Assembly: GCA_031414535.1 (NCBI GenBank)
Contig: JANNVQ010000001.1
Location: 30,744-94,743 of the forward strand
Length of the DNA stretch: 64,000 nucleotides
Source: Gemmatimonas sp.
GTDB lineage: Bacteria; Gemmatimonadota; Gemmatimonadetes; Gemmatimonadales; Gemmatimonadaceae
Reading direction: 5' to 3'
Below, in pieces: positions 1 through 64,000 of this stretch; positions within the stretch are counted from its first letter, which is position 1, and each line of letters starts with the position of its first letter. The translations under genes and the position numbers were made by a program. The notes under the pieces were generated by a model. The model was not told where the DNA came from and searched no databases. It saw nothing but the letters and a program-made list of their open reading frames with translations.

Positions 1-105
1 GAGCTAGCCCTAGCCACCGCTCCCGGAATGTTGGTGGCCTTCAATGGCGACAAGCTCTAGCACGCGGTGGCGTACTTCGGCATTCGCGGAATCCTGTGCC
101 GCTGA
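1..105 (+). pseudogene. 3' remnant of a 2OG-Fe(II) oxygenase paralogous to 27950..28672, with an internal stop and a 36-codon deletion; truncated by the window edge
   Basis: Frame +1 reads ELALATAPGMLVAFNGDKL*HAVAYFGIRGILCR*, compared with DLALATSPGMLVAFNGDTLWHAV...(36 aa)...AYFGIRGILRR* in the intact gene; TAG at 58-60 replaces TGG. Confidence 0.85.
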
Positions 106-131
106 CGCAGAAGCACGGAACGCGTCGCTCG

Positions 132-1028
132 TCAACGCGTCGCGCCACCCACTGCAAGCCCTGCCATCCCGTTGCGCGGATCAAATGTCGAACCGGCAGG
201 CAGCACATGCATCTGCAGCCCCGAAGCGCCGAGCACCTGTCCCGTTGGCGTTATCGTTGCCGACCGCGCGTCGTAGATCACGACCGTGCTCGCGCCGCGC
301 ACGCTCCACGTACCGTCGGGATGCACCACGAGCGCCGTGGATTCGTCGATACCCACGCCAAGATGCGGCTCGCGCTCAAGCACGAGGCTGATCAGACGGT
401 TGTGCCGCTTCCGTCGCAGGAAATGTTGGTCGATGATGGCGTTGTCAATCAGCCCGAAGCCGCTGGTGGTGATGGTGTTGTCGCGCGCGATGGTGACCCA
501 CGAGAGCGTACTGTCGGAGCGCGGGCCGCCTGGCGTGCGCTCGTCACCCGTGAGCATCACCGTCGACATCACCGCGGCGCCGGCCGAGGTCCCGCCGATT
601 ACCGCTCCGGCGGCGAAGCGCGCATGGATTGCACGCTCGGTGGCCGTGGCGCGAATGACGTCCGCTAGACGGACCTGATCGCCGCCTCCGAACCAGACGC
701 CGGTCGCTCCGTCGAGCAGTCGCGCGACTGAGTCGGTCATCGCCTGCTCACGCGTAATCCAGACGTTCAGCGCCTGCGCACCGAGTCCACGCAGTTGCTC
801 AGCCTTCTCCTCACCGCCGGTCAGACCGGATGCACTCGCCATCGCGAACACGACGATGCGTGCCTTGCCACGACCGCCGGCGAGATTGACGAACTCCTGC
901 ACAAGGGCTGCGGGCTGTGGTCCGCCGCCGACGATGTAGAGGGTGCCGCGGCCTGCTGCGGATTGAGCGGCGAGTGGGGCCGCGGCGAGTGTGGCGAGGA
1001 GCAACAGGGTTTTGAGGAGTCTTTTCAT
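132..1028 (-). CDS. cphB: Cyanophycinase (peptidase S51) with a predicted signal peptide
   Basis: Motifs YIVGGG, FGGGDQ, GGTSAGA (catalytic Ser), IIDQHF..RKRHNRL and GVGIDE; N-terminus MKRLLKTLLLLATLAAAPLAAQ. Confidence 0.88.
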   Translation of the reverse strand: MKRLLKTLLLLATLAAAPLAAQSAAGRGTLYIVGGGPQPAALVQEFVNLAGGRGKARIVVFAMASASGLTGGEEKAEQLRGLGAQALNVWITREQAMTDSVARLLDGATGVWFGGGDQVRLADVIRATATERAIHARFAAGAVIGGTSAGAAVMSTVMLTGDERTPGGPRSDSTLSWVTIARDNTITTSGFGLIDNAIIDQHFLRRKRHNRLISLVLEREPHLGVGIDESTALVVHPDGTWSVRGASTVVIYDARSATITPTGQVLGASGLQMHVLPAGSTFDPRNGMAGLAVGGATR

Positions 1029-1181
1029 GACTCCGAAGATACGACGGATGGGCTGGCGTGGCGCCGCCTTCCGTGCGGGGGCCGTCTTGCCCTAGGGCAG
1101 GCCGTGTGCGCTTCCAACATTCTCTCTACATTTTTGGTGTACGGGAGCGCCGTATGTTATTTGCACAGGAGGGCGTGAGCC

Positions 1182-3029
1182 GTGCGAATTGCAAGCACTG
1201 TCTTCCATGTTCTGCAACGCAGGATGGTGTGCGTTGCGGCTGCGCTCCTCTTGGTCGTCTCGTGCAGCGAGCAGGCGACCCAAGTAATCGAACCGCCGCG
1301 GGAACCGCCCGGAGGCACGAGCGCGGCCGGGGTTTCAGTTGTCATACTTTCTGGCCATGGGCAATTAGGAGAGGCCGGGCAGCTGCTGGAGCAACCGATC
1401 AAGATTCGCGCGCTTGATCGGTCGGGTGAGCCCGTCCGCGGGGTGCGAGTTTACACACCCATCCGATGCGAACTTTTTTGGGCCGTTTGCCCGACTATTC
1501 CGGGAGTGGAGCAACTGCGAGTTGTTTCCGAGGTCGGTTTTGTCGCGACTGGCAGCGACGGTACTGCTGAGTTTCAGGTGCGGGCTCCTGATCGGTTCAG
1601 CGATTTTGCCGAGTACGAGGGGAGCGCTACATACAACAGGCTGGCCCTCAGCGGCGTCAGCGACTCCACCCGATGGTTGGACCTGGGTGTGAAGGTGCGC
1701 GCCGCTTCTCCGGTGCGCTCTGAGTGGATACGCCCCAGCACGCTTGATCTCGCCGAGGGAGAGGCAATCATTACACGGTTGCGCTATCTCGACGCTCTCG
1801 ACAACGAGATTCATCCGGCGAGGTATTCAATTCCAAGCGTAGCGGTCGCAGACCCCGTAAAGGCGACGGTGGCAGTTGCGAGGGGCGCGCAGACGGGCCT
1901 GCCTCCCTCGTGGGCCTCCGCGCGATTAGCAGTCGCGACGACCTCGTATGCCGATTGGATTCTGCTCACAGGACGAGCGGCCGGTGCCACGACCATGCTG
2001 ATCGATCACGCCACCGGGCCGAGAGGCTACCCTGTTCTCGTCCTCCCCCGAAGGCCTGTTGTGACAGAGCTTATACTGCCCGACTCCAACACAGGAGAAG
2101 CGTGGAAGCTACTCCGCGTGATGGCGCTACGGGATGCGGCAGTAGTCGTCGCGCGACGCGGCTCCTCGATTTACGCGATGCGTACTTTCGGGGACTCGTT
2201 GCGTATCATGTTTGGTCCTGTGCCGTTCAACGGAACGGAAAACGTGATCACGTCGTCCGCGCGCGGCGATACGGTCGCGTGGTCCTACGATCAGCAAGTG
2301 TTCGTCAGCCGCGACGGCGGGCGCGAGTGGACCATGCTCCCGAGCCCCCCATTCACCTTCTTCTCGGTGTCCGTGGAGCGCGGTGGCGAAGTGATTGCCG
2401 CCCGTGATCGCCCGTGGATGGTCAGCCGGACAAGCACCGGTACTTGGCAGACGGATACCCTCAGCGGGCCTCTTATGGCCTTCGAGTCAATCGGCACGTA
2501 TCTGTTCGCCAAAAGCGAATATGCGCAAGGAGAGGACCGCGTGAGGATGGACGGCCTCTATCGTCATCCACCACGGGAGGACGGCCTCCCCGACATCCGT
2601 ACCCCAATCACCGGATTCGCCCATCCAAAGGGTTACGCGTTTGCCGGCGACACGCTGCTTTTCGCAGCGCAGGAGTATCGCCTTGTTTGTAGAATCATCT
2701 TCGTCATGGCCCCGTGTACGCCCGGCGAGGAATCAGGACAACTGCAGGTAGTGGCGGGACTCCCCCGTTCTGAGGTGTTCGCAAGTGTGCCGCTCCCATC
2801 TGGGACGCAAGGTCACTGGCTTACTCAGGCCGGCGACGGGTCGACGGTCCTTGCTTCTTACTCCGAGGGATACTTCCGCAAAGGCAGCGGGTGGGAGTCG
2901 GTTTCACTCCCGAGGATCAACGGATCATCGAACACAGGAAGTTGGAGCACGTCGACCCTCGCATGGATCTTTGCCTCGGGCAATGTCTGGCGCGTTGAGC
3001 TTTCGTCAAACGAGCCGCGGAGTCCGTAA
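1182..3029 (+). CDS. Hypothetical lipoprotein with an Ig-like N-terminal part and a beta-propeller-like C-terminal part
   Basis: 615-aa ORF; lipobox-like LLLVVSC; SGHGQ.G..GQLL..PI Ig-like motif; one Asp-box (SRDGGREW). The start may be the ATG at 1224. Confidence 0.6.
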   Translation: MRIASTVFHVLQRRMVCVAAALLLVVSCSEQATQVIEPPREPPGGTSAAGVSVVILSGHGQLGEAGQLLEQPIKIRALDRSGEPVRGVRVYTPIRCELFWAVCPTIPGVEQLRVVSEVGFVATGSDGTAEFQVRAPDRFSDFAEYEGSATYNRLALSGVSDSTRWLDLGVKVRAASPVRSEWIRPSTLDLAEGEAIITRLRYLDALDNEIHPARYSIPSVAVADPVKATVAVARGAQTGLPPSWASARLAVATTSYADWILLTGRAAGATTMLIDHATGPRGYPVLVLPRRPVVTELILPDSNTGEAWKLLRVMALRDAAVVVARRGSSIYAMRTFGDSLRIMFGPVPFNGTENVITSSARGDTVAWSYDQQVFVSRDGGREWTMLPSPPFTFFSVSVERGGEVIAARDRPWMVSRTSTGTWQTDTLSGPLMAFESIGTYLFAKSEYAQGEDRVRMDGLYRHPPREDGLPDIRTPITGFAHPKGYAFAGDTLLFAAQEYRLVCRIIFVMAPCTPGEESGQLQVVAGLPRSEVFASVPLPSGTQGHWLTQAGDGSTVLASYSEGYFRKGSGWESVSLPRINGSSNTGSWSTSTLAWIFASGNVWRVELSSNEPRSP

Positions 3030-3094
3030 TAGCTGCAAGAAGCGAGGAGACCGTCCAAATCGTGCCGCAGTCCGAAGCGAAGTTCCAGCGTTCC

Positions 3095-6000
3095 TCAGCG
3101 TCCAGGTACCGGTACCGGCACCGGCGCAAGACCAAGGCGCCTGCGCAGAGTGTTCAGCGCCGGCAACTCCCGCGAGAGAATCCGTTCCCAAGCGGATTGC
3201 GCATCCGTGAGCCGCTTTGAGCTGGCCGCGAGAGCCGCAATCATACCAGCGTTCGGTGCGTGGTCCGCGTGGTCCTGCGCGTTCAATTGACTCGCGAAGG
3301 CGTCGTTCGCATCGCGAAACTTGCCGGCGAAAAGCCCACGCGAATCGGCACCGACAGCCGAGTCCATGGCGGTGCGAAGTGTGTTGATTGCCGTTGCGAC
3401 TTCAGGCGCTGCCCCAGCTGACGCGGCGCTCAGGTCGGCGCGTAGCGCGTTGACCTGCGTCTGCCCTTCGTGTGAACTGCGCAAGCCAGCGACGAGCTGC
3501 ATCTGCAGCGCATGCTGTGCGGACAACTCCGAAGAGGCTGCCTTAGAGCGCGGGTCGTTGCGAACAGTGACTTGGCTTGAGCGCGTGCTGCCGTTTGCCG
3601 TGATGCGGAGCGTGTAAGTACCGGGCAACGCGAGCGGTCCCTCTGGCGTCGCGGGCGTCCTGCCGGCATTCGCACTGATGGGGTAGCTGTGCGCGAATGC
3701 CAATGGAGCGTCGTGCCGGAGATTCCAATTCACGCGATGATGGCCTGCACTCGCCGGCAAGGACTTGGGCACTTCGATCCAGAAGTCCGGGAAAGACGGC
3801 CGCGTCGCTTCGCTCACGAGCGCCTGCGCATCGCTCGAGAACCGCCGCACGACAGTGCCGCTCGCGTCGAGCACGTCGAGCGTGACGCGGGCAGCGGCGG
3901 CGCCAAGCCAATAATCGATGATGACGCCATCGAGCGCGTTCTCGGCGTGCGGAATATCAGGCGGGAGCGGAGTGCCGTCGTTGGTGTTGCGCCGTACGCG
4001 AGTAGAAAGCCCCGGCGTGAAGATGTGCACCGGCGCCGCGGCGATGGCTGCGGTCATCTGTCGCAGCGCGGAGATGTCATCAAGCACCCAGAGGCCGCGT
4101 CCGTGCGTGGCGATGACGAGATCGTTGTCCTTCACCAACAAATCGCGGACCGGCGTGTTCGGCAGGTCAAGCGCCAGCGACTGCCACGAGTCGCCATCGT
4201 TGAACGAGACGTAGATGCTGCTCTCGGTTCCGGCGAAGAGCAGACCGGCTGTGACAGGGTCCGGACGCACGACTCGCGCAAAGCTGCCACTCGCTTCGTC
4301 CGTCGGCATGCCCACCACAATCTTCGTCCACGTGCGCCCGTAGTCCCTTGTTCTATAGATATAGGGCGTGTGGTCGCCAACGCGCAGCAATTCCACGGCG
4401 GCGTAGGCCGTGCCCGCCGTGTGCGGCGATGGCTCAATGGACGAGATGTTGGCACGAGTGCGCGACGCGAGCCCGGGAATGCTCACATCGCGCCAGTTCG
4501 CGCCGTGGTCGCGCGTGACGTGAATCAAACCGTTGTCCGTGCCGACCCAGATTTCGCCGGGCGACTTGGAGGACGCCGCCATTGATTCGATGCTGCCTCG
4601 TCCACCCGGCGTGCGTGCGGCGGTTGCGGAGTCCATATCGGCGGCGACGCCGAGTTCGGGACTCAGGCGAGTCCAGTGCGCGCCTTGATCGTTGGTGGAG
4701 ACGACGTAGTTGAGTCCGGCAAACAGCAAGCGCTGATTCCACGGTGCCCAGACCACTGGCAATGAACTCGTCCATCGCGCGCTGGCCGCAGGATCAATCG
4801 CTGGGCTCACATCAATGAACTGATCCGCGGGATAGGTGATTTTCACGACACCCGTACCAGTCGAATACACCGTGTTGGGATCGAGCGGGTCCACGACGAT
4901 GCTGCCCCATTCCCATCCGTTCACGGGATTCCAATCGAACATCGTGATGGCGCCGTAGTTGCCGCGGCTGCGCGTACGAATTGCGCCCGCGTCCTGCTGC
5001 GTGGCGTACACCCAGTACGGGAATGAGTTGTCGGCCGCGAGATGGTAGAGTTGCTCTGTGGACTGGTTGTACCATGATGTCCACGTCGCGCCAGCGTCGA
5101 GTGAGATAGTCGCGCCTTGGTCGAGCCCCATCAGGATTCGGCGACCATCGGTGGGATCGATCCACAATTGTTGCGGGTCATCCCCGCCGGGCGCGCCCTT
5201 GATGCCGGTAAACGTGCGGCCGCCGTCCGTGGATTTGTACGCGGCCGTGTTGATGGTGTAGACGAGATCGGGGTTCTTGGGATCAACGTACACGCCACAG
5301 CTGTACCCGCCCTGTCCATTGCGGATGCGCTCGTCATCGGCGGCCATCTGCCGCCACGTTGCACCGCCGTCATCGGAACGGTAGAGCGCGGTGTTCGTAA
5401 TGAGATAGACACGCTGCGCGTTGGTGCCCATCGCGACGGCAGCGCAGGTGCGGCCTTCGAGCGCCGGCATTCCACTTCCGTCGAGTCGGGTCCAGGTTAC
5501 GCCAGCATCGCGAGACTTCCAGATAGCCGAACGCGTGGCGCTGGTGTCTCCAGCCATCCGCGCGGTTCCGAATTGCCACGAGCGATACTTGCCGACGGAG
5601 TATCCTGGTGGCGTGTGATGCCGTACGGTGGTGGCGAAGATGACGTCGGGCGCATCGAAGGCGCGAGCTAATCTCGCGATGCCGGTTTGATCGTCCACGT
5701 AGAGCGTCCGGCTCCACGTGCGACCGCCATCCGTACTGCGAAACACACCGCGTTGATTGTTGGCGTTGATGTGATCTCCGAGCGCGCCAACGAGCACGAC
5801 GTCCGCTGAGCGCGGATCTACTAGAAGCGACTGGATGTGCCGAGTGCCTTGGAGACCGATGGACCGCCACGTCACTCCCGCGTCCGTGCTCTTGTACATC
5901 CCGTTGCCTTGATCGAGCGTACCGCCCGTGATCATGTCACCCGTGCCGACGTACACGATGTTCGGATCCGACGGTGCCACCTCGACAGCGCCAATGGACG

Positions 6001-6304
6001 AAGCTTCGCGCACCGCGTCGAACACGGGGGACCAGACCTGTCCCCCGCTGGTGGTCTTCCACAAGCCGCCACCGGGAAAGCCCGCATAGTACGTGCCCGG
6101 AGAGCCAACGACCCCAGTGACCGCGCTCACCCGCCCTGCGCGGAATGGACCAAGGTTACGCCACGAGAGATTGGCGAAGAGTCGCGGGTCGATCGTCGGG
6201 GACTGCGCGACCGTCTCGAGCAGCGGCAACGCGAGCAGCAAGAATTGCGCGGCAACGAGCGCAACATGGCGCAGGGCGGGACGGGGACGCGACACACTGG
6301 ACAT
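3095..6304 (-). CDS. Secreted VPS10/sortilin-like BNR-repeat protein
   Basis: WRNLGPFRAGRV, many S-x-D-x-G-x-T-W Asp-boxes and ATHGRGLWVLD; start moved to the ATG at 6304, ahead of a signal peptide. Confidence 0.85.
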   Translation of the reverse strand: MSSVSRPRPALRHVALVAAQFLLLALPLLETVAQSPTIDPRLFANLSWRNLGPFRAGRVSAVTGVVGSPGTYYAGFPGGGLWKTTSGGQVWSPVFDAVREASSIGAVEVAPSDPNIVYVGTGDMITGGTLDQGNGMYKSTDAGVTWRSIGLQGTRHIQSLLVDPRSADVVLVGALGDHINANNQRGVFRSTDGGRTWSRTLYVDDQTGIARLARAFDAPDVIFATTVRHHTPPGYSVGKYRSWQFGTARMAGDTSATRSAIWKSRDAGVTWTRLDGSGMPALEGRTCAAVAMGTNAQRVYLITNTALYRSDDGGATWRQMAADDERIRNGQGGYSCGVYVDPKNPDLVYTINTAAYKSTDGGRTFTGIKGAPGGDDPQQLWIDPTDGRRILMGLDQGATISLDAGATWTSWYNQSTEQLYHLAADNSFPYWVYATQQDAGAIRTRSRGNYGAITMFDWNPVNGWEWGSIVVDPLDPNTVYSTGTGVVKITYPADQFIDVSPAIDPAASARWTSSLPVVWAPWNQRLLFAGLNYVVSTNDQGAHWTRLSPELGVAADMDSATAARTPGGRGSIESMAASSKSPGEIWVGTDNGLIHVTRDHGANWRDVSIPGLASRTRANISSIEPSPHTAGTAYAAVELLRVGDHTPYIYRTRDYGRTWTKIVVGMPTDEASGSFARVVRPDPVTAGLLFAGTESSIYVSFNDGDSWQSLALDLPNTPVRDLLVKDNDLVIATHGRGLWVLDDISALRQMTAAIAAAPVHIFTPGLSTRVRRNTNDGTPLPPDIPHAENALDGVIIDYWLGAAAARVTLDVLDASGTVVRRFSSDAQALVSEATRPSFPDFWIEVPKSLPASAGHHRVNWNLRHDAPLAFAHSYPISANAGRTPATPEGPLALPGTYTLRITANGSTRSSQVTVRNDPRSKAASSELSAQHALQMQLVAGLRSSHEGQTQVNALRADLSAASAGAAPEVATAINTLRTAMDSAVGADSRGLFAGKFRDANDAFASQLNAQDHADHAPNAGMIAALAASSKRLTDAQSAWERILSRELPALNTLRRRLGLAPVPVPVPGR

Positions 6305-6450
6305 CGGAATTTCCTGATGAAGTGACGAACCCGGGCGCGACGGGAGCATGTAGATAGGGTATTCAGCGGATGGCGAACATAGCACATCTGCGCCAAGCTG
6401 GTGTACGAACCTTCGACTTCGCACCCAAGCTCGGCGCACTCCCTACTCAC

Positions 6451-7047
6451 ATGTTACGCTCACTCCCGCTGGCCATCGCAATCTTTGCAGCCGCGCTCGT
6501 GACGACGCCCACCGTCGCACAGACGCCGCCGGATTTGCCAGAGGGTGCGCGAATCCGAATCAAGCTCCTCAGCCCAATCCTGGCAGCGCGGAAGCCGGAG
6601 ACGACGAACGGCATAGCCACCATTCACCGCACGGACACCGACTCGATTGCGTTTCAGCTCACCGGCTCAGACGTGGTACGCGTCGTGCCCTGGGGGCAGG
6701 TGCAGGAGTTGTATCTGAGTGAAGGGAGACGCCCCTTCAGGGTGGCCGAGCGCCTTGGCTTCGCTGCCGCTTTCACCTTCGTCGGCGCGCTTGCGGGCTA
6801 TGACTGGTGGCACACGTGCAACGACCCAGAGTCGGATGTGATTTGGAGCTGCATCGTCGCCCCGCGTCGCCTCGGGACCTCAGTCCGCTTCGGCACCTGG
6901 ACGGGGCTCACCATAGGCGCCCTCACTGCGCTGGGGATTCGCGATGCCGAGCAGTGGCACCCTGTCCTTCACACTCATCGCCCAACGTTGCTCATTGGTC
7001 TCCAAGCTCGCAGCGGCCTAAGGATCGGGGTCAACTTCCGGTTCTGA
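6451..7047 (+). CDS. Hypothetical exported/membrane protein
   Basis: Signal peptide MLRSLPLAIAIFAAALVTTPTVAQ, two hydrophobic segments and a C-terminal Phe. Confidence 0.55.
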   Translation: MLRSLPLAIAIFAAALVTTPTVAQTPPDLPEGARIRIKLLSPILAARKPETTNGIATIHRTDTDSIAFQLTGSDVVRVVPWGQVQELYLSEGRRPFRVAERLGFAAAFTFVGALAGYDWWHTCNDPESDVIWSCIVAPRRLGTSVRFGTWTGLTIGALTALGIRDAEQWHPVLHTHRPTLLIGLQARSGLRIGVNFRF

Positions 7048-7083
7048 CCCCGCACTAGGCCGCTGGAGCTGGCGTCGAACTAA

Positions 7084-10000
7084 TCAATCCATCCGCGGCA
7101 CAGGCCCAATCGCGCGGTCGAGCGCCGCCTTGGCGTCATCAAGCTCCTTCCGCAGCACATCCGCCCGCTCCAACGCATCGCGACCAACCTTCTGGTCTAC
7201 TCGCGTCGTCATGCTCGACAAATACTGAATGTGCGCCTGCAAGCCAGGCTTGCCATAGCGCACCGGCTGCGTAAGCAGCTGGCCGCGCAGCACCGTCCGC
7301 ACCTTCGCCAGCGAGTCGGCTGCCGAAGCTCCAGCCGCAGCCAACCGAGTCTCCGCCTCACGCGCGCGAGCAATCACCGCATTGACCTCGGCCACCATAT
7401 CACGCATGCGCACATTGTGCGTGAACTGTTCCTGCAGGTCAGCCGCGGTGTAACCCTCGGCGGCGAGACGCGGGTCAATGTCCACGCGGAGCGGCACCGT
7501 CTTGGTTTGCCCGCCTACGGACACCGTCACCATGTAGTCGCCCGGTGGCGCACCGAATCCGTTCTGATGCTGCACGCCCCAAGTGAATCGGTTGAAGCCG
7601 GCGTTCGCAGTGACCAAGTTGAGCACCGGAGCATCGAGCGCCGGGCCGGCACGTCCCACCATCATCGCCTGCTCTGCCTCCTCTTCGGCGTCGGCTGGCC
7701 GCCGACCGCGCGATGGTGCCGGTGGTAGCACGCCACTCTTGTAGCGGTTCACTACCTGCCCGCGCGCATCACGAATCTCAATCCGTACGGTATCGCCAGG
7801 CGCGGCTGCAAGATGATAGTCCACCTGAGGACCAAAGAACTGCGCCGTTACGCCCGTGGTGCGCACGCCCGCGCGCGGCGTGTACACGTGCAGCGCCTCG
7901 CTGTGCGTCGTGGCGGCGAGCGTGTGCAGCGCGGACAGGTTGTGTAGGATCCAGTTACCACGCCCCTGCGTGGCGACAATGAGATCCTTGTTATGCACTA
8001 GAATCTGATTGATTGGGATCTGCGGCATGTTCAGGTTGAACGGCTGCCAGCTCGTGCCATTGTTGAACGAGATGAAGAGGCCGAACTCCGTGCCAGCGTA
8101 GAGCAAGCCTTCACGATTGGGATCCTCACGCACCACACGAGTGGGCGTATCGCCCGAGATACCGTTGCTCCCGTTGGTGAGCTTCGTCCACGTGGCCCCG
8201 TAGTCATCGGTGCGATAGATATAGGGCGCGTAATCTCCCAAGAGATAGCGATAGGTCGCGAAGTACGCCGAGCCACGACGATGCGGCGAGGCCTCAATCC
8301 ACGCGACGCGGCCACCCTTCTCAAGATCCTTGGGCGTGATGTCAGTCCAGGTCTTGCCACCGTCGCGCGTGATGTGGAAGGGGCCGTCGTTGGCGCCGGT
8401 CCAGATCACGCCCGCCTCGTGCGGCGATTCAGTGATGGCGTAGAGCGTGCTGTAGAACTCTTCTCCCGTCACGTCACGCGTGATGGGTTCACCGCTTGCG
8501 CCCTGACGATGATCCTGCGGGTACCACGTGAGATCAGGAGAGATGCGCTCCCAGGTCACGCCCTTGTCGCGCGTACGATGCACGTACTGCGTGCCATAGT
8601 AGAGCACCGACGGATCGTGCGGCGACAGCGCCATCGGCGATGTGCGCTGAATGCGATAGATCAGATCTTGACCGGCGTTGCCGTAGAGCGACTGGCCGCC
8701 AATCCAATAGTTGCGCGTCTGACGCGTCTCGGTGTTCATCACCGCGAACTGACCCTTGCAAGAGCCATAAATCACGTTTGGCTCTGAAGGATGCGGAATG
8801 ATTGGGCCCGTCTCGCATCCGGGGCCGGTCTGCAAGGCCGCAGGATCATAGGGATTGGCGACACTTGACCACATCCAAGTGCTGTTGTCCTGTTGCGCCG
8901 AGTAGAGGTTGTACGGGAAGCGATTGTCCGGCACCACGCCGTAAAACTCGGCGGTGGGCTGATTGCGTTGCGTAGACCAGGTGCGGCCACCATCAAACGA
9001 CACGTTGGCACCGCCATCGTTGGACTGCACCATCGTTTGCCCGTTGGTCGGGTTAATCCAGATGTCGTGATTGTCGCCATGCGGCGTTGGGAATGCCGTC
9101 ATCGTGCGTCCACCATCGGTGGACTTATAGAATCCTTCGGCGCCGGCGTACACGACGTCAGCGTTGGTGGGATCGGCACCGAGCGAGGTGTAATAGAACG
9201 GCCGCGTGATGAGCCCCGGCGTGGTGTTCACGACTTGCCACGTGGCTCCAGCATCGTCGGAGCGATACAAACCACCGCCCGGCTCGGCTTCCACGAGTAG
9301 ATAGAGGCGCTCGGGATTTGCTGCCGTGACTGCAATGTTGCCCTTACCGATGAGTCCGGCGGGGAGACCGCGTCCGGTCTTACGGAAGGTCATGCCACCA
9401 TCAGTGCTCTTATAGAAACCGCCCTCACGCGATCCCGAGATAATCGTCCACGGCTTGCGCTCGAGACGAGCCATCCACGCATACACGGTGTTTGGGTCAC
9501 CCGGCTTGAGCTCAACGTCAGACGCGCCAGTGCTGTCATTCAGGTAGAGCGTCTTACGCCAGGTGCGGCCGGCGTCGGTGGTCTTGAAGATGCCGCGCTC
9601 GGTGTTGCGCTTGAACACATCGCCGGTGGCAGAGACCCAGGCGGTGTTGGGATCCGTAGGATGCACGCGCAGGGAGCCAATCTGCCCAGCATTGTAGAGG
9701 CCAGCGAAGCTCCAGCTTTCTCCAGCGTTCGTGCTGCGATACACTCCGCGGCCCGTGGACACATTACTGCGTGCGCCATCGGAGCCGGTGCCGAGCCAAA
9801 TCACATTGGGATCACTCTCGGCGACGGTGATGGCACCCATGGAGCCGAGCGGAATCTTCCCGTCCGTGATGGGTTGCCAATTTTCGCCGCCGTCAGTGGT
9901 GCGAAAGAGTCCGCCGCTGGCCACGCCCATATAGAATGTGCGCGGCTGCGAGGGTACACCGGTTACGGTCGTGACGCGACCGCCCACCGAATGGCCAGCG

Positions 10001-10152
10001 TGGCGGAACTGCATGCCAGCGAACGAAGCGGGATTGATCATTGGGGCCGGAGCAGCACTCGCGGGCGTTGCCCGGGACGCACGCTGCGCCGAGAGCGACG
10101 CAGCGGTGCACAGCGCCAAGGTGAGGGACGCGGTGAGGGTTCTGCCGATCAT
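7084..10152 (-). CDS. Secreted VPS10/sortilin-like BNR-repeat protein
   Basis: GGRVTTVTGV, Asp-box repeats, PHGDNHDIWINP and ATQGRGNWIL; signal peptide from the ATG at 10152. Confidence 0.85.
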   Translation of the reverse strand: MIGRTLTASLTLALCTAASLSAQRASRATPASAAPAPMINPASFAGMQFRHAGHSVGGRVTTVTGVPSQPRTFYMGVASGGLFRTTDGGENWQPITDGKIPLGSMGAITVAESDPNVIWLGTGSDGARSNVSTGRGVYRSTNAGESWSFAGLYNAGQIGSLRVHPTDPNTAWVSATGDVFKRNTERGIFKTTDAGRTWRKTLYLNDSTGASDVELKPGDPNTVYAWMARLERKPWTIISGSREGGFYKSTDGGMTFRKTGRGLPAGLIGKGNIAVTAANPERLYLLVEAEPGGGLYRSDDAGATWQVVNTTPGLITRPFYYTSLGADPTNADVVYAGAEGFYKSTDGGRTMTAFPTPHGDNHDIWINPTNGQTMVQSNDGGANVSFDGGRTWSTQRNQPTAEFYGVVPDNRFPYNLYSAQQDNSTWMWSSVANPYDPAALQTGPGCETGPIIPHPSEPNVIYGSCKGQFAVMNTETRQTRNYWIGGQSLYGNAGQDLIYRIQRTSPMALSPHDPSVLYYGTQYVHRTRDKGVTWERISPDLTWYPQDHRQGASGEPITRDVTGEEFYSTLYAITESPHEAGVIWTGANDGPFHITRDGGKTWTDITPKDLEKGGRVAWIEASPHRRGSAYFATYRYLLGDYAPYIYRTDDYGATWTKLTNGSNGISGDTPTRVVREDPNREGLLYAGTEFGLFISFNNGTSWQPFNLNMPQIPINQILVHNKDLIVATQGRGNWILHNLSALHTLAATTHSEALHVYTPRAGVRTTGVTAQFFGPQVDYHLAAAPGDTVRIEIRDARGQVVNRYKSGVLPPAPSRGRRPADAEEEAEQAMMVGRAGPALDAPVLNLVTANAGFNRFTWGVQHQNGFGAPPGDYMVTVSVGGQTKTVPLRVDIDPRLAAEGYTAADLQEQFTHNVRMRDMVAEVNAVIARAREAETRLAAAGASAADSLAKVRTVLRGQLLTQPVRYGKPGLQAHIQYLSSMTTRVDQKVGRDALERADVLRKELDDAKAALDRAIGPVPRMD

Positions 10153-10237
10153 CACAAGGTCTCGCTTTGGGAAGGGTGCAAACAACGCTATGAGAAATTA
10201 CGCAGATAAACGCAGAGTGTTGGTACGGAACACCGAC

Positions 10238-11899
10238 CTAACGCCGTCCGGAGCGCGCTCCCTGACCCGCCAATGGCGGCACCACCGCGCTCGGCCGGCG
10301 ATGCTTGGTGGCCTGCTCGTAGGAGTAGCCAAATCCGAGCAGCTTCGCCTCTGTGAACGGCCGTCCGAGAAACTCCAAGCCCGCCGGTAGACCATCGGCG
10401 GTGAAGCCCATCGGCACAGTGAGCGCCGGCCAGCCAAGCGTCGGGCTTAAGAAACGGTTGTCACCGAGGCTGTAGCGGTCGTTTGGACGCGGATTGGTGA
10501 GCACATCATCGGCGATGAGCGTGGGTGCCGCATCGAAGGTAGCGTAGATCAGCGCGTCGAGCTGATGGTCGGCCATCAACTTGAGCACCGCCACGCGTAG
10601 TTCCTCGCGGCGACGCAACAGGGTGCCGAAGCCGGGCTCGTCGGGTGATCGTCCGAGGGAGCTAATCAGTGAGCGCGCGCGCCAAGGATTCACTTGGCCA
10701 GCGAGAATGATTTCGCGCAGTGTTTTGTATGGTGCGTTGGGATGCTGCGCGAGGTAGGCGTCCGTTGCCGCCTCGGTCTCGAAGTCGTTCTCGGTAGTCC
10801 CGGGCACGCGCGGCACGCGCAGGGAGTCCACAATCTCTGCGCCCAGCGTACGGAGCTGCGCGATGGAGGCCTCGAAGAGTGGGCTGACCTTGGCAAACTC
10901 GACGACAGCCTCGCGCGTGAGACTGTCGCGGCGTGCCAGTGCTGTGTCGGCACGCAAGGCCGAGTCGCGGGCGGGCGTGAGCGTGAGAACTGTGTCGCGC
11001 GGAATGCGGAGTACACCGATGCGCGCCCCGCGCAGTGCGTCGGCAGAGAGTGTACGCGCATACGACGTCGGTACCTGACCCACGGCGTAGGCAGTGATGG
11101 GATCGCTGGCATCGTAGCCCGCAATCACATCCAACACAGCCGCTGCATCCGCCACGGTCCGCGTCATGGGACCCATCGTGTCCTGTGTCGGCGAGGCTGG
11201 CATCATCCCAAAACGGCTCACCAACTGGAGCGTGGGACGCAGCCCAACGAGCGAACTCACAGCCGCCGGCCCACGGACTGAGCCGCCAGTATCTTCGCCA
11301 ATGCCGACGAGCCCGAAGTTGGCGGCCACGCCGGACGCCGAGCCGCCGGAGGAGCCGCTAGGGTTGCGACGCGGGTCGTAGGCGTTGCGGATGATGCCGG
11401 AGCCCGATCCCACGTAGCGTTGGGCGAACTCGCCCATTGTGGTCTTTGCGAGGATGATGGCACCGGCGCCTTGCAGGCGCGTCACGATTGTGGCATCGCG
11501 CTGCGGGACGAAGTCCTTAAACAGCGCCGATCCATAAGTCGTGCGCATGTCTTTGGTCTCGACCTGATCCTTGAGCAGCACCGGGATGCAGTGCAGCGGC
11601 CCACGTGTGGCGCCGCTGTGTTGGACGGCATCGAGCGAGTCGGCGATAGCCAGTGCGCGCGGGTGCAGCGTCTGAATGGCGTTGAGCGATGGGCCGCGTT
11701 TGTCATACGCGGCGATGCGATCGAGATACGACTGCACAAGAGCGCGGCAGCTGAGCCGGCCGGCCGCCATCTCCGCGTGCACCGCGGCGATGGTAGTCTC
11801 GGTGACCTCAAAGCGCTGCTGCGCGGTGGCGGGGATGCTGACGCCGCACAGCAGCAGCGTCGCGAAACCTAGCCGGGCCAATCGAAACATCGCGGTCAT
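10238..11899 (-). CDS. Secreted amidase-signature family enzyme
   Basis: GPLHCIPVLLKD (Lys), GSSGGS and GEDTGGSVRGPA (Ser-cisSer-Lys triad); signal peptide. Confidence 0.88.
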   Translation of the reverse strand: MTAMFRLARLGFATLLLCGVSIPATAQQRFEVTETTIAAVHAEMAAGRLSCRALVQSYLDRIAAYDKRGPSLNAIQTLHPRALAIADSLDAVQHSGATRGPLHCIPVLLKDQVETKDMRTTYGSALFKDFVPQRDATIVTRLQGAGAIILAKTTMGEFAQRYVGSGSGIIRNAYDPRRNPSGSSGGSASGVAANFGLVGIGEDTGGSVRGPAAVSSLVGLRPTLQLVSRFGMMPASPTQDTMGPMTRTVADAAAVLDVIAGYDASDPITAYAVGQVPTSYARTLSADALRGARIGVLRIPRDTVLTLTPARDSALRADTALARRDSLTREAVVEFAKVSPLFEASIAQLRTLGAEIVDSLRVPRVPGTTENDFETEAATDAYLAQHPNAPYKTLREIILAGQVNPWRARSLISSLGRSPDEPGFGTLLRRREELRVAVLKLMADHQLDALIYATFDAAPTLIADDVLTNPRPNDRYSLGDNRFLSPTLGWPALTVPMGFTADGLPAGLEFLGRPFTEAKLLGFGYSYEQATKHRRPSAVVPPLAGQGARSGRR

Positions 11900-11998
11900 C
11901 CTAGTTGAGTGATGAATGAACTTTCTGTCAGCGCCCACAGTACACGCCAAAGATGCCTCCGCGTTGTCACCTGACGTCAGGGGGCGTAGTTTAGCGAC

Positions 11999-14965
11999 AT
12001 GTCCCTTCTCCGCCTCCGCGCGCCGCGCGCCCTCATCACCGGCCTGCTTCTCTCCGCCGCCGGTTCGATTCCCGCCCTCGCCCAGACGCCGAGCGCCGCG
12101 CTCACTGGTGCCCTGCCCTTCCGCAGCATCGGCCCCGCGTCAATGTCCGGCCGCTTCGTGGACCTCGCGGTGGTGGAGTCCGCCCCGCACGTTTTCTACG
12201 CTGCCAGCTCCACGGGCGGTCTGTGGAAGACGACGAACAATGGTACCACCTTCACGCCGCTGTTCAGCCACGAGGGCACGCACTCGCTCGGCGCCATTGC
12301 CGTGCATCAGCGCGATACCTCGATTGTCTGGGTGGGCACAGGCGAGCGCGCAAATCGTCAGAGTTCCTCGTGGGGCGATGGCGTGTACCTCTCGCGCGAT
12401 GGCGGACGCAGCTGGCGCAATATGGGCCTTCGTGAATCGGCGCACATCGGGCGCATTGTCTTGCATCCGCAGCAGACGGAAGTCGCCTACGTAGCGGCAA
12501 TGGGTCAGCTCTGGGGTCCGAACGAAGAGCGTGGCCTGTACCGCACGCGCGACGGCGGTGCGAGCTGGCAGCGTATCCTGAAGGTGGATGCGAACACCGG
12601 CGTCGTGGACGTCGCGATGGACCCCAGCGACCCAAACATTCTGTATGCGGCCTCCTATCAGCGCCGTCGCACGAGCTTCGGCTTTGACGGCGGTGGCCCC
12701 GGCAGCGCGCTGTGGAAGTCCACCGACGGTGGCGAGACCTGGCGCAAGCTGACGAACGGCCTCCCCAGTGGCGACTACGGCCGCATTGGCATCGCCATTT
12801 TCCGCGCCGATCCGCGGATCGTGTACGTGAGCATCGAGCAAGGACTGCGTTACACCGCTGCGACGAACTACGAGGAGCCGCAGGCTGGCCTCTACCGCTC
12901 CGAGAACCGGGGTGAAAGCTTCACGCAGCAAAGCACGTGGAACCCGCGGCCGATGTATGCCAGCCAGGTGATCGTGGATCCAGTGGATTCCTGCCGCATC
13001 TATATGATGAACTTCTTCTCCACATCTACCGACTGTGGAAAGACCTCACGCAGCGTGCGCCAGTCGCTGCACGGTGACGATCGCTTTATGTGGATCAATC
13101 CGGCAAACCCGCTGCACATCATTAAAGCCGACGACGGTGGCATCGGCATCAGCTATGACCGCGCGCAGACCTGGCTGTTCATCGCCGATCTCGCGGTGAG
13201 CCAGTTCTACCGCGTCAGCTTCGACATGCAGAAGCCGTACAACGTGTACGGTGGCTTGCAGGACAATGGCTCGTGGGCGGGCCCGTCGGCCACCTACCGC
13301 AGCGAAGGCATCACCAACGCCGATTGGATCAAGTGGGGCGGCGGCGACGGCTTCTTCAACGTGGTGGACACCACCGACAATCGCACGCTCTTCACGGGTT
13401 CGCAGTACCTCGGCATCTCACGCGTGAATCTCGTGACGGGCGAAGAACGCGACCTGCGTCCGGGCGATCCCACCGGCGCCATCGAGCCGCGCCGCAACTG
13501 GACGACTTGGGGTGACCGCAGCGCTTCGCCACAGCGGCTCGGCAATGCCATGGCGCCCGCCAACTGGGATTCGCCAATCGTCATCTCGCCGCACGACGCG
13601 CGCACGCTCTACGTCGGCACGAATATCCTCTGGAAGAGCAATGACCGCGGCAACACGTGGACGGCACTCGGCGACCGCACCAAGGGTATCGATCGCCGCA
13701 CATTGCCGATTATGGGCCAGATGCCAACTGCCGCATCCCGCTCCCTCGATGACGGCGTGCCCTACTGGCCCACGGTGAGCGCGATTGCGGAGTCGCCTCG
13801 GCAGCGCGGCGTGCTCTGGGTGGGCACTGATGACGGCAACGTGCAGCGCAGCGCTGATGACGGACGCAACTGGACCGAGATGGCAAACCGTATGCCTGGC
13901 CTGCCGCGCGGTTCCGTGATCAACGGCATCGAGTTATCGCGTCACTCCGTGGGCCGCGTGTACGTAGTGGCCAACGACTATCGCAACGGAAACTTCGGCA
14001 ACTTTGTGTACCGCAGTGACGATGACGGGGCGACGTGGACTCGCATTGATGCCGGTTTGCCCAGCGGCCGCGTGGCGCGCACGCTGCGCGAGGATCACGT
14101 CAACGCCGACCTGCTCTTCCTCGGCACCGAGCTCGGTCTGTTCTGGAGCAACGACCGCGGCGCGAGTTGGGCGGAGTTGCGCGGCAACATGCCGCTCATG
14201 GCGTACAACGATCTCTTCATCCATCCTCGCGAGCACGATCTCGTGCTCGGCACGCACTCGCGCGGCATCTGGATCCTCGACCACATCGCAGCGTTGCGCG
14301 AGTTGACGCCGAGCGTGGCGCAGCGACCACTGCACGTGTTCAGCACCAGAGCCGCCGAGCAGATTCGGTATCGCGGTGCACTGGGGCATGTGGGCGATGT
14401 GTTCTTCCGCGGCGAGAATCCGGCGGCTGGTGGCCTCATTGACGTGTGGATGCGCGCGGCCGACTCACTCACCGTGACGTTCCACGATGCCAGTGGTACA
14501 GAAGTCGCGCGCGTGCGTCAGGCCGGCGTGGCTGGTGTGAACCGTGTAGTGTGGGATCTCCGCTATGCTGGCAACGGCCCGTTCGTTCACCTTGGGGTTT
14601 ACGAGGTGCGGGCCACGGCGGGTGCAGCGACCGCGACGGGTCGTCTCGAAGTGCGTGAGGATCCACGCATCAGCGTGGCGGCGGACGTGCGTCGCACTTG
14701 GACAGAAGCGATGCGCTCGCTCGCCATTTTGCGCAACGAGACTCGGGCACTGAATCAACAGGCGCAGCGAGCCTTGGCGGCACTGCCGGCCAATGCGCCG
14801 AGCGCGCGCCGCGCCGCGGCGGCGGAACTCGTGCGGGAGAGCACCGAGCTCGTCTCGCGAGTACAGCGGCTTTATAGCGATGCCAATGGGGAGGTTGGGC
14901 CGTTGACGGCGATTCAGCGGGAGCAGGAGGCGTACTACCGGCGGATGCTGGCGGAACTGAGGTAG
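11999..14965 (+). CDS. Secreted VPS10/sortilin-like BNR-repeat protein
   Basis: [12 protein letters not shown], Asp-box repeats, GGLQDNGSW and [11 protein letters not shown]. Confidence 0.87.
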
Positions 14966-14969
14966 GGCG

Positions 14970-15911
14970 GTGGACCTCCGCGCACGCATCTATATAGCTG
15001 GACACACCGGACTCGTGGGTTCGGCGTTGACGCGTCGCCTGCGGGCGCTCGGATACCTGAACCTTCTCGAACGCACACACGCGGAGCTCGAACTCGAGGA
15101 TGGAGCCGCGGTGAACGCTTTCTTCGCGGCAGAGCGGCCCGAGTACTTATTCATGGCGGCCGCCCGCGTGGGTGGGATCCTCGCGAACGACACGTATCCG
15201 GCGGATTTCATCCGGTCGAATCTGGCCATCCAATGCAACGTGATTGAGGCCGCATTCCGACACAACATCACGCGCATGATGTTCCTCGGCAGTTCCTGCG
15301 TGTACCCGAAGCACGCCCCACAGCCGCTCAAGGAGGAATACCTGCTGTCCGGGTACCTCGAGCCGACGAATGAAGCGTATGCCGTCGCAAAGATCGCCGG
15401 GATTACGATGTGTCAGGCGTACAACCGGCAGCACGGGACTGACTTTCGGTCAGTAATGCCCACCAATTTGTATGGTCCGGGCGATAACTACGATTTACAG
15501 GAGAGCCATGTCCTGCCCGCACTGCTGCACCGTTTCCATCTCGCCAAGGAGCGCGGCGATCCAACGGTCACAGTGTGGGGCACGGGAACGGTTCGGCGAG
15601 AGTTCCTTCACGTGGATGACATGGCAGACGCCTGCGTCTTCCTCATGCAGCAGCCGGTCATGAAGGAGATTGTGAATATCGGGTGCGGCACCGATGTGTC
15701 CATCGCTGACCTCGCGAGTCTGGCGCGGGAGGTCGTCGGCTATTCCGGTGAGATCGTCTATGACTCGTCTAAGCCGGATGGGACGCCGCGCAAGCTACTC
15801 GACGTTTCAAAGCTCACCTCGCTTGGTTGGGCACCGCAAATCGAGCTGAAAGCCGGACTGCAGTCGGCTTACGAAGCGTTCCTCAGCGAGCGCCGCTTGT
15901 CGAAAGCGTGA
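14970..15911 (+). CDS. fcl: GDP-L-fucose synthase
   Basis: [53 protein letters not shown] and [11 protein letters not shown]. Confidence 0.95.
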
Positions 15912-17595
15912 TCCACGAAGGAATCCACGGCTTCACGAGGTCGAGTGGATCGGGCGTTGGCTGGGGTGAGCGAGCGTCGGGCAAACAAAGCACCGCGTGT
16001 GTTCGGAGCAGCACTGCGGGATGGGGGCACGCCGGCGTGTCCTGAGTGTCATATCGGATGCCATACGCCGTGAAGTGGAGGTCCACGTTCACGAACGGCG
16101 CTCCCTCCTGCGAGACGGTGATGACTCCGCCCGCGGCGTCAACCGAGAGTGCGGCGAGTTGGCGGCGATGTAAAACCTGATCTAGGGTTGCCGTCACGTT
16201 CGATGCGAGCGCGACAATCGCGATGTTCACCGCGACGAGTGCTGCCAAGACCATCACGACGCGCCGCGGTCTGCTCAAGAGCAACGGCGGCAGTGCGGCG
16301 AGCCAGAGTTGAGGGGCGTAGCGCGCGTAGAACCCAAAGGGCAAGACGAGCGACGACGCAGCAATGGCCAGTGCGAGGACGGTGAGTCCGCCTACCGGTT
16401 CGGCCCGCCGCCAGGCGACGACGAACGCGAGCAGACCCACCAGCAGCGCGGCGCCGAACAGTGGCCCCCACCCCCCGACGCGCGTGTCCAAGGTGGTGAA
16501 CGCGGCCACTTCATTCGCCTGCACTGTGAACGGCAACTTCAGCTGTGGCGGCCTGTACGAGTCGTCACTACTCGCGGCGAACATCGACGTCAGTACCTGC
16601 TCAAATCGCGGGCGCGCACTGAATGCCGAGTCGCGATGCACCCATCCAGCGATTGGTAGCGCGTCGCGGCCGCGCGCGGGATACGCCGGGTGCCCGTACC
16701 AGATTGTGTTGGTGATGTATGGGTTGAGGCCCGCCAGCAGCGCGAGCCCGCCAGCCGCAACCCCAAGGCGCAACGCCGACGAAAAGCGAGCACGATCACG
16801 CCACGCGAGCCACGCGAGAGCGAGGATGCCGCACTGCGCGACCAATGCGGCGCCAGTGAACTTGAGTGTGCAGAGCCAGGCAGCATGGAGCACGAGGGCA
16901 AGGCCCCAGCGACGCTGGCGCGTGCGGTACCACAGCACGCCGAGGGCCGCGACAATCAGCAGTGAGGACGCGACGAGTCCGTCGACGTAGTAGGTCAGCA
17001 GTTGCGGTGTCGTCACCGGATTGAGCGCCGCCGCGACGGCAACGAACCACGCACGACGGCGCCCCACGCCGAGCGTCAGCAGGGCCGACCCGGTGAGCAG
17101 TATTGCGGACGCGAGGGCAAGCAGTTGCATCGCTTTGCCCCCTTCGATGTTGCCCGTTGCCTGCAATAGCATCGCTGGGAGGAGCCACGCACCCTTTGGA
17201 AGTCCGGTCACGTGCGGACCGCCGACGAGGGACTCCGATCGCGTGGGGTCCCACACCGGATTCCAGCCCTCGGCTAGCTGTCGGATGCCAACTTGATGAT
17301 ACGTCTGGCCATCGTAGCTCAAATCGAACGTCAGCGCGGCGATGACGATGGCGACCGACACGACGGCGCTCGCCACGCCGAACGTGCGCAGAGCTGGGGC
17401 ACCAGGCTGCTTCCAGCACCATCCGGCAATCACCAGTGCTGCTACGAGCAGAGGCCATGGCGTCAGCGGAATCCCGAGTGCAAATCCGGCAGCGGCGATG
17501 GCAGTTGGGAGCGACAGCGCGAGGGCGAGCAGTAGGCCGAGCTGGGCGGCGCGCTCCGGGCCTGGCGACTGCGTCACCGGAATTTGAGGCGCCAT
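15883..17595 (-). CDS. Polytopic membrane protein, possibly a GT-C-type glycosyltransferase
   Basis: Many hydrophobic segments; [10 protein letters not shown] acidic loop after the first helices; YYVDG and LKFTG; overlaps the 3' end of the upstream GT2 gene. Confidence 0.55.
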
Positions 17596-19058
17596 AGCGC
17601 GAACCAAGTCATGCGAAGCAACAGGAGGCCGTGGCGCCAACGCTGGATGTTCGTATCGCCGTACACGCGCTCACGATAGCGGATAGGCAGGTCTTGGATA
17701 CGAAGATTCAGCTTGGCCGCGCCGAACAGCAGGTCGAAATCGCCGAACGGGTCGAAGTCACCGAAATACGCCCGGTTCGCCGCGATGCGATCGTAATCGC
17801 GGCGCCATAGGACCTTGGTGCCACAGAGAGTGTCCTTCACGCGTTGTCCCAAGAGCCAGGAGAAGGCCCAACTGAAGCCATGATTCGCGAACAAGTTCAG
17901 CAGTTGCATGGCTTGCCCTTCCATGGGATACACGAGGCGTACCCCGTTCACCATTTCACCGAGTCCATCGCGCGCGGCCGCATAAAATCGCGGCAGCTCT
18001 TCGGGAGGCATCGTGAGGTCGGCGTCGAGAATCATGAGCAAATCGCCGCGTGCCTTCGCGAATCCGAGCCGCACGGCATCGCCTTTGCCAGAGCCCGTTT
18101 GGCGGAACGCTTGGCACGACCATTCAGGATGCGCCGCAATCTCGCGCTGGATGGTGTCCCAGGTGTCGTCTCGCGAGTGGCCTTCGATGAACACAATCTC
18201 GGTCTCGCGGCCCATGCGTGGCAGGCGCGCGAACAGTGCCGCTATGTTGCCGGCCTCGTTGCGTGCGGGCACAATCACCGACACGCTCGGCGCCGACTCA
18301 GGCATCGCACGAGGCTTGGGCCGCGCAACCATCAATGTGGTGAGCGCGAGTAAATGGAAGGGCGGGACTCGGACGAGGCCCCGATTCAGCAAGGGGGCGA
18401 GGAGCGGGATGTCCAGCGGTAGGAGAATCTCGCGGGACTCGCGGACGACCTCAAAGCCGGCCAGGTTGAGAAGGCCGCGTAAATCGCCGGCGGCCAGCCA
18501 ATTCTGATGGAGCACTGGTCGCGCGAGGCGCAGCGCGAGTGCTGCCGCGAGGAGCGGCTCCCACACCTTGCTGTACGACGTAATCACCAGCCGGGTCTGC
18601 GGCGTACACACGCGGGCCACTTGCTCGAGTACCTGCTGCACGTTCCACAGGTCGTTGACGAGGTCCGACAGGATGACAACATCAAACGTGCCCTCGATCG
18701 GCAACGCATGGGCATCAGCAGCAACGAAATGCAGGTGCGGGTGACGGGCACGCGCCGATGCCAGCATTTCCGTCGAGAAGTCGACGCCGAGGCCAAATGA
18801 CGGCTGGCACGCCGCGAGGAGGTCGCCGCCGGCACAGCCAATTTCGAGCACACGTTGACCCGGCGCGATCGCGAACTGGTGGATCTCCGCCATGCGCCGA
18901 TGGTAGGCACCGCCGAATCCCGGTCGGTGACGCTCCTGAATCGCCACGCTATCCCAATTGCGTATGCGGGCCGCGCGATGGTGATCACCCGGACCCGTCT
19001 CCATCGTCCCACTCAATTCGGTCCGGTCGTTCACGGAGGGGAATATCTCCGTTCGCAT
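17574..19058 (-). CDS. SAM-methyltransferase-like domain fused to a GT2 polyprenol-phosphate glycosyltransferase-like domain
   Basis: VLEIGCAGG in the N-terminal part; VIVPARNEAGNI, EGHSRD, GKGDAVR, ILDADLT and DTLCGTK in the C-terminal part. Confidence 0.85.
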   Translation of the reverse strand: MRTEIFPSVNDRTELSGTMETGPGDHHRAARIRNWDSVAIQERHRPGFGGAYHRRMAEIHQFAIAPGQRVLEIGCAGGDLLAACQPSFGLGVDFSTEMLASARARHPHLHFVAADAHALPIEGTFDVVILSDLVNDLWNVQQVLEQVARVCTPQTRLVITSYSKVWEPLLAAALALRLARPVLHQNWLAAGDLRGLLNLAGFEVVRESREILLPLDIPLLAPLLNRGLVRVPPFHLLALTTLMVARPKPRAMPESAPSVSVIVPARNEAGNIAALFARLPRMGRETEIVFIEGHSRDDTWDTIQREIAAHPEWSCQAFRQTGSGKGDAVRLGFAKARGDLLMILDADLTMPPEELPRFYAAARDGLGEMVNGVRLVYPMEGQAMQLLNLFANHGFSWAFSWLLGQRVKDTLCGTKVLWRRDYDRIAANRAYFGDFDPFGDFDLLFGAAKLNLRIQDLPIRYRERVYGDTNIQRWRHGLLLLRMTWFALWRLKFR

Positions 19059-19081
19059 TGACCGCCGCAATATCTTACGAG

Positions 19082-19843
19082 ATGATGTCGCAACCCAGTA
19101 AACCCAGCAGTGCAGTGAGCGCACGCGTCGAAAACGAGCTACGACATGGGGCGTGGCTCGCGGCCGAGGAAACAGAGCGCGTGTGGGGGTGGGGTACGCC
19201 TGCGGGCCGCCGCCGCGCTGCACGCCGCGGCGCCTTGATTGCACGTGTCGCCGCACTCAGGCCTGGCCGCCGTGCGCTTGAGGTGGGCGCGGGCACGGGA
19301 ATCTTCACCGAGATCTTCGCGCGGACCGGCGCTGACGTGGTCGCTGTGGATCTGTCGCCAGATCTGTTGGCGAAGGCTCATGTGCGACTCAGCGCGTTCG
19401 ACCGGGTGCGGCTCTTGGAGAAGCGATTTGAAGACTGCGATGTGGACGGCCCGTTCGACGCGGTGATTGGGTCATCGGTATTGCACCACCTGGAGCTGGC
19501 GCCGGCGCTGCGTCGAATCGCAGAGTTGCTCACCCCCGGTGGCGTGCTATGCTTCGCGGAGCCGAACATGCTCAACCCGCAGATCTTCGCCGAGCGGAGG
19601 TTCCGGCGGTTCTTTCCCCAAGTATCGCCCGATGAAACGGCGTTCGTGAGGTGGACCTTGGCGCGTTCGCTGGTTTCGGCAGGCTTCAGCAATGTGCAGA
19701 TCACGCCGTTCGACTGGTTGCATCCGGCAGTGCCGGCGCCGGGCATCGGCGTCGTCTCGGCGGTTGGCCGTGGGCTCGAGGTGTTGCCCGGCCTACGGGA
19801 GTTCGCGGGGTCTCTGTTGATTCGGGCAGAAAGGGCTGTGTAG
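19082..19843 (+). CDS. Class I SAM-dependent methyltransferase
   Basis: ALEVGAGTG, VDLSP, FDAVIGSSVLHHL and PGG.LCFAEPN. Confidence 0.88.
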   Translation: MMSQPSKPSSAVSARVENELRHGAWLAAEETERVWGWGTPAGRRRAARRGALIARVAALRPGRRALEVGAGTGIFTEIFARTGADVVAVDLSPDLLAKAHVRLSAFDRVRLLEKRFEDCDVDGPFDAVIGSSVLHHLELAPALRRIAELLTPGGVLCFAEPNMLNPQIFAERRFRRFFPQVSPDETAFVRWTLARSLVSAGFSNVQITPFDWLHPAVPAPGIGVVSAVGRGLEVLPGLREFAGSLLIRAERAV

Positions 19844-19903
19844 GTGTGGCGGATTCCACGTCGTCATGAAGGTCGGTCGATGGCCAAAGGCATTGACCAG
19901 CAG
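19844..19903 (-). pseudogene. 60-bp relic of a ceramide-synthase-like GNAT paralogue
   Basis: Minus strand reads LLVNAFGHRPTFMTTWNPPH, compared with LLVGGFELRPTFMTAWNPPY at 45493-45552 (14/20 identical). Confidence 0.7.
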
Positions 19904-19950
19904 CGCGGCGGCACCTGTCCAGCTTCCACGACGCGAGCTAATTTCGCTCG

Positions 19951-21234
19951 ATGACCAGACCTCTCACGCGCGGTTTCGCTTCACTCGTCCTGCTCGGCCT
20001 CTTCACCAGCAACTTGGTGGCACAGGGTCGCGCCGTCTTCCAGCCTGCCGCCAGCGCCGCGGCCGCGGGATTCTCCGCCACGCGCCTCGCCCGGATTGAC
20101 TCCCTCGTCGCCGGGGCCGTCGCGCGGGGAGAGGTCAACGGCGCCGTCGTCCACATCGTCCGTGGCGGGCGGGTGGTGATGCACCGCGCCTACGGGGTGC
20201 GAGACGTCGGAACACAAGTGCCGATGCGACGCGACGACATCTTCCGCATCGCTTCGCAGTCCAAGGCCATCACAGCGTTGGCCGTGATGATGTTGTGGGA
20301 GGAAGGTCACTTTTCACTGGATGAGCCGATCTCGCGTCTCCTACCGGAGTTCGCGCGGCCCACGGTGCTGACCAAGTTCAACGCGGCAGACTCGACAGCA
20401 GAATCAGAGGCCGCTGGGCGCGAAATCACCGTACGCCAATTGCTCACGCACACCTCTGGAATCGACTACGCTGGCATCGGCAACGAAGAATTCCGCGCCC
20501 TCTACGCCAAGGCTGGCATACCGAGTGGAATCGGTAATGACCGCGCCACGATTGGCGAGAAGATGCGCGTGCTGGGGCGCCTTCCCCTCCGCGCGAGGCC
20601 CGGCGAGCGCTACACCTACTCCCTCTCCTTCGATGTGCTTGGGTATCTCGTGGAGGTCGTCTCGGGGATGCCCTTCGATCAATTCCTGCGCGCGCGCGTC
20701 TTTGATCCACTTGGGATGCGCGACACCTGGTTCTACCTGCCAGCGGACCGGCACGAACGTCTCGTGACGTTGCACGATGGTGAGTCGGGCAAAGCGGTGC
20801 CGATGCAAGGCACGGCCTTTGATGGCGTCAATCCGAACTATCCGCGACTAGCCGGCACGTACTTCTCGGGTGGAGCCGGCCTCTCGTCCACGGTGGAGGA
20901 CTACGCGCGCTTTCTGCAACTCTTCCTGAACAAGGGAGAACTCGGCGGCGTGCGTTTGCTCAGCCCGCGTACGGTGGAGATGATGCTCACCGACCAGTTG
21001 CCCGCGATGACGAATAAGGTGGGACTCGGCTTCGGATTGGAAACTGAGGCAAACGACTTTCGCTCGCCGCGCAGCATTGGCGCGTTTAGTTGGGGAGGCG
21101 CGTTCGCTACAACGTACTGGGCGGATCCGCGCGATGAACTGATTGCGCAGATTTACACGAACATGGTGAATCCGGCCGCGCGCGATCTAGCGGGGCGGTT
21201 CAATGCGCTCACGTATGGGGCGATGGTGCGCTAG
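19951..21234 (+). CDS. Serine hydrolase, beta-lactamase/AmpC-like family
   Basis: FRIASQSK (SxxK), LLTHTSG, YTYS and WGGAF. Confidence 0.88.
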   Translation: MTRPLTRGFASLVLLGLFTSNLVAQGRAVFQPAASAAAAGFSATRLARIDSLVAGAVARGEVNGAVVHIVRGGRVVMHRAYGVRDVGTQVPMRRDDIFRIASQSKAITALAVMMLWEEGHFSLDEPISRLLPEFARPTVLTKFNAADSTAESEAAGREITVRQLLTHTSGIDYAGIGNEEFRALYAKAGIPSGIGNDRATIGEKMRVLGRLPLRARPGERYTYSLSFDVLGYLVEVVSGMPFDQFLRARVFDPLGMRDTWFYLPADRHERLVTLHDGESGKAVPMQGTAFDGVNPNYPRLAGTYFSGGAGLSSTVEDYARFLQLFLNKGELGGVRLLSPRTVEMMLTDQLPAMTNKVGLGFGLETEANDFRSPRSIGAFSWGGAFATTYWADPRDELIAQIYTNMVNPAARDLAGRFNALTYGAMVR

Positions 21235-21248
21235 GACGATGCGCTCGC

Positions 21249-22814
21249 CTAAAGGGTGGGCGCCCGCCGATGCCTTGTCGCCTGCTCGAATCCGTAACTG
21301 AGCGTGATGAGTTGCCCTTCACTCCACGCGCGCCCAAAGAACGTGACACCCGCCGGCAGGGTATTGCCACGCGTGTAGCCCATCGGAACGGTAATCGCCG
21401 GAAACCCCGTGAGCGGAGAGAAGATCTGGCTGTTATCTCCGTGCGGCGTATTGAGATCACCGATGAGTCGCGGCACGTTGCTCCAGGTGGGATACACCAG
21501 CGCGTCGAGCTGCAGTGAATCCATGAGCGCGGTCACGGCGCTGCGCAGCGCCTCCTTCATGGGAGTGCGGGCACGGCAGCCGGCGAGCGAATCGGGTGGA
21601 AGTGTCACCGCCTGCGCTTGCACGAGGCGGTACTGCGCGCTGGGATGAAACGCACCACTGCTCAGTACTGCCTCAAGGGTACGCACCGGCGCACCATCGC
21701 CGCGCGCTGCGAAGTAGCCTTCAACGTCAGACTTAAAGCGATTGCAGCCGCCGCGCGCGATGGCAAGAATCGAATCGAGCCGCGGGACGAGCGCCGAGTC
21801 AAGCACAATCGCACCGGCGCTGCGCATGTCGTCGAGAGCCTTGGTGAAGACCTCGCGCACTTCCGGGTCGAGGGTCGCGCGGTCATACGCCTGCCGCAAC
21901 ACACCGATGCGCGCACCGCGTAGGCCGCCGGGGACGACGAAGCTGCGATAATCGGCTGCGCGTCGGCCGCGGCTCGCGGACGTAACGGGATCTTCCGCGT
22001 CTTCGCCTGCTATCACTTGGAACAGCGCCACCGCATCGGCAACCGTGCGCGTCATTGGGCCAGCGATGTCCTGCTCGTTGTTCAGGGGCACCACACCGGC
22101 GCGCGAGGTGAGGCCCATCGTTGAGCGAATCCCCACCAGCGCTTGGTGCGCGGAAGGACCGCGGATGGAGTTCCCAGTATCAGTACCGAGCCCAACAGCG
22201 CCCATATTCGCCGCGACGGCCGCAGCGGTACCGCCACTTGAGCCCGCCGTGACGCGGCCCAGCGAATAGGGATTGCGCGTGTACCCCGGCACGATTGAAC
22301 TCACCGTCTCGTAGGGCGAAAAGGCCCACTCGGCGAGATTCGATTTGGCGAGGATAACAGCGCCGGCCGCACGAATGCGCGCGACCTGTGTAGCATCGCG
22401 CATGGGGATCCAACCCTTCAGGGCCAATGAGCCAGCGGTCGTCTGCAGGTCAAAAGTCTCGAAGTTGTCCTTCACGATAGTGGGAATGCAGTGCAAGGCG
22501 CCCAGAGGAGCACCGCGGCGCTGCACGGCATCGAGCGAATCGGCGACGGAGAGTGCCGCATTATTGATGGTGACGATAGCGTTGATGCTAGGGCCACGTT
22601 TATCGAGCGCGTCAATTCGCGCGAGATATTGTTGGACCAAGCCGCGGCAAGTCAATTGGCCACTGACAAACGCCGCGTGGATCTCGGCGATGCTGGCTTC
22701 TTCGAGGCGAAACGGCCCGCGAGCCTGCTGCGCGCCTGAGGGCGCCGCGCTGACAAGAAAGAAGACTGACAGGGTCGCGACTGCGACGACGGAACGGACG
22801 CGGAGTTTTGGCAT
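21249..22814 (-). CDS. Secreted amidase-signature family enzyme, paralogue of 10238..11899
   Basis: LHCIPTIVKDN, AGSSGGT and GTDTGNSIRGPS. Confidence 0.88.
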   Translation of the reverse strand: MPKLRVRSVVAVATLSVFFLVSAAPSGAQQARGPFRLEEASIAEIHAAFVSGQLTCRGLVQQYLARIDALDKRGPSINAIVTINNAALSVADSLDAVQRRGAPLGALHCIPTIVKDNFETFDLQTTAGSLALKGWIPMRDATQVARIRAAGAVILAKSNLAEWAFSPYETVSSIVPGYTRNPYSLGRVTAGSSGGTAAAVAANMGAVGLGTDTGNSIRGPSAHQALVGIRSTMGLTSRAGVVPLNNEQDIAGPMTRTVADAVALFQVIAGEDAEDPVTSASRGRRAADYRSFVVPGGLRGARIGVLRQAYDRATLDPEVREVFTKALDDMRSAGAIVLDSALVPRLDSILAIARGGCNRFKSDVEGYFAARGDGAPVRTLEAVLSSGAFHPSAQYRLVQAQAVTLPPDSLAGCRARTPMKEALRSAVTALMDSLQLDALVYPTWSNVPRLIGDLNTPHGDNSQIFSPLTGFPAITVPMGYTRGNTLPAGVTFFGRAWSEGQLITLSYGFEQATRHRRAPTL

Positions 22815-22835
22815 AAGAGAAGTCTACGTTACGGC

Positions 22836-24428
22836 CTACTGCCGCCGGCACGCAATCGGTCCACTGAGTGTGGACTCCCGCGACGTCGCCGACACACTCA
22901 GGAACTGCACCTGCGCTGGTTCTGTCGGCGCCAGCGTGATGCGGAGCGCCAAATCTCCCTTCGCGCAGCGGAGCTTCCAGCGCCCGCGCAGGGCGTTCTC
23001 CACCACGAACGGCCCCTCGTCGCGACATTCCCCGCCGGCGGCGGCGCGGAGTTGGGAAATCTGCGCCGCGCGTCGATCCGCCGACTCATCGCGGAACAAG
23101 TTCATGGCCGCCAGTGAGTCCGCGAGCGGCGCCGACCACTGCTGCACCAAACGCGTGACCTGCGCGCGCCGCAACTCAAGCACCGGCGATGGCTGCGGCT
23201 CACGCGATTCGAGACCACCGCTGCGCTTGAGAGCTGCAAACGCCTGATCCACGACGGGCGTCCATCCGGTGTAGGTGAGGCTCCCCAACGCGATGATGCC
23301 CACCCCGTGCTCAGGCAGCCAGCGCATAATCGATCCGTACCCTGGCAAGCCGCCCGTGTGCGCGACGATATGCCTTAAGTCGCAGTTCTCGCTCACCCCG
23401 AGCCCGTAGCCGTAGCCGCCCGCACTGAGCGACACGGCGTCCGCGGTGACGTTGGTGAACGCCGCATTGTAGCGGTGTAACTGTTGCATCTCTCGCACCG
23501 AACTGCGCCGCACCGGTCCGCGTTCCTCGCTATCGCGCGCCGGCCACGCGTCGAGCATATACGCGACCCAGCGCGAGAGATCGGCTGGCGTCGTGAGCAT
23601 TCCACCCATGACACCGAACGCGCCGTCGGGAAGCGGCGGCTCAAGCACCCATTCCCCGTCCTGCACGCGATACCCATGGGCTAGTCGCGCCGGATTCACA
23701 TCACCCGACTCCAACGTGGTAGAGTGCATCTGCAACGGCGCAAGGATGCGCTCGCGCAGGTAGCGCGCGTACGGAACGCCGGAGACATTCGTGACGATGC
23801 GGCCGAGTACGGCGAACCCGAAGTTGGAGTACTCGTACGCCGTACCAGGCGCGGTCGAGAACGGGATGCCGCCGCGCATCATCGCGCTGAAGGCCTCTTC
23901 GGTGGCATCAAGCTGTTGATCGCCCCAGGGGTTGTCCTCAGGAAAGCCCGCGGAGTGCGTGAGGAGATGGCGCACGGTAATTTGCGGCGCGTCAGTCGTG
24001 GCGTAGCGAAGCGCACTGAATTCGGGGACGTAGCGCGAGACTGGCTCGTCGAGCGCGAGTTTGCCCTCGTCGCGGAGTTGGAGGATGGCAAGCGCGGCAA
24101 AGCTCTTGCTCATGGACGCGATGCGAAACACCGTTGCCGTATCGACAGGAGCGCCGCTACGCGTCTCGCGGATGCCGCCTGCCACCACGTGCGCGAGTTG
24201 CCCATCGATGATGATGCCGTAGGCGTAGCCGGGAACGCGGCGCGACGCGGCAAAGCCGGCGACGAGGGAATCGATGACCGGGAAGGCCGCGCGTAGCTTC
24301 GCGACTCGTTGCGAATCGGCGAAACGCGGCGGTGGTGCGATGGAGCTCAGTGGGCCCTGCGCTTGCGCCCCGCCAAGTGCGGGGACGAGCGCCAGCAGCA
24401 ACAAGCTACGCGAGAGGCCAGTGAGCAT
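22836..24428 (-). CDS. Serine hydrolase, beta-lactamase-like family
   Basis: FRIASMSK, LLTHSAG, YEYSN and HTGGLPG; signal peptide. Confidence 0.87.
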   Translation of the reverse strand: MLTGLSRSLLLLALVPALGGAQAQGPLSSIAPPPRFADSQRVAKLRAAFPVIDSLVAGFAASRRVPGYAYGIIIDGQLAHVVAGGIRETRSGAPVDTATVFRIASMSKSFAALAILQLRDEGKLALDEPVSRYVPEFSALRYATTDAPQITVRHLLTHSAGFPEDNPWGDQQLDATEEAFSAMMRGGIPFSTAPGTAYEYSNFGFAVLGRIVTNVSGVPYARYLRERILAPLQMHSTTLESGDVNPARLAHGYRVQDGEWVLEPPLPDGAFGVMGGMLTTPADLSRWVAYMLDAWPARDSEERGPVRRSSVREMQQLHRYNAAFTNVTADAVSLSAGGYGYGLGVSENCDLRHIVAHTGGLPGYGSIMRWLPEHGVGIIALGSLTYTGWTPVVDQAFAALKRSGGLESREPQPSPVLELRRAQVTRLVQQWSAPLADSLAAMNLFRDESADRRAAQISQLRAAAGGECRDEGPFVVENALRGRWKLRCAKGDLALRITLAPTEPAQVQFLSVSATSRESTLSGPIACRRQ

Positions 24429-24463
24429 TTTAGTGCGTCTCCGGTGTACGGGTGATAAGTACT

Positions 24464-25627
24464 TCAGCGCGAACTTCTCCACGCCGCCAACACCTCCGCC
24501 TCCTTCGCCGCCGCAATTCCCGCGAGCGCCCCGTTCGCCAGAGCCTCCTGTTCCGCTACCGGCCGCGTCTTGTGCCAGTCGAGCGTGTCCTTGGCCGTGA
24601 CGGCGAGTGGCCGGAAGCTCAGACCCGCCGCGACCGCGCGCGCATTGCTACGCCGCATGAATCCGGCTGTCGCGCCCTCGGGAGGCAACCACACCGGCAT
24701 GTGCCGCCAACCCTGCACTTCTTGCGTGCGCAGGAAGTCCGCTGGCACCCACGTGAACTGCGCGCCGCTGCTGGTCACGGCCTTGATGCCCGCGAGCATC
24801 TCACCCATAGTGAGTGGCGCCGCCGGCCCGCAAGCATTGAAAGTGCCAAGCACACGGCGTTCGGCGAGTCGAATCATCCACTCGGCTAAGTCACGTGCAT
24901 CAATGATTTGCGTAGGATCGTTGGGCGTACCAGGTGCAAGCACTTCACCACCGCGATCAATACGCACTGGCCAATAAGTAAAACGGTCGGAGCGGTCCAG
25001 TGGCCCGACAATGAGGCCAGGCCGGATGATTGTGCAGCGGTCTCCATAGTGCTGCTGCACCTCGCGCTCGGCGGCAGTCTTGAGCGCCCCGTAATGGCGA
25101 CGCGCGTCGTCCATTGACGTTGTGTGGGCGTCGAGCCCCGCTGGCAATGGTGTCACGCCATCGGACTCATCGCGCCCGGGCACGCTGTTGTCGGGATACA
25201 CCGACATCGTAGAGATGAACAGGTAGTGCTTGGTGTGGCCGGCGAGGTGCTGGGCCGCGTTGCGCACCCAGAACGGCAAGGTGGTGGGGTTATCAATCAC
25301 CACATCAAAAGATTTGCCGGCAAGCGCCGAGACGTCGCCGCTTAAGTCGCCGATAAGTTGCTCAACGCGTCCCTTGAAGAAATCGGGGCGCGTGCGATTG
25401 CGATTGAACAGTGTGACGCGATGTCCACGTGCGGTGGCGTATTCCACCTGCTCAGGGCCCGTGAAGCCAGTCCCACCCAAGATGAGAATGTCGAGTGGTG
25501 CGGCGGCGCGTTCGACGCGACGCTCGCGCGGATGGGGCTCGAGCGCGGTGACCAGCGACGGCAATGCCGTCAAGCCAAGCGCAGTGACGGCAGACTGGCT
25601 GAGGAAATCGCGACGAGAATTCGTCAT
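24464..25627 (-). CDS. Tat-exported NAD-dependent epimerase/dehydratase family protein
   Basis: Twin-arginine motif SRRDFL; LILGGTGFTG, YGALK and IRPGLIVGP. Confidence 0.85.
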   Translation of the reverse strand: MTNSRRDFLSQSAVTALGLTALPSLVTALEPHPRERRVERAAAPLDILILGGTGFTGPEQVEYATARGHRVTLFNRNRTRPDFFKGRVEQLIGDLSGDVSALAGKSFDVVIDNPTTLPFWVRNAAQHLAGHTKHYLFISTMSVYPDNSVPGRDESDGVTPLPAGLDAHTTSMDDARRHYGALKTAAEREVQQHYGDRCTIIRPGLIVGPLDRSDRFTYWPVRIDRGGEVLAPGTPNDPTQIIDARDLAEWMIRLAERRVLGTFNACGPAAPLTMGEMLAGIKAVTSSGAQFTWVPADFLRTQEVQGWRHMPVWLPPEGATAGFMRRSNARAVAAGLSFRPLAVTAKDTLDWHKTRPVAEQEALANGALAGIAAAKEAEVLAAWRSSR

Positions 25628-25635
25628 CTAGGCCC

Positions 25636-26628
25636 CTAGTGGCGGAGTAGGAATGATACGCCGTCCAACTGGCGCAGTACCGCTGGTGGCACGGCAATGC
25701 CGAGGTGCTGGAGGATTGACGGCGCGATGTCCACGATAGCCGCGTTACCACGCGTGAAGCGTTCGGTGAGCGCAGGGCGGTTCGTCACCATCCAAGTGGT
25801 ACGCTCGCGATCGGACTGGCCACCGTGACCCTTTCCGGTCGCCGCATCGCGCCCATGATCGGTGGTCACGACAATCATCCAGTCTTCGCCTTGGGCTTGC
25901 CGCCGCTGCACGGCCGTCCAGATACGGCCAATCATCGCGTCAGCCTTTTGCACGGCATCGAAGAAGGGCTCGCCGTCACCGTTCGCGTGCCCAGCATCAT
26001 CGGTGTGCTGCAGATACACCCACGTGAGATCTGGCCCTATAGCGGCGATGTGCGCTGCGGCCTCGGCGCTCACGCGCTCGTCAATGGCTAGGATGTAGGC
26101 CTTCGCGCGGTCGTGTGGGTATGCGATGGTGTCGAGCTCGAGGCCATCGGCGACATGGTCTATCTGGAAGTCACCAGCGCTCGGACGCCCGAGGCCGATA
26201 AGCACGGTGCGGTTGTCAGTCCACGTGGAGAACAGCGCCGTGCGGCGCGCGGGCTCAGCCGTCTCGACAATTCGAAAGAGATTCCAGTAGTCGTAGTTGG
26301 GCGACTGATTGCTGTTCCCGCGAACGTTGTGCTTGTTGCCCCACGTACCGGTGAGCAGACTCATGTAGCCGGGCGCGGAGATCGTGGGCGTCTGGGTCGG
26401 CCCACCGCGCTCACCGCCGACGTGCGCACGCGCGTAGCCGCCCGCAGCGGCAATTGCATCGAGCGCCGGGGTGTGCACGCGCTCAATCACATCAGCCGGG
26501 ATGCCATCGAGCAGGATGAATACCGCTTTCCGCGCCGGTTGCGCTTGAGCGACGAGCGGAGCATTGAGCGACGGGCCCGCTGCGACGAACAGCGTGATGG
26601 CGAGGAGAAGCTCAGGGCTGCGCATCAA
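25636..26628 (-). CDS. Secreted alkaline phosphatase / nucleotide pyrophosphatase superfamily protein
   Basis: FILLDGI, TISAPG, DDAGH, TTDHG and GHGG; signal peptide. Confidence 0.8.
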   Translation of the reverse strand: MMRSPELLLAITLFVAAGPSLNAPLVAQAQPARKAVFILLDGIPADVIERVHTPALDAIAAAGGYARAHVGGERGGPTQTPTISAPGYMSLLTGTWGNKHNVRGNSNQSPNYDYWNLFRIVETAEPARRTALFSTWTDNRTVLIGLGRPSAGDFQIDHVADGLELDTIAYPHDRAKAYILAIDERVSAEAAAHIAAIGPDLTWVYLQHTDDAGHANGDGEPFFDAVQKADAMIGRIWTAVQRRQAQGEDWMIVVTTDHGRDAATGKGHGGQSDRERTTWMVTNRPALTERFTRGNAAIVDIAPSILQHLGIAVPPAVLRQLDGVSFLLRH

Positions 26629-27799
26629 TCAACTCGCGCACCTGGGCATAGAAGACTTCGCGCGCGGCAGGCTGGGGGCCAAGAGTCGCGCGCGGCCAAT
26701 TAGAGTGGCTCGCGATGACGAGCTTGCGCGCCGGATCAATTAAAATCCCCTGCCCGAAGATGCCTTGCGCGGACACTGCGCCGTCGTCGTATGTCCACCA
26801 CTGCAAGCCGTAGCCGCGGCCTGGCTCCCCAATGTCCTTGTGTTTGACGATGGCCTCGGCGAACCAAGTCTCCGGCACAATCTGCTTGCCGCCAACATTG
26901 CCGTTTGCGAGTACAAACAGGCCCAAGCGCGCGAGGTCGCGCGTGCCGGTCTGCATGCAGCAGCCAGCGATCTCGTGCCCCGTGCTGCCGAGAAGCCAAG
27001 TCGCTTCGGCTTCCATGCCAGCCGGATGCCAGATCTTCTCCTGCAAGTACTGCGAGAGGGACTTCCCTGTTGCCGACGACACCAGCACGCCAATCAGGTT
27101 GGTCTCGCCCGTGTTGTAGTTCCACACTTCGCCCGCGGGGTGCGCGCGCGGCAAGCGACGTAGGTAACTGACCGTTGCGTCCACTCCATCGTCGGGCTTC
27201 GCATTGTTGAACTGCGCGACATCGGCATTGGGGTCCTCGTAATCCTCGTTCCAGCGCACGCCGGAGCTCATCGTCAGCAATTGACGGATGGTGACTTGAT
27301 CGTAGGCGGAGCCGCGCAGGTCGGGGATGTAGCGACTGACCGTGTCGTCGAGGCTCGTGATGGCGCCGTCTTGAATGGCCGCGCCAACGAGCGTGGACGT
27401 GAAGGACTTGGCCACCGAAAAACTCGTCCAGCGGCCACTGGCATCGAAGTCGAGCCCGTAGCGCTCGAAGCGAACCTTGCCGTCCTGAATGATGACCAGC
27501 CCGGCCGTCCGTTGGTCGGCCATGTACGCGTCAATGCCGGGAATCTCCAACGGCTCGCCCACGGGGAGCGGCGAGGGCGTTGGCGAGGGTGTGATGCGCG
27601 CAGCCTTTGCGAGCACCGGGAGGCGATCAAGCGCACGGAAGGCGGCATCACGCTGGCTTTGGGTCCAACTGAGGACGTCGCGGTCAGTCGGAACAGCCGC
27701 GAGCAGGCCGCGCGTCTCCTTGTCGAGACTGGCGAAGAGGAGTGCTCCGCCGAGTGCTATGGCGCTGACGGCGGCGATGGCGAGCGTACGAATGCGCAT
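26612..27799 (-). CDS. Serine hydrolase, 6-aminohexanoate-dimer hydrolase-like
   Basis: SFSVAKS, LLTMSSG, WNYNTGET, YGLQWW and GIFGQ; start moved to the ATG at 27799. Confidence 0.85.
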   Translation of the reverse strand: MRIRTLAIAAVSAIALGGALLFASLDKETRGLLAAVPTDRDVLSWTQSQRDAAFRALDRLPVLAKAARITPSPTPSPLPVGEPLEIPGIDAYMADQRTAGLVIIQDGKVRFERYGLDFDASGRWTSFSVAKSFTSTLVGAAIQDGAITSLDDTVSRYIPDLRGSAYDQVTIRQLLTMSSGVRWNEDYEDPNADVAQFNNAKPDDGVDATVSYLRRLPRAHPAGEVWNYNTGETNLIGVLVSSATGKSLSQYLQEKIWHPAGMEAEATWLLGSTGHEIAGCCMQTGTRDLARLGLFVLANGNVGGKQIVPETWFAEAIVKHKDIGEPGRGYGLQWWTYDDGAVSAQGIFGQGILIDPARKLVIASHSNWPRATLGPQPAAREVFYAQVRELIDAQP

Positions 27800-27949
27800 G
27801 GTGGGGTCCAAGCGAGGAGGTCCTGTCAAGCGCCTTGGGCGGCGGCGCTCCTCCGGATAATATGCGTCACTGAGCTCTCGCGGGTGTCCATATTTAGAGA
27901 GTGAGTTACACCCCCAGCATCGCCACCCAGTCGCGAGGAGATCTCGTTC

Positions 27950-28672
27950 GTGCTCGACACCACCTTTGAGGATCGCCTCCGTACCACGCTGGCCCGTGTG
28001 GACATTCCCGAGACAATCGCAGCGTATCGCGCGCAGGGTGAGGCAATTTGGATTGCCAACCTGCTCGGCCCCGAGCTGATGAGCCCGCTGCTCAGTGAGA
28101 TGGAGAGCGTGCGCGCGCTGGTGCACCGCAACTACGTACCGACGCAGAAGAAGGGCGGCAGTGTCAGTTACTTCCTGCTGCGCGAGCACGCACCGCAACT
28201 CGTGGCGCTGTACAAGCATCCCGCCCTCATTCGCCTGCTGGAACAGATCACAGGCGAGCAGCTCATGGTGTGCCCCGAGGATGATCCCCACGCCTGCGCC
28301 CTCTACTACTACACAGAGGAAGGCGACCACATTGGGTGGCACTACGACACGTCCTTCTACAAAGGCAAACGGTTCACCGTACTCATTGGCCTCGCGGACC
28401 GCTCCTCGAGCCGGCTACTGTGCCGCCTGAATACCAAGACGCCGGGACGTGAGCCCACAGACTTGGCCCTCGCCACCTCGCCGGGCATGCTCGTCGCCTT
28501 CAATGGCGACACCCTCTGGCACGCCGTCTCGCCACTAGGCGCCGGTGAGGAGCGTATCTCCCTGTCGCTGGAGTACGTCACCGATCAGAGCATGTCGCGG
28601 TGGGGACGCATGATCTCCAACGTGAAGGATGCCGTCGCCTATTTCGGGATTCGTGGGATTCTGCGTCGCTAA
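27950..28672 (+). CDS. 2OG-Fe(II) oxygenase
   Basis: GWHYD (HxD), distal WHAV and R-x-S in ERISLS; GAGGAG ribosome-binding site upstream of the GTG start. Confidence 0.82.
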   Translation: MLDTTFEDRLRTTLARVDIPETIAAYRAQGEAIWIANLLGPELMSPLLSEMESVRALVHRNYVPTQKKGGSVSYFLLREHAPQLVALYKHPALIRLLEQITGEQLMVCPEDDPHACALYYYTEEGDHIGWHYDTSFYKGKRFTVLIGLADRSSSRLLCRLNTKTPGREPTDLALATSPGMLVAFNGDTLWHAVSPLGAGEERISLSLEYVTDQSMSRWGRMISNVKDAVAYFGIRGILRR

Positions 28673-28724
28673 CGCGGTCGCGGGGTTCGCCTATTTGCGC
28701 TGTTCCGTCACTAGTTTCCATAAG

Positions 28725-29393
28725 ATGTGGCGAATTCTCGCTCTCATCCCTTTCGCGCTCGGTGCCCAGCAGATCTCGAGGCCTCCGAGTCCGGCTCATG
28801 CAGAACTCGTGATCGTGCAGGCTGCCATCGCCGATGCGTTCATCGCGGCGGCCAGCGATTCCGTTAACGGCCATATCGAGCGCGCCATTACGCACGCGAG
28901 GCGTGCCGTGGCCCTCGCGCCCCGCGACGCCGACGCGCACTACTGGCTGGCGGCTGCACTGGGGCGGCGCGCGCTCCGTACTGAGTACCGCACGGCACTA
29001 CGCGCTGCGACGGAGTCGTACCGCGAAGCCAATCAGGCCCTGCAGCTCGATTCATTGCACGCCGGTGCGCACGCCGTGGTCGGCCGGTTCAATGAAGAGC
29101 TATCGCGATTCTCGAGGCCCATGCGAATGGTCTTGTCAGCCGTGAGCGGCGAGGAAGACCTGAAGCGCGTGTCCCTCGCGGTCGCGGAACGCCAGTATCG
29201 CAAGGCCATCACACTCGATCCGCGCGCCGTGCTGTTCCGTAACGACTACGGTCGCTTCTTGGTGGGTGTCGGCCGGCTCGCAGAAGCGGCCGAGCAGTCG
29301 CGGGTTGCGCGAACATTGCCGGACCGCATGCCGGCCGACCAATGGCTCCGCGATGATCTTGCCGCGCGGATTGCTCGGGCAAGCGGCAAGTGA
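28725..29393 (+). CDS. Exported TPR-like protein
   Basis: Signal peptide; repeated helical motifs AVALAPRDADAHYWLA, ALQLD...AHA and AITLDP. Confidence 0.7.
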   Translation: MWRILALIPFALGAQQISRPPSPAHAELVIVQAAIADAFIAAASDSVNGHIERAITHARRAVALAPRDADAHYWLAAALGRRALRTEYRTALRAATESYREANQALQLDSLHAGAHAVVGRFNEELSRFSRPMRMVLSAVSGEEDLKRVSLAVAERQYRKAITLDPRAVLFRNDYGRFLVGVGRLAEAAEQSRVARTLPDRMPADQWLRDDLAARIARASGK

Positions 29394-31393
29394 GCGAAGC
29401 CAGAGCGCGGGCTGTGTCCGCGTGGTTCTGGCAACTCGGCGCGGCGACGCTGCGCGGTGTTGCCATTGCCGGCCTGGTGCTCGGTACGGCCGTCGCGGCC
29501 TTACTCTCGGTGGACCGCATCAATCGGCCCGCGCCTGCCGCCGATCTCGGCATCGCCTCGGTAGATCGCAGCGCTCGGCATCGCCGACTGCTCATCTTGC
29601 ACGTGGACAGTTGGCGCGACAGCAGCGCCCGCGACAGCACGCTGTTTCCCTTGACGGCGCAGCTACGTCGGCAGGGCGCATCGGGGACACTGCAGGGCGT
29701 GTACGAGGGGTTCACCATCCCAGCGGTGCGCGCCGCGTTCACCGGGGTTGCCGAGACGCAGTTGGTGAATCTCCTCCAAAACTTCCACTTCACGGCGCTT
29801 CCGCTTTCGTCCGTCTTTCGCGATGCGCAGCGCGTTGGTCGCCGCACCCTGGTGGTGGCGCGTGAACCCTTCGTGCAGTTTGGGCCTGTACTGAAGATTC
29901 GCTACGACAGCATGCCTGGGCAGGACATGTACGCCACCGACGCTCTGCGACCGCAGATTGCGCTCGATGCGTATGCCGAGGGGTATGATGTCGTGGTCTG
30001 TCAGTGGGAGACGTTCGACTGGGTCGCGCATGAAGATGGCGTGAGCACGTTGCGCTATCGCGTCGCCGCGCGACAGGCCGATTCCGTCATCGCCGCCTTC
30101 GCCGCTGCGCGCGCGCCCGAAGACTACCTCTTGGTCTACGGCGACCATGGCCATACGTGGACCGGTGAGCACAAGACTGGGTACGACATTCCGGCCTTCG
30201 TGTTGCTGCTAGGGCCCGACGTGACTGCCGGCGCCGATATCGGCGAGCTCGCCATCACCAACCTGCGGTACCTCGCCAGCCACGCACTCGGCATCACACT
30301 GCGGGGCGCACCCTACGATCTCGCGGCCATTCGGCGCGCTATTCCCATCCGCGGTGAGGCAACGGCTGGTGCGCTAACCGCGACGGACAACGCGACGGGT
30401 GCTGCGAATAACCAGCCGAGCGACAACGCTTCCACCGGACTGAGCGACCGCCCGATGGATTACGTGATTGCCCTCGTCGTCTTTCTTGCCGTTGCCGCCG
30501 TCGCTGCCCTCTGCCTCCGACTCCTCGCCACCCCGTCGTACGCAGTGAGCACGCTACTGCCACCGCTACTCTTGCTCGCCGCAGCGATGCTCCTCACGCC
30601 AAGCATCCCACCCGTGGATGCTTGGCTTCGCCCCGCGGGAGAACTTTGGGTGGTAGTGCTGTACGCCGTGGCGGTGCTAGCGAAGCTCGTGCTCTTCCTG
30701 CGCCGAGCCGACGGGCGTTGGCTCGCGGCAATCATCGCGACCGCCGCCGTGGCGATGTCCGAGTTCTGGAATGTGGTATTCGATCAGCCGCTGGTGATGA
30801 GCGCGTTAATTCTCGCAGCACTCATCGCGTCGTTCGTCCCACGCCAAACGGCGCACAGGGACCTCGCACGCATCGCGCTCCTACAGCTTCTTGTGTATGC
30901 GACGCTCCGAGTGCCACTCTACCTCTTCGCGTGGCTGGACCTCGTACTGTTGGCCGCGTTTCTGATCGCGAAGCATCCACAACTCGTCGCACGACCGGCG
31001 CTGCGCGATGCACTCATCGTACTCACGGCCTATTCGTGCACAATTGGGTGGGTGCCGGGCGGACTGGAGTGGGGCTTCCTCTACAAAGTGTTTCCGGCGC
31101 ACCTCGTGGAACTTGAAGTCCAGCGATTCCTTCCGTTGATTTTGGCCAAGATTCCGCTGGTCTTCGTGCTATTTCTCGTCGTGGCCCGTCGCAGGCCCGA
31201 CCGCGCCCTCGCGCAGGTCGCGATGTTGATGGTGGCGCTGAGGCTCGCCGCGGTATGGACCTTGAGCCTGGCCGGCGCGCCGACGGTGCAACTGTGGCCC
31301 CTCGCGGAGCACGGGGCTTACCTCGCCACCTTCGTCGTGGCCGTGGTCGCTTGGGGATGGCAGCTTCGCTCTGCCGCAAATCGTGTCGGTTAG
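29390..31393 (+). CDS. Membrane AlkP-superfamily transferase resembling GPI ethanolamine-phosphate transferases (PIG-O/PIG-G)
   Basis: One N-terminal TM; soluble domain with LHVDSWR, FTIPAVRAAFTG, FDWVAH, VYGDHG and GEH; long multi-TM C-terminus. Confidence 0.7.
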   Translation: MSEARARAVSAWFWQLGAATLRGVAIAGLVLGTAVAALLSVDRINRPAPAADLGIASVDRSARHRRLLILHVDSWRDSSARDSTLFPLTAQLRRQGASGTLQGVYEGFTIPAVRAAFTGVAETQLVNLLQNFHFTALPLSSVFRDAQRVGRRTLVVAREPFVQFGPVLKIRYDSMPGQDMYATDALRPQIALDAYAEGYDVVVCQWETFDWVAHEDGVSTLRYRVAARQADSVIAAFAAARAPEDYLLVYGDHGHTWTGEHKTGYDIPAFVLLLGPDVTAGADIGELAITNLRYLASHALGITLRGAPYDLAAIRRAIPIRGEATAGALTATDNATGAANNQPSDNASTGLSDRPMDYVIALVVFLAVAAVAALCLRLLATPSYAVSTLLPPLLLLAAAMLLTPSIPPVDAWLRPAGELWVVVLYAVAVLAKLVLFLRRADGRWLAAIIATAAVAMSEFWNVVFDQPLVMSALILAALIASFVPRQTAHRDLARIALLQLLVYATLRVPLYLFAWLDLVLLAAFLIAKHPQLVARPALRDALIVLTAYSCTIGWVPGGLEWGFLYKVFPAHLVELEVQRFLPLILAKIPLVFVLFLVVARRRPDRALAQVAMLMVALRLAAVWTLSLAGAPTVQLWPLAEHGAYLATFVVAVVAWGWQLRSAANRVG

Positions 31394-31400
31394 GACGCCG

Positions 31401-32144
31401 TCACTTCCCTGGCGCGGGTTCGGCGAGGAACATGTAGTTGATGCGATTGTTGTACTGGGCCATGAACTCCGCCTCAGTGAGCGGCGACTTCTTGTCGAGC
31501 CAGTCCTGCATCAACCACAAACGCATGCCGAGTTCGTCCGTCATGAAAGACCAGACGTATTCGGGCTTGGTGCCGTAGAACTCCGCTGAGCCCTGACCAA
31601 ACTCGAATACGATGGTTGGCCGGCTGCGTCGAATAGTATGGACGCCGCCGCGCATGACCATGAACTCGGCGCCTTCCACATCAATCTTGATGAAATCGAT
31701 CTTGACGTCGGCGGGAATGGCATCGTCCATGCGGAGCACCTCAATGATCGTATCGCGCGTCTGGTCTTCGTTCACCGGATACTCGCGGCGTCTAAACCCG
31801 CTGCGCGCCGGCGCCTGAACCGCCAAGACGAAACTCATGGTCCCCGTTGAGTCTCCCAGTGCGCAATTGCAGATCTCGGCTTCAGGGAAGTCCTCTTCCA
31901 ATTGCTGAAAAAAGTTTGGCTGCGGCTCAAAGGCAAAGGTTCGGCCGCGAGGAGCAATCTTCATCAGGTCTTGCAGAATCTCGCCGATGTACGCGCCCAC
32001 GTCGATGCTGGCGCTGGAGTCGTTCATTACGCGGCGCGCCACCTCGATTGTCTGACGGTTGTAGCGCGAGTCCATGCCTTCCTCGCAACCCTGCGTCACC
32101 ACTAAGAGTCCAGCGATCAATGAGACGGAACGAAGATTCAGCAT
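31401..32144 (-). CDS. FkbM family methyltransferase
   Basis: IDVGAYIG, FAFEPQP, NCALG, KIDFIKIDVEGAE and RPTIVFE. Confidence 0.9.
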   Translation of the reverse strand: MLNLRSVSLIAGLLVVTQGCEEGMDSRYNRQTIEVARRVMNDSSASIDVGAYIGEILQDLMKIAPRGRTFAFEPQPNFFQQLEEDFPEAEICNCALGDSTGTMSFVLAVQAPARSGFRRREYPVNEDQTRDTIIEVLRMDDAIPADVKIDFIKIDVEGAEFMVMRGGVHTIRRSRPTIVFEFGQGSAEFYGTKPEYVWSFMTDELGMRLWLMQDWLDKKSPLTEAEFMAQYNNRINYMFLAEPAPGK

Positions 32145-32170
32145 GAGTGATGAAGAAGTGTTTGTTGGGC

Positions 32171-32206
32171 CGCGCCTTCCACCTCAATCTTAATGGAATC
32201 CATCTT
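32171..32206 (-). repeat. 36-bp imperfect direct repeat of the FkbM motif codons at 31668-31703
   Basis: cgcgccttccacctcaatcttaatggaatccatctt versus ggcgccttccacatcaatcttgatgaaatcgatctt (31/36 identical); translates as KMDSIKIEVEGA versus KIDFIKIDVEGA. Confidence 0.8.
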
Positions 32207-32240
32207 ACCCATGCGCTCACCGTAGGGACGGGTCAGAGTC

Positions 32241-33044
32241 CTACACGCGTTCACCACCAGCGATTGAACGAAGGGCATCGGTAACGATCCAGTGCCCACG
32301 GTTCACGAAATGCCACGCCGCGCCGAGCAACTGCGTCAACTGGAACCGAGGACTCCGCGCGCGCGCGCGAAAGCGCGCGCTGATGCGCGGCCAGTCCTGA
32401 GGCCCGACGAGCGGCCGTGCGCTACGCCAGAAGTTGCTCGCTTCTGTGGATACGGCAGGTGCGCTGAACCGGCTCATCACCAACGGCCCGGCAAGTGCGC
32501 CGTACATGCGCTCCATCGCGACCTCAGGCTCTGCAGGGCCGGGCAACCATGATCCGTAGAACGGGACTCGACTGAGGGGCAAGAGTTCCCGCTCCCGGAG
32601 GTGGCGACGCGGTTCGTGTGCATCGAAGTGCGCACCATCTGCCGCTGCCGTGCGCGTAAGTAATCCCAGTTCCGTCAGCCCAGCGTGAGCGAAGGGAACG
32701 AGCGTCGTCGGAAACGCAAAGAAGTATCCATGCTGACGCCGGAACCTGAGGGTGAACCCGTGCGCGCGACAGACCGCAGCAAAGCGCGAATCAAGATCTT
32801 GCGTTGAAGCGTCGAGGAGGAAAGCGTCGGCGTCGTCATCCCAGGGCAGCAAGCCTTGCAGACGCAGCGCTCCGAGCAGCAGTCCTTTGTGCGCCACCGG
32901 GGTAAATCCGTGCTCCTCGAGCGCCGAGATGACGAAAAGCAGGCTATCGACGGCGTCGGTCGCGAACCACGACGGCATCATCAGGATGCGCGGTCGATTA
33001 CTGGGACGTAGCTCCCTCAGCTTGCCGCGGAGCCCGGTCAGCAT
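32241..33044 (-). CDS. LicD family phosphotransferase
   Basis: GLLLGALRLQGLLPWDDDAD matches the LicD GTLLGAVRH.GFIPWDDDID motif; LLPL..VPFYG...P and MYG; the ATG overlaps the upstream stop (TGATG). Confidence 0.8.
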   Translation of the reverse strand: MLTGLRGKLRELRPSNRPRILMMPSWFATDAVDSLLFVISALEEHGFTPVAHKGLLLGALRLQGLLPWDDDADAFLLDASTQDLDSRFAAVCRAHGFTLRFRRQHGYFFAFPTTLVPFAHAGLTELGLLTRTAAADGAHFDAHEPRRHLRERELLPLSRVPFYGSWLPGPAEPEVAMERMYGALAGPLVMSRFSAPAVSTEASNFWRSARPLVGPQDWPRISARFRARARSPRFQLTQLLGAAWHFVNRGHWIVTDALRSIAGGERV

Positions 33045-34060
33045 CAGTTGGCGCGGTCGAGCTTTGCGTTCACCCACACCCAGTGGTGCCTCCATCCCAA
33101 CAGAATACGCCGCAGCGTGAGGATGTAGCGTGCGCCCAGCCAAACACCGAGGACCATCGCCGCAGTCGTCGCCATCGACGAAGGAAGCAACCACAGCAGC
33201 CCAGCGCCAAGCACCGCGCTCCACGTTGGCTCAGGATGCCCGCCCGTGGTGGTGTGCGCATGCATCAGCCGTGCAATCATCTCCGCGCCGGCGCCGGCGA
33301 CGAGCAGCCACCCCCACACCGGATGCACACCTGCGCGCTGCGCCCATACGGCCAAGGCCACGAGTGCGGCCAATTGTACCGCCACGCGCCACGGCAGGCC
33401 GCGCAGAGATCGCATGATGGTCACGCTCACGCTCGCGGCCATTACGCAGCCGAGCACCGTCACGACCGCGTGCCGCGGCCAGGCACCGACCCACAGGGGT
33501 GCGGACCACCACTCACGCATCGCCGGAAGAGCCCAACTGCCATAAAACAGCGTGGCGAGTACGATGGCCTCGAGCGTGCCCCATCGAGTGAAGTGCAAGC
33601 GGCGCTGTATTGCACGCTGGGCGTAGGTAATCGTGAAGCCCGCGACCATGAGCAAGGTCATCAGCGGGGTGAGCGGGGTGGCCAAGGTGCCAAGCATGGC
33701 GCCCCACCCGAATACCAGAATGCAGCCTGCCCAGTAATCGCAGTGGTGGTCGAGGAAGTCTCCAAGTGGGGAGGTCGTCCCGGTGGCCTTCGCCTGCATG
33801 CCATCCAAGTGATCGCCGGCTACGTAGAGCTGGATGCAGAGCAGTTGCAGGAGCGCGAACCAAGTAGCACCGAGTCGCTCGACGACGAGCGCGCCCGCCA
33901 ACACCGCCAGGAGCAGACCGGTTGACAAGAGCGTGAGCACGTTCGCAGCCAGCCATCGCGGCAGCAGCGGGAACAAGCGCTCGAACCACAGGCGCGTGAG
34001 CCACGGACGAGCTACCGACGCATCGGTGAACTCGTAACGGTTATCGGGCGTAGAAGGCAC
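33044..34060 (-). CDS. CDP-alcohol phosphotransferase of the eukaryote-like CEPT/EPT type
   Basis: LPRWLAANVLTL and DHLDGMQAKATGTTSPLGDFLDHHCD (DxxDGxxAR...GxxxDxxxD, with K for R); multiple TM segments. Confidence 0.85.
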   Translation of the reverse strand: MPSTPDNRYEFTDASVARPWLTRLWFERLFPLLPRWLAANVLTLLSTGLLLAVLAGALVVERLGATWFALLQLLCIQLYVAGDHLDGMQAKATGTTSPLGDFLDHHCDYWAGCILVFGWGAMLGTLATPLTPLMTLLMVAGFTITYAQRAIQRRLHFTRWGTLEAIVLATLFYGSWALPAMREWWSAPLWVGAWPRHAVVTVLGCVMAASVSVTIMRSLRGLPWRVAVQLAALVALAVWAQRAGVHPVWGWLLVAGAGAEMIARLMHAHTTTGGHPEPTWSAVLGAGLLWLLPSSMATTAAMVLGVWLGARYILTLRRILLGWRHHWVWVNAKLDRAN

Positions 34061-34114
34061 GGCGGGAATCTAGCGCATGCCTCGGCGGCTGAGAGAGCTG
34101 ATAGATTGTCTCAA

Positions 34115-35710
34115 ATGGATTCTCATAAGTCCCCCGCCAGTTCCCCCGCCGCCCACCTCCGCGCCCTCTGGGCCGCAGGGAAGGTCGTCCGCACCGCTGG
34201 TGCCCACGACGTCCTAGGCGCGCGCCTCGCCGTGCGGGCAGGCGTTGATGCCATCTGGGCGTCTGGCTTTGAACTCTCCACGGCCCACGGCGTCCCCGAT
34301 GCCAGCATCCTCACCATGACAGACATGCTGAGCGCCGCCCAGAGCATCGCGCAGGGCGTGGCACCGGTTCCCGTCATCGCCGACTGCGACACTGGCTTTG
34401 GCTCGTCAGCGAATGTCATCCGAATGGTCCAGCTCTTTGAGGCCGCTGGGGTCGCCGCCGTCTGCCTCGAGGACAAGCAGTACCCCAAGCTCAACAGCTT
34501 CGTCGCCGGCAAGCAGGAACTGGCGTCCATCGCAGAGTTCGTCGGCAAACTGCTGGCAGCGAAGAACGCCCAGCGAGATCCCAATTTCATTGTCATCGCC
34601 CGCACCGAGGCACTTATTGCCGGTTGGGGAGTTGACGAAGCAATCCGCCGTGGGCAGGCCTACGTGCGCGCCGGCGCGGATGCCCTCCTCATCCACGACA
34701 AGTCGCCCAACGGTGAGCTCATGCGTGAGGTGCTCTCGCGCTGGCGTCCCGAAGTTCCGGTCGTCGTCGTACCCACGACCTACCCAGCCTTTGGCGTGGC
34801 CGAGTGCGAAGCACATGGCATCTCCACTGTTATCTGGGCCAACCAGGGAATTCGTGCGGCGGCCCAGGCCATCGGCGACACCTGGGCGCAGATTCTACGT
34901 GACGGACACACCGCCGACGCTGAGCGCACAATCGCACCGATGCGCACGCTGTTCGAACTGCAGGGCATGCCCGCGCACACGGCCGCCGAGAAGAATTACG
35001 ATCGCGCCGGCGTGGTCCCAACGCGCGCCGTCATTCTCCATGCCGGCGCGCATGCCGATGAGCCCACGCTCGCCCCGCTCACCGCCGATGCCCCGCTCGC
35101 GGCGCTGGACATCAACGGCGCCTCTCTGTTGGAGCGTCAGATGACGGCGCTACGGCAGTGCGGCGTGACAGACATTACGGTCGTTGGAGGCTTTCGCGCC
35201 GATGCGCTGCCGGAGAGCGACGCACGCGTGGTGGTGAACGCTGAGTGGGCCAGCACCGGCGAGATGGGCTCCCTGCGCTGCGCCGGCACGGATGAGCGAC
35301 GCACCTTGGTGTGCTACGGCGACATCATCGTGCAACCCGATTTGCTGCGGCGACTCCTGCGATGCGACGACCCGGCGGTGATTGTGGTAGACCGCACACC
35401 ATCAGCGAACACGCGAGACCCGGTGCGTATGCCAAACGAACGCAATGGCCACCGCTTCCTCTCACCGGAAGCACCAACGCCGGTGGAAGCGATTGGCAGG
35501 GGCGTCGAGGGCGCCAACGCCGAGTTCACCGGACTCGCACTGCTTGACGCCGAGCACTTCGACCGCCTCATCGCGGCGGCCGACCCGCTTCGCTCGCTCC
35601 CCGATGCGCTAGCAACGGTCCAACTCGTCGCGCTCGAGGTCACGAGTGGTTGGCTCGAGCTCCGCTCATTTTCACACTACGAAACCGCCTGCCGCCAGAC
35701 CACACGATGA
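34115..35710 (+). CDS. pepM: Phosphoenolpyruvate mutase fused to a C-terminal NTP-transferase-like domain
   Basis: Diagnostic EDKQYPKLNS (EDKxxxxxNS); WASGF, GVPDAS, ADCDTGFG, ARTEALIAG and VVVPTTY. Start is ATG 34115 or TTG 34106. Confidence 0.95.
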   Translation: MDSHKSPASSPAAHLRALWAAGKVVRTAGAHDVLGARLAVRAGVDAIWASGFELSTAHGVPDASILTMTDMLSAAQSIAQGVAPVPVIADCDTGFGSSANVIRMVQLFEAAGVAAVCLEDKQYPKLNSFVAGKQELASIAEFVGKLLAAKNAQRDPNFIVIARTEALIAGWGVDEAIRRGQAYVRAGADALLIHDKSPNGELMREVLSRWRPEVPVVVVPTTYPAFGVAECEAHGISTVIWANQGIRAAAQAIGDTWAQILRDGHTADAERTIAPMRTLFELQGMPAHTAAEKNYDRAGVVPTRAVILHAGAHADEPTLAPLTADAPLAALDINGASLLERQMTALRQCGVTDITVVGGFRADALPESDARVVVNAEWASTGEMGSLRCAGTDERRTLVCYGDIIVQPDLLRRLLRCDDPAVIVVDRTPSANTRDPVRMPNERNGHRFLSPEAPTPVEAIGRGVEGANAEFTGLALLDAEHFDRLIAAADPLRSLPDALATVQLVALEVTSGWLELRSFSHYETACRQTTR

Positions 35711-36831
35711 CGGCACTCGTGTCTTCTGCGGGATTCGTTGACGCCTGCACCGCGAAGGGACTCGGCCCTTGGCTCGGCGTGCCGTGTTCGTTCCTGCGCC
35801 CTTTCATCAACTACGTCATTGGTCGCTCCGATCTCGACTACGTAGCGGCGACCAACGAAGGCGAAGCGCTCGCAATCGCCGCAGGAACTTGGCTGGCCGG
35901 CCGCACGCCGGTGGTGATGTTGCAGAACTCGGGCTTGGGCAACCTCATCAACCCGCTAGCGTCTCTCAATTATCCGTTCCGTATTCCGGCCTTGATCATC
36001 GTGACCTGGCGAGGCGAGCCAGGACGTCCCGACGAGCCGCAGCATGAGCTCATGGGGCAGGTCACAGGGCAGCTCCTTGACGTACTGCATGTGCGACACG
36101 AGCCGTTTCCGGCGCGCGACGAGGATGTACCGGCAGCCGTCGAGCGCGCCACCGCGCACATGAGGGAAACGGGACTTCCCTTCGCGTTCATTTTGCGCAA
36201 AGGCACGGTCACCGACCACGAGCTGCCGAGCAATGGTACCGATGACGTGCCCCGCCCTGCGCGCCGCGACGCATTGCAGGCCATCGGCGAGGCTATCAGC
36301 GAGCAGACCATCGTCGTGGCCACCACTGGCAAGACGGGCCGTGAGTGGTTTGAAGTAGGAGATCGCGCGCGCAATCTCTATTTGGTGGGCTCCATGGGAT
36401 GCGCACCGAGCGTCGCGCTCGGTGTGGCCCGCCAGCAAACCGACCCCGTGTTGGTGATTGATGGCGATGGTGCCGCGCTGATGCGGCTTGAAGCGTGGGC
36501 GTCCGTGGGCCATCAAGGCCCGCGGCAGTTCGTGCATGTAGTGCTCGACAACGCGGCCTACGATTCCACCGGTGCGCAGGCGACCATCAGTCCGCACGTG
36601 GACTTTCCGGCGATTGCCCGCGCGCTCGGGTACCGGAGCGCGCAAGCGGTACTCGATGCCGCCGCGCTCTCGCGCGCAGTTCGTGAGGCGCAAGCGAGTG
36701 CTGGCCCGCATTTGATTCACTGCCGCATTGGTCTTGGCTCACCGCCTGAGCTCAGCCGACCGTCAGTTGCCCCGCGTGAGGTCGCGCGTCGCGTGCGCGC
36801 AGCGATCTCGACATCGGAGCAGCCACAGTGA
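35707..36831 (+). CDS. ppd: Phosphonopyruvate decarboxylase
   Basis: GVPCSFL, TNEGEA, MLQNSGLGN..NPL.SL, DEPQHELMG, TTGKTGRE, VGSMG and DGDGAALM; ATGA overlap with pepM. Confidence 0.95.
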   Translation: MTALVSSAGFVDACTAKGLGPWLGVPCSFLRPFINYVIGRSDLDYVAATNEGEALAIAAGTWLAGRTPVVMLQNSGLGNLINPLASLNYPFRIPALIIVTWRGEPGRPDEPQHELMGQVTGQLLDVLHVRHEPFPARDEDVPAAVERATAHMRETGLPFAFILRKGTVTDHELPSNGTDDVPRPARRDALQAIGEAISEQTIVVATTGKTGREWFEVGDRARNLYLVGSMGCAPSVALGVARQQTDPVLVIDGDGAALMRLEAWASVGHQGPRQFVHVVLDNAAYDSTGAQATISPHVDFPAIARALGYRSAQAVLDAAALSRAVREAQASAGPHLIHCRIGLGSPPELSRPSVAPREVARRVRAAISTSEQPQ

Positions 36832-37889
36832 TTCTCTTCTCTCCTGGTCCGTCCAACATCAGCGAGCGGGTACGGAACGCGCTGCTGCATCCTGACATCG
36901 GTCACCGCGAACCGGAGTTCGGCGCGCTGCTAAACGATGTGCGCAATGGCATCCGCGACGTGTGCGATGTACCCGCATCATACGAAATCGTGTTCCTCGG
37001 CGGCTCCGGCTCAGTGGGCATTGAGTCTGTGGTTGCGGCGGCAGGGCCGCTCGGCAAACTGCTGGTGATTGCCAATGGTCCCTACGGCGAGCGTGCGGCT
37101 GCGATGGCGCGTCATCACGGCACGACAACCGATGAGTGGCGCTTGCCTTGGGGCGCGGCCATTCCGCTGGACGAACTGGATGCACGCCTGCGCGACGGTG
37201 GCCATGGTGCGGTGTACGTGGTGCATCACGAGACCGCCACGGGACGACTGAATCCGCTTGCTGACATCGCGGCCGTAGCGAAGCGTCACGGCGCGCAGAT
37301 GCTTGCCGACACCATCAGCTCCATTGGCGGTGAAGTGCTCCACATCGAAGGCTGGAGCCTCGACGCGGTGATTGGTAGCGCCAACAAGTGCTTGCGCGGA
37401 GTGCCGGGCGCGGCCTTTGTGATTGCCTCGCCGCGTTTCGGCGCAGCGGCGCGCCAGCAGAAGGCTGCCCACTACAGCAATTACGCTTCACACGCCGACG
37501 GACAGCTGAAGGGAGAGTTCCCCTTCACGCCGCCGCTGCACGCGATGTTTGCGTTGCGTGAGGCAGTGGCTGAGACTCGCGATGAAGGCCCGGCGCAGCG
37601 CATCGCGCACTATGCGTCGCTGATGGATTGCTTGCGGGTGGGACTCGATGCACTTGGGCTTTCGCCGATTATCGCACGCGAGCACGGCGGCCACACGATT
37701 GCGGCGATGCCGTTGCCCGAGGGCTGGACCTATGCGCGCCTGCACGACGCGCTGAAGGCCGACGAACTGGTGATCTACGCCGCGCAGGGGCCACTCGCCG
37801 CCACGCACTTTCGCGTGGGCCTCATTGGTCACTACGGTCTCGAGGCAGTAGAGCAATTACTTGCGGCGCTCGGGCGGCATCTCACGTGA
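36828..37889 (+). CDS. aepZ: 2-aminoethylphosphonate aminotransferase (class V PLP enzyme)
   Basis: LFSPGP, DIGHREPEF, NGPYGER, VHHETATG.LNP, SANKCLRGVPG and PFTPP. Confidence 0.9.
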   Translation: MILFSPGPSNISERVRNALLHPDIGHREPEFGALLNDVRNGIRDVCDVPASYEIVFLGGSGSVGIESVVAAAGPLGKLLVIANGPYGERAAAMARHHGTTTDEWRLPWGAAIPLDELDARLRDGGHGAVYVVHHETATGRLNPLADIAAVAKRHGAQMLADTISSIGGEVLHIEGWSLDAVIGSANKCLRGVPGAAFVIASPRFGAAARQQKAAHYSNYASHADGQLKGEFPFTPPLHAMFALREAVAETRDEGPAQRIAHYASLMDCLRVGLDALGLSPIIAREHGGHTIAAMPLPEGWTYARLHDALKADELVIYAAQGPLAATHFRVGLIGHYGLEAVEQLLAALGRHLT

Positions 37890-38608
37890 TGCACGCGCTC
37901 ATTCTCGCGGCCGGCGTTGGCTCACGGCTGGGCCTCGCCGATGACCGACCCAAATGCTTGGTGGAAATCGGCGGCCGCGCGCTTCTTGATCGCTACCTCG
38001 ATGCACTCGCGCTACTCGGCGTCCCAGTGACCATCGGGGTCGGCCACCAAGCCGAGCGCATCGCGGCGCACGTGGGCACACGGGCACAGTTGGTGGTGAA
38101 CCCCAACTACAAGCAGGGCTCGATTACCACGCTCGCGCACACGATGCAGAGCCTTCCGCCAGGGATTGAGCAGTTACTCGTCCTCGATGGCGATGTGTTT
38201 GCGCCCGCCTCGTTCTTCGCGACGCTTGTTGCTCACAATGGCAACGCCTTGCTGGTGGATATCGGGACGGAGTTCACCGACGAGCAGTACATGGCCGGTA
38301 TCACCGCGGACCGCGTCCGGCAGTTGCGGCGCGGGCCGGTGCCGGGGCACGAGCAGCACGGCGAGTGGGTGGGCTTCGCTCGCTTGACCGCGTCGGCCGT
38401 CGAAGCGCTGCGAAATGGCGTGGCCGTGCAGGTGGGGCGCGGTGAAGTGTCGGGTGGGTACGAGGACGCGCTGGCCTCGCTGCTTACTACGCACCATGTG
38501 GTGGCGCTAGCGACGCAGGGCGCGCCGTGGGTGGAGATTGATTTTCCGGCGGATCTGGCGCGGGCGGGTGAGCTTGCTGCGAACGAGCGGACCGAAGGTC
38601 CGCACTAA
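37889..38608 (+). CDS. PntC/LicC-like (phosphonate) cytidylyltransferase
   Basis: ALILAAGVGSRLG...RPKCLVEIGG, LDGDV, GEWVGF, YEDAL and WVEIDFPADL; TGATG overlap with the aminotransferase. Confidence 0.85.
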   Translation: MHALILAAGVGSRLGLADDRPKCLVEIGGRALLDRYLDALALLGVPVTIGVGHQAERIAAHVGTRAQLVVNPNYKQGSITTLAHTMQSLPPGIEQLLVLDGDVFAPASFFATLVAHNGNALLVDIGTEFTDEQYMAGITADRVRQLRRGPVPGHEQHGEWVGFARLTASAVEALRNGVAVQVGRGEVSGGYEDALASLLTTHHVVALATQGAPWVEIDFPADLARAGELAANERTEGPH

Positions 38609-38623
38609 GCACTCACTGGAGGG

Positions 38624-39601
38624 TCAGGCGTTCTGGTCATCGATGGTGGCTACCGCGGCACTCTTCGGTCGTCCGCTCCACCTCAGTCCGACAGCGCGGA
38701 GCAACATTGCCGCAGCGTGCGCCGACAATGCGACGACATTCAGCACGATGAGTCGGATGAATTTGCCGACGGAGCGGTCGGTTGCCCACCACACTTGGCG
38801 CACGCTATGCCAGAGGGCGGCCGCCATGAGGAGCCCTAATCCGACCGCGAATGCTACAGGTCTGCTGGGCCATGGAACGATGATGGCCGCCAGGATGACG
38901 CCGTAGGCTGCAGCCATGGCGAGGGTCGGGCCGAATGTCCCACGTGAGATGCCGTAGCGAAATAGCGTCCAAGCCTCAAATCCGTGCCAGAGCTGCTGGC
39001 GGGCAAACGCGCGCAGGTTCCTGGGGCCGCCGATGTGCGTCACCCGCACGCGCGCGTCGCAGAAGAGCGGACCTTGGCGGCAGAGGGCGTGCGAGAGCAC
39101 GACATCTTCAGAGCTCACCAACGATTCGTCGAAGCCACCCGCGAGTTCAAATACCGCGCGCGGAACGATCAAATTACCGGACCAGAGCTCCTGCGTCCTC
39201 CAGCGCTTGGGTGTCACCACGCCGCACCAGAGTGCTTCAATCCAACTCGCCTCGCTCGGCAGGTCGTAGAGGTTGCCAACGGCAACACCACCGTCCGCCA
39301 AGGCCGCAAGACCGCCAGTGAGCCAGTTGGGATCTGCCACGCAGTCGGCATCGATGAACGCGAGCACCGAGCCGCGGGCAATTTGCGCCGCGCGATTGCG
39401 CAGCGCGCTGACGGTGCCGCTGGGCATTGGGATGACCTGCGCACCGAAAACTGCGGCTATCGCTACGGTATCGTCATCGGAACCGTTATCGACAACAAGC
39501 ACCTCGTAGTCGTCAGGCGCGAGGGTTTGGGCGCGCAGTGACGCGAGGCAGTGCCCAATGCGCGCGGCTTCGTTTCGTGCCGGAATGATGACGGAGATCA
39601 C
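38624..39601 (-). CDS. GT2 family glycosyltransferase with C-terminal TM helices
   Basis: ISVIIPARNE, VVDNGSDD, FIDADC and GGFDE...SED. Confidence 0.9.
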   Translation of the reverse strand: MISVIIPARNEAARIGHCLASLRAQTLAPDDYEVLVVDNGSDDDTVAIAAVFGAQVIPMPSGTVSALRNRAAQIARGSVLAFIDADCVADPNWLTGGLAALADGGVAVGNLYDLPSEASWIEALWCGVVTPKRWRTQELWSGNLIVPRAVFELAGGFDESLVSSEDVVLSHALCRQGPLFCDARVRVTHIGGPRNLRAFARQQLWHGFEAWTLFRYGISRGTFGPTLAMAAAYGVILAAIIVPWPSRPVAFAVGLGLLMAAALWHSVRQVWWATDRSVGKFIRLIVLNVVALSAHAAAMLLRAVGLRWSGRPKSAAVATIDDQNA

Positions 39602-40380
39602 GACTCAGGCGGCGCAATCCAATCCGCGAGCCGCTGACGCAGCCCGGCGAATCGAACTTGGCGATCCATATCCTGCGTGAACGCACTCCACTTGCGTTTG
39701 AACTTGGCGTAATTGGCCTCGTACAGATCCAGTCGCGCTTGCGTACCAAGAATGCGATTGCCGGTCGAGCCCCACTCGTGGTACACAAACACACGATGAT
39801 GGACATAGATATCCAAATCAGCCGAGAAGATTTTGAAGCACATATCAAGATCTTCACCGCCAGCAATCTCGAACTCCTCGGAGAAGTTACCGACCTTCGC
39901 GAGCGCCTCACGCGAAAAGAGCATGAAGGCCCCGACGATGAACTTCTTGAACCGCGGGATCTTTACCGGACCGAGGAGATGCAGGTGAGAACTCTTTCCT
40001 TGGGGCATCTGATCCGGTCCCGCATGATTCATCACCGGACCTGCGAGGCCGACGTCGGTGTTGGTGAGGAAGATTTCACGCATCTCCTCGAACCAGTTGC
40101 GTGGCACCACGACGTCATCGTTAGACACCAAGACATATTGCCCGCTCGCCACGGCGATGCCGAGGTTCCACGCGGTACCAACCGCGACCCGCTCGTTGAT
40201 CCGGATGTACCGGTCGGCGTTGGACTCGATGAAGGCCGACGTACTGGCATTCTTGCCCGCGTTGTCTACGAAGATGAGCTCGTAGTCACAGCGCGTGTAC
40301 TGGCGGACGCTCGAGAGGAAGCGCTCGAGAATCGGCATGTCGGGGTCAATGCAGATGACGACGATGCTGAGTTCTTTCAC
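39598..40380 (-). CDS. GT2 family glycosyltransferase
   Basis: LIFVDNA, WNLGI, SNDDVVV and VGNFSEEF...GGEDLD. Confidence 0.88.
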   Translation of the reverse strand: MKELSIVVICIDPDMPILERFLSSVRQYTRCDYELIFVDNAGKNASTSAFIESNADRYIRINERVAVGTAWNLGIAVASGQYVLVSNDDVVVPRNWFEEMREIFLTNTDVGLAGPVMNHAGPDQMPQGKSSHLHLLGPVKIPRFKKFIVGAFMLFSREALAKVGNFSEEFEIAGGEDLDMCFKIFSADLDIYVHHRVFVYHEWGSTGNRILGTQARLDLYEANYAKFKRKWSAFTQDMDRQVRFAGLRQRLADWIAPPES

Positions 40381-40454
40381 GCTTGAAGCTAAGTGAGGCG
40401 GGACGCGCCCGTCGAGTGGTAGATTTGCCCCCTGCGTGGGGCTATCCTAGACCT

Positions 40455-42083
40455 ATGCGTATCCCGTTGCTGATTGTGCTCGCGCTGGCGGCCCCCTCTT
40501 GGGGCCAGGCTGCCGCACAGGGAATTCCGGTCGGCGGGTGGATTGAGGATTACGCGCGGATGCTGCAGCTCACGGGGCAGATTCCCGTGACCCCTCTCAC
40601 AGTGCGCCCGAACGCTCTCAGCGACTTACGCGCGCTGTCCGCCGCGACCGGCTCGCATGCTTGGCGCGCGGCGATTGAGAATCGCACGACTCGTGAGGTC
40701 GCCGGCAGCGGCTTCCGCGTACAGGCGCTGCCCTCGGAGGTGCAGACCTTTGCGAACACCAGCCGTCCCTGGGGATGGAACGACGGCGCCGTGTGGCAAG
40801 GCAAGGCGGTCACGCTCGCGGCGCAGACAGGCGCAGAAGCACGATGGGGACCGGTCACGCTGACGCTTGCGCCCTTGATCACGTACAGCGCCAATGTCGA
40901 TTTCGACCTGTCGCCGATTCCGGTGCCGACCGGACTGTCGCCGTATGCTTACCCGGTCATTGGTGGTGGGACGCTGGATGCCCCGCAACGCTTTGGCAGT
41001 GAGCCGGTGCAGCGCCTCGACTGGGGGAACACGAACCTGCGTGTGGATTGGGGGCCCGTGGCACTCGGCCTATCGCATGAGAGCTTGTGGTGGGGCCCTG
41101 GGCGGCGGAATGACATCTTGCTCACCAACAACGCACCGGGATTTTGGCACGCCCATCTCTCGCTCAACAAGCCCGTCTCGGTCGGCATTGGCACGATTAG
41201 CGGTCGTTGGATCTGGGGCAGCCTGCGGGAGTCGGCCTTCTTCGACACCATTCCGGCAAACGACCGGCGCTATATGACAGGCGCGGCCATCGCCTTCGTA
41301 CCGCGGTGGGCGAAGGGCCTTGAATTGGGTGCGGCCCGCCTCTTCCTCGAGACTTGGACGCACCCCAGAGGGCTGAACGAGATTCTCTACCTCGTTCGCC
41401 CCGTGTTCAAGCGTTCGCAATTCAGCGCCAGCAATCCCGAGGGCGACGACAACCAGGACCAAGTCGCGGCCGTGTTTGCGCGCTGGACCCTGCCGGCCTC
41501 GGGCTTGGAACTATACGGCGAGTGGGCAAAGGGTGATCACAGTGCCGACCTTCGCGATCTGCTCGTGGAGCCGGAACACGCCAGCGCGTACTTGATGGGC
41601 CTCCAGAAGATTCTATCGCACACACCCGAGCGCACGTGGCGCTTCGGTAGCGAACTTACGATCCTCGGCGCTCCACGCAGCGCAGTGGCAAGATACGCAG
41701 GCGCTGGATTCTTCTACGTCCATTACGAGATTGGACAGGGTTACACGCAGCGAGGTCAGATTCTCGGTGCCGGTATCGGCCCGGGCTCCTCGCAACTCTC
41801 ACTGGCGCTCGACCGCTTCGCCCCTTGGGGCAGCGTCGGCGTCGCGTTCCTCCGCACGGTGTATGACAACGACCGATTCTTCAGGCAGCCGAGCCCCCAG
41901 AGTGGGAGTAGCGAGGTGGAGCCCAGTGTGTCGGCAAACGCGATGGTCTTTCGGGGCCCCTGGGATTTCTCTGCATCGGTCACGGGGAGTAGCTTATTTA
42001 ACCATCGGTACATACCGGGCAACGATTCGTACAACGTGAACGTGAGCATCAGCGCGCGCTACCATCCCTCGAGGGCACGGTGA
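40455..42083 (+). CDS. Capsule assembly Wzi family outer-membrane protein
   Basis: Signal peptide; WNDGAVWQGK, LWWGPG....LLTNNAPG and YTQRGQILGAGIGPGS. Confidence 0.7.
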   Translation: MRIPLLIVLALAAPSWGQAAAQGIPVGGWIEDYARMLQLTGQIPVTPLTVRPNALSDLRALSAATGSHAWRAAIENRTTREVAGSGFRVQALPSEVQTFANTSRPWGWNDGAVWQGKAVTLAAQTGAEARWGPVTLTLAPLITYSANVDFDLSPIPVPTGLSPYAYPVIGGGTLDAPQRFGSEPVQRLDWGNTNLRVDWGPVALGLSHESLWWGPGRRNDILLTNNAPGFWHAHLSLNKPVSVGIGTISGRWIWGSLRESAFFDTIPANDRRYMTGAAIAFVPRWAKGLELGAARLFLETWTHPRGLNEILYLVRPVFKRSQFSASNPEGDDNQDQVAAVFARWTLPASGLELYGEWAKGDHSADLRDLLVEPEHASAYLMGLQKILSHTPERTWRFGSELTILGAPRSAVARYAGAGFFYVHYEIGQGYTQRGQILGAGIGPGSSQLSLALDRFAPWGSVGVAFLRTVYDNDRFFRQPSPQSGSSEVEPSVSANAMVFRGPWDFSASVTGSSLFNHRYIPGNDSYNVNVSISARYHPSRAR

Positions 42084-42709
42084 CATCCGGCCACTTCGTG
42101 TCCAATCGTGATGAATCGCCGCGTCTGTTCATGACGCCGTGGCTAGAACGGCTCTCGCACGTACATCCCGCGGTGCCGATCCTGCTCTATGCGCCGGTCA
42201 TAGCATTCTTTACGTGGCGCGCATTGGCAACGTCGAGCTTGCTGGGAACCCTAAGTCAGCTCTTGGCTGGACTGCTCGTGTGGACCCTCGTCGAGTACGC
42301 CTTGCATCGCTGGGTGTTCCACTACGAGCCGACAACGACGTGGGGGCAGCGTATCCATTTTCTCTCGCACGGTGTGCATCACGACTACCCGCGTGACAGC
42401 ACGCGCTTGGTCATGCCACCCGCGGTCAGCCTGCCTCTCGCGGTGCTGTTCTGGGCGAGCTTCAGCCTGCTCACGACACGGTACGCCGATGGGCTGTTCG
42501 CAGGTTTCGTACTCGGATACCTGATGTACGACATGATTCACTTCGCCACCCACCACTGGCCAATGCACGGTCGGATTGGGCGCGCACTCAAGCGCTACCA
42601 CCTCTTGCATCACTACGACGACGACGACGCAGGTTTCGGTGTGAGCTCGCCACTGTGGGATGCCGTGTTCGGAACCCTACCGCGCCGGCGCCAAGGCGCG
42701 AAAAGCTAG
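42080..42709 (+). CDS. Fatty acid 2-hydroxylase (FA2H/Scs7-like)
   Basis: His boxes EYALHRWVFH, HGVHHDYP.D..RLVMPP, YDMIHFATHH and KRYHLLHHY; GFGVSSPLWD.VFGT. Confidence 0.88.
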   Translation: MTSGHFVSNRDESPRLFMTPWLERLSHVHPAVPILLYAPVIAFFTWRALATSSLLGTLSQLLAGLLVWTLVEYALHRWVFHYEPTTTWGQRIHFLSHGVHHDYPRDSTRLVMPPAVSLPLAVLFWASFSLLTTRYADGLFAGFVLGYLMYDMIHFATHHWPMHGRIGRALKRYHLLHHYDDDDAGFGVSSPLWDAVFGTLPRRRQGAKS

Positions 42710-43836
42710 TGGAATCGGTCGTTGTAGCCTTCGCCGCGCCAGTGGATCGGGCGCTTGCTGAGCAACGAGACGGCGAGAATCGGTAGCATCACGACCTGTA
42801 CGAGCTGAAGGAGCAGCGGCTCGTAGAACCGCAGGTGACTGCCCGCACGACGCGCTTGGGTTCCCAACAACCAAACGTCGGCTAGGCACTTCGCGGCGAC
42901 AACGAGAGCCCAGGGAATGAGCGCTAAGCGCCAGCCCAACAGCATTAGGGCCGCGACGACCGTCCCCCACAGGATCGCGGCCGCGAGCCCCAATGCGTAT
43001 CGCCAGTCCTGGGCCACGCCACCGCCTAGGAAGCGTCGCATCTGGCTCAGCAAATGCGCGGGCGATGGGACGGGCGTGAGCACCGCCGCAGTCTCTGGGT
43101 CAAGGTAGTTCTGCATTGTGCCCCCGTCCGCCGTTGCCAAGTGGAAGAGCGTCAGGTCTTCGGCCACTCGTCCCGGTACTGCCTGCAAACCGCCGCCGCG
43201 CTCATACGCGCTGCGCCTGATTCCCATGTTTGGGCCAACCGCCGCAACTGCCGCGCCCCAGCCAGCGAGGCCGTGGTTGATTGGCTGCAGCATCAAGTTC
43301 AGTACCCGCTCGGCGGCGCCCCACCATTGCCGTGGCTCCACGAGAACCGTGCCGCCCACAACGGTGTCCTCACACGTGGCAGCGCCAATCATGTGCCGCA
43401 CCCACTTGGGCGGCACCGCAGCATCCGCGTCCGTGATCAACACCCACGCTCCAGTGGCATGCGCAAAGCCATGAGCGATGCCGCGCGCCTTGGCTGCGAG
43501 CCCGTTGTCGGGGAGCGCAGACGTGTGGAGCGCGAGCACGTGCGGATGCGCACGGGCGACGGCGTCAATCAATGCTCCGGTTCCGTCAGTGGAGCGATCG
43601 TTGACGAGCACCAGCTGCAGCATGCCCGCTGGATACTCCAGCGCCAACAAGGCCGCGAGACAGCGCGGCAGATCACGCTCCTCATTCCGTGCGCTGACCA
43701 CCACCGTCACGGCAGGCGCCTGCGCATCGCTGATGGATCGTGAGCGCGCGAGCCGACGAATGCCAAGCACCAAGACCACAACCGCGAGCGGGTAAATGCC
43801 GACACAGACCAGCATAGCGATTACGAGCGGATCCAC
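42706..43836 (-). CDS. Membrane GT2 glycosyltransferase, candidate ceramide glycosyltransferase
   Basis: N-terminal TM; VSARNEE, VNDRSTD, ITDAD, AEDL and QMRRF (QxxRW-like); last gene of the SPT operon. Confidence 0.8.
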   Translation of the reverse strand: MDPLVIAMLVCVGIYPLAVVVLVLGIRRLARSRSISDAQAPAVTVVVSARNEERDLPRCLAALLALEYPAGMLQLVLVNDRSTDGTGALIDAVARAHPHVLALHTSALPDNGLAAKARGIAHGFAHATGAWVLITDADAAVPPKWVRHMIGAATCEDTVVGGTVLVEPRQWWGAAERVLNLMLQPINHGLAGWGAAVAAVGPNMGIRRSAYERGGGLQAVPGRVAEDLTLFHLATADGGTMQNYLDPETAAVLTPVPSPAHLLSQMRRFLGGGVAQDWRYALGLAAAILWGTVVAALMLLGWRLALIPWALVVAAKCLADVWLLGTQARRAGSHLRFYEPLLLQLVQVVMLPILAVSLLSKRPIHWRGEGYNDRFH

Positions 43837-44801
43837 TTCGCCTCCCGGTACCACTCGTAGGTGCGCGCCCATCCATCGGCGCGTGTGACGAGCGGTCGCC
43901 AGCCCAGCGTCTGAGTGAGCCCAGTCGCCGCGCAAAGCCAGTAGGCATGCCGCGCGAGATCGAGCTTGGCGCGGGTGAGCAGCGGATCCATCCCGCGCAG
44001 GCCTGCAACGAACTCGCTGCCGATAGCCGCCACCCACAACGCGGCTGCAGGTACCGTTAGACGCGGTGGCGAGCGGCGCAGCACCGCCGAAATCTCGTCA
44101 TATACGCTGCCCCAGGTCGCGGGCGCGCCATCTTCCACAAAAAAGCTTCGTCCCAAGGCTTCCTCGCGCACCGCCGCCAGACGCAGCGCCGCCACGACAT
44201 CATGCACATGCACGAGCGATAAACCATGCCACGAAGGCGAGGCCTGCAGCGCGAGCGGACGGCGGAGTTGCTCAAACACCTGCAGGAAGTCACGGTCGCG
44301 AGGGCCATACACGGCCGAAGGCCGAATGATCACCGCTGGCAAGCCCGCGCCGCGCACCGCCGCCTCGGCCTGGAACTTGCTCTGGCCATAGGCATCAACC
44401 GGCTGCGCGTCATCAGCATCAGTCACGGGCGCCTGTGCCGAACGTGCTGGGCCCGCCGCCGCCTGCGAGGACACAAACACTAGTCGCGGCACCGAGCTGA
44501 GTTGCGCGAGAACCTCGGCAAGACGCGCCGTTGGTTTCACGTTGTCCATCGCGAAGTCAGCAGGATTGAGCGCACGCGTTCGCGCCGCGAGGTGAAACAC
44601 ATGCGTCGCCCCCTGCCACAGACTCGCCTTCCGCGCATCCGCCGCGAAGAGATCCACCATGTGCGCCGTGGTGCCACGCGGCGCCGGTCCCTGCGCCACG
44701 CCTGGACGTCGCAGCACGCGCACTTCAACCCCGTCGGCGACCAGCGAGTCCACGAGGTTCGCGCCAATAAAGCCGGAGGCACCGGTAACAACGGCAATCA
44801 T
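43821..44801 (-). CDS. NAD(P)-dependent epimerase/reductase, candidate ceramide reductase (CerR-like)
   Basis: VTGASGFIG, FHLAA, VSSQAAAGP, YGQSK and RPSAVYGPRD; the CerR role is inferred from context. Confidence 0.8.
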   Translation of the reverse strand: MIAVVTGASGFIGANLVDSLVADGVEVRVLRRPGVAQGPAPRGTTAHMVDLFAADARKASLWQGATHVFHLAARTRALNPADFAMDNVKPTARLAEVLAQLSSVPRLVFVSSQAAAGPARSAQAPVTDADDAQPVDAYGQSKFQAEAAVRGAGLPAVIIRPSAVYGPRDRDFLQVFEQLRRPLALQASPSWHGLSLVHVHDVVAALRLAAVREEALGRSFFVEDGAPATWGSVYDEISAVLRRSPPRLTVPAAALWVAAIGSEFVAGLRGMDPLLTRAKLDLARHAYWLCAATGLTQTLGWRPLVTRADGWARTYEWYREAKWIRS

Positions 44802-44811
44802 ACGTGACGCG

Positions 44812-45972
44812 TCACTGCGGCGAAGGCCCGATGGCGCGTTCGTAGAGGCGCCACCGCATGCACTCGTCCGCACCAAGGGAACGCATGGATTTCACGATGA
44901 GATGGTTGTCCTCGAGCAACCACGAAGCCTCGGCGCGCTTGGTCACCGCGCTCTTCAGGCCACGCTGCATCAACTCGCGCGTGAACAAGGGCAGGATGGG
45001 ACGTGAGCGGAACGCCGAACGCACGCCGAGTGCCATCACGCGAATAGAAGGTGCGCGACGCTTGTGCCACAGCAGGCGCAGCAATCCCATAGGAATGAGC
45101 CTGCCGCTTCGGTGATTCCGGAGCGTGTCGTTGAAGTCAACCACCGAAAGGAGAAATGCCACGGGCACGCCATCCACGGATGCGATGTAGCAGTAGCCGG
45201 GCGCCAGCAGGTGCCGCACATCCTTGGCCAAGTGGCGGAACTCTGCTTCCGTGAACGGCACGAAGCCCCAGTTCGCTTCCCACGCCTCGTTGTAGATGTC
45301 CCAGAGGATTGCGACCTCGCGATCGAAGTGCTGCGGCTCGATGTCGCGGAGCGTGATGCCTGCGCGAAGCGCGCGCTCGCTGTGTCGCTCGAGGATTGGC
45401 GGCGGCGTGAAGTTCGGCGTACTCACATCAAAGCGAAATCCAAGCAGATCCTTTGCTTGCCGACACCCCGCCTCAATACAGAGCCGGTCGTAGTACGGCG
45501 GATTCCATGCCGTCATGAACGTGGGGCGCAGCTCAAACCCGCCCACGAGTAGCCCACACTCGTAATTCGTGCTCGGGTTGAAGGGCCCGCTCATGCTGGT
45601 GAGTCCGCGCGCCCCAAGCCAGTCAGCGGCGGCGGCGAATAGGGCCGTGGCCGCCTCCTGATCATCCATGCACTCGAAAAAGCCAAAGAATCCCACGCTG
45701 TCCCCGTGGAATCGGTTGTGGGCTCGATTCTCGATTGCGGCAATGCGGCCCACGATCTCGTCGCCACGCATCGCGAGCAGGAGTTCACGCGATGCGTCGG
45801 CGTAGAACGGATGGCTCGGGCGCAACGCATCCTCCACCGACATGCGCAGTGGCGGGACCCAGTTGGGATACTGCTCAGGCTGGTAGAGCTGCCACGCGAA
45901 ATCTATGAATCGCGTGAGGTCCCGCCGACTTTCAACGCGGCGGATGACGACGGGAAGAGCGGAGTGGCGCAC
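44812..45972 (-). CDS. GNAT-type N-acyltransferase, bacterial ceramide synthase (bCerS)-like
   Basis: WVPPL, GRIAAI.N..HN, GFFGFFEC, GPFNPSTN.ECGLLV.GF, NPPYY, YNEAWEANWGFVP and EASWLLEDN. Confidence 0.8.
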   Translation of the reverse strand: MRHSALPVVIRRVESRRDLTRFIDFAWQLYQPEQYPNWVPPLRMSVEDALRPSHPFYADASRELLLAMRGDEIVGRIAAIENRAHNRFHGDSVGFFGFFECMDDQEAATALFAAAADWLGARGLTSMSGPFNPSTNYECGLLVGGFELRPTFMTAWNPPYYDRLCIEAGCRQAKDLLGFRFDVSTPNFTPPPILERHSERALRAGITLRDIEPQHFDREVAILWDIYNEAWEANWGFVPFTEAEFRHLAKDVRHLLAPGYCYIASVDGVPVAFLLSVVDFNDTLRNHRSGRLIPMGLLRLLWHKRRAPSIRVMALGVRSAFRSRPILPLFTRELMQRGLKSAVTKRAEASWLLEDNHLIVKSMRSLGADECMRWRLYERAIGPSPQ

Positions 45973-48900
45973 TCTCCAAAGCTAGCGCCTGCTCGAGTGC
46001 GTTCACAGCGCGGGTAATGTCCGCGGAGCGGTGCGACGACGACACGAAGAAGCGTACGCGCGCCTGCCCTTCTGGAACCGAGGGCGGCAGCATTGGGGGC
46101 GCCTCAATGCCCAAAGCACGCAGTTCTTGGCTCAGGCGCAGGGCCCGCTCCGAGTCGCCCACGATGACCGGCACGATAGCCGAACCGTAGCTGGCGCCGG
46201 TGTTGATGCCACGCTCCCGACACGCCGCCACGAATTCGGCGGTGCGCTCCCGCACGGCGCTCACCCGCTCAGGCTCGGCGCGCATTACCCGCAAGGCGGC
46301 CAGCGCCGCCGCCGCATTGGCCGGCGTCATTCCCACGCTGAACACGAAGCCCGGTGCGCTAAAGCGCAAATAGTCCACGAGCTCGGCGCGCCCGGCGATG
46401 TACCCGCCACAGCTCGCGAGGGTCTTGCTCAGCGTTCCCATCCAAATGTCTACAGACATGGGATCAACACCCGCATGCTCAGCGAGCCCGCGGCCGGTCG
46501 CACCAATCACGCCGAGACTGTGCGCCTCGTCCACCATGAGCAACGCGTGATGACGGTTCTTCACTTCAACGAAACGCGCCAGATCGGGAATGTCACCATC
46601 AGCGCTATACACGCCTTCAATGATTACCAGCGCGCGACGATGCCCCGGACGCAAGCGTCTGAGCAGGGCGTCCAACGCCTCCCAGTCGTTGTGCGGAAAC
46701 AGCAGGTGCCGAGCGCCCGACTGCGCGGCACCGAGCATGGCGCTGTTATGGAGCAGCGCGTCGCAGAGCACGAGATCGTCGGAGCCAAGCAGGTGCGGAA
46801 TGGTCGTCGCGTTCGTTGCGTGCCCGCTCACGAAGGCGAGCGCCGATGGCACGCCAGTGAACGCGGCTAACTCTTCTTCGAGCTCACGGTGGACCGCACG
46901 CTCGCCAGAGACGAGGCGACTGGCCGACGCCGAGGTGCCCCAGCGCGTGATCGCGTCGTGCGTCGCACTGAGTACGGCGGGATGTCCACCCAGCCCGAGG
47001 TAGTTGTACGACGCGAAGTTGAGCAGGGACTGACCCTCGACCACGCTCAGTCGCCCGGCGATGCCATCGTGTGGCTGGAAGAACATCGAGGCAAGGCCGG
47101 CTTCAGTCAGGTCGCGACGGCGCTCGGCCATCGCGCGCACCTCTGGCCACTTGGACATGTCCGTCGTCTCGGCCGGCGAGGGCAATGGCGTGCTGCCAGA
47201 ATCGCGTCGTGCGCCCCGCTCCCCGCGTAGCGCGAAGGTCACGATCGCGCGCACCGACGGCTGCTCCCAGAGTTCGGTGGCGACGAGACGCCGCCCCACG
47301 CGTTCCTCGAGCGCCACGGCGAGCGAGGTCATGCCAAGGGAGTCGAGGCCGAGGTCTCGCGGCGCCGCATCGGCGGAGAGCGTCGCAACATCCTGTGCCG
47401 TCTCCTGCGCAATCCAATCGAGGACAAACGCAATCGTCGCGTCCACGGGCAGCGTGGCCGGACGATCGGGGCTTCGCCAGCGACCGACGATATCGAGCGA
47501 GCCGTCGAGAAAGGCGTTGCGACAGGCGCGGCGCTGCAGCTTGCCACTCGACGTGCGCGGGATGCCGTTCAATCGCACGAGCACAATCTCGTGCGGCGAA
47601 ACGCCAGGGCCCGAGCCGAGCTCGCGTCGAATCGCCTGCCAGATGAGACGGTCGGATGCGCTGTCGTGGTGGCGGCCGACTTCCACCGCAATCACCAAGC
47701 GATCCGGTGCGCCACTGTCCGTTCCCGCCGGCACGGCAAAGGCTGCGCAATGTCCGCGGCGCAGCCCCTCGTGCGCACGCGTGACGGCGACCTCGAGGTC
47801 CTGCGGGTAGTAATTGCGACCCTGCAGGATGATGATGTCCTTCAGGCGCCCCGTGACAATGAGCTCTCCGCGCAGCATGGCGCCGAGATCTCCCGTCCGG
47901 AGGAAGCGGTCGGGCCGGCCTGGCACCTGCGCGTGCAAGAGCGCGTCCGAGGCTGGCCGATTCCAATAGCCGTCCGTGACGCTGGGGCTAGACACCCATA
48001 TCTCACCGACCCGACCCTCAGGGAGGACGTCGCCCGTGTCGGGATCGATGATCGCAATCTCCGTCCCTGGCGCCGGCACGCCGGCGGTCACGAGGGCCTG
48101 CGCCTCCGCTGCGTCGGGCTTGCAGGCGACGAGCGTGCCGCCCAACAGTTCTTCGCGTTGCACGAACGCGGTTGAGGCGCCCTGCCCTGAGTGCCCACCT
48201 GAAACGAACAGTGTAGCCTCAGCGAGCCCATAGCAGGGAAACATCGCGCGCGCATTAAAGCCCGCCGGGGCGAACGCTTCGGCGAAGCGCTGCATGGTCT
48301 CGTAGCGCACGGGCTCCGCGCCATTGAAGCACACGCGTAAGGCCGAGAGATCGAGCTGAGCGCGCTCCTCGGGAGTCGTGCGATCCACACACAAGTCAAA
48401 GGCGGAGTTCGGTCCGCCCGCCATGGTGGCGCGCCGCTCGGACATCGCCTGCAGCCACACGGCAGGCCGCTGCAAGAACGTCGCGGGGGTCAGAAGGGCC
48501 GTCGGCACCGCCGCATAAATGGGCTCGAGCACGCCGCCAATGAGTCCCATGTCGTGAAATGGCGGCAGCCAGAACACCGCATTGTCACTCTTCCGGAAGT
48601 CCGACACCCGGTGGATGACGGCCAAGTTGGCGAGGAGATGCCGGTGGGTGAGCATCACGCCGCGCGGGTCACCCGTGGAGCCAGACGTGTACTGGAGCAT
48701 CGCCAGCGAATCGCCGGTTACGTCGGGCGCCTGCCAGAGCGATGCATCGGAACTCTCGGCGTCCGACACATCCACCCACTGCAAATCGCGCAACTCAGGA
48801 GCGAGCGCGAGCCAGCCCTCGAGGCGCAACATCAGTTCGGGGGACACCAAGGCCGCTTTGGCCCCACAATCGGCGACGATCCGGCTCACGCGCGGATCTG

Positions 48901-49249
48901 CACGACGCGGGTTGGGCGGATACGCGGGAACGGCAACGACGCCGGCATAGAGGCAGGCGAAGAACGCCGTCACGTAATCCAGCCCAGGCGGAACCAACAG
49001 CACCACACGGTCCCCGGGAATTGTCCGATCGCCGAGCCGAACGGCGAGGGCGCGCGCGCGCGCCTGCAGCTCGCCGAACGTGCGGGTACCGCGGGTCTCT
49101 CCGTCACCGCCAAGGAACGTGAACACCTCCTGCTCACCCTGTCGCAGGCTGCGGTATTCAAGTACGTCCACTAGGGTTTGCACCCGCGCCTGCAGGGCGT
49201 CGTCGGCTCGGAGTTCCACCGATGAAAAATGCACCTGTGGCACGGCCAT
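45932..49249 (-). CDS. Fatty acyl-AMP ligase - ACP - alpha-oxoamine synthase (serine palmitoyltransferase-like) fusion
   Basis: FAAL: LQYTSGSTG, WLPPFHDMGLIG, YGLAEATL, RTGDLG, PRTSSGK. ACP: LGLDSL. AOS: NFASYNYLGL, SASRLVSG, FPHND, DEAHSLG, GTLSK. Confidence 0.9.
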   Translation of the reverse strand: MAVPQVHFSSVELRADDALQARVQTLVDVLEYRSLRQGEQEVFTFLGGDGETRGTRTFGELQARARALAVRLGDRTIPGDRVVLLVPPGLDYVTAFFACLYAGVVAVPAYPPNPRRADPRVSRIVADCGAKAALVSPELMLRLEGWLALAPELRDLQWVDVSDAESSDASLWQAPDVTGDSLAMLQYTSGSTGDPRGVMLTHRHLLANLAVIHRVSDFRKSDNAVFWLPPFHDMGLIGGVLEPIYAAVPTALLTPATFLQRPAVWLQAMSERRATMAGGPNSAFDLCVDRTTPEERAQLDLSALRVCFNGAEPVRYETMQRFAEAFAPAGFNARAMFPCYGLAEATLFVSGGHSGQGASTAFVQREELLGGTLVACKPDAAEAQALVTAGVPAPGTEIAIIDPDTGDVLPEGRVGEIWVSSPSVTDGYWNRPASDALLHAQVPGRPDRFLRTGDLGAMLRGELIVTGRLKDIIILQGRNYYPQDLEVAVTRAHEGLRRGHCAAFAVPAGTDSGAPDRLVIAVEVGRHHDSASDRLIWQAIRRELGSGPGVSPHEIVLVRLNGIPRTSSGKLQRRACRNAFLDGSLDIVGRWRSPDRPATLPVDATIAFVLDWIAQETAQDVATLSADAAPRDLGLDSLGMTSLAVALEERVGRRLVATELWEQPSVRAIVTFALRGERGARRDSGSTPLPSPAETTDMSKWPEVRAMAERRRDLTEAGLASMFFQPHDGIAGRLSVVEGQSLLNFASYNYLGLGGHPAVLSATHDAITRWGTSASASRLVSGERAVHRELEEELAAFTGVPSALAFVSGHATNATTIPHLLGSDDLVLCDALLHNSAMLGAAQSGARHLLFPHNDWEALDALLRRLRPGHRRALVIIEGVYSADGDIPDLARFVEVKNRHHALLMVDEAHSLGVIGATGRGLAEHAGVDPMSVDIWMGTLSKTLASCGGYIAGRAELVDYLRFSAPGFVFSVGMTPANAAAALAALRVMRAEPERVSAVRERTAEFVAACRERGINTGASYGSAIVPVIVGDSERALRLSQELRALGIEAPPMLPPSVPEGQARVRFFVSSSHRSADITRAVNALEQALALESAPLRSSRRHPPR

Positions 49250-49281
49250 TGCTAGCGCAGATGACCTAGGGCGGACGTCGA

Positions 49282-50958
49282 TCAGTACCGACCGGTGCGG
49301 TCGCCGAAGAAGAGTCGTACTTCTTGCTGCCGGAGGCCCGGGGGGGCGTTGAGTGGGACGCCTACCTCAAGGGTCAGCATTTGCTTCGCGCCGGCCGGTA
49401 TCGCGACCATGACCGATGCGCCCACCGCCGCGTACCAAGGCGACGAGCGGCCAAAGGGCGCATCACCAGCCCAAATGCGTCCGGTCTGCGACAAGAACGC
49501 AAACGCCACTTCTGCTCGGCGGGTCGTCAGTGGAAGCCGGTGCCGTTCCTCGAGTCCGATGACCATACGGCCGGCCCCGCCGAAATCCGTATTGCGGAAA
49601 CCGAGGAGGCCGGTATCATCCTCTCGCAGCGTGAGCTGGGTGGGAATCCGCGCGTTGCGCGTGGCCGTGCCCGCAAGCGTGAGGGCGGTCAGATGCCCTT
49701 CGTTGCGCTTCAGCGCGAGCGCCGTGCGCCCACTCGCGGCGGCCTCTCCCTCGGCCGCGCCCATTCGCGGTGAGCTCCAGAACGCACTCACGTTCCACCG
49801 CAGCAGTGCGTGCTCGTTCCCAATGGCGCCTGAGTTTCCGGCACCGTACACGTGGTCGGTCTCGTCACGTTGAAGAGCGGCGATGCCGAGGCGCGCGCTA
49901 AACCATGTGTCGTAGCCCAGCGTGACGTCCTCTGGAGCACTCAGCGCTCCGAGGCCGCGTATGGGGCGGAATCGGAGGCGACGGTAGCTCGCACCGACGC
50001 CTATGCGAGTGGCGTCGAAGACGGGGTAACGAAGAGCCACCTCGGGCGGCGGCGGAATGTCCACGGGTCCGTTGTCCCGAATCTGCACAACGCGTCGGCG
50101 TTGGGCTCGCTCCCAATCTAGGGTGCCATTCACGAACCACGGAGCGTTGTCCGGTCCAAGGCGCCGGCTCCCGATAAAGGCCGCGGTGCGTTGCTCGTAT
50201 TCGACGGTGACGCTTCGGAGGACCGGATCGAAGAGCGTATAAAACCCGCGGTTCGACGCGACCAGCGAGTTCCAAGAATTGCGTTGGAAGTTGGTGAGTG
50301 CCGGACGCTGGAGTCCAAACGACCAACTATCGACAAAGGGCCGCGAGGAGAAGGCGAGGTCGAGAATGATTGGTTGCCCAAGGAACTGCGGATTCTTGAA
50401 CTTCGCGCCCCACCCCACTTCGCCGCCGCGCCCCAGTTCGGTGAGCAGCCGAAACCCTTTGCCGGTGCCGGCAATGCTGCCCGTGCCGAGTTCGATGCCA
50501 GCCGGCAAGCCTTCCACGCCCCAGACTTCCGTGTAAAGCACCCACTCGTCGATTGTCTCGACGCGGAGTCGCACCTCGCCCTCCGAGTGCGGGAGCACAC
50601 GGATGGCGACATCGCTGATATACGGCTGCGCGCGCAGGACGCGCTCCGATTCCACGCGGCGCTGCTCCTCACATACATCTCCCTCCCGGAGCAACAGAAA
50701 TCGCTCCACCACTTTCGTCCGGGTTTGCGGCTGCAACGCAAACATCGCGTTGTTGACGACGGTCGCCACAGGGTCAAGGCGGGGGCCAAGCAGGGAGCGC
50801 CGGGCCCCGACGAACTCAATCGCTGCGATGGTCCGGCCGTCGCAGCGTTCCTCCGGAGCGATAGGCTCCAGCCTTTGGGCAACGAGAGGGGACGGCATCC
50901 CCACGACGAGCAGGAGGGCGGCACGGAGGAGGCACTGCGGGAACGGCGTAAGTCGCAT
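49282..50958 (-). CDS. BamA/TamA-like (POTRA plus beta-barrel) outer-membrane protein
   Basis: Signal peptide; TRTKVVERFLLLREGD....ESERVLR POTRA-like motif; amphipathic beta-strands; LLGF...FGG..R loop. Confidence 0.6.
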   Translation of the reverse strand: MRLTPFPQCLLRAALLLVVGMPSPLVAQRLEPIAPEERCDGRTIAAIEFVGARRSLLGPRLDPVATVVNNAMFALQPQTRTKVVERFLLLREGDVCEEQRRVESERVLRAQPYISDVAIRVLPHSEGEVRLRVETIDEWVLYTEVWGVEGLPAGIELGTGSIAGTGKGFRLLTELGRGGEVGWGAKFKNPQFLGQPIILDLAFSSRPFVDSWSFGLQRPALTNFQRNSWNSLVASNRGFYTLFDPVLRSVTVEYEQRTAAFIGSRRLGPDNAPWFVNGTLDWERAQRRRVVQIRDNGPVDIPPPPEVALRYPVFDATRIGVGASYRRLRFRPIRGLGALSAPEDVTLGYDTWFSARLGIAALQRDETDHVYGAGNSGAIGNEHALLRWNVSAFWSSPRMGAAEGEAAASGRTALALKRNEGHLTALTLAGTATRNARIPTQLTLREDDTGLLGFRNTDFGGAGRMVIGLEERHRLPLTTRRAEVAFAFLSQTGRIWAGDAPFGRSSPWYAAVGASVMVAIPAGAKQMLTLEVGVPLNAPPGLRQQEVRLFFGDRTGRY

Positions 50959-51024
50959 AAGCTTCCTAAATGTAAATGCACGCTCAAGCGTGCCGATGCG
51001 CACACTTCTCCCCTGCATTCCTTG

Positions 51025-52872
51025 GTGACCCCGACTCCACTTGGCGTTCTGCGCCACTATTGGCGCGTGGCGCGAGTCCAGCCGGTTCAGCTCGCTGTGC
51101 CGCTCGGGCTCGCGTTGCTCTCCGCCGCCTGCGAGGCCGCCGCGTTCGCGTTGCTGATTCCGCTCACGAAGTCGATCGGGCGGAACTCGGTGGAGGCCTT
51201 GGAGACGTCGCCGGCGCTCTCGTGGATCACATCGCTCGTGCCGAGTTCAGTCGCGACGACCGAGAAGCGCGTGGTGGCGCTCATCCTCATCATTCTCGGA
51301 CTCATCATCGCCGCACGGTCCGGAAAGCTCCTCTTCGACTACCTGCGCTCCGTGTACGTCGCGGGACGGACGGCGCGATACCGTGTGGACGTGGGCGCGG
51401 AGACCTTCAGCCGCGTGCTCAGCTTCGGACGTCAGTACTTCGACCGAAAGGCCATCGGCGCGATTGACGCCGAGATTGGGTGGTCCAGCTCGGTCATTCG
51501 GCTCTTGCTCGCCGCGGAGGAGTGCATCCGCTACGCGCTGTATCTCGTGGTCAAGGCCGTCGTGATGCTAGCCATCTCGCTCCCGCTCGCCATCGCATTC
51601 ACGCTGTCGCTCCCGTTCGTGAGTTGGTTCATGCGGTGGATCGACGTGCGCGTCAGCCGTATCGCGCACGAGAGCATGGAAGCCGAGAGCAAGGTCCGCT
51701 CACGCATCCTCGACATCCTCGGCTCCATCCCGCTAGTCAAGGTGAATTCCCAAGAGCGCGAAGCCGCGAGCACCTACATCGACGCGCTGCACGAAGCCAA
51801 GGACATCACCATTCGACGCGATCGCGTCATGAGTCTCCGGTATCCGATCGAGGAGGTCTTCATTCTCCTCATTATGCTCATGGTGCAAGGCGCCGTCATG
51901 GTCTCGGCCGGCAGTTTTTCGCCCGGGGACCTCGTTGAGTTCGGCGCCTTCCTGTTTATCGTCCAACAAGCGCTTCCGGACTTTCGGTATTTGAGCATGT
52001 TCCGGTCGCAAATTGCGGAGGAATGGCCGCGGCTCTCAGCCTTGGCGGGACTGTTCTCCGACGATGAGAAGTTCATCGTCCCGTCGGGACCGCGACCCTT
52101 CACGCCACCGCAGCGTGCAATCGAGATTAAGGATCTCTCGTTTGGGTATCAGCCCGGCGTGGACGTCTTGCACGGCGTGCACGCAACGATCGAGGCCGGC
52201 AAGGTGACCGCAATCGTGGGCTATTCGGGTGCCGGGAAAACCAGCCTCGTGGATTTGATTGCACGCTTGTACGACTGCCCACCGGGTTCGATCACCGTTG
52301 ATGGCGTGGACATTCGGGAGTTCGCGGTGGCGTCGTTGCACGCGCGCATGGCACTCGTGAGCCAGGACGTGTGGCTCCTCAATCGTTCACTCCGCGACAA
52401 CCTTACCTTTGGGCTGGACCGCGAGGTGCCCAACGATGAATTGTTGGTCGCGCTCGGCGATGTGGAACTTCGCCCCTTTTACGACGGACTCCGCGATGGA
52501 TTCGACACCAACATTGGCGACCGCGGCGTGCGCCTCTCCGGCGGCCAACGCCAGCGCCTAGCTTTGGCTCGCGCGCTCTTGCGCGACCCGGACATCCTCA
52601 TCCTCGACGAGGCCACGTCGGCACTCGATAGCGTAATTGAGCAGCGTGTGGCACGCGCCATTCAACGCCGCGCCGCGGGACGCACGCTCATCGTGATTGC
52701 GCATCGCCTCTCCACTATCCGCGACGCCGACATGATCCTGGTAATGGACAACGGCCGCGTGGTGGAACAGGGGTCCTGGAACGATCTCCTTCAGAGTGGC
52801 GGACTGTTGCACCGATTGCATGAAGCACAGGCGTCGGAGTCTACGGCCGCAGCGTCCGCCACGCGAACGTAA
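51025..52872 (+). CDS. MsbA-like ABC exporter (fused TMD and NBD)
   Basis: Walker A GYSGAGKT, LSGGQRQR, ILDEATSALD and IAHRLST; N-terminal TM helices; start approximate. Confidence 0.9.
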   Translation: MTPTPLGVLRHYWRVARVQPVQLAVPLGLALLSAACEAAAFALLIPLTKSIGRNSVEALETSPALSWITSLVPSSVATTEKRVVALILIILGLIIAARSGKLLFDYLRSVYVAGRTARYRVDVGAETFSRVLSFGRQYFDRKAIGAIDAEIGWSSSVIRLLLAAEECIRYALYLVVKAVVMLAISLPLAIAFTLSLPFVSWFMRWIDVRVSRIAHESMEAESKVRSRILDILGSIPLVKVNSQEREAASTYIDALHEAKDITIRRDRVMSLRYPIEEVFILLIMLMVQGAVMVSAGSFSPGDLVEFGAFLFIVQQALPDFRYLSMFRSQIAEEWPRLSALAGLFSDDEKFIVPSGPRPFTPPQRAIEIKDLSFGYQPGVDVLHGVHATIEAGKVTAIVGYSGAGKTSLVDLIARLYDCPPGSITVDGVDIREFAVASLHARMALVSQDVWLLNRSLRDNLTFGLDREVPNDELLVALGDVELRPFYDGLRDGFDTNIGDRGVRLSGGQRQRLALARALLRDPDILILDEATSALDSVIEQRVARAIQRRAAGRTLIVIAHRLSTIRDADMILVMDNGRVVEQGSWNDLLQSGGLLHRLHEAQASESTAAASATRT

Positions 52873-54241
52873 GGAGGCCCGCACCCGCAAGCAGCGGGAG
52901 GAGGGCAATCCACGGGGCCCCCATGCCAATCGCCCAGCCCGCACTTCCGAGACAGAGCAGTCCCGCCCCGGCCTCAACAAATACGATAGCCGATGCAGCC
53001 CCCGACGCCCGTGCGGACTTCGGAGTACGCTTGAACTCCCCGCCGAAGGAGCGAAGGCCAGCGATGCCCGCTTTGAGCAGCAGTGGTGCCATGCCGATCC
53101 CGATGGCAGCCGCCTCAATCTCGAGCCATCCACGCCGCCATCCCACCGACAGCGCCTGCCACGCCGTCTGTGCACCGAGGCCCACGAAGAAGGCGGTCAT
53201 TGGGAGATCGGCAGCCAAGAAGCCGACGACGGGGTGATACGAACGAGCCCAGGCAACGGGGCCTGCCGTGAGTGCCAGCGCGAGTAGCAAGATGGGGAAG
53301 CAATAACCGGTGACCTGCAAGCCCACCGTGAGCCGATCGCGCCACCCCGCGTGCCGCAAGAGGGGCATCGCTTTGCGTGCCATCTGAAACGCGCCGCGTG
53401 ACCAGCGGGCCTGCTGAATGCGCAAGGCCGCGACATTTGCCGGAATCTCGGCGGGAATGACCGCGTCGTAGTCGAACGCGAATCGCCAACCGCGAAGCCA
53501 CGCTCGCAACGACAGATCCAAGTCCTCGGCAAGTGTCTCCGCTGACCAGCCCCCAGCTTCAGCAATGACGCTCCGCCGCCAGACGCCCCCGGAGCCATTG
53601 AAGTGGAAGAACTGTCCTGACCGACTGCGCGCCAACTGTTCGATGGCGAAGTGTCGGTCTATCCAGAATCCTCCAGTCCGCTCAATCAGCGTACGCGGCG
53701 TGCCTAGCCCTCCCCATCGCCCCTGCACCATGGCGATCCCGGGGTCAGCGAACCAGGGGATCAGCTGACGCAGAAGGTTCGGGGCGGGCACGAAGTCGGC
53801 ATCGAGAATCAAGATGAACTCGCCGGTTGCAGACGACAGCGCGTCCTGCAGCGCACCCGCCTTGTACCCGGTACGAACAGATCGCTGAATGTGCGCCACA
53901 TCAAGCCCACGGAGTCGCAAGCGCTCGACAGTCGGCGCGGCAATCGACGGGGTCTCGTCAGTGGAATCATCGAGCAACTGGACCTGAAGAAGCTCCGGTG
54001 GCCAATCGAGCTCGCCAACCGCCGTGAGAAGCCGTACAACCACCGCTTCCTCGTTGAAGACAGGCAGTTGCACCGTGACGCGCGGTAAGGTGACTGGAAG
54101 CGGCGGTCGCGTCGGTGCCGCGCGACGAAGAGTCCAGGCGAGCCAAATCAGCCACGTGTTGTAATAAATCCAGCAGTACAACAACACCCAGAAGCTGAGC
54201 ACCAAGCCCAGCACCGCAGCGGCAATTAGCGAGAAATTCAA
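52841..54241 (-). CDS. Membrane GT2 glycosyltransferase, cellulose-synthase-like type
   Basis: VTVQLPVFNE, QLLDDSTD, GYKAGAL, DADF, FNGSGG.WR, TLAEDLDLS and QQARW. Confidence 0.9.
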   Translation of the reverse strand: MNFSLIAAAVLGLVLSFWVLLYCWIYYNTWLIWLAWTLRRAAPTRPPLPVTLPRVTVQLPVFNEEAVVVRLLTAVGELDWPPELLQVQLLDDSTDETPSIAAPTVERLRLRGLDVAHIQRSVRTGYKAGALQDALSSATGEFILILDADFVPAPNLLRQLIPWFADPGIAMVQGRWGGLGTPRTLIERTGGFWIDRHFAIEQLARSRSGQFFHFNGSGGVWRRSVIAEAGGWSAETLAEDLDLSLRAWLRGWRFAFDYDAVIPAEIPANVAALRIQQARWSRGAFQMARKAMPLLRHAGWRDRLTVGLQVTGYCFPILLLALALTAGPVAWARSYHPVVGFLAADLPMTAFFVGLGAQTAWQALSVGWRRGWLEIEAAAIGIGMAPLLLKAGIAGLRSFGGEFKRTPKSARASGAASAIVFVEAGAGLLCLGSAGWAIGMGAPWIALLPLLAGAGLLTFAWRTLRP

Positions 54242-54271
54242 GAGATCGTTCGGATGGTATGCTTTGTCGCG

Positions 54272-55237
54272 CTACGCCGTTCGGCGCCGCACCACGCGAT
54301 GGAACAGCGACAATTCCTGATCAAAGATGAACCGAAGCAACAAGCGCGACAACGAACGATGCGCGTGCAGGCCCTCGTACGCCTCCGGCGCGGCGGCGCG
54401 CAATTCAGGCAAGCGATGCCAAGGCACCGATGGAAAATCGTGATGCTCGTTGTGGTATCCCACATTGAGCGCCACGCGGTTCACGGGCCCGTAATAACTT
54501 GACGTTTCCTGCTCGTCGGTGGTAAGGAAATGCTCTTGAATCCAGCGCGCGCCAAGTGGGTGCAGGCCGATGGAGAAGAAGAACGACAGCACAAGATAGG
54601 CCATCGCGCTCGGGCCCATCATCCGCCACACCGCCACCGTGAAGCCGATTTGCACCACCCAGTTGACCGCGACCCAGCGATCCATCACGGCAATCTCGCG
54701 CGTGCGCGCCGTCCGGGCGATCTGGAAGAGCGGAAACAGCAGCAACCACAACGCCTTACCCACAAACCATTGCTGGATGAGGCGGGCTTCCCAGTAGCTC
54801 GGGAGGTCCGCATCAAGTTCGTGCACCCCTTGGTACGAGTGGTGCTTCAGGTGGTAACGGCGGAACGAAATCGCGCTCGGAAACAACTGTGGAAGGTTGG
54901 CGACGATGGCGGCCACCAGATTCATCCACCCGCGCCGGAACACAAGATTGTGCGCACACTCGTGTACCATCACGAACAAGGCATGGTCTGCAAAGGCCCC
55001 CACGAGATACGCGGCACCGAAAATCCACCACCACGAGGCATCGCGTAGCAGGTACGCGATGAACAGCTGCAGCGCGACCGTGCCCACGATGAGCAGGGCC
55101 GTGTACGGATTGCGCCCAATGAGCGCGCGCACCTCAGGATGCCGCTCCAAGATCTCTTGGGTGCGGCCCCGGTGTGGTTCGCGCTCGGTGGACCAAACGA
55201 AATCGGTGCGGGGCGGACGCAAGGGACTGTGGGGCAA
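54272..55237 (-). CDS. Sphingolipid delta-4 desaturase / C4-hydroxylase (DEGS-like)
   Basis: N-terminal DFVWSTEREPHRGRTQEILERHPEV (Lipid_DES-like); HECAH, RYHLKHH, LHPLGARWIQEH and SYYGP.N....NVGYHNEHHDFP. Confidence 0.9.
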   Translation of the reverse strand: MPHSPLRPPRTDFVWSTEREPHRGRTQEILERHPEVRALIGRNPYTALLIVGTVALQLFIAYLLRDASWWWIFGAAYLVGAFADHALFVMVHECAHNLVFRRGWMNLVAAIVANLPQLFPSAISFRRYHLKHHSYQGVHELDADLPSYWEARLIQQWFVGKALWLLLFPLFQIARTARTREIAVMDRWVAVNWVVQIGFTVAVWRMMGPSAMAYLVLSFFFSIGLHPLGARWIQEHFLTTDEQETSSYYGPVNRVALNVGYHNEHHDFPSVPWHRLPELRAAAPEAYEGLHAHRSLSRLLLRFIFDQELSLFHRVVRRRTA

Positions 55238-55267
55238 AAGGGACAGAGTAACGCCAGCTAAAGGGGC

Positions 55268-55924
55268 CTATGAACCATAATTCGTGGAGCGGCCGCGCGT
55301 GTCATACGCCGCGATGAAACACTCTCCACCCGACCAGTGCGGGCTTAAGTACGACTCGAACCGCGTGGGCGGATACCGTTCGAAGAACTCTTCGTCAAAC
55401 GTATGGAGATGATAAGCCAGACGCGTCGCCACTGGTTCCTTCCACGGAGCAGCAATGACCACGAGCCGACGCGCCGTGCTCAAAAGCTTCTCGAGCAATT
55501 GGCCGGGTTCGTCGGTATGCTCGAGCGTGTGGGAGCAGACGACCACATCGAATTGCTCATCGAGGTCAAAAACGTCGCGCACACGATAGTTGACCCTCGG
55601 AAGCGTAATTGCAGCTCGAGGGTACCAATGAGAGTTGTTGTCGATTGCCGTGACGGTGAAGCGCAGCCGACTCCACGAGCGGGGATGGAACACGCGGGCG
55701 ATCAGGTCAGACCCTGCCGCAGTTCGCGCCCCAACATCGAGTAGCGTCAGCGTCTGCTGTTCCGGGCTCGCCAGCTCCTCCTGCAGAACCCGACAAAGGT
55801 CAACGGCAAAGCCGATTGACTGAGAATCATCTCGAATGTGTCGCTGGCCGCCCGGCGTGATGGCAACCGCGGCGTGCAGCGCCCGGGAAACCCGCGAGAC
55901 GAGACGAAAGAGCGACGTTTTCAT
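55268..55924 (-). CDS. Class I SAM-dependent methyltransferase-like protein
   Basis: LLDVGA and FDVVVCSHTLEH. Confidence 0.7.
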   Translation of the reverse strand: MKTSLFRLVSRVSRALHAAVAITPGGQRHIRDDSQSIGFAVDLCRVLQEELASPEQQTLTLLDVGARTAAGSDLIARVFHPRSWSRLRFTVTAIDNNSHWYPRAAITLPRVNYRVRDVFDLDEQFDVVVCSHTLEHTDEPGQLLEKLLSTARRLVVIAAPWKEPVATRLAYHLHTFDEEFFERYPPTRFESYLSPHWSGGECFIAAYDTRGRSTNYGS

Positions 55925-56097
55925 GGTTGGACTGCGTTCCGGCAGGTGCGGGATAAGTGAAGTAGGCAGGTACCGGCTCTGCGCTCACCGTCAAATAGTG
56001 ACGCCGATCACGCGGAATCGTGCGCGGGGATGGGAAAGTAAGCAAATTTAGTGCACGCGTTCGGGCGCGCCGACCGCTTTCTCTTCAAGGAAGACAC

Positions 56098-57198
56098 ATG
56101 TCACCCAGTACCGTGCGGATCGCATTGCGCTCTGCCATCGTGGTCCCTCTCGGGCTGCTCGCCGCCTGCGAGATTCCATCAGATGCTCCAATCCTGCAGC
56201 AGACCTGGATCATCCCTTCCGATTCAATCACGGTCGGGGTGTCGGAGATTCTGCCGGCCAACGTCGCACTGAACGGCGGCGGTACAGCATTCGTGGTGAC
56301 GATTCCTGCACCAGCGGCCATCAACTCCACGCTCGGCGCGCTCTGCGCCCAGCCCGCCTGTCAGTCGAACGTCACGGTGGTCGCACCGGTCCCTGCCTTT
56401 ACGTCCTCGGGCGGCGCGCTCGGCACCACCGTCTCCTTCCCGGCCGGCGTCACTGCCGCAACGGTCTCGAGCGGTACGCTGAATCTGTCGGTCAACAACA
56501 ACCTCGGCTTCAATCCGCTGCGTCCCAATGGCCTCTCGGCGCCGTTTGGCTCGATTGCCATCACGATCACCAGCGGCAGCACCACCTCGACGACGACCTT
56601 CACCGGCGCCGCGAGCACGCTGCCGACCGGTGCGACGACGGTCCTCGCCGTCCCCGTGCCCACGGGCGCCTACACCGGCACCATCTCCGTATCGGCTGTT
56701 TTGAATGTGCCGGCCGGCGGCTCAGGAACGCTCAATAGCGCCAACGCACTCTCGATTGCCACCGCCGTCCAGAGCTTCACCGTCTCGCAGGCGACGGTTG
56801 TCGTGAACGGTGACGCTATTAGCACCGCCCCAACCGCCTTTGACCTCGAAGGTGTGGACTTCGGCGATCAGGTTGAGAGCGGCGCACTCCTGCTCGACGT
56901 CACAAACGGCTTAGCGGCCTCGGCGACGATGAGCGTCGCCATCGCGGCGCCGGCGCAGGGCGGTGCTGGTCCGGTGACCGTCACCAAGGCACTGGTCATC
57001 CCGGCCACGCCAACTTCAAGCAGCACGATTTCACTCAACAAGACCGAACTGCAGTCGCTCCTTGGCAAGACCAACGTCACCATCACCGTCACTGGGACGG
57101 CGACCGGAGCCGGCGCAGGCAACACCGTCACGGTCACACCCACCCAGCGCATCACGCTGCGGACCCGGGTTCGGCTTATCCTCAACGTGGGGGCCTGA
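56098..57198 (+). CDS. Thr/Ser/Ala-rich all-beta hypothetical lipoprotein
   Basis: Lipobox LLAAC; AAGGAAG ribosome-binding site; strong coding bias. Confidence 0.7.
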   Translation: MSPSTVRIALRSAIVVPLGLLAACEIPSDAPILQQTWIIPSDSITVGVSEILPANVALNGGGTAFVVTIPAPAAINSTLGALCAQPACQSNVTVVAPVPAFTSSGGALGTTVSFPAGVTAATVSSGTLNLSVNNNLGFNPLRPNGLSAPFGSIAITITSGSTTSTTTFTGAASTLPTGATTVLAVPVPTGAYTGTISVSAVLNVPAGGSGTLNSANALSIATAVQSFTVSQATVVVNGDAISTAPTAFDLEGVDFGDQVESGALLLDVTNGLAASATMSVAIAAPAQGGAGPVTVTKALVIPATPTSSSTISLNKTELQSLLGKTNVTITVTGTATGAGAGNTVTVTPTQRITLRTRVRLILNVGA

Positions 57199-57201
57199 GC
57201 C

Positions 57202-58500
57202 ATGACCCGCATTCAACTCACAGCCTCACGCCTCGCCGGCTCGGCTCTCGTCCTCGCGCTCGCGCTCTCTCCGAGCTTCGCGCAGGCGCAGGGAAATGCT
57301 TCCGCCGCGGCCACGGCCATGGGCGACAACTACACGGCCCTGGCACGGAACTTCAACGCGGTGGCGTGGAATCCAGCCAACCTCGGACTCTCGGGCAACG
57401 CGCGGTTCTCGTTCGCAATCTCGCCGCAGTTCGGGGCAGGAACGGGCCCCATCACGCTTCAAGACCTCAACGACTACTCGGGCCTCGTGGTCCCGCAGAC
57501 CGTGCGCGAGTCCTGGCTACAGAAGGTCACCGACAATGGCGGTCAGAACCTCAGCGGCGAATTTGATTTCACCCCAATCGCGCTGTCCTTTGGTTCGTTC
57601 GCCTTCAGCACCACAACCAGCATCCGGGCCAATGGCGATCTGCCACCGGCCGTCGCTGAGTTGCTGCTCTTCGGCAACGCGGGCCGCACGGGCGTCGCGC
57701 AGAACTACACGCTCTCCGACCTCGCCCTCGATGGCAACGCGACGACCAGCTTCGCGCTCGCGTATGGCCGCCGCATGCCCATCGTGCCAATCGGCACGCT
57801 AGCCCTCGGCGTCACCGGCAAGTACATGATCGGCCACGGCATGGCTTCCATGCGCGACAATGGCTCGACCATCACGTCGAACCCGATTCGCATCGATATT
57901 GACGCGCCGATGGTGGTGACCGACACCGCCGAGTACATGAACAACGGTAGCGGCTTTGGCTTCGACGTCGGCGCCACCTGGCAACTCGGCAACCTGACCA
58001 CCTCGGCCGTGGTACACGACATCGTCAGCACCTTCGCGTGGAAGACGGACAACCTCTACTACCTACCGGTTCAGGCGACCTTCGACCAGGACTCCAGCAG
58101 CAGCTCGTCTGAAATCCTTCCGCTCTCGTCGGCCTCGCCGGCGCTGCAGCAGGAACTGCGTGCCCGTATCAAGAACACAGAGGTGAACCCGACACTGGCC
58201 CTCGGCGTCGCGTGGACCGGATTCAAGCGCGTCACGCTTGCCGCCGACCTCCGCCAGCGCTTCGGCGATGGCGTCGAGCTTGGCCCTCAGACGCAGATTG
58301 GTCTTGGCGCCGAGCTGCATTTGATTCCCTTCGTCCCGCTCCGCGCCGGTATCACGACGCTCGGCGAGGGCGTGCGCTACAGCGCAGGACTCGGCCTCGA
58401 GTTTGGCGTGTTTAACCTGCAACTCGCGACGATGATGATGAACGCTCCGGGTCGCAACGATAGCGGCTTCGGACTCACGATGAGCTTCGGCGGTCGCTAA
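57202..58500 (+). CDS. Outer-membrane beta-barrel protein (DUF5723/TraF/FadL-like)
   Basis: Signal peptide; AMG....A......AVAWNPANLG, GSGFGFDVG and PLRAG. Confidence 0.65.
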   Translation: MTRIQLTASRLAGSALVLALALSPSFAQAQGNASAAATAMGDNYTALARNFNAVAWNPANLGLSGNARFSFAISPQFGAGTGPITLQDLNDYSGLVVPQTVRESWLQKVTDNGGQNLSGEFDFTPIALSFGSFAFSTTTSIRANGDLPPAVAELLLFGNAGRTGVAQNYTLSDLALDGNATTSFALAYGRRMPIVPIGTLALGVTGKYMIGHGMASMRDNGSTITSNPIRIDIDAPMVVTDTAEYMNNGSGFGFDVGATWQLGNLTTSAVVHDIVSTFAWKTDNLYYLPVQATFDQDSSSSSSEILPLSSASPALQQELRARIKNTEVNPTLALGVAWTGFKRVTLAADLRQRFGDGVELGPQTQIGLGAELHLIPFVPLRAGITTLGEGVRYSAGLGLEFGVFNLQLATMMMNAPGRNDSGFGLTMSFGGR

Positions 58501-58534
58501 GTCGGCTGGCACCAAAGGACCCAAGTAGGATGGA

Positions 58535-58577
58535 CCGGGGAGTGAGCGGATGGTCGCTCACTCCCCGGCTCTTTTTT
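58535..58577 (+). terminator. Rho-independent terminator
   Basis: Perfect 14-bp stem ccggggagtgagcg (58535-58548) / cgctcactccccgg (58555-58568), followed by ctctttttt, downstream of 57202..58500. Confidence 0.88.
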
Positions 58578-58597
58578 ATGTGCTACCCTTCTGGCCT

Positions 58598-60331
58598 ATG
58601 CGATCTCACCTGCCGCGCCTCAGCCTTCTCGCTCTCCTCGCGCTCGCCTGCACACGCGAGCCCGCGAGCGCCCCCGATGTCCTCACGTCCACCAGCGGCG
58701 CGGTCGTGAGTGCGCATCACGTCGCGTCCGACATCGGTGCGGCCACACTCTCTCGCGGTGGCAATGCCGTTGATGCAGCCGTGGCCACGGCGTTTGCACT
58801 GGCGGTCACGCATCCGAGTGCAGGAAACATCGGCGGCGGTGGCTTCATGGTCATTCGCCTCGCCGACGGCACGGCGACGACCATCGACTATCGCGAGAAG
58901 GCACCGCTCGCAGCCACGGCGACGATGTATCTCAATCCCGATGGTACGCGCGCCGAGGCCGCGACGGATTCGGGATGGCGCGCACCGGGCGTGCCGGGCA
59001 CGGTTGCGGGGCTCGCGATGGCGCACGCGAAGCATGGCACGATGCCCTGGCGCGATCTCGTGCTACCCGCGGCGGAACTCGCGGCACGCGGCTTTGTGCT
59101 CTCCGATGCCTTGGCGAGCGAATTGAACTTCGTGGTGGAACGCATCTTCGCGCCCTTCCCTTCCAGCGTTGCCACCTATGCCAAGGCCGATGGTTCAAAG
59201 TGGGTAGGCGGCGACACGCTCAAGCTCCCGCAGTTGGCGCGTGCGCTGCAAGCGATTGCGGACAGTGGTGCGAGCGCGTTCTACTCGGGATGGATTGCCG
59301 ACTCCATCGCCGCGCAGATGCGTGCGCACAACGGACTCATCACCAAGGACGATCTGGCGCGTTACGCAGCCGTGGAGCGCGCGCCGCTGCGCGGCCGCTT
59401 CAATGGCCACGAGATCATAGGCATGGCGCCGCCGAGTTCGGGAGGCATGGTGATGATCTCCGTCCTCAATCAATTAGAGGCTGGTGGTCTTGATGGGATG
59501 ACGCGCGGCTCGGCGCGCTACCTGCATCGCCGCGCCGAGGCCTCACGCCGCGCGTTTCTTGATCGCGCCCGGTGGCTCGGCGATCCGGACTTCACGGCGG
59601 ACATTCCTCTCGAGCGTTTGGTCTCGCGGGAGTACGCCGCCTCGCTCGTCGCGGCAACGGATTCCACTAAGGCCACGTCGAGTCTCGAGTTGGGCGCCGA
59701 TATTGTGAACGAAATCCCCGAGTCGCCGCAGACCACGCATTTCAGTGTGGTGGACGCCGAGGGCAATGCGGTGAGCAACACGTACACGCTTGAATCAGGC
59801 TACGGTTCGGGCGTGGTGGTGGCCGGTTTCCTGCTCAACAACGAGATGGGCGACTTCAACAAGAAGCCCGGCAGCACGAATACGGCCTGGGGAATCGGCA
59901 CGCCCGCGAATGTGATCACGCCCGAGAAGCGGATGCTCAGCTCAATGTCGCCCACCATCATCACGCGCGATGGTAAACTGCGTTTGGTGACGGGTTCACC
60001 CGGTGGCCGCACGATTCCGAGCACCACGCTCGATGTGGTGCTCGGCGTGACGCTGTTCAACGAGGATATTCGCACCGCGGTTGATGCCCCGCGCGTGCAT
60101 CATCAGTGGATGCCCGACACGTTCTATGTGGAAGCGGGCGCGGCGCGGCCCGATGTGCTTGCAGCGCTGCGCGGGATGGGACACGCGGTGAAGGAAGGGC
60201 CAGCGCGCTCGCAGGGGGATGCGCATTCCATCGCGTACGACGCAAAGACGCGCACGGCGACGGCGGCGAATGATAGACGGAGTCCTGACTCAGGGGCGCG
60301 AGCGGGCACAGGCCACTCGCGCCCTCAATGA
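58598..60331 (+). CDS. ggt: Gamma-glutamyltransferase
   Basis: GGNAVDAAVA, AGNIGGGGF, IDYRE.AP, PPSSGG, TTHFSVVD (Thr nucleophile), LNNEMGDF, LSSMSPT and GSPGG. Confidence 0.95.
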   Translation: MRSHLPRLSLLALLALACTREPASAPDVLTSTSGAVVSAHHVASDIGAATLSRGGNAVDAAVATAFALAVTHPSAGNIGGGGFMVIRLADGTATTIDYREKAPLAATATMYLNPDGTRAEAATDSGWRAPGVPGTVAGLAMAHAKHGTMPWRDLVLPAAELAARGFVLSDALASELNFVVERIFAPFPSSVATYAKADGSKWVGGDTLKLPQLARALQAIADSGASAFYSGWIADSIAAQMRAHNGLITKDDLARYAAVERAPLRGRFNGHEIIGMAPPSSGGMVMISVLNQLEAGGLDGMTRGSARYLHRRAEASRRAFLDRARWLGDPDFTADIPLERLVSREYAASLVAATDSTKATSSLELGADIVNEIPESPQTTHFSVVDAEGNAVSNTYTLESGYGSGVVVAGFLLNNEMGDFNKKPGSTNTAWGIGTPANVITPEKRMLSSMSPTIITRDGKLRLVTGSPGGRTIPSTTLDVVLGVTLFNEDIRTAVDAPRVHHQWMPDTFYVEAGAARPDVLAALRGMGHAVKEGPARSQGDAHSIAYDAKTRTATAANDRRSPDSGARAGTGHSRPQ

Positions 60332-60332
60332 T

Positions 60333-60743
60333 TCACCGCGCGAGCGGCGTAGACACGCCAATCTTGAAGCCATCGAGATCCACGAACTGGAACATGCGCA
60401 CGCCCCAGGGTCGATCAGCCGCGTCGCTGAGCAACGCGGCGCCGGTGGCCTTGATGCGTGCGGCGGTGGCGTCCACGTCGGCAACTGTTGGCACGTTAAT
60501 CTGAAGGTAGAAGCCCTGCCCCTTGGTGCGATCCCAGCCGAGCTTGCCGTCATCCTGATTGAGGACGATGCGGATGTCGCCTGCGGCGATGACTGCAGCC
60601 ACGACCTTGCCCTCGCGCTCCATAGACTGCGCCACGCCGAATCCCACGGCATCGCGGTAGAAGGCGATTGAAGCTGGGAGATCCTTGCAGGTGAGCGAGC
60701 AGCCGAGGTTGGAAGCGTTGAGTGCTGCGGGGGCGTTAGACAT
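60333..60743 (-). CDS. VOC/glyoxalase family protein
   Basis: DL.ASIAFYRDAVGF and DRPWGVRMF...DLDG. Confidence 0.85.
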   Translation of the reverse strand: MSNAPAALNASNLGCSLTCKDLPASIAFYRDAVGFGVAQSMEREGKVVAAVIAAGDIRIVLNQDDGKLGWDRTKGQGFYLQINVPTVADVDATAARIKATGAALLSDAADRPWGVRMFQFVDLDGFKIGVSTPLAR

Positions 60744-60805
60744 TGGTTCCGTATGTGGGAGAAGGATGAAATATACCTTTGGTCTCAACTCGTACCGGAG
60801 TGCCA

Positions 60806-61120
60806 ATGCCTAAACGCAAAACACCGACTTCAGGATACGGCGCGGACCCGGTGCTGGACGCGCCCGTCGCGGCGACGCTCGACCTGCACGGCTCGACCGT
60901 CGCGGAGGCGACGTTACAACTCTGGAATTTTCTCACAACGCAGAGCCGCATTCGCCCCGGCAAGGTCGTGCGCGTCATCACCGGGCGGGGCCGCGGCTCG
61001 GCGGGAAAGGCGGTGCTCCTACCGGCGGTGGGGCGGCTCCTCAAAGGGCCACTCAGCATCTTCGTGGCGGACTACAGTATTGGCGTTGATGAGGGATCCT
61101 ACCTCGTGCTGCTCAAATAG
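60806..61120 (+). CDS. Smr domain protein
   Basis: TLDLHG, RVITGRGRGS and a C-terminal G...V.L. Confidence 0.85.
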   Translation: MPKRKTPTSGYGADPVLDAPVAATLDLHGSTVAEATLQLWNFLTTQSRIRPGKVVRVITGRGRGSAGKAVLLPAVGRLLKGPLSIFVADYSIGVDEGSYLVLLK

Positions 61121-61145
61121 CGCGCGTGGGTGCTGCGTCGAGTAC

Positions 61146-63824
61146 TCAGCCCTCGGGCTTCACCATACGATCATAGGGCGCATAGCCATTCAGCGGCCAC
61201 CAATCGTTGAAGCGGTGCAGGTTCTTCCGGATGTAGAAGTTGGATCCACGAGCAAATGACTCTCGCAGCAGTGCCACCGCCTCCTCGCGACGCTCACGCG
61301 CGGCTGCCAAGAACGCGCGCTCATTGAGCGAGGTGGCCGCCTTCGCTGGATCTCGCTGCAACTCCGCGAGCCAGGCATCGACGCTGTCGGCTGCGGCGTG
61401 ATTGCCCACGGCGCCTTGCACGCGGCCGTAGAACGAGCGGAAGCGAGAGTCACTGGAGTTGAGCGCGAGCAAGGGTTGCACGGCATCCAAGGCTTCGGCG
61501 TTCCGTCCGGCGACGCGGAGGGCTAAGGCCTCACGGAAGGCAATGTCAGTACGTGGAATGGTGTCGCCAGGCAACGTCTCGCGCCTATGCTCCGCGTGCC
61601 ATCGCAGTGCGCGTTCGAGCACTTGCCGGCCGTGGGCCTCGTGGCCGTGGGCCATCAACTCTTGCGCGATGATGAGTATGACTTCACCGCCGAACGCGTT
61701 GGGAAAATTCTCCGATGGCACCACATACCCGGCGTCCACCACGCGTTCCACGGCGACTGAGTCACCAAGAGCCGCATACGCCACGCCGCGCCGAATGAGA
61801 GTATTGACGGTGACGCCGGCGAGTTCCGCGGCTCGCTCAGCTGCAACGCGCTCGGCGCTGTGCTCTCCGATGTAATGCCGCAAATCAGCGACCGTATTCC
61901 AATACCCCGCTGACTCCACGAGCGGCGAGCCCGCTGGAGCTTCTACGTCTCGCGTGAACGGCCCCTCGCGCTCGAGCTGCGCCAGCGCCTCGCGTGGACG
62001 GTTCAAGTTTTGCAAGGCTGCTACGTAGCTGCCTCCGCCGTAGGACCGCGGGGCGATGAGCGCGACTCGCTTCATGGCCGCAGCTTCGCGCTCCGCCGCC
62101 GCGTCGTTCGCCGCAAGCGCGACATCGCGCAGTGCCGTCTCGTAGGGCGAGAGCTGCACTGTAGCAGCGGGCAGCGACGCCATGATTGCGCGGCGCTTCG
62201 CCTCGTCTTCGTAATACTGGCTCCACGACGTGTAGCGGAAGGCGCGGATAACGCGCGTCAATGTCCACGACGTGTCTGCCCGCACTGCCCGGTCCATTGC
62301 TTCGATCTGCAGTTTGAACACACGCTGCACGAACGCCTGCTCGAGTGCGCGCACCGCTTCAAGGGCTGGGAGCGGCCCCTTAGGCAATGTGGCCGGCCCA
62401 AGCAGAGGATGGGTGACGATAGCCACGGCACTCATGACGGGTTCGAGCGCCGCGTCGAGTCCGCGTGCTGGGTCGGCACGCGAGACTCTGATTGCAGGAA
62501 GCGCGAGCACGACGCGTCCCGTCGCGGCATCGGTGAGCCGGAGGTCGAGCTGCAATGAGTCACCGCTGGCATTGATCCGGCCATCAAGGATGGTCGCCAT
62601 TCGGCCAGCGGCTGCTTCGGTACGGCGGTCGGACTCGCCTGCGGCGCTCGCGATAGTGACCTGCGCATAGCGCATGGTGCCGAGCCCCCGCGAGAGCGCG
62701 TCCGTGGCAAGGGTCGCAGCGCTGCTCAGTGATAGATCGGCTGGGGTTAGGGGCACTAACAGCATAAGCGCCGGATCGAAGGCTGGCGCCGCAGTCATCG
62801 CTGATGTGGCGTCGCTTGTCTTCTCTGTTGTGCGGTACAACACGGCCCCTGCGCCCGCTGCCACCACTAGGGCTGCGCCGATGAGCATCGGGGTAATTCT
62901 CCGGCGCGACGATCCTGAGGCCAACGCCGATGCGGAAGTTGCTAAGGCATGGTGGGCCGATTGCTGGCCGGAAATCGGCAGCGCTTCGAGCACACGCAGT
63001 AACTCGGTGGCAGTTGCTGGCCTATCGCTCGGGCTCTTGGCGAGACAGCGCGCTACGAGCGTGACTAGCGCCTCCGGTAGCTCCGCGCGTAGCGCGCCGA
63101 GACTCGGCGCGGGCTCCACCATATGCGCGCGAATGAGCTCGTGCAGCGAGGTGTTGGCGAAGGGGAGTCGCCCGGCCAGCAATTCGAAGGCCATCGCACC
63201 CCAAGCGTAGATGTCGGCGCGCGAGTCAGTCGCAGGATCGCCCGCGCTCTGCTCGGGCGCCATGTAGGCCGGTGTGCCGAGCGATGTGCCGACTTCTGTG
63301 AGCGTGCCGCCCGGCGCGCGCGTACGCGAAGCCGAAATCGCCTTGGCAATACCGAAATCGGTGACCACGGCAGCGCGCCCGGCGAGCAGCACATTGTCGG
63401 GCTTGATATCGCGGTGGACGATTCCCTGCGCGTGAGCAAACTCCAGCGCCGATGCCACATCGCGCAGGATGGCGATGGCATCGCGCACCGGGAGTGCGCC
63501 GTCGCGGATGAGGCGTGCGCGCAGAGACTCGCCCGACACGAAGGGCATCGTGAACCACGGCAGTCCATCGGCCTCACCCGTCGCGAGCACGGGGACGATG
63601 TTCGGGTGCTGGAGCTGGGCCGCGAGCTGAATCTCACGCCGGAAGCGCTCCACGCTTAAGCCCGCGACGAGATTCGGTGGGAGAATCTTGATCACCACCT
63701 TTCGCCCGAGCGCGCGTTCCTCGGCAACGAAGACCCGCGACATCCCCCCGCCACCGAGCTCGCGCTCGATGTGGTAGGCGGCGCCGAGGGCGCGTTGCAG
63801 GTCGTCTTCGAGCGGAGTGCTCAT
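61146..63824 (-). CDS. Hanks-type Ser/Thr protein kinase with a TM segment and a TPR-like C-terminal region
   Basis: LGGGGMSRV, VVIK, HRDIKPDN, DFG, GTPAYMAPE and DIYAWG. Confidence 0.93.
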   Translation of the reverse strand: MSTPLEDDLQRALGAAYHIERELGGGGMSRVFVAEERALGRKVVIKILPPNLVAGLSVERFRREIQLAAQLQHPNIVPVLATGEADGLPWFTMPFVSGESLRARLIRDGALPVRDAIAILRDVASALEFAHAQGIVHRDIKPDNVLLAGRAAVVTDFGIAKAISASRTRAPGGTLTEVGTSLGTPAYMAPEQSAGDPATDSRADIYAWGAMAFELLAGRLPFANTSLHELIRAHMVEPAPSLGALRAELPEALVTLVARCLAKSPSDRPATATELLRVLEALPISGQQSAHHALATSASALASGSSRRRITPMLIGAALVVAAGAGAVLYRTTEKTSDATSAMTAAPAFDPALMLLVPLTPADLSLSSAATLATDALSRGLGTMRYAQVTIASAAGESDRRTEAAAGRMATILDGRINASGDSLQLDLRLTDAATGRVVLALPAIRVSRADPARGLDAALEPVMSAVAIVTHPLLGPATLPKGPLPALEAVRALEQAFVQRVFKLQIEAMDRAVRADTSWTLTRVIRAFRYTSWSQYYEDEAKRRAIMASLPAATVQLSPYETALRDVALAANDAAAEREAAAMKRVALIAPRSYGGGSYVAALQNLNRPREALAQLEREGPFTRDVEAPAGSPLVESAGYWNTVADLRHYIGEHSAERVAAERAAELAGVTVNTLIRRGVAYAALGDSVAVERVVDAGYVVPSENFPNAFGGEVILIIAQELMAHGHEAHGRQVLERALRWHAEHRRETLPGDTIPRTDIAFREALALRVAGRNAEALDAVQPLLALNSSDSRFRSFYGRVQGAVGNHAAADSVDAWLAELQRDPAKAATSLNERAFLAAARERREEAVALLRESFARGSNFYIRKNLHRFNDWWPLNGYAPYDRMVKPEG

Positions 63825-63926
63825 GCGCGATGGCGGGCTACTGGAGACGGAGGCTGTTGCTCAGAGGGAAAGTAGCGCTCGTGGGTCCTGACCACCACAA
63901 ACGCGCCGCCTCTACCATCCGCCGCC

Positions 63927-64000
<74 letters not shown>

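Follow-up and report, generated by a model that had tools for sequence, protein, structure and literature searches.

A gene cluster of an uncultured Gemmatimonadota bacterium is a candidate for the synthesis of a phosphonate-bearing sphingolipid

Results

We analysed a 64,000-nucleotide stretch of Gemmatimonas sp. DNA (the window) and found that a 28-kb block of 23 genes at positions 27950-55924 probably builds a sphingolipid of the cell envelope that bears aminoethylphosphonate (AEP) or hydroxy-AEP. Judged by their predicted products, the genes fall into three modules: AEP synthesis (PepM, Ppd and AepZ), head-group activation and transfer (PntC, a eukaryote-CEPT-like transferase, a PIG-O-shaped membrane enzyme and a 2OG oxygenase), and ceramide synthesis (a FAAL-ACP-alpha-oxoamine synthase (AOS) fusion, CerS, a CerR-like reductase and a glycosyltransferase). 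Because the same gene order recurs in a second genome (G007) and the linkage recurs re-ordered in others, the grouping exceeds chance, and this conserved linkage yields testable candidates for the attachment of phosphonate to sphingolipid.

Intergenic gaps are at most 96 bp, many genes overlap by 1-4 bp, and the GC content of the block (0.60-0.67) matches that of the remainder of the window. A single contig of run X1, a possible source run, crosses 30000-49900 with zero differences, and X2, a run of the same study, covered all 30 bins; the block is thus not a mis-join. The window's genome (G000), that of an uncultured Gemmatimonadota bacterium, holds no close second copy for 21 of the 23 queries; the 2OG oxygenase has a 63% paralogue directly upstream of the window and the Wzi-like protein a 44% paralogue. 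Every gene named in the first-pass annotation of this DNA was recovered in the block by profile, PDB, motif or structure-model evidence.

The AEP module opens with a fusion of PEP mutase and a nucleotidyltransferase-like domain (34115-35710, plus strand). PepM matches the PEP_mutase Pfam family with 185 bits, and 5UNC, a PEP mutase, is its best match in the PDB (E 5e-101); against TIGR02320 it scores 256-259 bits, below the cut-off of 319.55, as do its relatives (263-290 bits). EDK-x5-NS is the motif of PEP mutases. The EDKxxPKxNS loop reads EDKQYPKLNS at residues 119-128, the motif is present in 12/12 aligned fusions, and Asn stands where phosphonopyruvate hydrolase 2DUA carries Thr. The phosphonopyruvate decarboxylase Ppd (35707-36831, plus strand) exceeds its cut-off (TIGR03297, 394.9 against 312.5 bits). 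Directly after it in the operon lies a putative AepZ/PhnW-type AEP transaminase (36828-37889, plus strand), whose position is consistent with an AEP aminotransferase and whose best model, TIGR03301, gives 278 bits against a cut-off of 360.8. The conversion of PEP to AEP by these three enzymes is established chemistry. A stand-alone PntC-type cytidylyltransferase follows (37889-38608, plus strand); its best PDB match is Treponema denticola PntC (6PD1, 218 residues), and R13 and K22, equivalent to R15 and K25 of that protein, are invariant in 13/13 sequences. It keeps the GxG(T/S)R-x-PK signature, which is degenerate in the PepM-fused domain and gone from 9/9 aligned Gemmatimonadota fusions.

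Head-group transfer could be carried out by a CEPT/CPT1-like CDP-alcohol phosphotransferase (33044-34060, minus strand; PF01066), a candidate CMP-AEP:lipid transferase. Residues D83, D86, D104 and D108 of its DxxDG...GxxxDxxxD motif are invariant in 33/33 sequences, and the motif Arg is replaced by Val or Lys in 29/33. Searched against the PDB, its profile matches only the eukaryotic CPT1 and CEPT1 (E 6e-17), enzymes that use diacylglycerol; the acceptor here could thus be diacylglycerol as well. Apart from the motif, the enzyme shows no relationship to the CDP-alcohol transferase found in a Caulobacter-type sphingolipid cluster (E 6e-4). An Fe/2OG oxygenase (27950-28672, plus strand), a candidate AEP C1-hydroxylase, matches HalD/2OG-FeII_Oxy_3 and carries HxD at 131-133. 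Its gene is found in 8 of 12 clusters of the CEPT clade, and homologues (46-51%) also occur in three pepM clusters without ceramide genes nearby. A LicD-family CDP-donor phosphotransferase (32241-33044, minus strand; PF04991, a weak 29.6 against 22.6 bits) has a PWDDDxD motif and is present in 3/12 clusters.

The second candidate transferase is a membrane enzyme of the alkaline-phosphatase (AP) superfamily (29390-31393, plus strand), which may pass AEP from a lipid to a glycan. The eukaryotic PIG-O, PIG-G and PIG-N place an AP-superfamily domain with a Thr/Ser nucleophile between an N-terminal helix and a multi-helix membrane domain. The enzyme shares this layout: one N-terminal helix, a soluble domain with the Thr/Ser nucleophile, and a C-terminal helix bundle. 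Its predicted model (pLDDT 89.7) has the NPP fold (Z 26.5, rmsd 2.8, 252 aligned residues), and the metal and nucleophile residues D73, T/S109, D210, H214, D252, H253 and H261 are conserved in 57-58 of 58 sequences. Its Atlas similarity to GPI EtNP transferases is 0.90, at ranks 27-30 only. The ORF itself has no Pfam match, and the PIGO_PIGG (PF19316) and PigN (PF04987) domains are absent from it and from all 36 relatives scanned of the 150 listed. This is the ORF that the first-pass annotation called PIG-O-like. The gene is present in 10/12 CEPT-clade clusters.

The ceramide module is built around a FAAL-ACP-AOS fusion (45932-49249, minus strand; Pfam AMP-binding, PP-binding and Aminotran_1_2), with the ACP serine in LGLDS and the PLP lysine in GTLSK. 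The AOS domain matches Sphingobacterium SPT best in the PDB (E 3e-67), but lies below all three SPT cut-offs (NF047599, 280/500; NF047600, 295/640; NF047603, 206/670 bits) and scores higher as BioF than as SPT (358 vs 295 bits). In a 33-row tree it falls in an SgaB/RkpG-type, PKS-linked clade (100/100, 15 rows), apart from the enzymes encoded in spt-cerS-cerR operons by other Gemmatimonadales; L162 stood in for PfSgaB. RkpG and WcbT are names of the rhizobial and Burkholderia PKS-AOS capsule-anchor genes. The AOS is 54% identical to a PKS-adjacent Pseudomonas AOS and 49% to that of S. meliloti. The fusion reported at first pass is thus present, whereas a canonical SPT identity was rejected on the cut-offs and the clade. 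SPT activity with L-serine is proven for PfSgaB, a PKS-linked AOS with this arrangement, and serine is strongly preferred by it to both alanine and glycine (PMC12134224).

The adjacent GNAT gene (44812-45972, minus strand) encodes a bCerS-family N-acyltransferase, 32% identical to E. coli YghO over 99% of its length (E 2e-53); yghO is given as the orthologue of Caulobacter CC_1154/CerS (PMC9386255). A homologue of the CerR-like extended SDR (43821-44801, minus strand; Epimerase family) follows CerS in 20/20 loci, and the SDR shares 28% identity (E 1e-11) with the epimerase encoded in a Caulobacter-type cluster (a Roseomonas positional equivalent). A membrane GT2 (GT2c; 42706-43872, minus strand; Glyco_transf_21, 44 against 21.7 bits), a candidate ceramide glycosyltransferase, is found in 9/12 clusters and immediately adjoins the CerR-like gene in 5 of these 9. 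The block also encodes an FA2H-like fatty acid hydroxylase (42080-42709, plus strand; PF04116, 71.5 bits; four His boxes; 3/12 clusters) and a DEGS-like sphingolipid delta-4 desaturase/hydroxylase (54272-55237, minus strand; PF00487 and PF08557 over cut-off, the latter, Lipid_DES, with 53 against 23 bits; three His boxes). The DEGS-like gene is missing from the G007 locus and adjoins FAAL-AOS in G445 and G451. Catalytic residues are intact in PepM, PntC, CEPT, the PIG-O-like enzyme, AOS, ACP, DEGS and FA2H.

The remaining genes include three further GT2s: GT2a (38624-39601, minus strand), with three C-terminal hydrophobic segments, and the soluble GT2b (39598-40380, minus strand), both also in G007, and the membrane GT2d (52841-54241, minus strand; 7/12 clusters). 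A SAM methyltransferase (55268-55924, minus strand) is likewise shared with G007; an FkbM-family methyltransferase (31401-32144, minus strand; TIGR01444, 93.8 against 37.7 bits) occurs in 2/12 clusters. An MsbA/HepA-like ABC exporter (51028-52872, plus strand; start estimated, the listed ORF beginning at 50191) scores 399 bits as HepA_fam_ABC and 325 as MsbA, both below cut-off, and is present in 4/12 clusters. Profile matches confirmed all four GT2s, both methyltransferases, the 2OG oxygenase and the exporter of the first annotation. Three proteins that it left unnamed lie in the same block: a TPR protein (28629-29393, plus strand; Pfam TPR; 8/12 clusters), a Wzi-like outer-membrane barrel (40455-42083, plus strand; PF14052, 64.7 bits), with Wzi-family genes also in the G441, G442 and G444 clusters, and an Omp85/BamA-like outer-membrane protein (49282-50958, minus strand, start estimated; weak TIGR03303, 22 bits), with homologues in 6/12 clusters.

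The originally proposed span proved to be free of gaps, yet the system appears to extend to a GT-C/GT2 satellite at 14970-19843, which we assign to it because its homologues sit inside related clusters. The satellite encodes an NDP-sugar epimerase/reductase (14970-15911, plus strand; Pfam Epimerase, 213 bits), with homologues in the clusters of G443 (65%), G445 (38%) and L168/L169 (41%), and a 570-residue polytopic membrane protein (15883-17595, minus strand), a probable PMT-like GT-C glycosyltransferase. The latter has no Pfam match and about nine hydrophobic segments; its Atlas matches (0.99/0.97) are to clusters in which 26% of members carry PMT and 11% carry PMT_2, and homologues (48-55%) lie in the clusters of G443, G445 and L168/L169. 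Next to it are a methyltransferase-GT2 fusion (17574-19058, minus strand; Pfam), a probable polyprenyl-phosphate sugar synthase with homologues (58-81%) in the G441, G443, G445 and L168/L169 clusters, and a SAM methyltransferase (19115-19843, plus strand; Pfam) with homologues in the G443 and G445 clusters.

We compared 12 Gemmatimonadota genomes that carry this CEPT clade. All three modules share one locus in 6/12, in three gene orders (G000/G007, G446/G447/G448 and G445), and both halves, phosphonate and ceramide, are present somewhere in the genome in 9/12. The linkage of the two gene sets in relatives, on which the first-pass proposal had been staked, is thus conserved and survives re-ordering. 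In G443 and G444 the ceramide block lies elsewhere in the genome; G441 is without the fused AOS, and neither half was found in G450. DEGS, FA2H, LicD and FkbM, each present in 2-3 of the 12 genomes, are predicted to be accessory and outside the conserved core; the claim of a complete locus therefore stands for this strain but not for the system. In an even draw of 401 genomes of the phylum, the CEPT clade was found in 3, the PIG-O-like enzyme in 3, the fused-AOS clade in 7 and Ppd over cut-off in 8, and all four coincide in the same 3 genomes. G000 is one of these 3, and G007 is its congener.

In G442 and G451, PntC, CEPT and the PIG-O-like enzyme lie among ceramide genes with no pepM nearby. 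In G442 (5.9 Mb, with a 1.38-Mb contig) nothing matched pepM at E 1e-15 and no protein passed the Ppd cut-off; in G451 pepM is on a different contig in an unrelated context. Since the transfer module stays with the ceramide genes in both, it is more than a passenger of pepM. Pairwise identities correlate between CEPT and PIG-O-like (rho 0.83), PIG-O-like and PntC (0.79), CEPT and PntC (0.72), and PIG-O-like and GT2c (0.64); CEPT does not co-vary with CerS (-0.05) or with FAAL (0.13), and does so only moderately with AOS (0.42). CEPT, PntC and the PIG-O-like enzyme thus appear to be inherited as one unit, and the co-variation of CEPT with the PIG-O-like enzyme points to a lipid-donor relay.

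Discussion

From the gene identities we propose the following pathway. PepM, Ppd and AepZ would convert PEP to AEP, and the stand-alone PntC would form CMP-AEP; the 2OG oxygenase may hydroxylate C1, a modification that the Bacteriovorax head group carries. FAAL would load a fatty acid on the fused ACP, and AOS would condense the acyl chain with L-serine, the substrate suggested by its clade. N-acylation by CerS and reduction by the SDR would yield dihydroceramide, as in a fused form of the AasR-AcpR-SPT system, and DEGS and FA2H would trim it in some strains. The CEPT-like enzyme could then move AEP from CMP-AEP to a lipid hydroxyl. The resulting AEP-lipid may be the end product, ceramide-AEP. 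Alternatively, it may serve as a membrane donor, and the PIG-O-shaped enzyme, with Thr109 as nucleophile, could pass AEP from it to the sugar on a glycosylceramide, itself a product of GT2c and the other glycosyltransferases. We favour the relay as part of the pathway, given that CEPT, PntC and the PIG-O-like enzyme share a single inheritance. The weakest step is the last, in which the ABC exporter, Omp85-like and Wzi-like proteins might flip and place the lipid.

A phosphonosphingolipid, the product proposed at first pass, is most likely by linkage, but the possible diacylglycerol acceptor leaves room for a somewhat unlikely alternative: the modules cluster since envelope genes travel together and share no product. 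CEPT would make diacylglyceryl-AEP, the PIG-O-like enzyme would pass AEP to LPS, capsule or a protein glycan, as LtaS/EptA-like sulfatases would in relatives, and the ceramides would be ordinary (glyco)ceramides. The CPT1/CEPT1 homology and the separate histories of the three modules fit this account. Distant CEPT relatives (27-33%) occur without a CerS match (E 1e-15) in 10 of the 18 non-clade genomes searched, 9 of these 10 with Ppd over cut-off, and those of Bacteroidota lie beside pepM and a sulfatase of LtaS/EptA type, where the neighbouring 10 kb contain no ceramide gene. Against the phosphonosphingolipid reading, G124 and G295 have the ceramide block without phosphonate genes, and the DNA fetched around ppd held no ceramide genes in 5/8 Ppd-positive genomes of the phylum. 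In G133 a related pepM cassette adjoins a squalene/phytoene synthase, so cassettes of this sort enter more than one type of lipid cluster. The Wzi-like barrel, and GT4s and dTDP-rhamnose genes nearby in some genomes, also suit an envelope glycan, and with lpxC and waaA present LPS is available as an acceptor. However, the transfer genes are mixed in with ceramide genes in five arrangements, in G442 and G451 they remain there although pepM does not, and GT2c co-varies with the transfer module yet adjoins CerR.

The head group and the backbone might also differ from those proposed. It is improbable that the transfer genes serve a general amino-alcohol-phosphate route to ceramide phosphoethanolamine or a sphingomyelin-type lipid, with AEP only where pepM is present. 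G442, with PntC, CEPT, the PIG-O-like enzyme and a ceramide block, the LicC-like fold of PntC, and the absence of a PhnS2-type AEP-binding protein from all 5 genomes searched would agree with it. However, AEP synthesis is encoded in 10/12 CEPT-clade genomes, in 9 with the pepM block beside CEPT, the best solved match of PntC (6PD1) prefers AEP, G442 is a genome of unstated completeness, and for G000 itself even this route would end in an AEP sphingolipid. Highly improbable is an AOS that does not use serine and makes a 1-deoxy base from alanine or glycine, or condenses phosphonoalanine with acyl-ACP to a phosphonate capnine analogue with C-P in the backbone. In favour of it, the enzyme is not in the canonical SPT clade and scores below every SPT cut-off, and cysteate-using AOS enzymes exist (28EH is among the PDB matches); yet Ppd, AepZ, PntC and CEPT suggest that AEP is activated and then transferred to a hydroxyl, this fused AOS also accompanies CerS and CerR without a pepM block in G124, G295 and G442, and PfSgaB strongly prefers serine.

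A literature search turned up no account of a cluster of this kind; the genes of the Bacteriovorax cluster lay outside the comparison. In the account that Li and Horsman give of the 'Burkholderiales_CDP-OH' or Group 1 phosphonolipid clusters, the product is uncharacterised (2022, PMC8942020; Yu et al. 2013 cited there). Six functions of the seven-gene core described there are matched here, by function only: a Ppm-PntC-like fusion, Ppd, AEPT, a second PntC, a 2OG-Fe oxygenase and a CDP-alcohol transferase; the core also counts a second 'phospholipid' gene. The present locus differs from Group 1 in that its transferase belongs to the eukaryotic CEPT type, comes together with a PIG-O-shaped enzyme, and lies among FAAL-ACP-AOS, CerS, CerR-like, desaturase and glycosyltransferase genes. 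According to the same source, Bacteriovorax stolpii makes a sphingophosphonolipid, 1-hydroxy-2-AEP ceramide, and has a cluster in GCF 761; the likeness to our locus lies in the predicted product class and the AEP genes, and the 2OG oxygenase could provide the 1-hydroxy group. For Bacteriovorax, no transferase is known to have been assigned.

The locus shares with the Caulobacter system (AasR, AcpR, Spt, CerS, CerR and CpgA-D) an acyl-ACP ligase, ACP and AOS (PMC9386255, PMC11324152, PMC12275187), a YghO/CC_1154-type CerS, an epimerase-type reductase, and a cytidylyltransferase with a CDP-alcohol transferase, as CpgD and CpgA are in the sphingolipid head-group pathway (PMC12275187, PMC11324152). 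It differs in that ligase, ACP and AOS form one chain, the AOS is of another clade, no ceramide kinase is present, the transferase is unrelated beyond its motif, and the predicted head group is a phosphonate. The AOS clade is that of Pseudomonas SgaAB (PMC12134224) and the rhizobial and Burkholderia capsule-anchor genes, but here FAAL-ACP rather than a PKS supplies the acyl chain, coupled to CerS and phosphonate genes.

In the eukaryotic GPI/GIPL relay, CEPT/EPT makes PE and PIG-N/O/G move EtNP to mannose, and T. cruzi anchors carry AEP (PMC5648825, PMC11765627). The locus differs in having no PIGO_PIGG/PigN domain and no inositol genes seen within it, but resembles the relay in its CEPT-like donor synthase, PIG-O-shaped enzyme, GT-C-like and polyprenyl-sugar-synthase-like genes, ceramide anchor and AEP. 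We regard this likeness as an analogy of logic that does not imply pathway homology. By that analogy, GT2 and GT-C enzymes might glycosylate a ceramide anchor with sugar from a polyprenyl-sugar donor, and the PIG-O-shaped enzyme might add AEP or hydroxy-AEP in the periplasm from the CEPT-made donor, a scheme that we consider rather unlikely. If true, it would make the CEPT-like enzyme the first ceramide-AEP synthase to be assigned, and would give a phosphonoglycosphingolipid surface coat, a parallel in bacteria to the GIPL/GPI logic of trypanosomes.

Gene Content and Integrity of the Locus

The block at 27950-55924 holds 23 packed genes, with intergenic gaps of at most 96 bp and a host-like GC content. 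The first-pass annotation had named a long list of genes there, and family scans confirmed every one of them. Mis-assembly of the block was ruled out by the matching locus of a genome of the same genus (G007), by a contig from sequencing run X1 (possibly the assembly source) that covers window positions 30000-49900 with no change, and by run X2 from the same study, which covers all 30 bins. Runs X3-X5 held small shares only. The 64-kb window, G000:C1:30744-94743, contained no tRNA genes, and promoter and terminator scans of it gave no informative signal.

Phosphonate and Transfer Modules

The pepM, ppd, aepZ, and pntC genes form a run of four in which neighbors overlap by 1-4 bp. PepM scored 256 bits, under the TIGR02320 cut-off of 319.55, and its closest solved structure is PEP mutase 5UNC. 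Phosphonopyruvate hydrolase was ruled out by the PepM loop motif, which carries an Asn that the hydrolase lacks, and by the adjacent ppd. Ppd scored above its family cut-off; for AepZ, the aminoethylphosphonate (AEP) transaminase model ranked best, with a score under its cut-off. No PhnS2-type AEP uptake protein was found in the five genomes searched.

In 9/9 aligned Gemmatimonadota copies, the PepM-fused nucleotidyltransferase domain no longer carries the GxGxR...PK signature. Stand-alone PntC retained the signature Arg and Lys in 13/13, and its best structural match is T. denticola PntC, for which the same two residues are reported to be required (PMC6697681). Because the stand-alone protein keeps these residues and this match while the fused domain has lost its signature, stand-alone PntC is the likely CMP-AEP maker.

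The CEPT-like enzyme, a CDP-alcohol phosphotransferase, has four Asp invariant in all 33 rows drawn from 88 matches, and its profile matched only eukaryotic CPT1/CEPT1 (five sequences) in the PDB. In the related genome G441, a single 865-aa open frame (L134:5288-7885) spans CEPT and a Wzi-like barrel, either a fusion or a read-through.

The 667-aa PIG-O-like protein was modeled from a 58-row alignment (pLDDT 89.7) in place of an unusable single-sequence fold (pLDDT 41). The model shows one helix, then an NPP-like domain, then a C-terminal helix bundle, the same layout as in PIG-O/N/G. It matched NPP with Z 26.5 (rmsd 2.8, 252 aligned) and EptA, MCR-1, and LtaS with Z 19-20; metal ligands and Thr/Ser109 are conserved. 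Atlas similarity to PIG-O/N/G was 0.90. A PIG-O or PIG-N Pfam domain was absent from the query and from the 36 relatives scanned of 150 listed, no GPI EtNP transferase structure was among the best 50 fold-search matches, and a PDB sequence search returned nothing significant. At best, the model suggests a protein that resembles PIG-O/N/G in working, and we do not assign it to that family; it may alternatively be a phosphodiesterase.

Ceramide Module

The GNAT protein (CerS) aligned over its full length with E. coli YghO (32% identity, E 2e-53), whose listed Caulobacter orthologue is the CerS CC_1154 (PMC9386255). In all 20 loci returned from relatives, the CerS homologue is flanked by AOS (alpha-oxoamine synthase) and SDR genes. 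The FAAL part of the FAAL-ACP-AOS fusion shares 34% identity with the ligase from a cluster of the Caulobacter type that a Roseomonas plasmid carries, and the SDR is 28% identical to the epimerase of that cluster. From these likenesses, the fusion reads as a putative AasR-AcpR-SPT within one chain.

An SPT fused to FAAL-ACP had been proposed from the sequence. The fusion stood, but its AOS lies outside canonical SPT, scoring below all three SPT cut-offs. In a 33-row tree it fell in a 100/100 clade that also contains two Gram-positive enzymes and the PKS-adjacent ones from Pseudomonas, Microbulbifer, and Sinorhizobium; BioF rows, Kbl-like rows, and the stand-alone SPT-like enzymes found in other Gemmatimonadales fell elsewhere. 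The PKS-linked AOS genes of rhizobia and Burkholderia go by the names RkpG and WcbT. BioF gave the top NCBIfam score, under its cut-off, and was ruled out by the separation from annotated BioF in the tree, by the FAAL-ACP fusion, and by the cerS that follows. PfSgaB, a PKS-adjacent AOS, is a demonstrated L-serine SPT (PMC12134224); the SgaB likeness of our AOS was scored against a proxy of the same arrangement (L162, 54%). Elsewhere, locus L253 (G063:C105) carries a type I PKS, an SgaB-type AOS, an SDR, and a CerS homologue in a single run, so that here CerS is joined to a cluster of the SgaAB type.

The His boxes of the DEGS and FA2H homologues are intact, and both genes are accessory, each in 3/12 genomes; a PDB sequence search with DEGS returned nothing significant. 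CerS matches occurred in 24/24 genomes from two other Gemmatimonadales families and in 3/36 genomes of the source genus. Ceramide synthesis thus looks widespread, and widely encoded, among Gemmatimonadales and patchy within this genus. All 18 loci from the two families (L015-L032) hold a canonical-looking spt-cerS-cerR operon. G124 encodes a 1647-aa FAAL-acyl-CoA dehydrogenase-ACP-AOS fusion (L251:9606-14549; L249). In G124, G295, and G443, a PAP2 (IPC-synthase-like) gene adjoins cerS instead of CEPT, which suggests another head-group route.

Linkage and Inheritance of the Modules

A CEPT profile search of GTDB genomes yielded 61 loci, of which the 12 at at least 41% were Gemmatimonadota; we dropped L082 (G449, unpublished) and added the source genome, G000. 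Gene presence was counted per cluster in the regions fetched for these 12 genomes. All three modules share one locus in six (G000, G007, G446, G447, G448, and G445), in three gene orders; pepM is split across two contig ends in G448, and two contigs were joined via a shared split gene in G445. The co-location of pepM with ceramide genes, offered as a check when the locus was first read, was therefore recovered in 6/12 CEPT-clade genomes.

In G451, the transfer module lies among ceramide genes, and the pepM block sits next to a histidine kinase gene on a separate contig. G442 has the transfer module among ceramide genes, with no pepM match and no Ppd over the cut-off; its ceramide cluster, which includes genes for PntC, CEPT, and the PIG-O-like protein (G442:C1:612955-629676; L138, L139), is a candidate pathway for phosphoethanolamine, phosphocholine, or scavenged-AEP sphingolipids. 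G443 and G444 keep PepM and the transfer module together, with the ceramide block elsewhere in the genome. In G441, pepM and CEPT are present, the CerS-family gene 22 kb off is divergent, and a fused AOS is missing; G450 has PntC and CEPT only, on an 8.8-kb contig. A metagenome search gave 7/71 loci at at least 45%; contigs L168/L169 carry PntC or CEPT with 2OG, PIG-O-like, GT2c, and CerR-like genes.

The system is rare, with pepM in 2/61 relatives. Among 401 genomes drawn evenly from the phylum, CEPT occurred in 3, the PIG-O-like protein in 3, fused-clade AOS in 7, and Ppd over its cut-off in 8; all four occurred together only in G000, G007, and G349 (= G446). DNA fetched around ppd held no CerS or AOS in 5/8 Ppd genomes, and the ceramide blocks of G124 and G295 had no phosphonate genes in the ~30 kb fetched. 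These controls cut both ways.

Comparing pairwise identities over 8-11 genomes, we found three units: PepM-Ppd (rho 0.83); CEPT-PIG-O-like-PntC (0.72-0.83), joined by 2OG at 0.51-0.69 and GT2c at 0.49-0.64; and AOS-CerS (0.53). PepM against AOS gave 0.15. CEPT gave 0.41 against PepM, 0.42 against AOS, 0.13 against FAAL, and -0.05 against CerS. Co-evolution of CEPT with ceramide genes was thus not found for CerS and FAAL, and Mantel p-values overstate because kin are non-independent. By these comparisons, the modules have separate histories and have been assembled together more than once. Repeated joining fits selection for a common product, and it fits an envelope island too. CEPT is tied to the PIG-O-like enzyme, and this co-variation argues for a donor relay.

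A Proposed Pathway and Its Alternatives

The genes are identified, and we infer all substrates and acceptors. PEP would be converted to AEP and then CMP-AEP, and fatty acid plus serine to dihydroceramide. The CEPT-like enzyme would transfer AEP onto lipid, from which the PIG-O-shaped enzyme would move it to a sugar, most simply that of a GT2c-made glycosylceramide; GT2c adjoins the CerR-like gene in 5/9 genomes. The 2OG oxygenase may yield 1-hydroxy-AEP; clusters that lack ceramide genes likewise have homologues of it after pepM.

We consider it fairly probable that the phosphonate is carried on a sphingolipid, given the one-locus linkage. Phosphonate on glycerolipid and glycans only is rather unlikely, and draws on the wider CEPT family. 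Most loci from Bacteroidota have a distant relative (22-35%) adjoining pepM, ppd, and aepZ. An LtaS/EptA-like sulfatase lies beside them in 3/3 scanned loci of Bacteroidota and in one locus from a spirochaete; similar sulfatases occur in the G441, G444, G445, G448, and L168 clusters and, by clustering, in G446, G447, and G451. Of 18 non-clade genomes searched, 10 contained a CEPT relative but gave no match to CerS. From these findings, the CEPT family would transfer phosphonate to lipids that are not necessarily ceramides; this is what chiefly limits the AEP-bearing ceramide or glycosylceramide proposed in the first-pass annotation. That sphingolipid product is still the one we favor; some other outcome is improbable. 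Replacement of lipid A was rejected, with lpxC and waaA present in 5/5 genomes searched.

A pepM-ppd-pntC/CEPT-aepZ/LtaS-like sulfatase cassette is conserved in Cytophagales and other Bacteroidota (L095-L133, e.g., L097 and L108); carriers include named species, a cultured route to the CEPT family. In L060 (G133:C5), the pepM cassette is of another kind, with PntC, an LPG_synthase_TM protein, and a 2OG oxygenase, and it directly adjoins genes for a squalene/phytoene synthase and a radical SAM protein.

Relation to Known Systems

Ceramide-AEP is a major lipid in molluscs and cnidarians and also occurs in Bacteriovorax. It is reported in T. cruzi, where the AEP-to-ceramide transferase is without assignment (PMC5648825). 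The phosphonate half of the block is much like the seven-gene Group 1 phosphonolipid core in the accessible part of PMC8942020, which assigns the sphingophosphonolipid cluster of B. stolpii to a different family, gives no characterized lipid for this core or for the two largest predicted phosphonolipid cluster groups, and has no mention of serine palmitoyltransferase. In the accessible part of PMC11334938, a survey of SPT-like genes, phosphonates and Gemmatimonadota go unmentioned. We found no cluster joining AEP and ceramide genes in literature that excluded most subscription journals, and the B. stolpii genome lay outside the comparison; because of this coverage, novelty of the combination is likely, not proven.

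The locus is a real, conserved, and apparently undescribed combination of known modules and two unusual enzymes. It narrows to a few single-chain candidates (PntC, CEPT-like, PIG-O-like, FAAL-ACP-AOS, CerS, and CerR-like) that are directly expressible and assayable and give direct tests of AEP attachment to ceramide. To bacteria it adds a one-chain fused sphingoid-base route and enzymes of the CEPT and DEGS types.

Surroundings of the Locus

A satellite at 14970-19843 (epimerase, GT-C-like membrane protein, methyltransferase-GT2 fusion, methyltransferase) has 38-81% homologues within the related G443, G445, and L168/L169 clusters, and the fusion occurs also in G441, as do GT22 and GT87 genes. 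These glycosyltransferases suggest possible periplasmic glycosylation from a lipid-linked sugar. The 8 kb between satellite and main block include amidase and beta-lactamase-fold genes: 19951-28342 encodes three beta-lactamase-fold hydrolases, an amidase, a Tat-type SDR, and an alkaline-phosphatase-family protein. Three large VPS10/BNR-repeat proteins, with many paralogues in the genome, and an amidase occupy 3095-14965. Just upstream of the window, a second 2OG oxygenase (G000:C1:30300-30824) is 63% identical to 27950-28672 and lies near a glycine-betaine-type ABC binding protein. Past the block, 56020-58500 holds an unannotated Thr/Gly-rich lipoprotein-like ORF and then a DUF5723/PorV-like barrel.

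Follow-up and report, generated by a model that had tools for sequence, protein, structure and literature searches.

Ceramide aminoethylphosphonate is a major sphingolipid in many marine invertebrates, and a member of the CDP-alcohol family, the insect CPE synthase, is a ceramide phospho-base synthase that uses ceramide as its acceptor. Among bacteria, the sole structurally known phosphonolipid named in the account of Li and Horsman (2022, PMC8942020), as far as its available text goes, is a sphingolipid carrying 1-hydroxy-2-aminoethylphosphonate (1-hydroxy-AEP), and that text describes ceramide 1-hydroxy-2-aminoethylphosphonate in Bacteriovorax stolpii, with a pepM neighbourhood (GCF 761) in which PepM is fused to a PF12804 cytidylyltransferase. 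The available parts of PMC8942020 name no head-group transfer gene for this organism and describe the product of the commonest bacterial phosphonolipid cluster as still uncharacterised. Our full-text literature search found no gene named for the joining of AEP to ceramide, and the genome of B. stolpii was absent from the matches of a pattern scan for the transferase family described here.

The closest structurally described enzymes are CHPT1, CEPT1 and CPT1 (8ero, 9uet, 8gyw, 8ul9), which have in common with the protein considered here a ten-helix fold, an Asp motif on helices 2–3 and a His/acid pair. The ten-helix architecture of CHPT1 and CEPT1 is called eukaryote-specific in the available portion of a 2023 structure paper. 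An extended signature, G2-E...D3-H, was proposed for the eukaryotic enzymes by Wang et al. (PMC10182977), in whose text, as available, the His and acidic residue are the proposed catalytic pair and are missing from most bacterial enzymes. By description, as given in the accessible text of PMC6805115, a bacterial parallel is the 1,2-diacylglycerol choline phosphotransferase of Treponema denticola (Vences-Guzman et al. 2017), which is likewise the last enzyme of a CDP-alcohol (Kennedy-type) route and acts on a lipid acceptor, but takes CDP-choline from LicCA as its donor and yields phosphatidylcholine.

The window analysed here, by which we mean the whole stretch of 64,000 nucleotides from a Gemmatimonas genome, encodes at 33044..34060 on the minus strand a 338-aa CDP-alcohol phosphotransferase of the CHPT1/CEPT1 (10-helix) type with a GTG start, assigned by PF01066 and a fold match. 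In the preliminary description the gene was placed at 33044..34114; the open reading frame is present, but it ends at 34060 and the remainder includes intergenic spacer. It is a real conserved gene, as judged by the 88 database proteins that match it at E<=1e-3 (top identity 90%) and by its GC3 of 0.79, and the PF01066 model (CDP-OH_P_transf) scores 26.4 bits on residues 36–178 where the Pfam gathering cut-off is 22. Both strings quoted earlier as resembling the eukaryotic enzymes occur in the translation, GDHLDGMQAKATGTTSPLGDFLDHHCD as residues 82–108 and PRWLAANVLT as residues 34–43. A query of a plasmid collection with the transferase gave no match.

The motif reads D83xxD86GxxAK91...G100D101xxD104H105xxD108, so that D83, D86, G87, A90, G100, D104 and D108 of the superfamily signature D1xxD2GxxAR...GxxxD3xxxD4 are all present at the spacing found in CEPT1. 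The signature Arg of CHPT1, CEPT1 and CPT1 is Lys91 in the transferase and Val in 4 of 59 aligned relatives; in CHPT1 this Arg binds the diphosphate, and its replacement by Lys is counted against the reading of the enzyme as a CMP-AEP:ceramide phosphonotransferase. The extended eukaryotic motif is found as G100-D101...D104-H105. All 59 sequences in the family alignment have His105, while the acidic residue after G100, which is Glu in the solved enzymes, is Glu in 46 rows of the alignment and Asp in the 13 rows of the Gemmatimonadota clade (the window and L001–L012). His105 and Asp101 stand where CHPT1 has the two residues proposed to be its catalytic pair.

A likeness to CEPT and CHPT enzymes, rather than to PgsA or PssA, had been claimed from short motifs, and it was borne out by four routes. 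A phmmer search against all PDB chains returned CHPT1, CEPT1 and CPT1 as the only meaningful matches (E 7e-10 to 6e-7), the next-best being antibody light chains at E>0.1. The family profile recovered the same five CHPT1/CEPT1/CPT1 sequences (E 6e-17 to 2e-15) and, at E<=1, none of the prokaryotic CDP-alcohol phosphotransferases in the PDB. The AF2 model of the transferase (pLDDT 88.3) gave in Foldseek a match to CEPT1 at E 4.6e-10 with a TM-score of 0.77 over 378 columns; six-helix enzymes stayed at E>0.06 and a TM-score of about 0.4. Finally, VIA-align superposed the model on 8ul9, 9uet, 8ero and 8gyw with Z-scores of 31–33 over 325–329 residues (rmsd 2.8–3.2 Å), covering model residues 1–331, whereas the six-helix enzymes reached Z-scores of 10–14 over 168–188 residues and covered model residues 13–221 only. 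On the evidence of this model the transferase has the ten-helix architecture, in which helices 7–10 are added to a six-helix core.

Within this shared fold the transferase is distant from the solved enzymes, with an identity of just 16–18%, and differs from them in its bacterial host and in its genomic partner, which is phosphonate synthesis rather than a choline/ethanolamine kinase pathway. The region that holds the head group differs as well. In the HMMER alignment the amine-binding Glu43 of xlCHPT1 corresponds to Arg18, with Leu in the delta/SAR324 relatives and Thr in those of the Bacteroidota, and in no clade of the family is this residue Glu. Trp50 of xlCHPT1 has an equivalent (Trp25) in the Gemmatimonadota clade only, and the pocket set Glu43, Trp50 and Phe186 is not kept in full in the transferase.

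On the other side of a 45-bp spacer (34061..34105), and divergently oriented, begins a set of AEP genes. The first, at 34106..35710 on the plus strand, encodes PEP mutase (PepM) fused to a PF12804 nucleotidyltransferase of PntC type (PF13714 185 bits, residues 18–264; PF12804 residues 332–428; TIGR02320 256–258 bits), as does the pepM gene of B. stolpii, and it is the sole PepM of the genome. The pepM start had been placed about 50 bp away, and the gap proves to measure 45 bp when counted to the TTG start, and 54 bp when counted to the first ATG (34115). Phosphonopyruvate decarboxylase (Ppd) follows at 35650..36831 on the plus strand (TIGR03297 394.9 bits, cut-off 312.5), its true start probably being an ATG near 35707 that overlaps the pepM stop. 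Then come a 2-aminoethylphosphonate aminotransferase (36828..37889, plus strand), for which TIGR03301 is the best-scoring family at 278 bits, under the equivalog cut-off of 360.8, and a second, stand-alone PF12804 nucleotidyltransferase, NTP2 (37889..38608, plus strand; PF12804 55.7 bits), a predicted cytidylyltransferase. A sigma-70 consensus scan of the spacer found no promoter, and shuffled sequences likewise gave about none. From the conserved divergent arrangement alone we infer shared regulation of the transferase and pepM.

This set of genes is largely that of the Group 1 phosphonolipid or Burkholderiales_CDP-OH cluster described in the available text of PMC8942020, which we compared through the copy on a Mycetohabitans megaplasmid, reached by a PepM query of the plasmid collection. 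Common to both are the PepM–PF12804 fusion, Ppd, the AEP transaminase, a second PntC (to which NTP2 is 35% identical) and an orthologous 2OG oxygenase. The last of these is encoded in the window at 27950..28672 on the plus strand, 4.4 kb past the 3' end of the transferase gene and outside any common operon; it is 47% identical to the Mycetohabitans oxygenase (E 2e-81), is found in 7 of the 13 related Gemmatimonadota loci, and belongs to a group tied to 1-hydroxylation in PMC8942020, as far as that text is available. The transferases themselves differ. That of the Burkholderiales cluster is of a 231-aa, 6-helix type without the His after D3, and shares with the window transferase the motif stretch alone (E 7e-5 over 38 residues); tblastn searches with it and with the cluster's MprF-like protein found nothing in the window at E<=1e-3, nor in the 61 related loci at E<=1e-5. 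In their stead the window has the CHPT1-type enzyme and a membrane protein with an NPP domain, near sphingolipid genes. This comparison suggests that the AEP cassette is a module, coupled to one lipid pathway or another by transferases of unrelated types.

The sphingolipid cluster, itself a prediction, lies about 8 kb off in the same window (42080–55237). One of its genes encodes a fusion of Spt type, consisting of a fatty acyl-AMP ligase, a carrier protein and an alpha-oxoamine synthase (45932..49249, minus strand; PF00501, PF00550, PF00155). The oxoamine-synthase part scores 355 bits with BioF and 291 and 276 bits with serine palmitoyltransferase models, all below their cut-offs, and because it falls under every curated serine palmitoyltransferase cut-off, ceramide itself is a predicted product. 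Beside it on the minus strand are a GNAT (Acetyltransf_6) protein resembling bacterial ceramide synthase (bCerS-like; 44812..45972, PF13480 E 2.7e-5) and a CerR-like NAD-dependent epimerase/reductase (43821..44876, PF01370 96.5 bits) whose gene shares synteny with these two in related loci. The cluster further contains a fatty-acid/sphingolipid hydroxylase family protein (42080..42709, plus strand; PF04116 71.5 bits), two GT2/GT21 glycosyltransferases on the minus strand, of which the first is of the ceramide glucosyltransferase family (42706..44037, PF00535 and PF13506; 52841..54241, PF13641, PF13632 and PF13506), an MsbA-like ABC exporter (51050..52872, plus strand; PF00664, PF00005) and a protein of sphingolipid delta4-desaturase type (54272..55237, minus strand; PF08557 Lipid_DES 53.3 bits, cut-off 23, and PF00487). 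The start of the exporter is approximate, within a long ORF from 50191 whose TIGR02203 alignment (325 bits) begins at residue 306. We did not adopt a hopanoid reading of the cluster: the HpnA, HpnB and HpnI models are matched weakly, far under their cut-offs, by the CerR-like and GT21 genes, the cluster holds the oxoamine synthase fusion, the GNAT protein and the Lipid_DES desaturase, and the Pfam scan of window ORFs showed no gene for hopanoid synthesis.

Relatives of the transferase were found in 61 genomes, and two cultured carriers are Chryseolinea sp. H1M3-3 and Splendidivirga corallicola BMA10. Their loci also encode PepM in 10 of 13 cases in the Gemmatimonadota and in 33 of 38 in the Bacteroidota (43/51), where the loci are those of the relatives at large; in 38 of these 43 pepM lies upstream on the opposite strand, and in 32 of the 38 the aligned ends are less than 800 bp apart. 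NTP2 adjoins the transferase in 11 of the 13 Gemmatimonadota loci, and bCerS-like, Spt-type or CerR-like genes occur within 10 kb of it in seven, with a CerR fragment at the edge of an eighth. Three Gemmatimonadota loci (L003, L011 and L012) have the NTP2–transferase pair with no pepM in the locus, and in two of these genomes no true PepM was found anywhere; in one, the 5.9-Mb genome of L003, where the best TIGR02320 match scores 58 bits, the pair lies inside a sphingolipid cluster. Other family members without PepM are a clade in delta/SAR324-type genomes and a Spirochaetales sequence (L027), which has no pepM.

At the scale of whole genomes, bCerS-like homologs (E<=1e-10) are present in 188 of 301 Gemmatimonadota genomes and the transferase in two, both of one genus, which indicates that most predicted sphingolipid producers manage without it; with so few carriers in a single genus, no co-occurrence statistic is given for the phylum sample. 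Among the seven genomes sampled from the source genus the bCerS-like gene occurs only in the two that carry the transferase. All five Bacteroidota carriers tested have bCerS-like matches, but so do 137 of the 151 genomes sampled from one Bacteroidota order, in which the transferase is found once, in the query genome, and co-occurrence in this phylum therefore cannot discriminate. Separately, one carrier genome (G307), whose completeness is not established, was seen to have neither PepM nor a bCerS-like gene, an observation counted against the reading of the enzyme as a transferase of AEP to ceramide.

The best reading of the transferase, which we hold with moderate confidence, is that it is a CMP-AEP:ceramide phosphonotransferase. 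We infer the function of the enzyme and its pathway as follows. PepM, Ppd and the transaminase would make AEP, which one or both of the PF12804 nucleotidyltransferases would convert to CMP-AEP, with hydroxylation at C1 possibly carried out by the 2OG oxygenase. Ceramide would be supplied by the Spt-type fusion together with the CerR-like and bCerS-like proteins. With CHPT1 as a model, the transferase would then, at the cytoplasmic face and with two Mg2+ ions, move the phosphonate head group from CMP-AEP, or its 1-hydroxy form, onto the 1-hydroxyl of ceramide to give ceramide aminoethylphosphonate, a product of the class known from B. stolpii. That the enzyme links CMP-AEP to ceramide or diacylglycerol had been proposed in the preliminary description, and every computational test run supports it: the architecture and the His/acid pair agree, two phyla share the pairing with pepM, and predicted ceramide genes stand 8 kb off in the window and near 7 of 13 Gemmatimonadota relatives. 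An AEP donor is made likely by the pepM pairing, the missing PF01633 choline/ethanolamine kinase (none was found in the source genome, which is 98.4% complete) and the lack of a Glu43 equivalent, whilst the cluster in the window, the 7/13 synteny, the L003 arrangement, the co-occurrence in the source genus and the 2OG oxygenase, set beside the 1-hydroxy-AEP sphingolipid named in PMC8942020, favour ceramide as the acceptor.

The alternative that survives best concerns this acceptor, which might be 1,2-diacylglycerol, so that the product would be a phosphono-analogue of phosphatidylethanolamine and the sphingolipid genes would simply be neighbours in an island of envelope-lipid genes. The four solved full-length matches are all CPT1, CHPT1 or CEPT1 enzymes that use diacylglycerol, one with diacylglycerol bound, and that all solved relatives do so is counted against ceramide, as is the fact that in none of the 38 Bacteroidota loci, 33 of which pair the transferase with pepM, does a gene of the ceramide pathway lie within 10 kb of it. 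The source genome also has four further CDP-alcohol phosphotransferase genes, and ordinary glycerolipid synthesis is thus present. Against this stands the tight and recurrent synteny with Spt-type, bCerS-like and CerR-like genes in the Gemmatimonadota, together with the L003 genome, which has the transferase inside a sphingolipid cluster and no PepM. In bacterial CDP-diacylglycerol pathways, to our knowledge, head groups are not usually transferred to free diacylglycerol. We regard a diacylglycerol acceptor as possible but fairly unlikely.

Somewhat less likely again, and compatible with either acceptor, is that the AEP-lipid serves mainly as an intermediate from which AEP is moved to an acceptor in the periplasm or outer membrane, by analogy with phosphatidylethanolamine feeding EptA or the GPI ethanolamine-phosphate transferases. 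The putative second enzyme would be the 667-aa membrane protein encoded at 29390..31393 on the plus strand, which has an N-terminal helix, a domain of NPP type from the alkaline-phosphatase superfamily and a polytopic C-terminal half, and whose gene adjoins that of the transferase in 8 of the 13 Gemmatimonadota loci; the L003 ortholog of this protein passes the PF01663 cut-off. The Bacteroidota have another member of the superfamily, encoded in 29 of their 38 loci; it is about 610 aa long and combines membrane helices at the N-terminus with a PF00884 sulfatase domain. For the window protein Atlas returned GPI ethanolamine-phosphate transferases 1–3 at 0.90, which for that tool is the level of a lead, and Foldseek matches to its model of middling confidence (pLDDT 75.8) include NPP, ENPP6, ENPP7, LtaP and YejM. 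The argument for a relay is one from architecture and gene neighbourhood, and the NPP domain could instead be a hydrolase, ENPP6 and ENPP7 being phosphodiesterases. More doubtful still is the combined proposal that the transferase is the first phosphonosphingolipid head-group gene and that its lipid is the donor for a transferase, of NPP type in the Gemmatimonadota or of EptA/LtaS type in the Bacteroidota, to envelope glycans or glycolipids.

A LicD-family phosphotransferase (32241..33044, minus strand; PF04991 29.6 bits), whose ATG and the stop codon of the transferase gene overlap (TGATG), and an FkbM-family methyltransferase (31401..32144, minus strand; PF05050 78 bits, TIGR01444 93.8 bits) are accessory genes on account of their rarity, the former occurring in 2 of 13 related Gemmatimonadota and none of 38 Bacteroidota loci and the latter in 1 of 13 Gemmatimonadota loci. 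Two GT2 genes and Wzi, identified by Pfam, adjoin the AEP genes in the window, and LicD-like enzymes are among the transferases discussed for phosphonoglycans in the available text of PMC6697681. The weakest alternative, which we think improbable, is that NTP2 supplies CDP-ethanolamine, CDP-choline or a different CDP-alcohol, that the lipid formed is a phosphate-linked ceramide or glycerolipid, and that AEP goes elsewhere, for example onto a glycan through the LicD-family protein: the loci and the delta/SAR324-type clade without PepM, and the glycan-type genes beside the AEP genes, speak for it, but PepM in 43 of 51 loci, the scarcity of LicD, the missing kinase and the Arg in place of the Glu that holds the choline or ethanolamine amine in CHPT1 speak against it.

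If the combined proposal of a ceramide transferase and a relay were true, the system would be a phosphonate counterpart of the relay from phosphatidylethanolamine to the cell surface. With the transferase read as a probable head-group enzyme for ceramide, the family offers a concrete, clonable candidate for the AEP-to-ceramide step, and the occurrence of the ten-helix architecture in a small bacterial family bears on the origin of the Kennedy-pathway transferases.

The predicted CDP-alcohol phosphotransferase (the transferase) is encoded on the minus strand at 33044..34060, an ORF of 338 aa with a GTG start and a GC3 of 0.79, whose translation contains both of the strings quoted in the preliminary description. 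It scores 26.4 bits against the Pfam CDP-OH_P_transf model (cut-off 22), and its best NCBIfam matches, archaetidylinositol-phosphate and PIP synthases, are both far under their cut-offs. Its start lies 45 bp from the TTG start, or 54 bp from the first ATG, of a divergent gene encoding PEP mutase (PepM) fused to a PF12804 nucleotidyltransferase. This is the sole PepM of a 3.7-Mb, 98.4%-complete genome that holds four other CDP-alcohol phosphotransferase genes. Downstream of the pepM fusion come, in order, phosphonopyruvate decarboxylase (Ppd; TIGR03297, 395 bits, above cut-off), 2-aminoethylphosphonate (AEP) aminotransferase (AEPT) and a second PF12804 nucleotidyltransferase (NTP2), with overlaps of one to four bases at the pepM/ppd and aept/NTP2 junctions. 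At the 3' end of the transferase, the start codon of a LicD-family gene overlaps the transferase stop as TGATG (33042-33046). Next comes an FkbM methyltransferase gene and, beyond it, genes for a membrane protein of 667 aa that carries an alkaline-phosphatase-superfamily domain and for a 2OG/Fe(II) oxygenase.

The transferase had been described as nearer to CEPT1/EPT1 than to PgsA or PssA, and this likeness is borne out in both sequence and fold. A phmmer search of all PDB chains returned only Xenopus and human CHPT1, human CEPT1 and yeast CPT1 (E 7e-10 to 6e-7), the rest being noise. A profile built from 26 family sequences improved these matches to 6e-17 to 2e-15 and found no prokaryotic or archaeal CDP-alcohol phosphotransferase among PDB chains at E<=1. 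Foldseek matched the AlphaFold2 model derived from the same alignment (mean pLDDT 88.3, pTM 0.88) to CEPT1, CHPT1 and CPT1 over its full length (E 4.6e-10 to 2.7e-7, TM 0.72-0.77), but to AF2299, PgsA1, PIPS, PgsA and PSS over only ~200 columns, with a TM of ~0.4. VIA-align against the CHPT1, CEPT1 and CPT1 structures gave Z scores of 32.6, 31.9, 31.3 and 31.3 with 325-329 residues aligned (model residues 1-331), whereas against six-helix enzymes Z was 7-14 and the alignment stopped at about residue 220. Helices 7-10, termed eukaryote-only in the 2023 CHPT1 paper (PMC10182977), are therefore predicted to be present in the transferase.

An extended signature, D1xxD2GxxAR...G2ExxD3HxxD4, has been proposed for the eukaryotic enzymes, with its Glu/His pair as the proposed catalytic base and described there as absent from most bacterial enzymes (PMC10182977). 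The corresponding motif of the transferase is D83-H-L-D86-G-M-Q-A-K91 ... G100-D101-F-L-D104-H105-H-C-D108. In an alignment of 59 family members (61 related loci and the window, with three rows under 250 aa left out), the His following D3 (H105) is present in every row, the acid following G2 is Asp in 13 and Glu in 46, and the motif Arg is replaced by Lys in 55 and by Val in 4. Glu43 of Xenopus CHPT1, which holds the quaternary amine (PMC10182977), has as its counterpart Arg18 in the window's transferase; in Bacteroidota the position holds Thr, and in the delta/SAR324 clade Leu. Five residues before it, an Asp (D13) occurs in all 58 rows that cover that site, the L020 row being without its N-terminus. 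The core motif is thus kept while the head-group pocket varies, so that the predicted architecture and the catalytic core are CHPT1-like and the head-group site is different.

The family is small. Among 5.8 billion proteins, a word-indexed search found 88 relatives at E<=1e-3, the nearest at 90% identity; where a source is named these are almost all Gemmatimonadota MAG proteins, annotated only as 'CDP-alcohol phosphatidyltransferase family' or 'phosphatidylglycerophosphate synthase'. Searched with a profile, 1.84 billion cluster representatives gave 95 matches at E<=1e-30, a number that rises to 578 at E<=1e-10 and to 2086 at E<=1e-3. Scanning one genome per species yielded 94 pattern matches and 61 confirmed loci, whose neighbourhoods were counted by tblastn of window proteins, with PepM accepted at 100 bits or more and a ceramide-pathway gene when within 10 kb of the transferase. 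The 13 Gemmatimonadota loci carry PepM in 10 cases and a ceramide-pathway gene in 7 (with a CerR fragment at the edge of an eighth locus, L001), along with NTP2 (11), the NPP-domain membrane protein beside the transferase (8), the 2OG oxygenase (7), GT21 (7), LicD (2) and FkbM (1). Among the 38 Bacteroidota loci, mostly Chryseolinea, Ohtaekwangia and Cyclobacteriaceae, PepM is found in 33, a ceramide-pathway gene in none, and a protein of ~610 aa with membrane helices and a PF00884 sulfatase domain in 29. The remaining ten, from Delta/SAR324, Pseudomonadota and Spirochaetales, have neither PepM nor ceramide-pathway genes and lie in a housekeeping context beside an LpxD-like hexapeptide transferase. 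Of the 43 Gemmatimonadota and Bacteroidota loci with PepM, 38 have it upstream of the transferase on the opposite strand, and in 32 of those 38 the aligned ends are less than 800 bp apart; the head-to-head arrangement first noted in the window is therefore conserved across two phyla.

In a quick maximum-likelihood tree with a midpoint root, in which the L002 row is an artefact, the Bacteroidota sequences form one supported clade and the Gemmatimonadota clade is nested among PepM-less sequences. The PepM-less clade of this ten-helix family (L013-L019, L021 and L022, from delta/SAR324/Pseudomonadota MAGs) may represent a bacterial Kennedy-type lipid synthase. Its genes are convergent with the LpxD-like hexapeptide transferase, and in L014 and L016 the homologue comes after a protein of 680-750 aa that matches DUF1615 weakly.

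A gene set reading as a sphingolipid pathway lies 8 kb from the transferase, on the opposite side to the LicD and FkbM genes (42080-55237). It comprises a fatty-acid hydroxylase, two GT2/GT21 glycosyltransferases, a CerR-like reductase, a bCerS-like GNAT of the Acetyltransf_6 type, a single fusion protein (1105 aa) that joins an acyl-AMP ligase, a carrier protein and an alpha-oxoamine synthase, an MsbA-like exporter, and a desaturase with a Lipid_DES sphingolipid delta4-desaturase domain above cut-off. The desaturase is eukaryote-like. 'Ceramide' is a prediction here, because the oxoamine synthase domain falls below every cut-off (BioF 355 bits, serine palmitoyltransferase models 291 and 276 bits). 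A 591-aa ORF at 49282-51057 (-) has no match in Pfam or NCBIfam and overlaps the ABC exporter ORF where the latter is spuriously extended at its 5' end; it is conserved at 45% identity in L003, a Gemmatimonadota locus, beside sphingolipid and GT21 genes. Elsewhere the window holds three ~1000-aa Sortilin/BNR-repeat proteins and two amidase/serine beta-lactamase-family gene pairs (3095-14965 and 10238-24482), unrelated to the transferase, and a class I SAM methyltransferase-GT2 glycosyltransferase fusion (17574-19256 (-)).

Ceramide is, in our judgement, the most likely acceptor of the predicted reaction, at about even odds. The strongest pointer to it is gene order in Gemmatimonadota, typically (L007-L010) NTP2-AEPT-Ppd-PepM, then on the opposite strand the transferase, followed by the oxygenase, the NPP-domain protein, and the CerR-like, Spt-type fusion and bCerS-like genes. 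L003 has the NTP2-transferase pair right inside the sphingolipid cluster, and no true PepM was found in its 5.9-Mb genome (no match to the protein query; best TIGR02320 score 58 bits, against 258 in the window's genome); in L012 PepM is located on another contig. The transferase thus appears to keep company with ceramide genes even where phosphonate genes are elsewhere or missing. L011 likewise has the NTP2-transferase pair, with no true PepM found in its genome. Apart from the window's own genome, G299 alone in the sampled genus carries either the transferase or a bCerS-like gene, and it has both; the five remaining genomes have neither. Five more carriers have no ceramide genes at the locus, and in four of them a bCerS-like gene occurs elsewhere in the genome. 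Against ceramide, bCerS-like homologues (E<=1e-10) are common in the phylum sample (188/301 genomes; 124/125 in one family, 10/69 in the window's own) whereas the transferase is rare (2/301), and ceramide genes are nearby in 0/38 Bacteroidota loci. Co-occurrence is uninformative in the Bacteroidota order sampled, since bCerS-like matches are near-universal there (137/151 genomes). Every solved relative uses diacylglycerol, which favours that acceptor, although we regard it as rather unlikely here. A non-phosphonate donor is judged improbable.

The NPP-domain protein (29390-31393, 667 aa; ortholog at L003:11028-12962) and its aligned orthologs share, without variation, Asp, His and Gly-Asp-His-Gly positions characteristic of the alkaline phosphatase superfamily. 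In the model of the protein (pLDDT 75.8), a single N-terminal helix is followed by an alpha/beta domain, and about ten helices make up the C-terminal part. Foldseek matched the domain to bacterial NPP, ENPP6, ENPP7 (alkaline sphingomyelinase), LtaP and YejM, and the ESM Atlas returned PF01663 'hypothetical' clusters (0.97) and the eukaryotic GPI ethanolamine-phosphate transferases 1-3 (0.90), whose layout it recalls. The ~610-aa protein of the Bacteroidota pepM/transferase clusters (L056:4487-6316, L023:11028-12863, L058:3589-5451) is a different member of this superfamily, with an EptA/LtaS layout and unrelated to the NPP-domain protein. On grounds of neighbourhood and architecture, its presence raises the idea that the predicted AEP-lipid might also be a donor for extracytoplasmic AEP transfer.

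The 'Burkholderiales_CDP-OH' family of Li and Horsman (PMC8942020), the Group 1 phosphonolipids of Yu et al. 2013, has seven genes (Ppm-PntC, Ppd, AEPT, 2OG oxygenase, a second PntC and two for phospholipid synthesis) and an uncharacterised product predicted there to bear 1-hydroxy-AEP. We compared the window with the copy on a Mycetohabitans megaplasmid. The oxygenases are 47% identical (E 2e-81) and the second PntC 35%, whereas the Mycetohabitans transferase, of 231 aa, has in common with ours only a 38-residue motif stretch (E 7e-5), with Leu at the position of His105, and neither it nor the MprF-like protein has a tblastn match in the window or the 61 related loci. The AEP cassette is therefore shared and the lipid-facing enzymes are unrelated, which suggests a phosphonate module that can be coupled to more than one lipid pathway. 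The 1-hydroxy-AEP sphingolipid of Bacteriovorax stolpii is a structurally known bacterial phosphonolipid; PepM of this species is likewise fused to PF12804, and the account of it in PMC8942020 names no head-group transfer enzyme. Full-text searches on the biosynthesis of phosphonosphingolipids, on a ceramide-AEP synthase and on a CDP-type ceramide phosphoethanolamine synthase from bacteria, with hits judged mostly by titles and abstracts, turned up no paper in which such a gene is named, and matches joining pepM with CDP-alcohol concern, by title and abstract, other subjects. CMP-AEP was established as the activated form by Rice et al. 2019 (PMC6697681), where LicD-like transferases are mentioned for glycans. 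Within the reach of sequence, fold and gene context, the evidence supports the initial proposal that the enzyme links CMP-AEP to ceramide or diacylglycerol. The locus is a pepM-linked, predicted phosphonolipid cluster with a different transferase, of eukaryote type, and a putative sphingolipid context.
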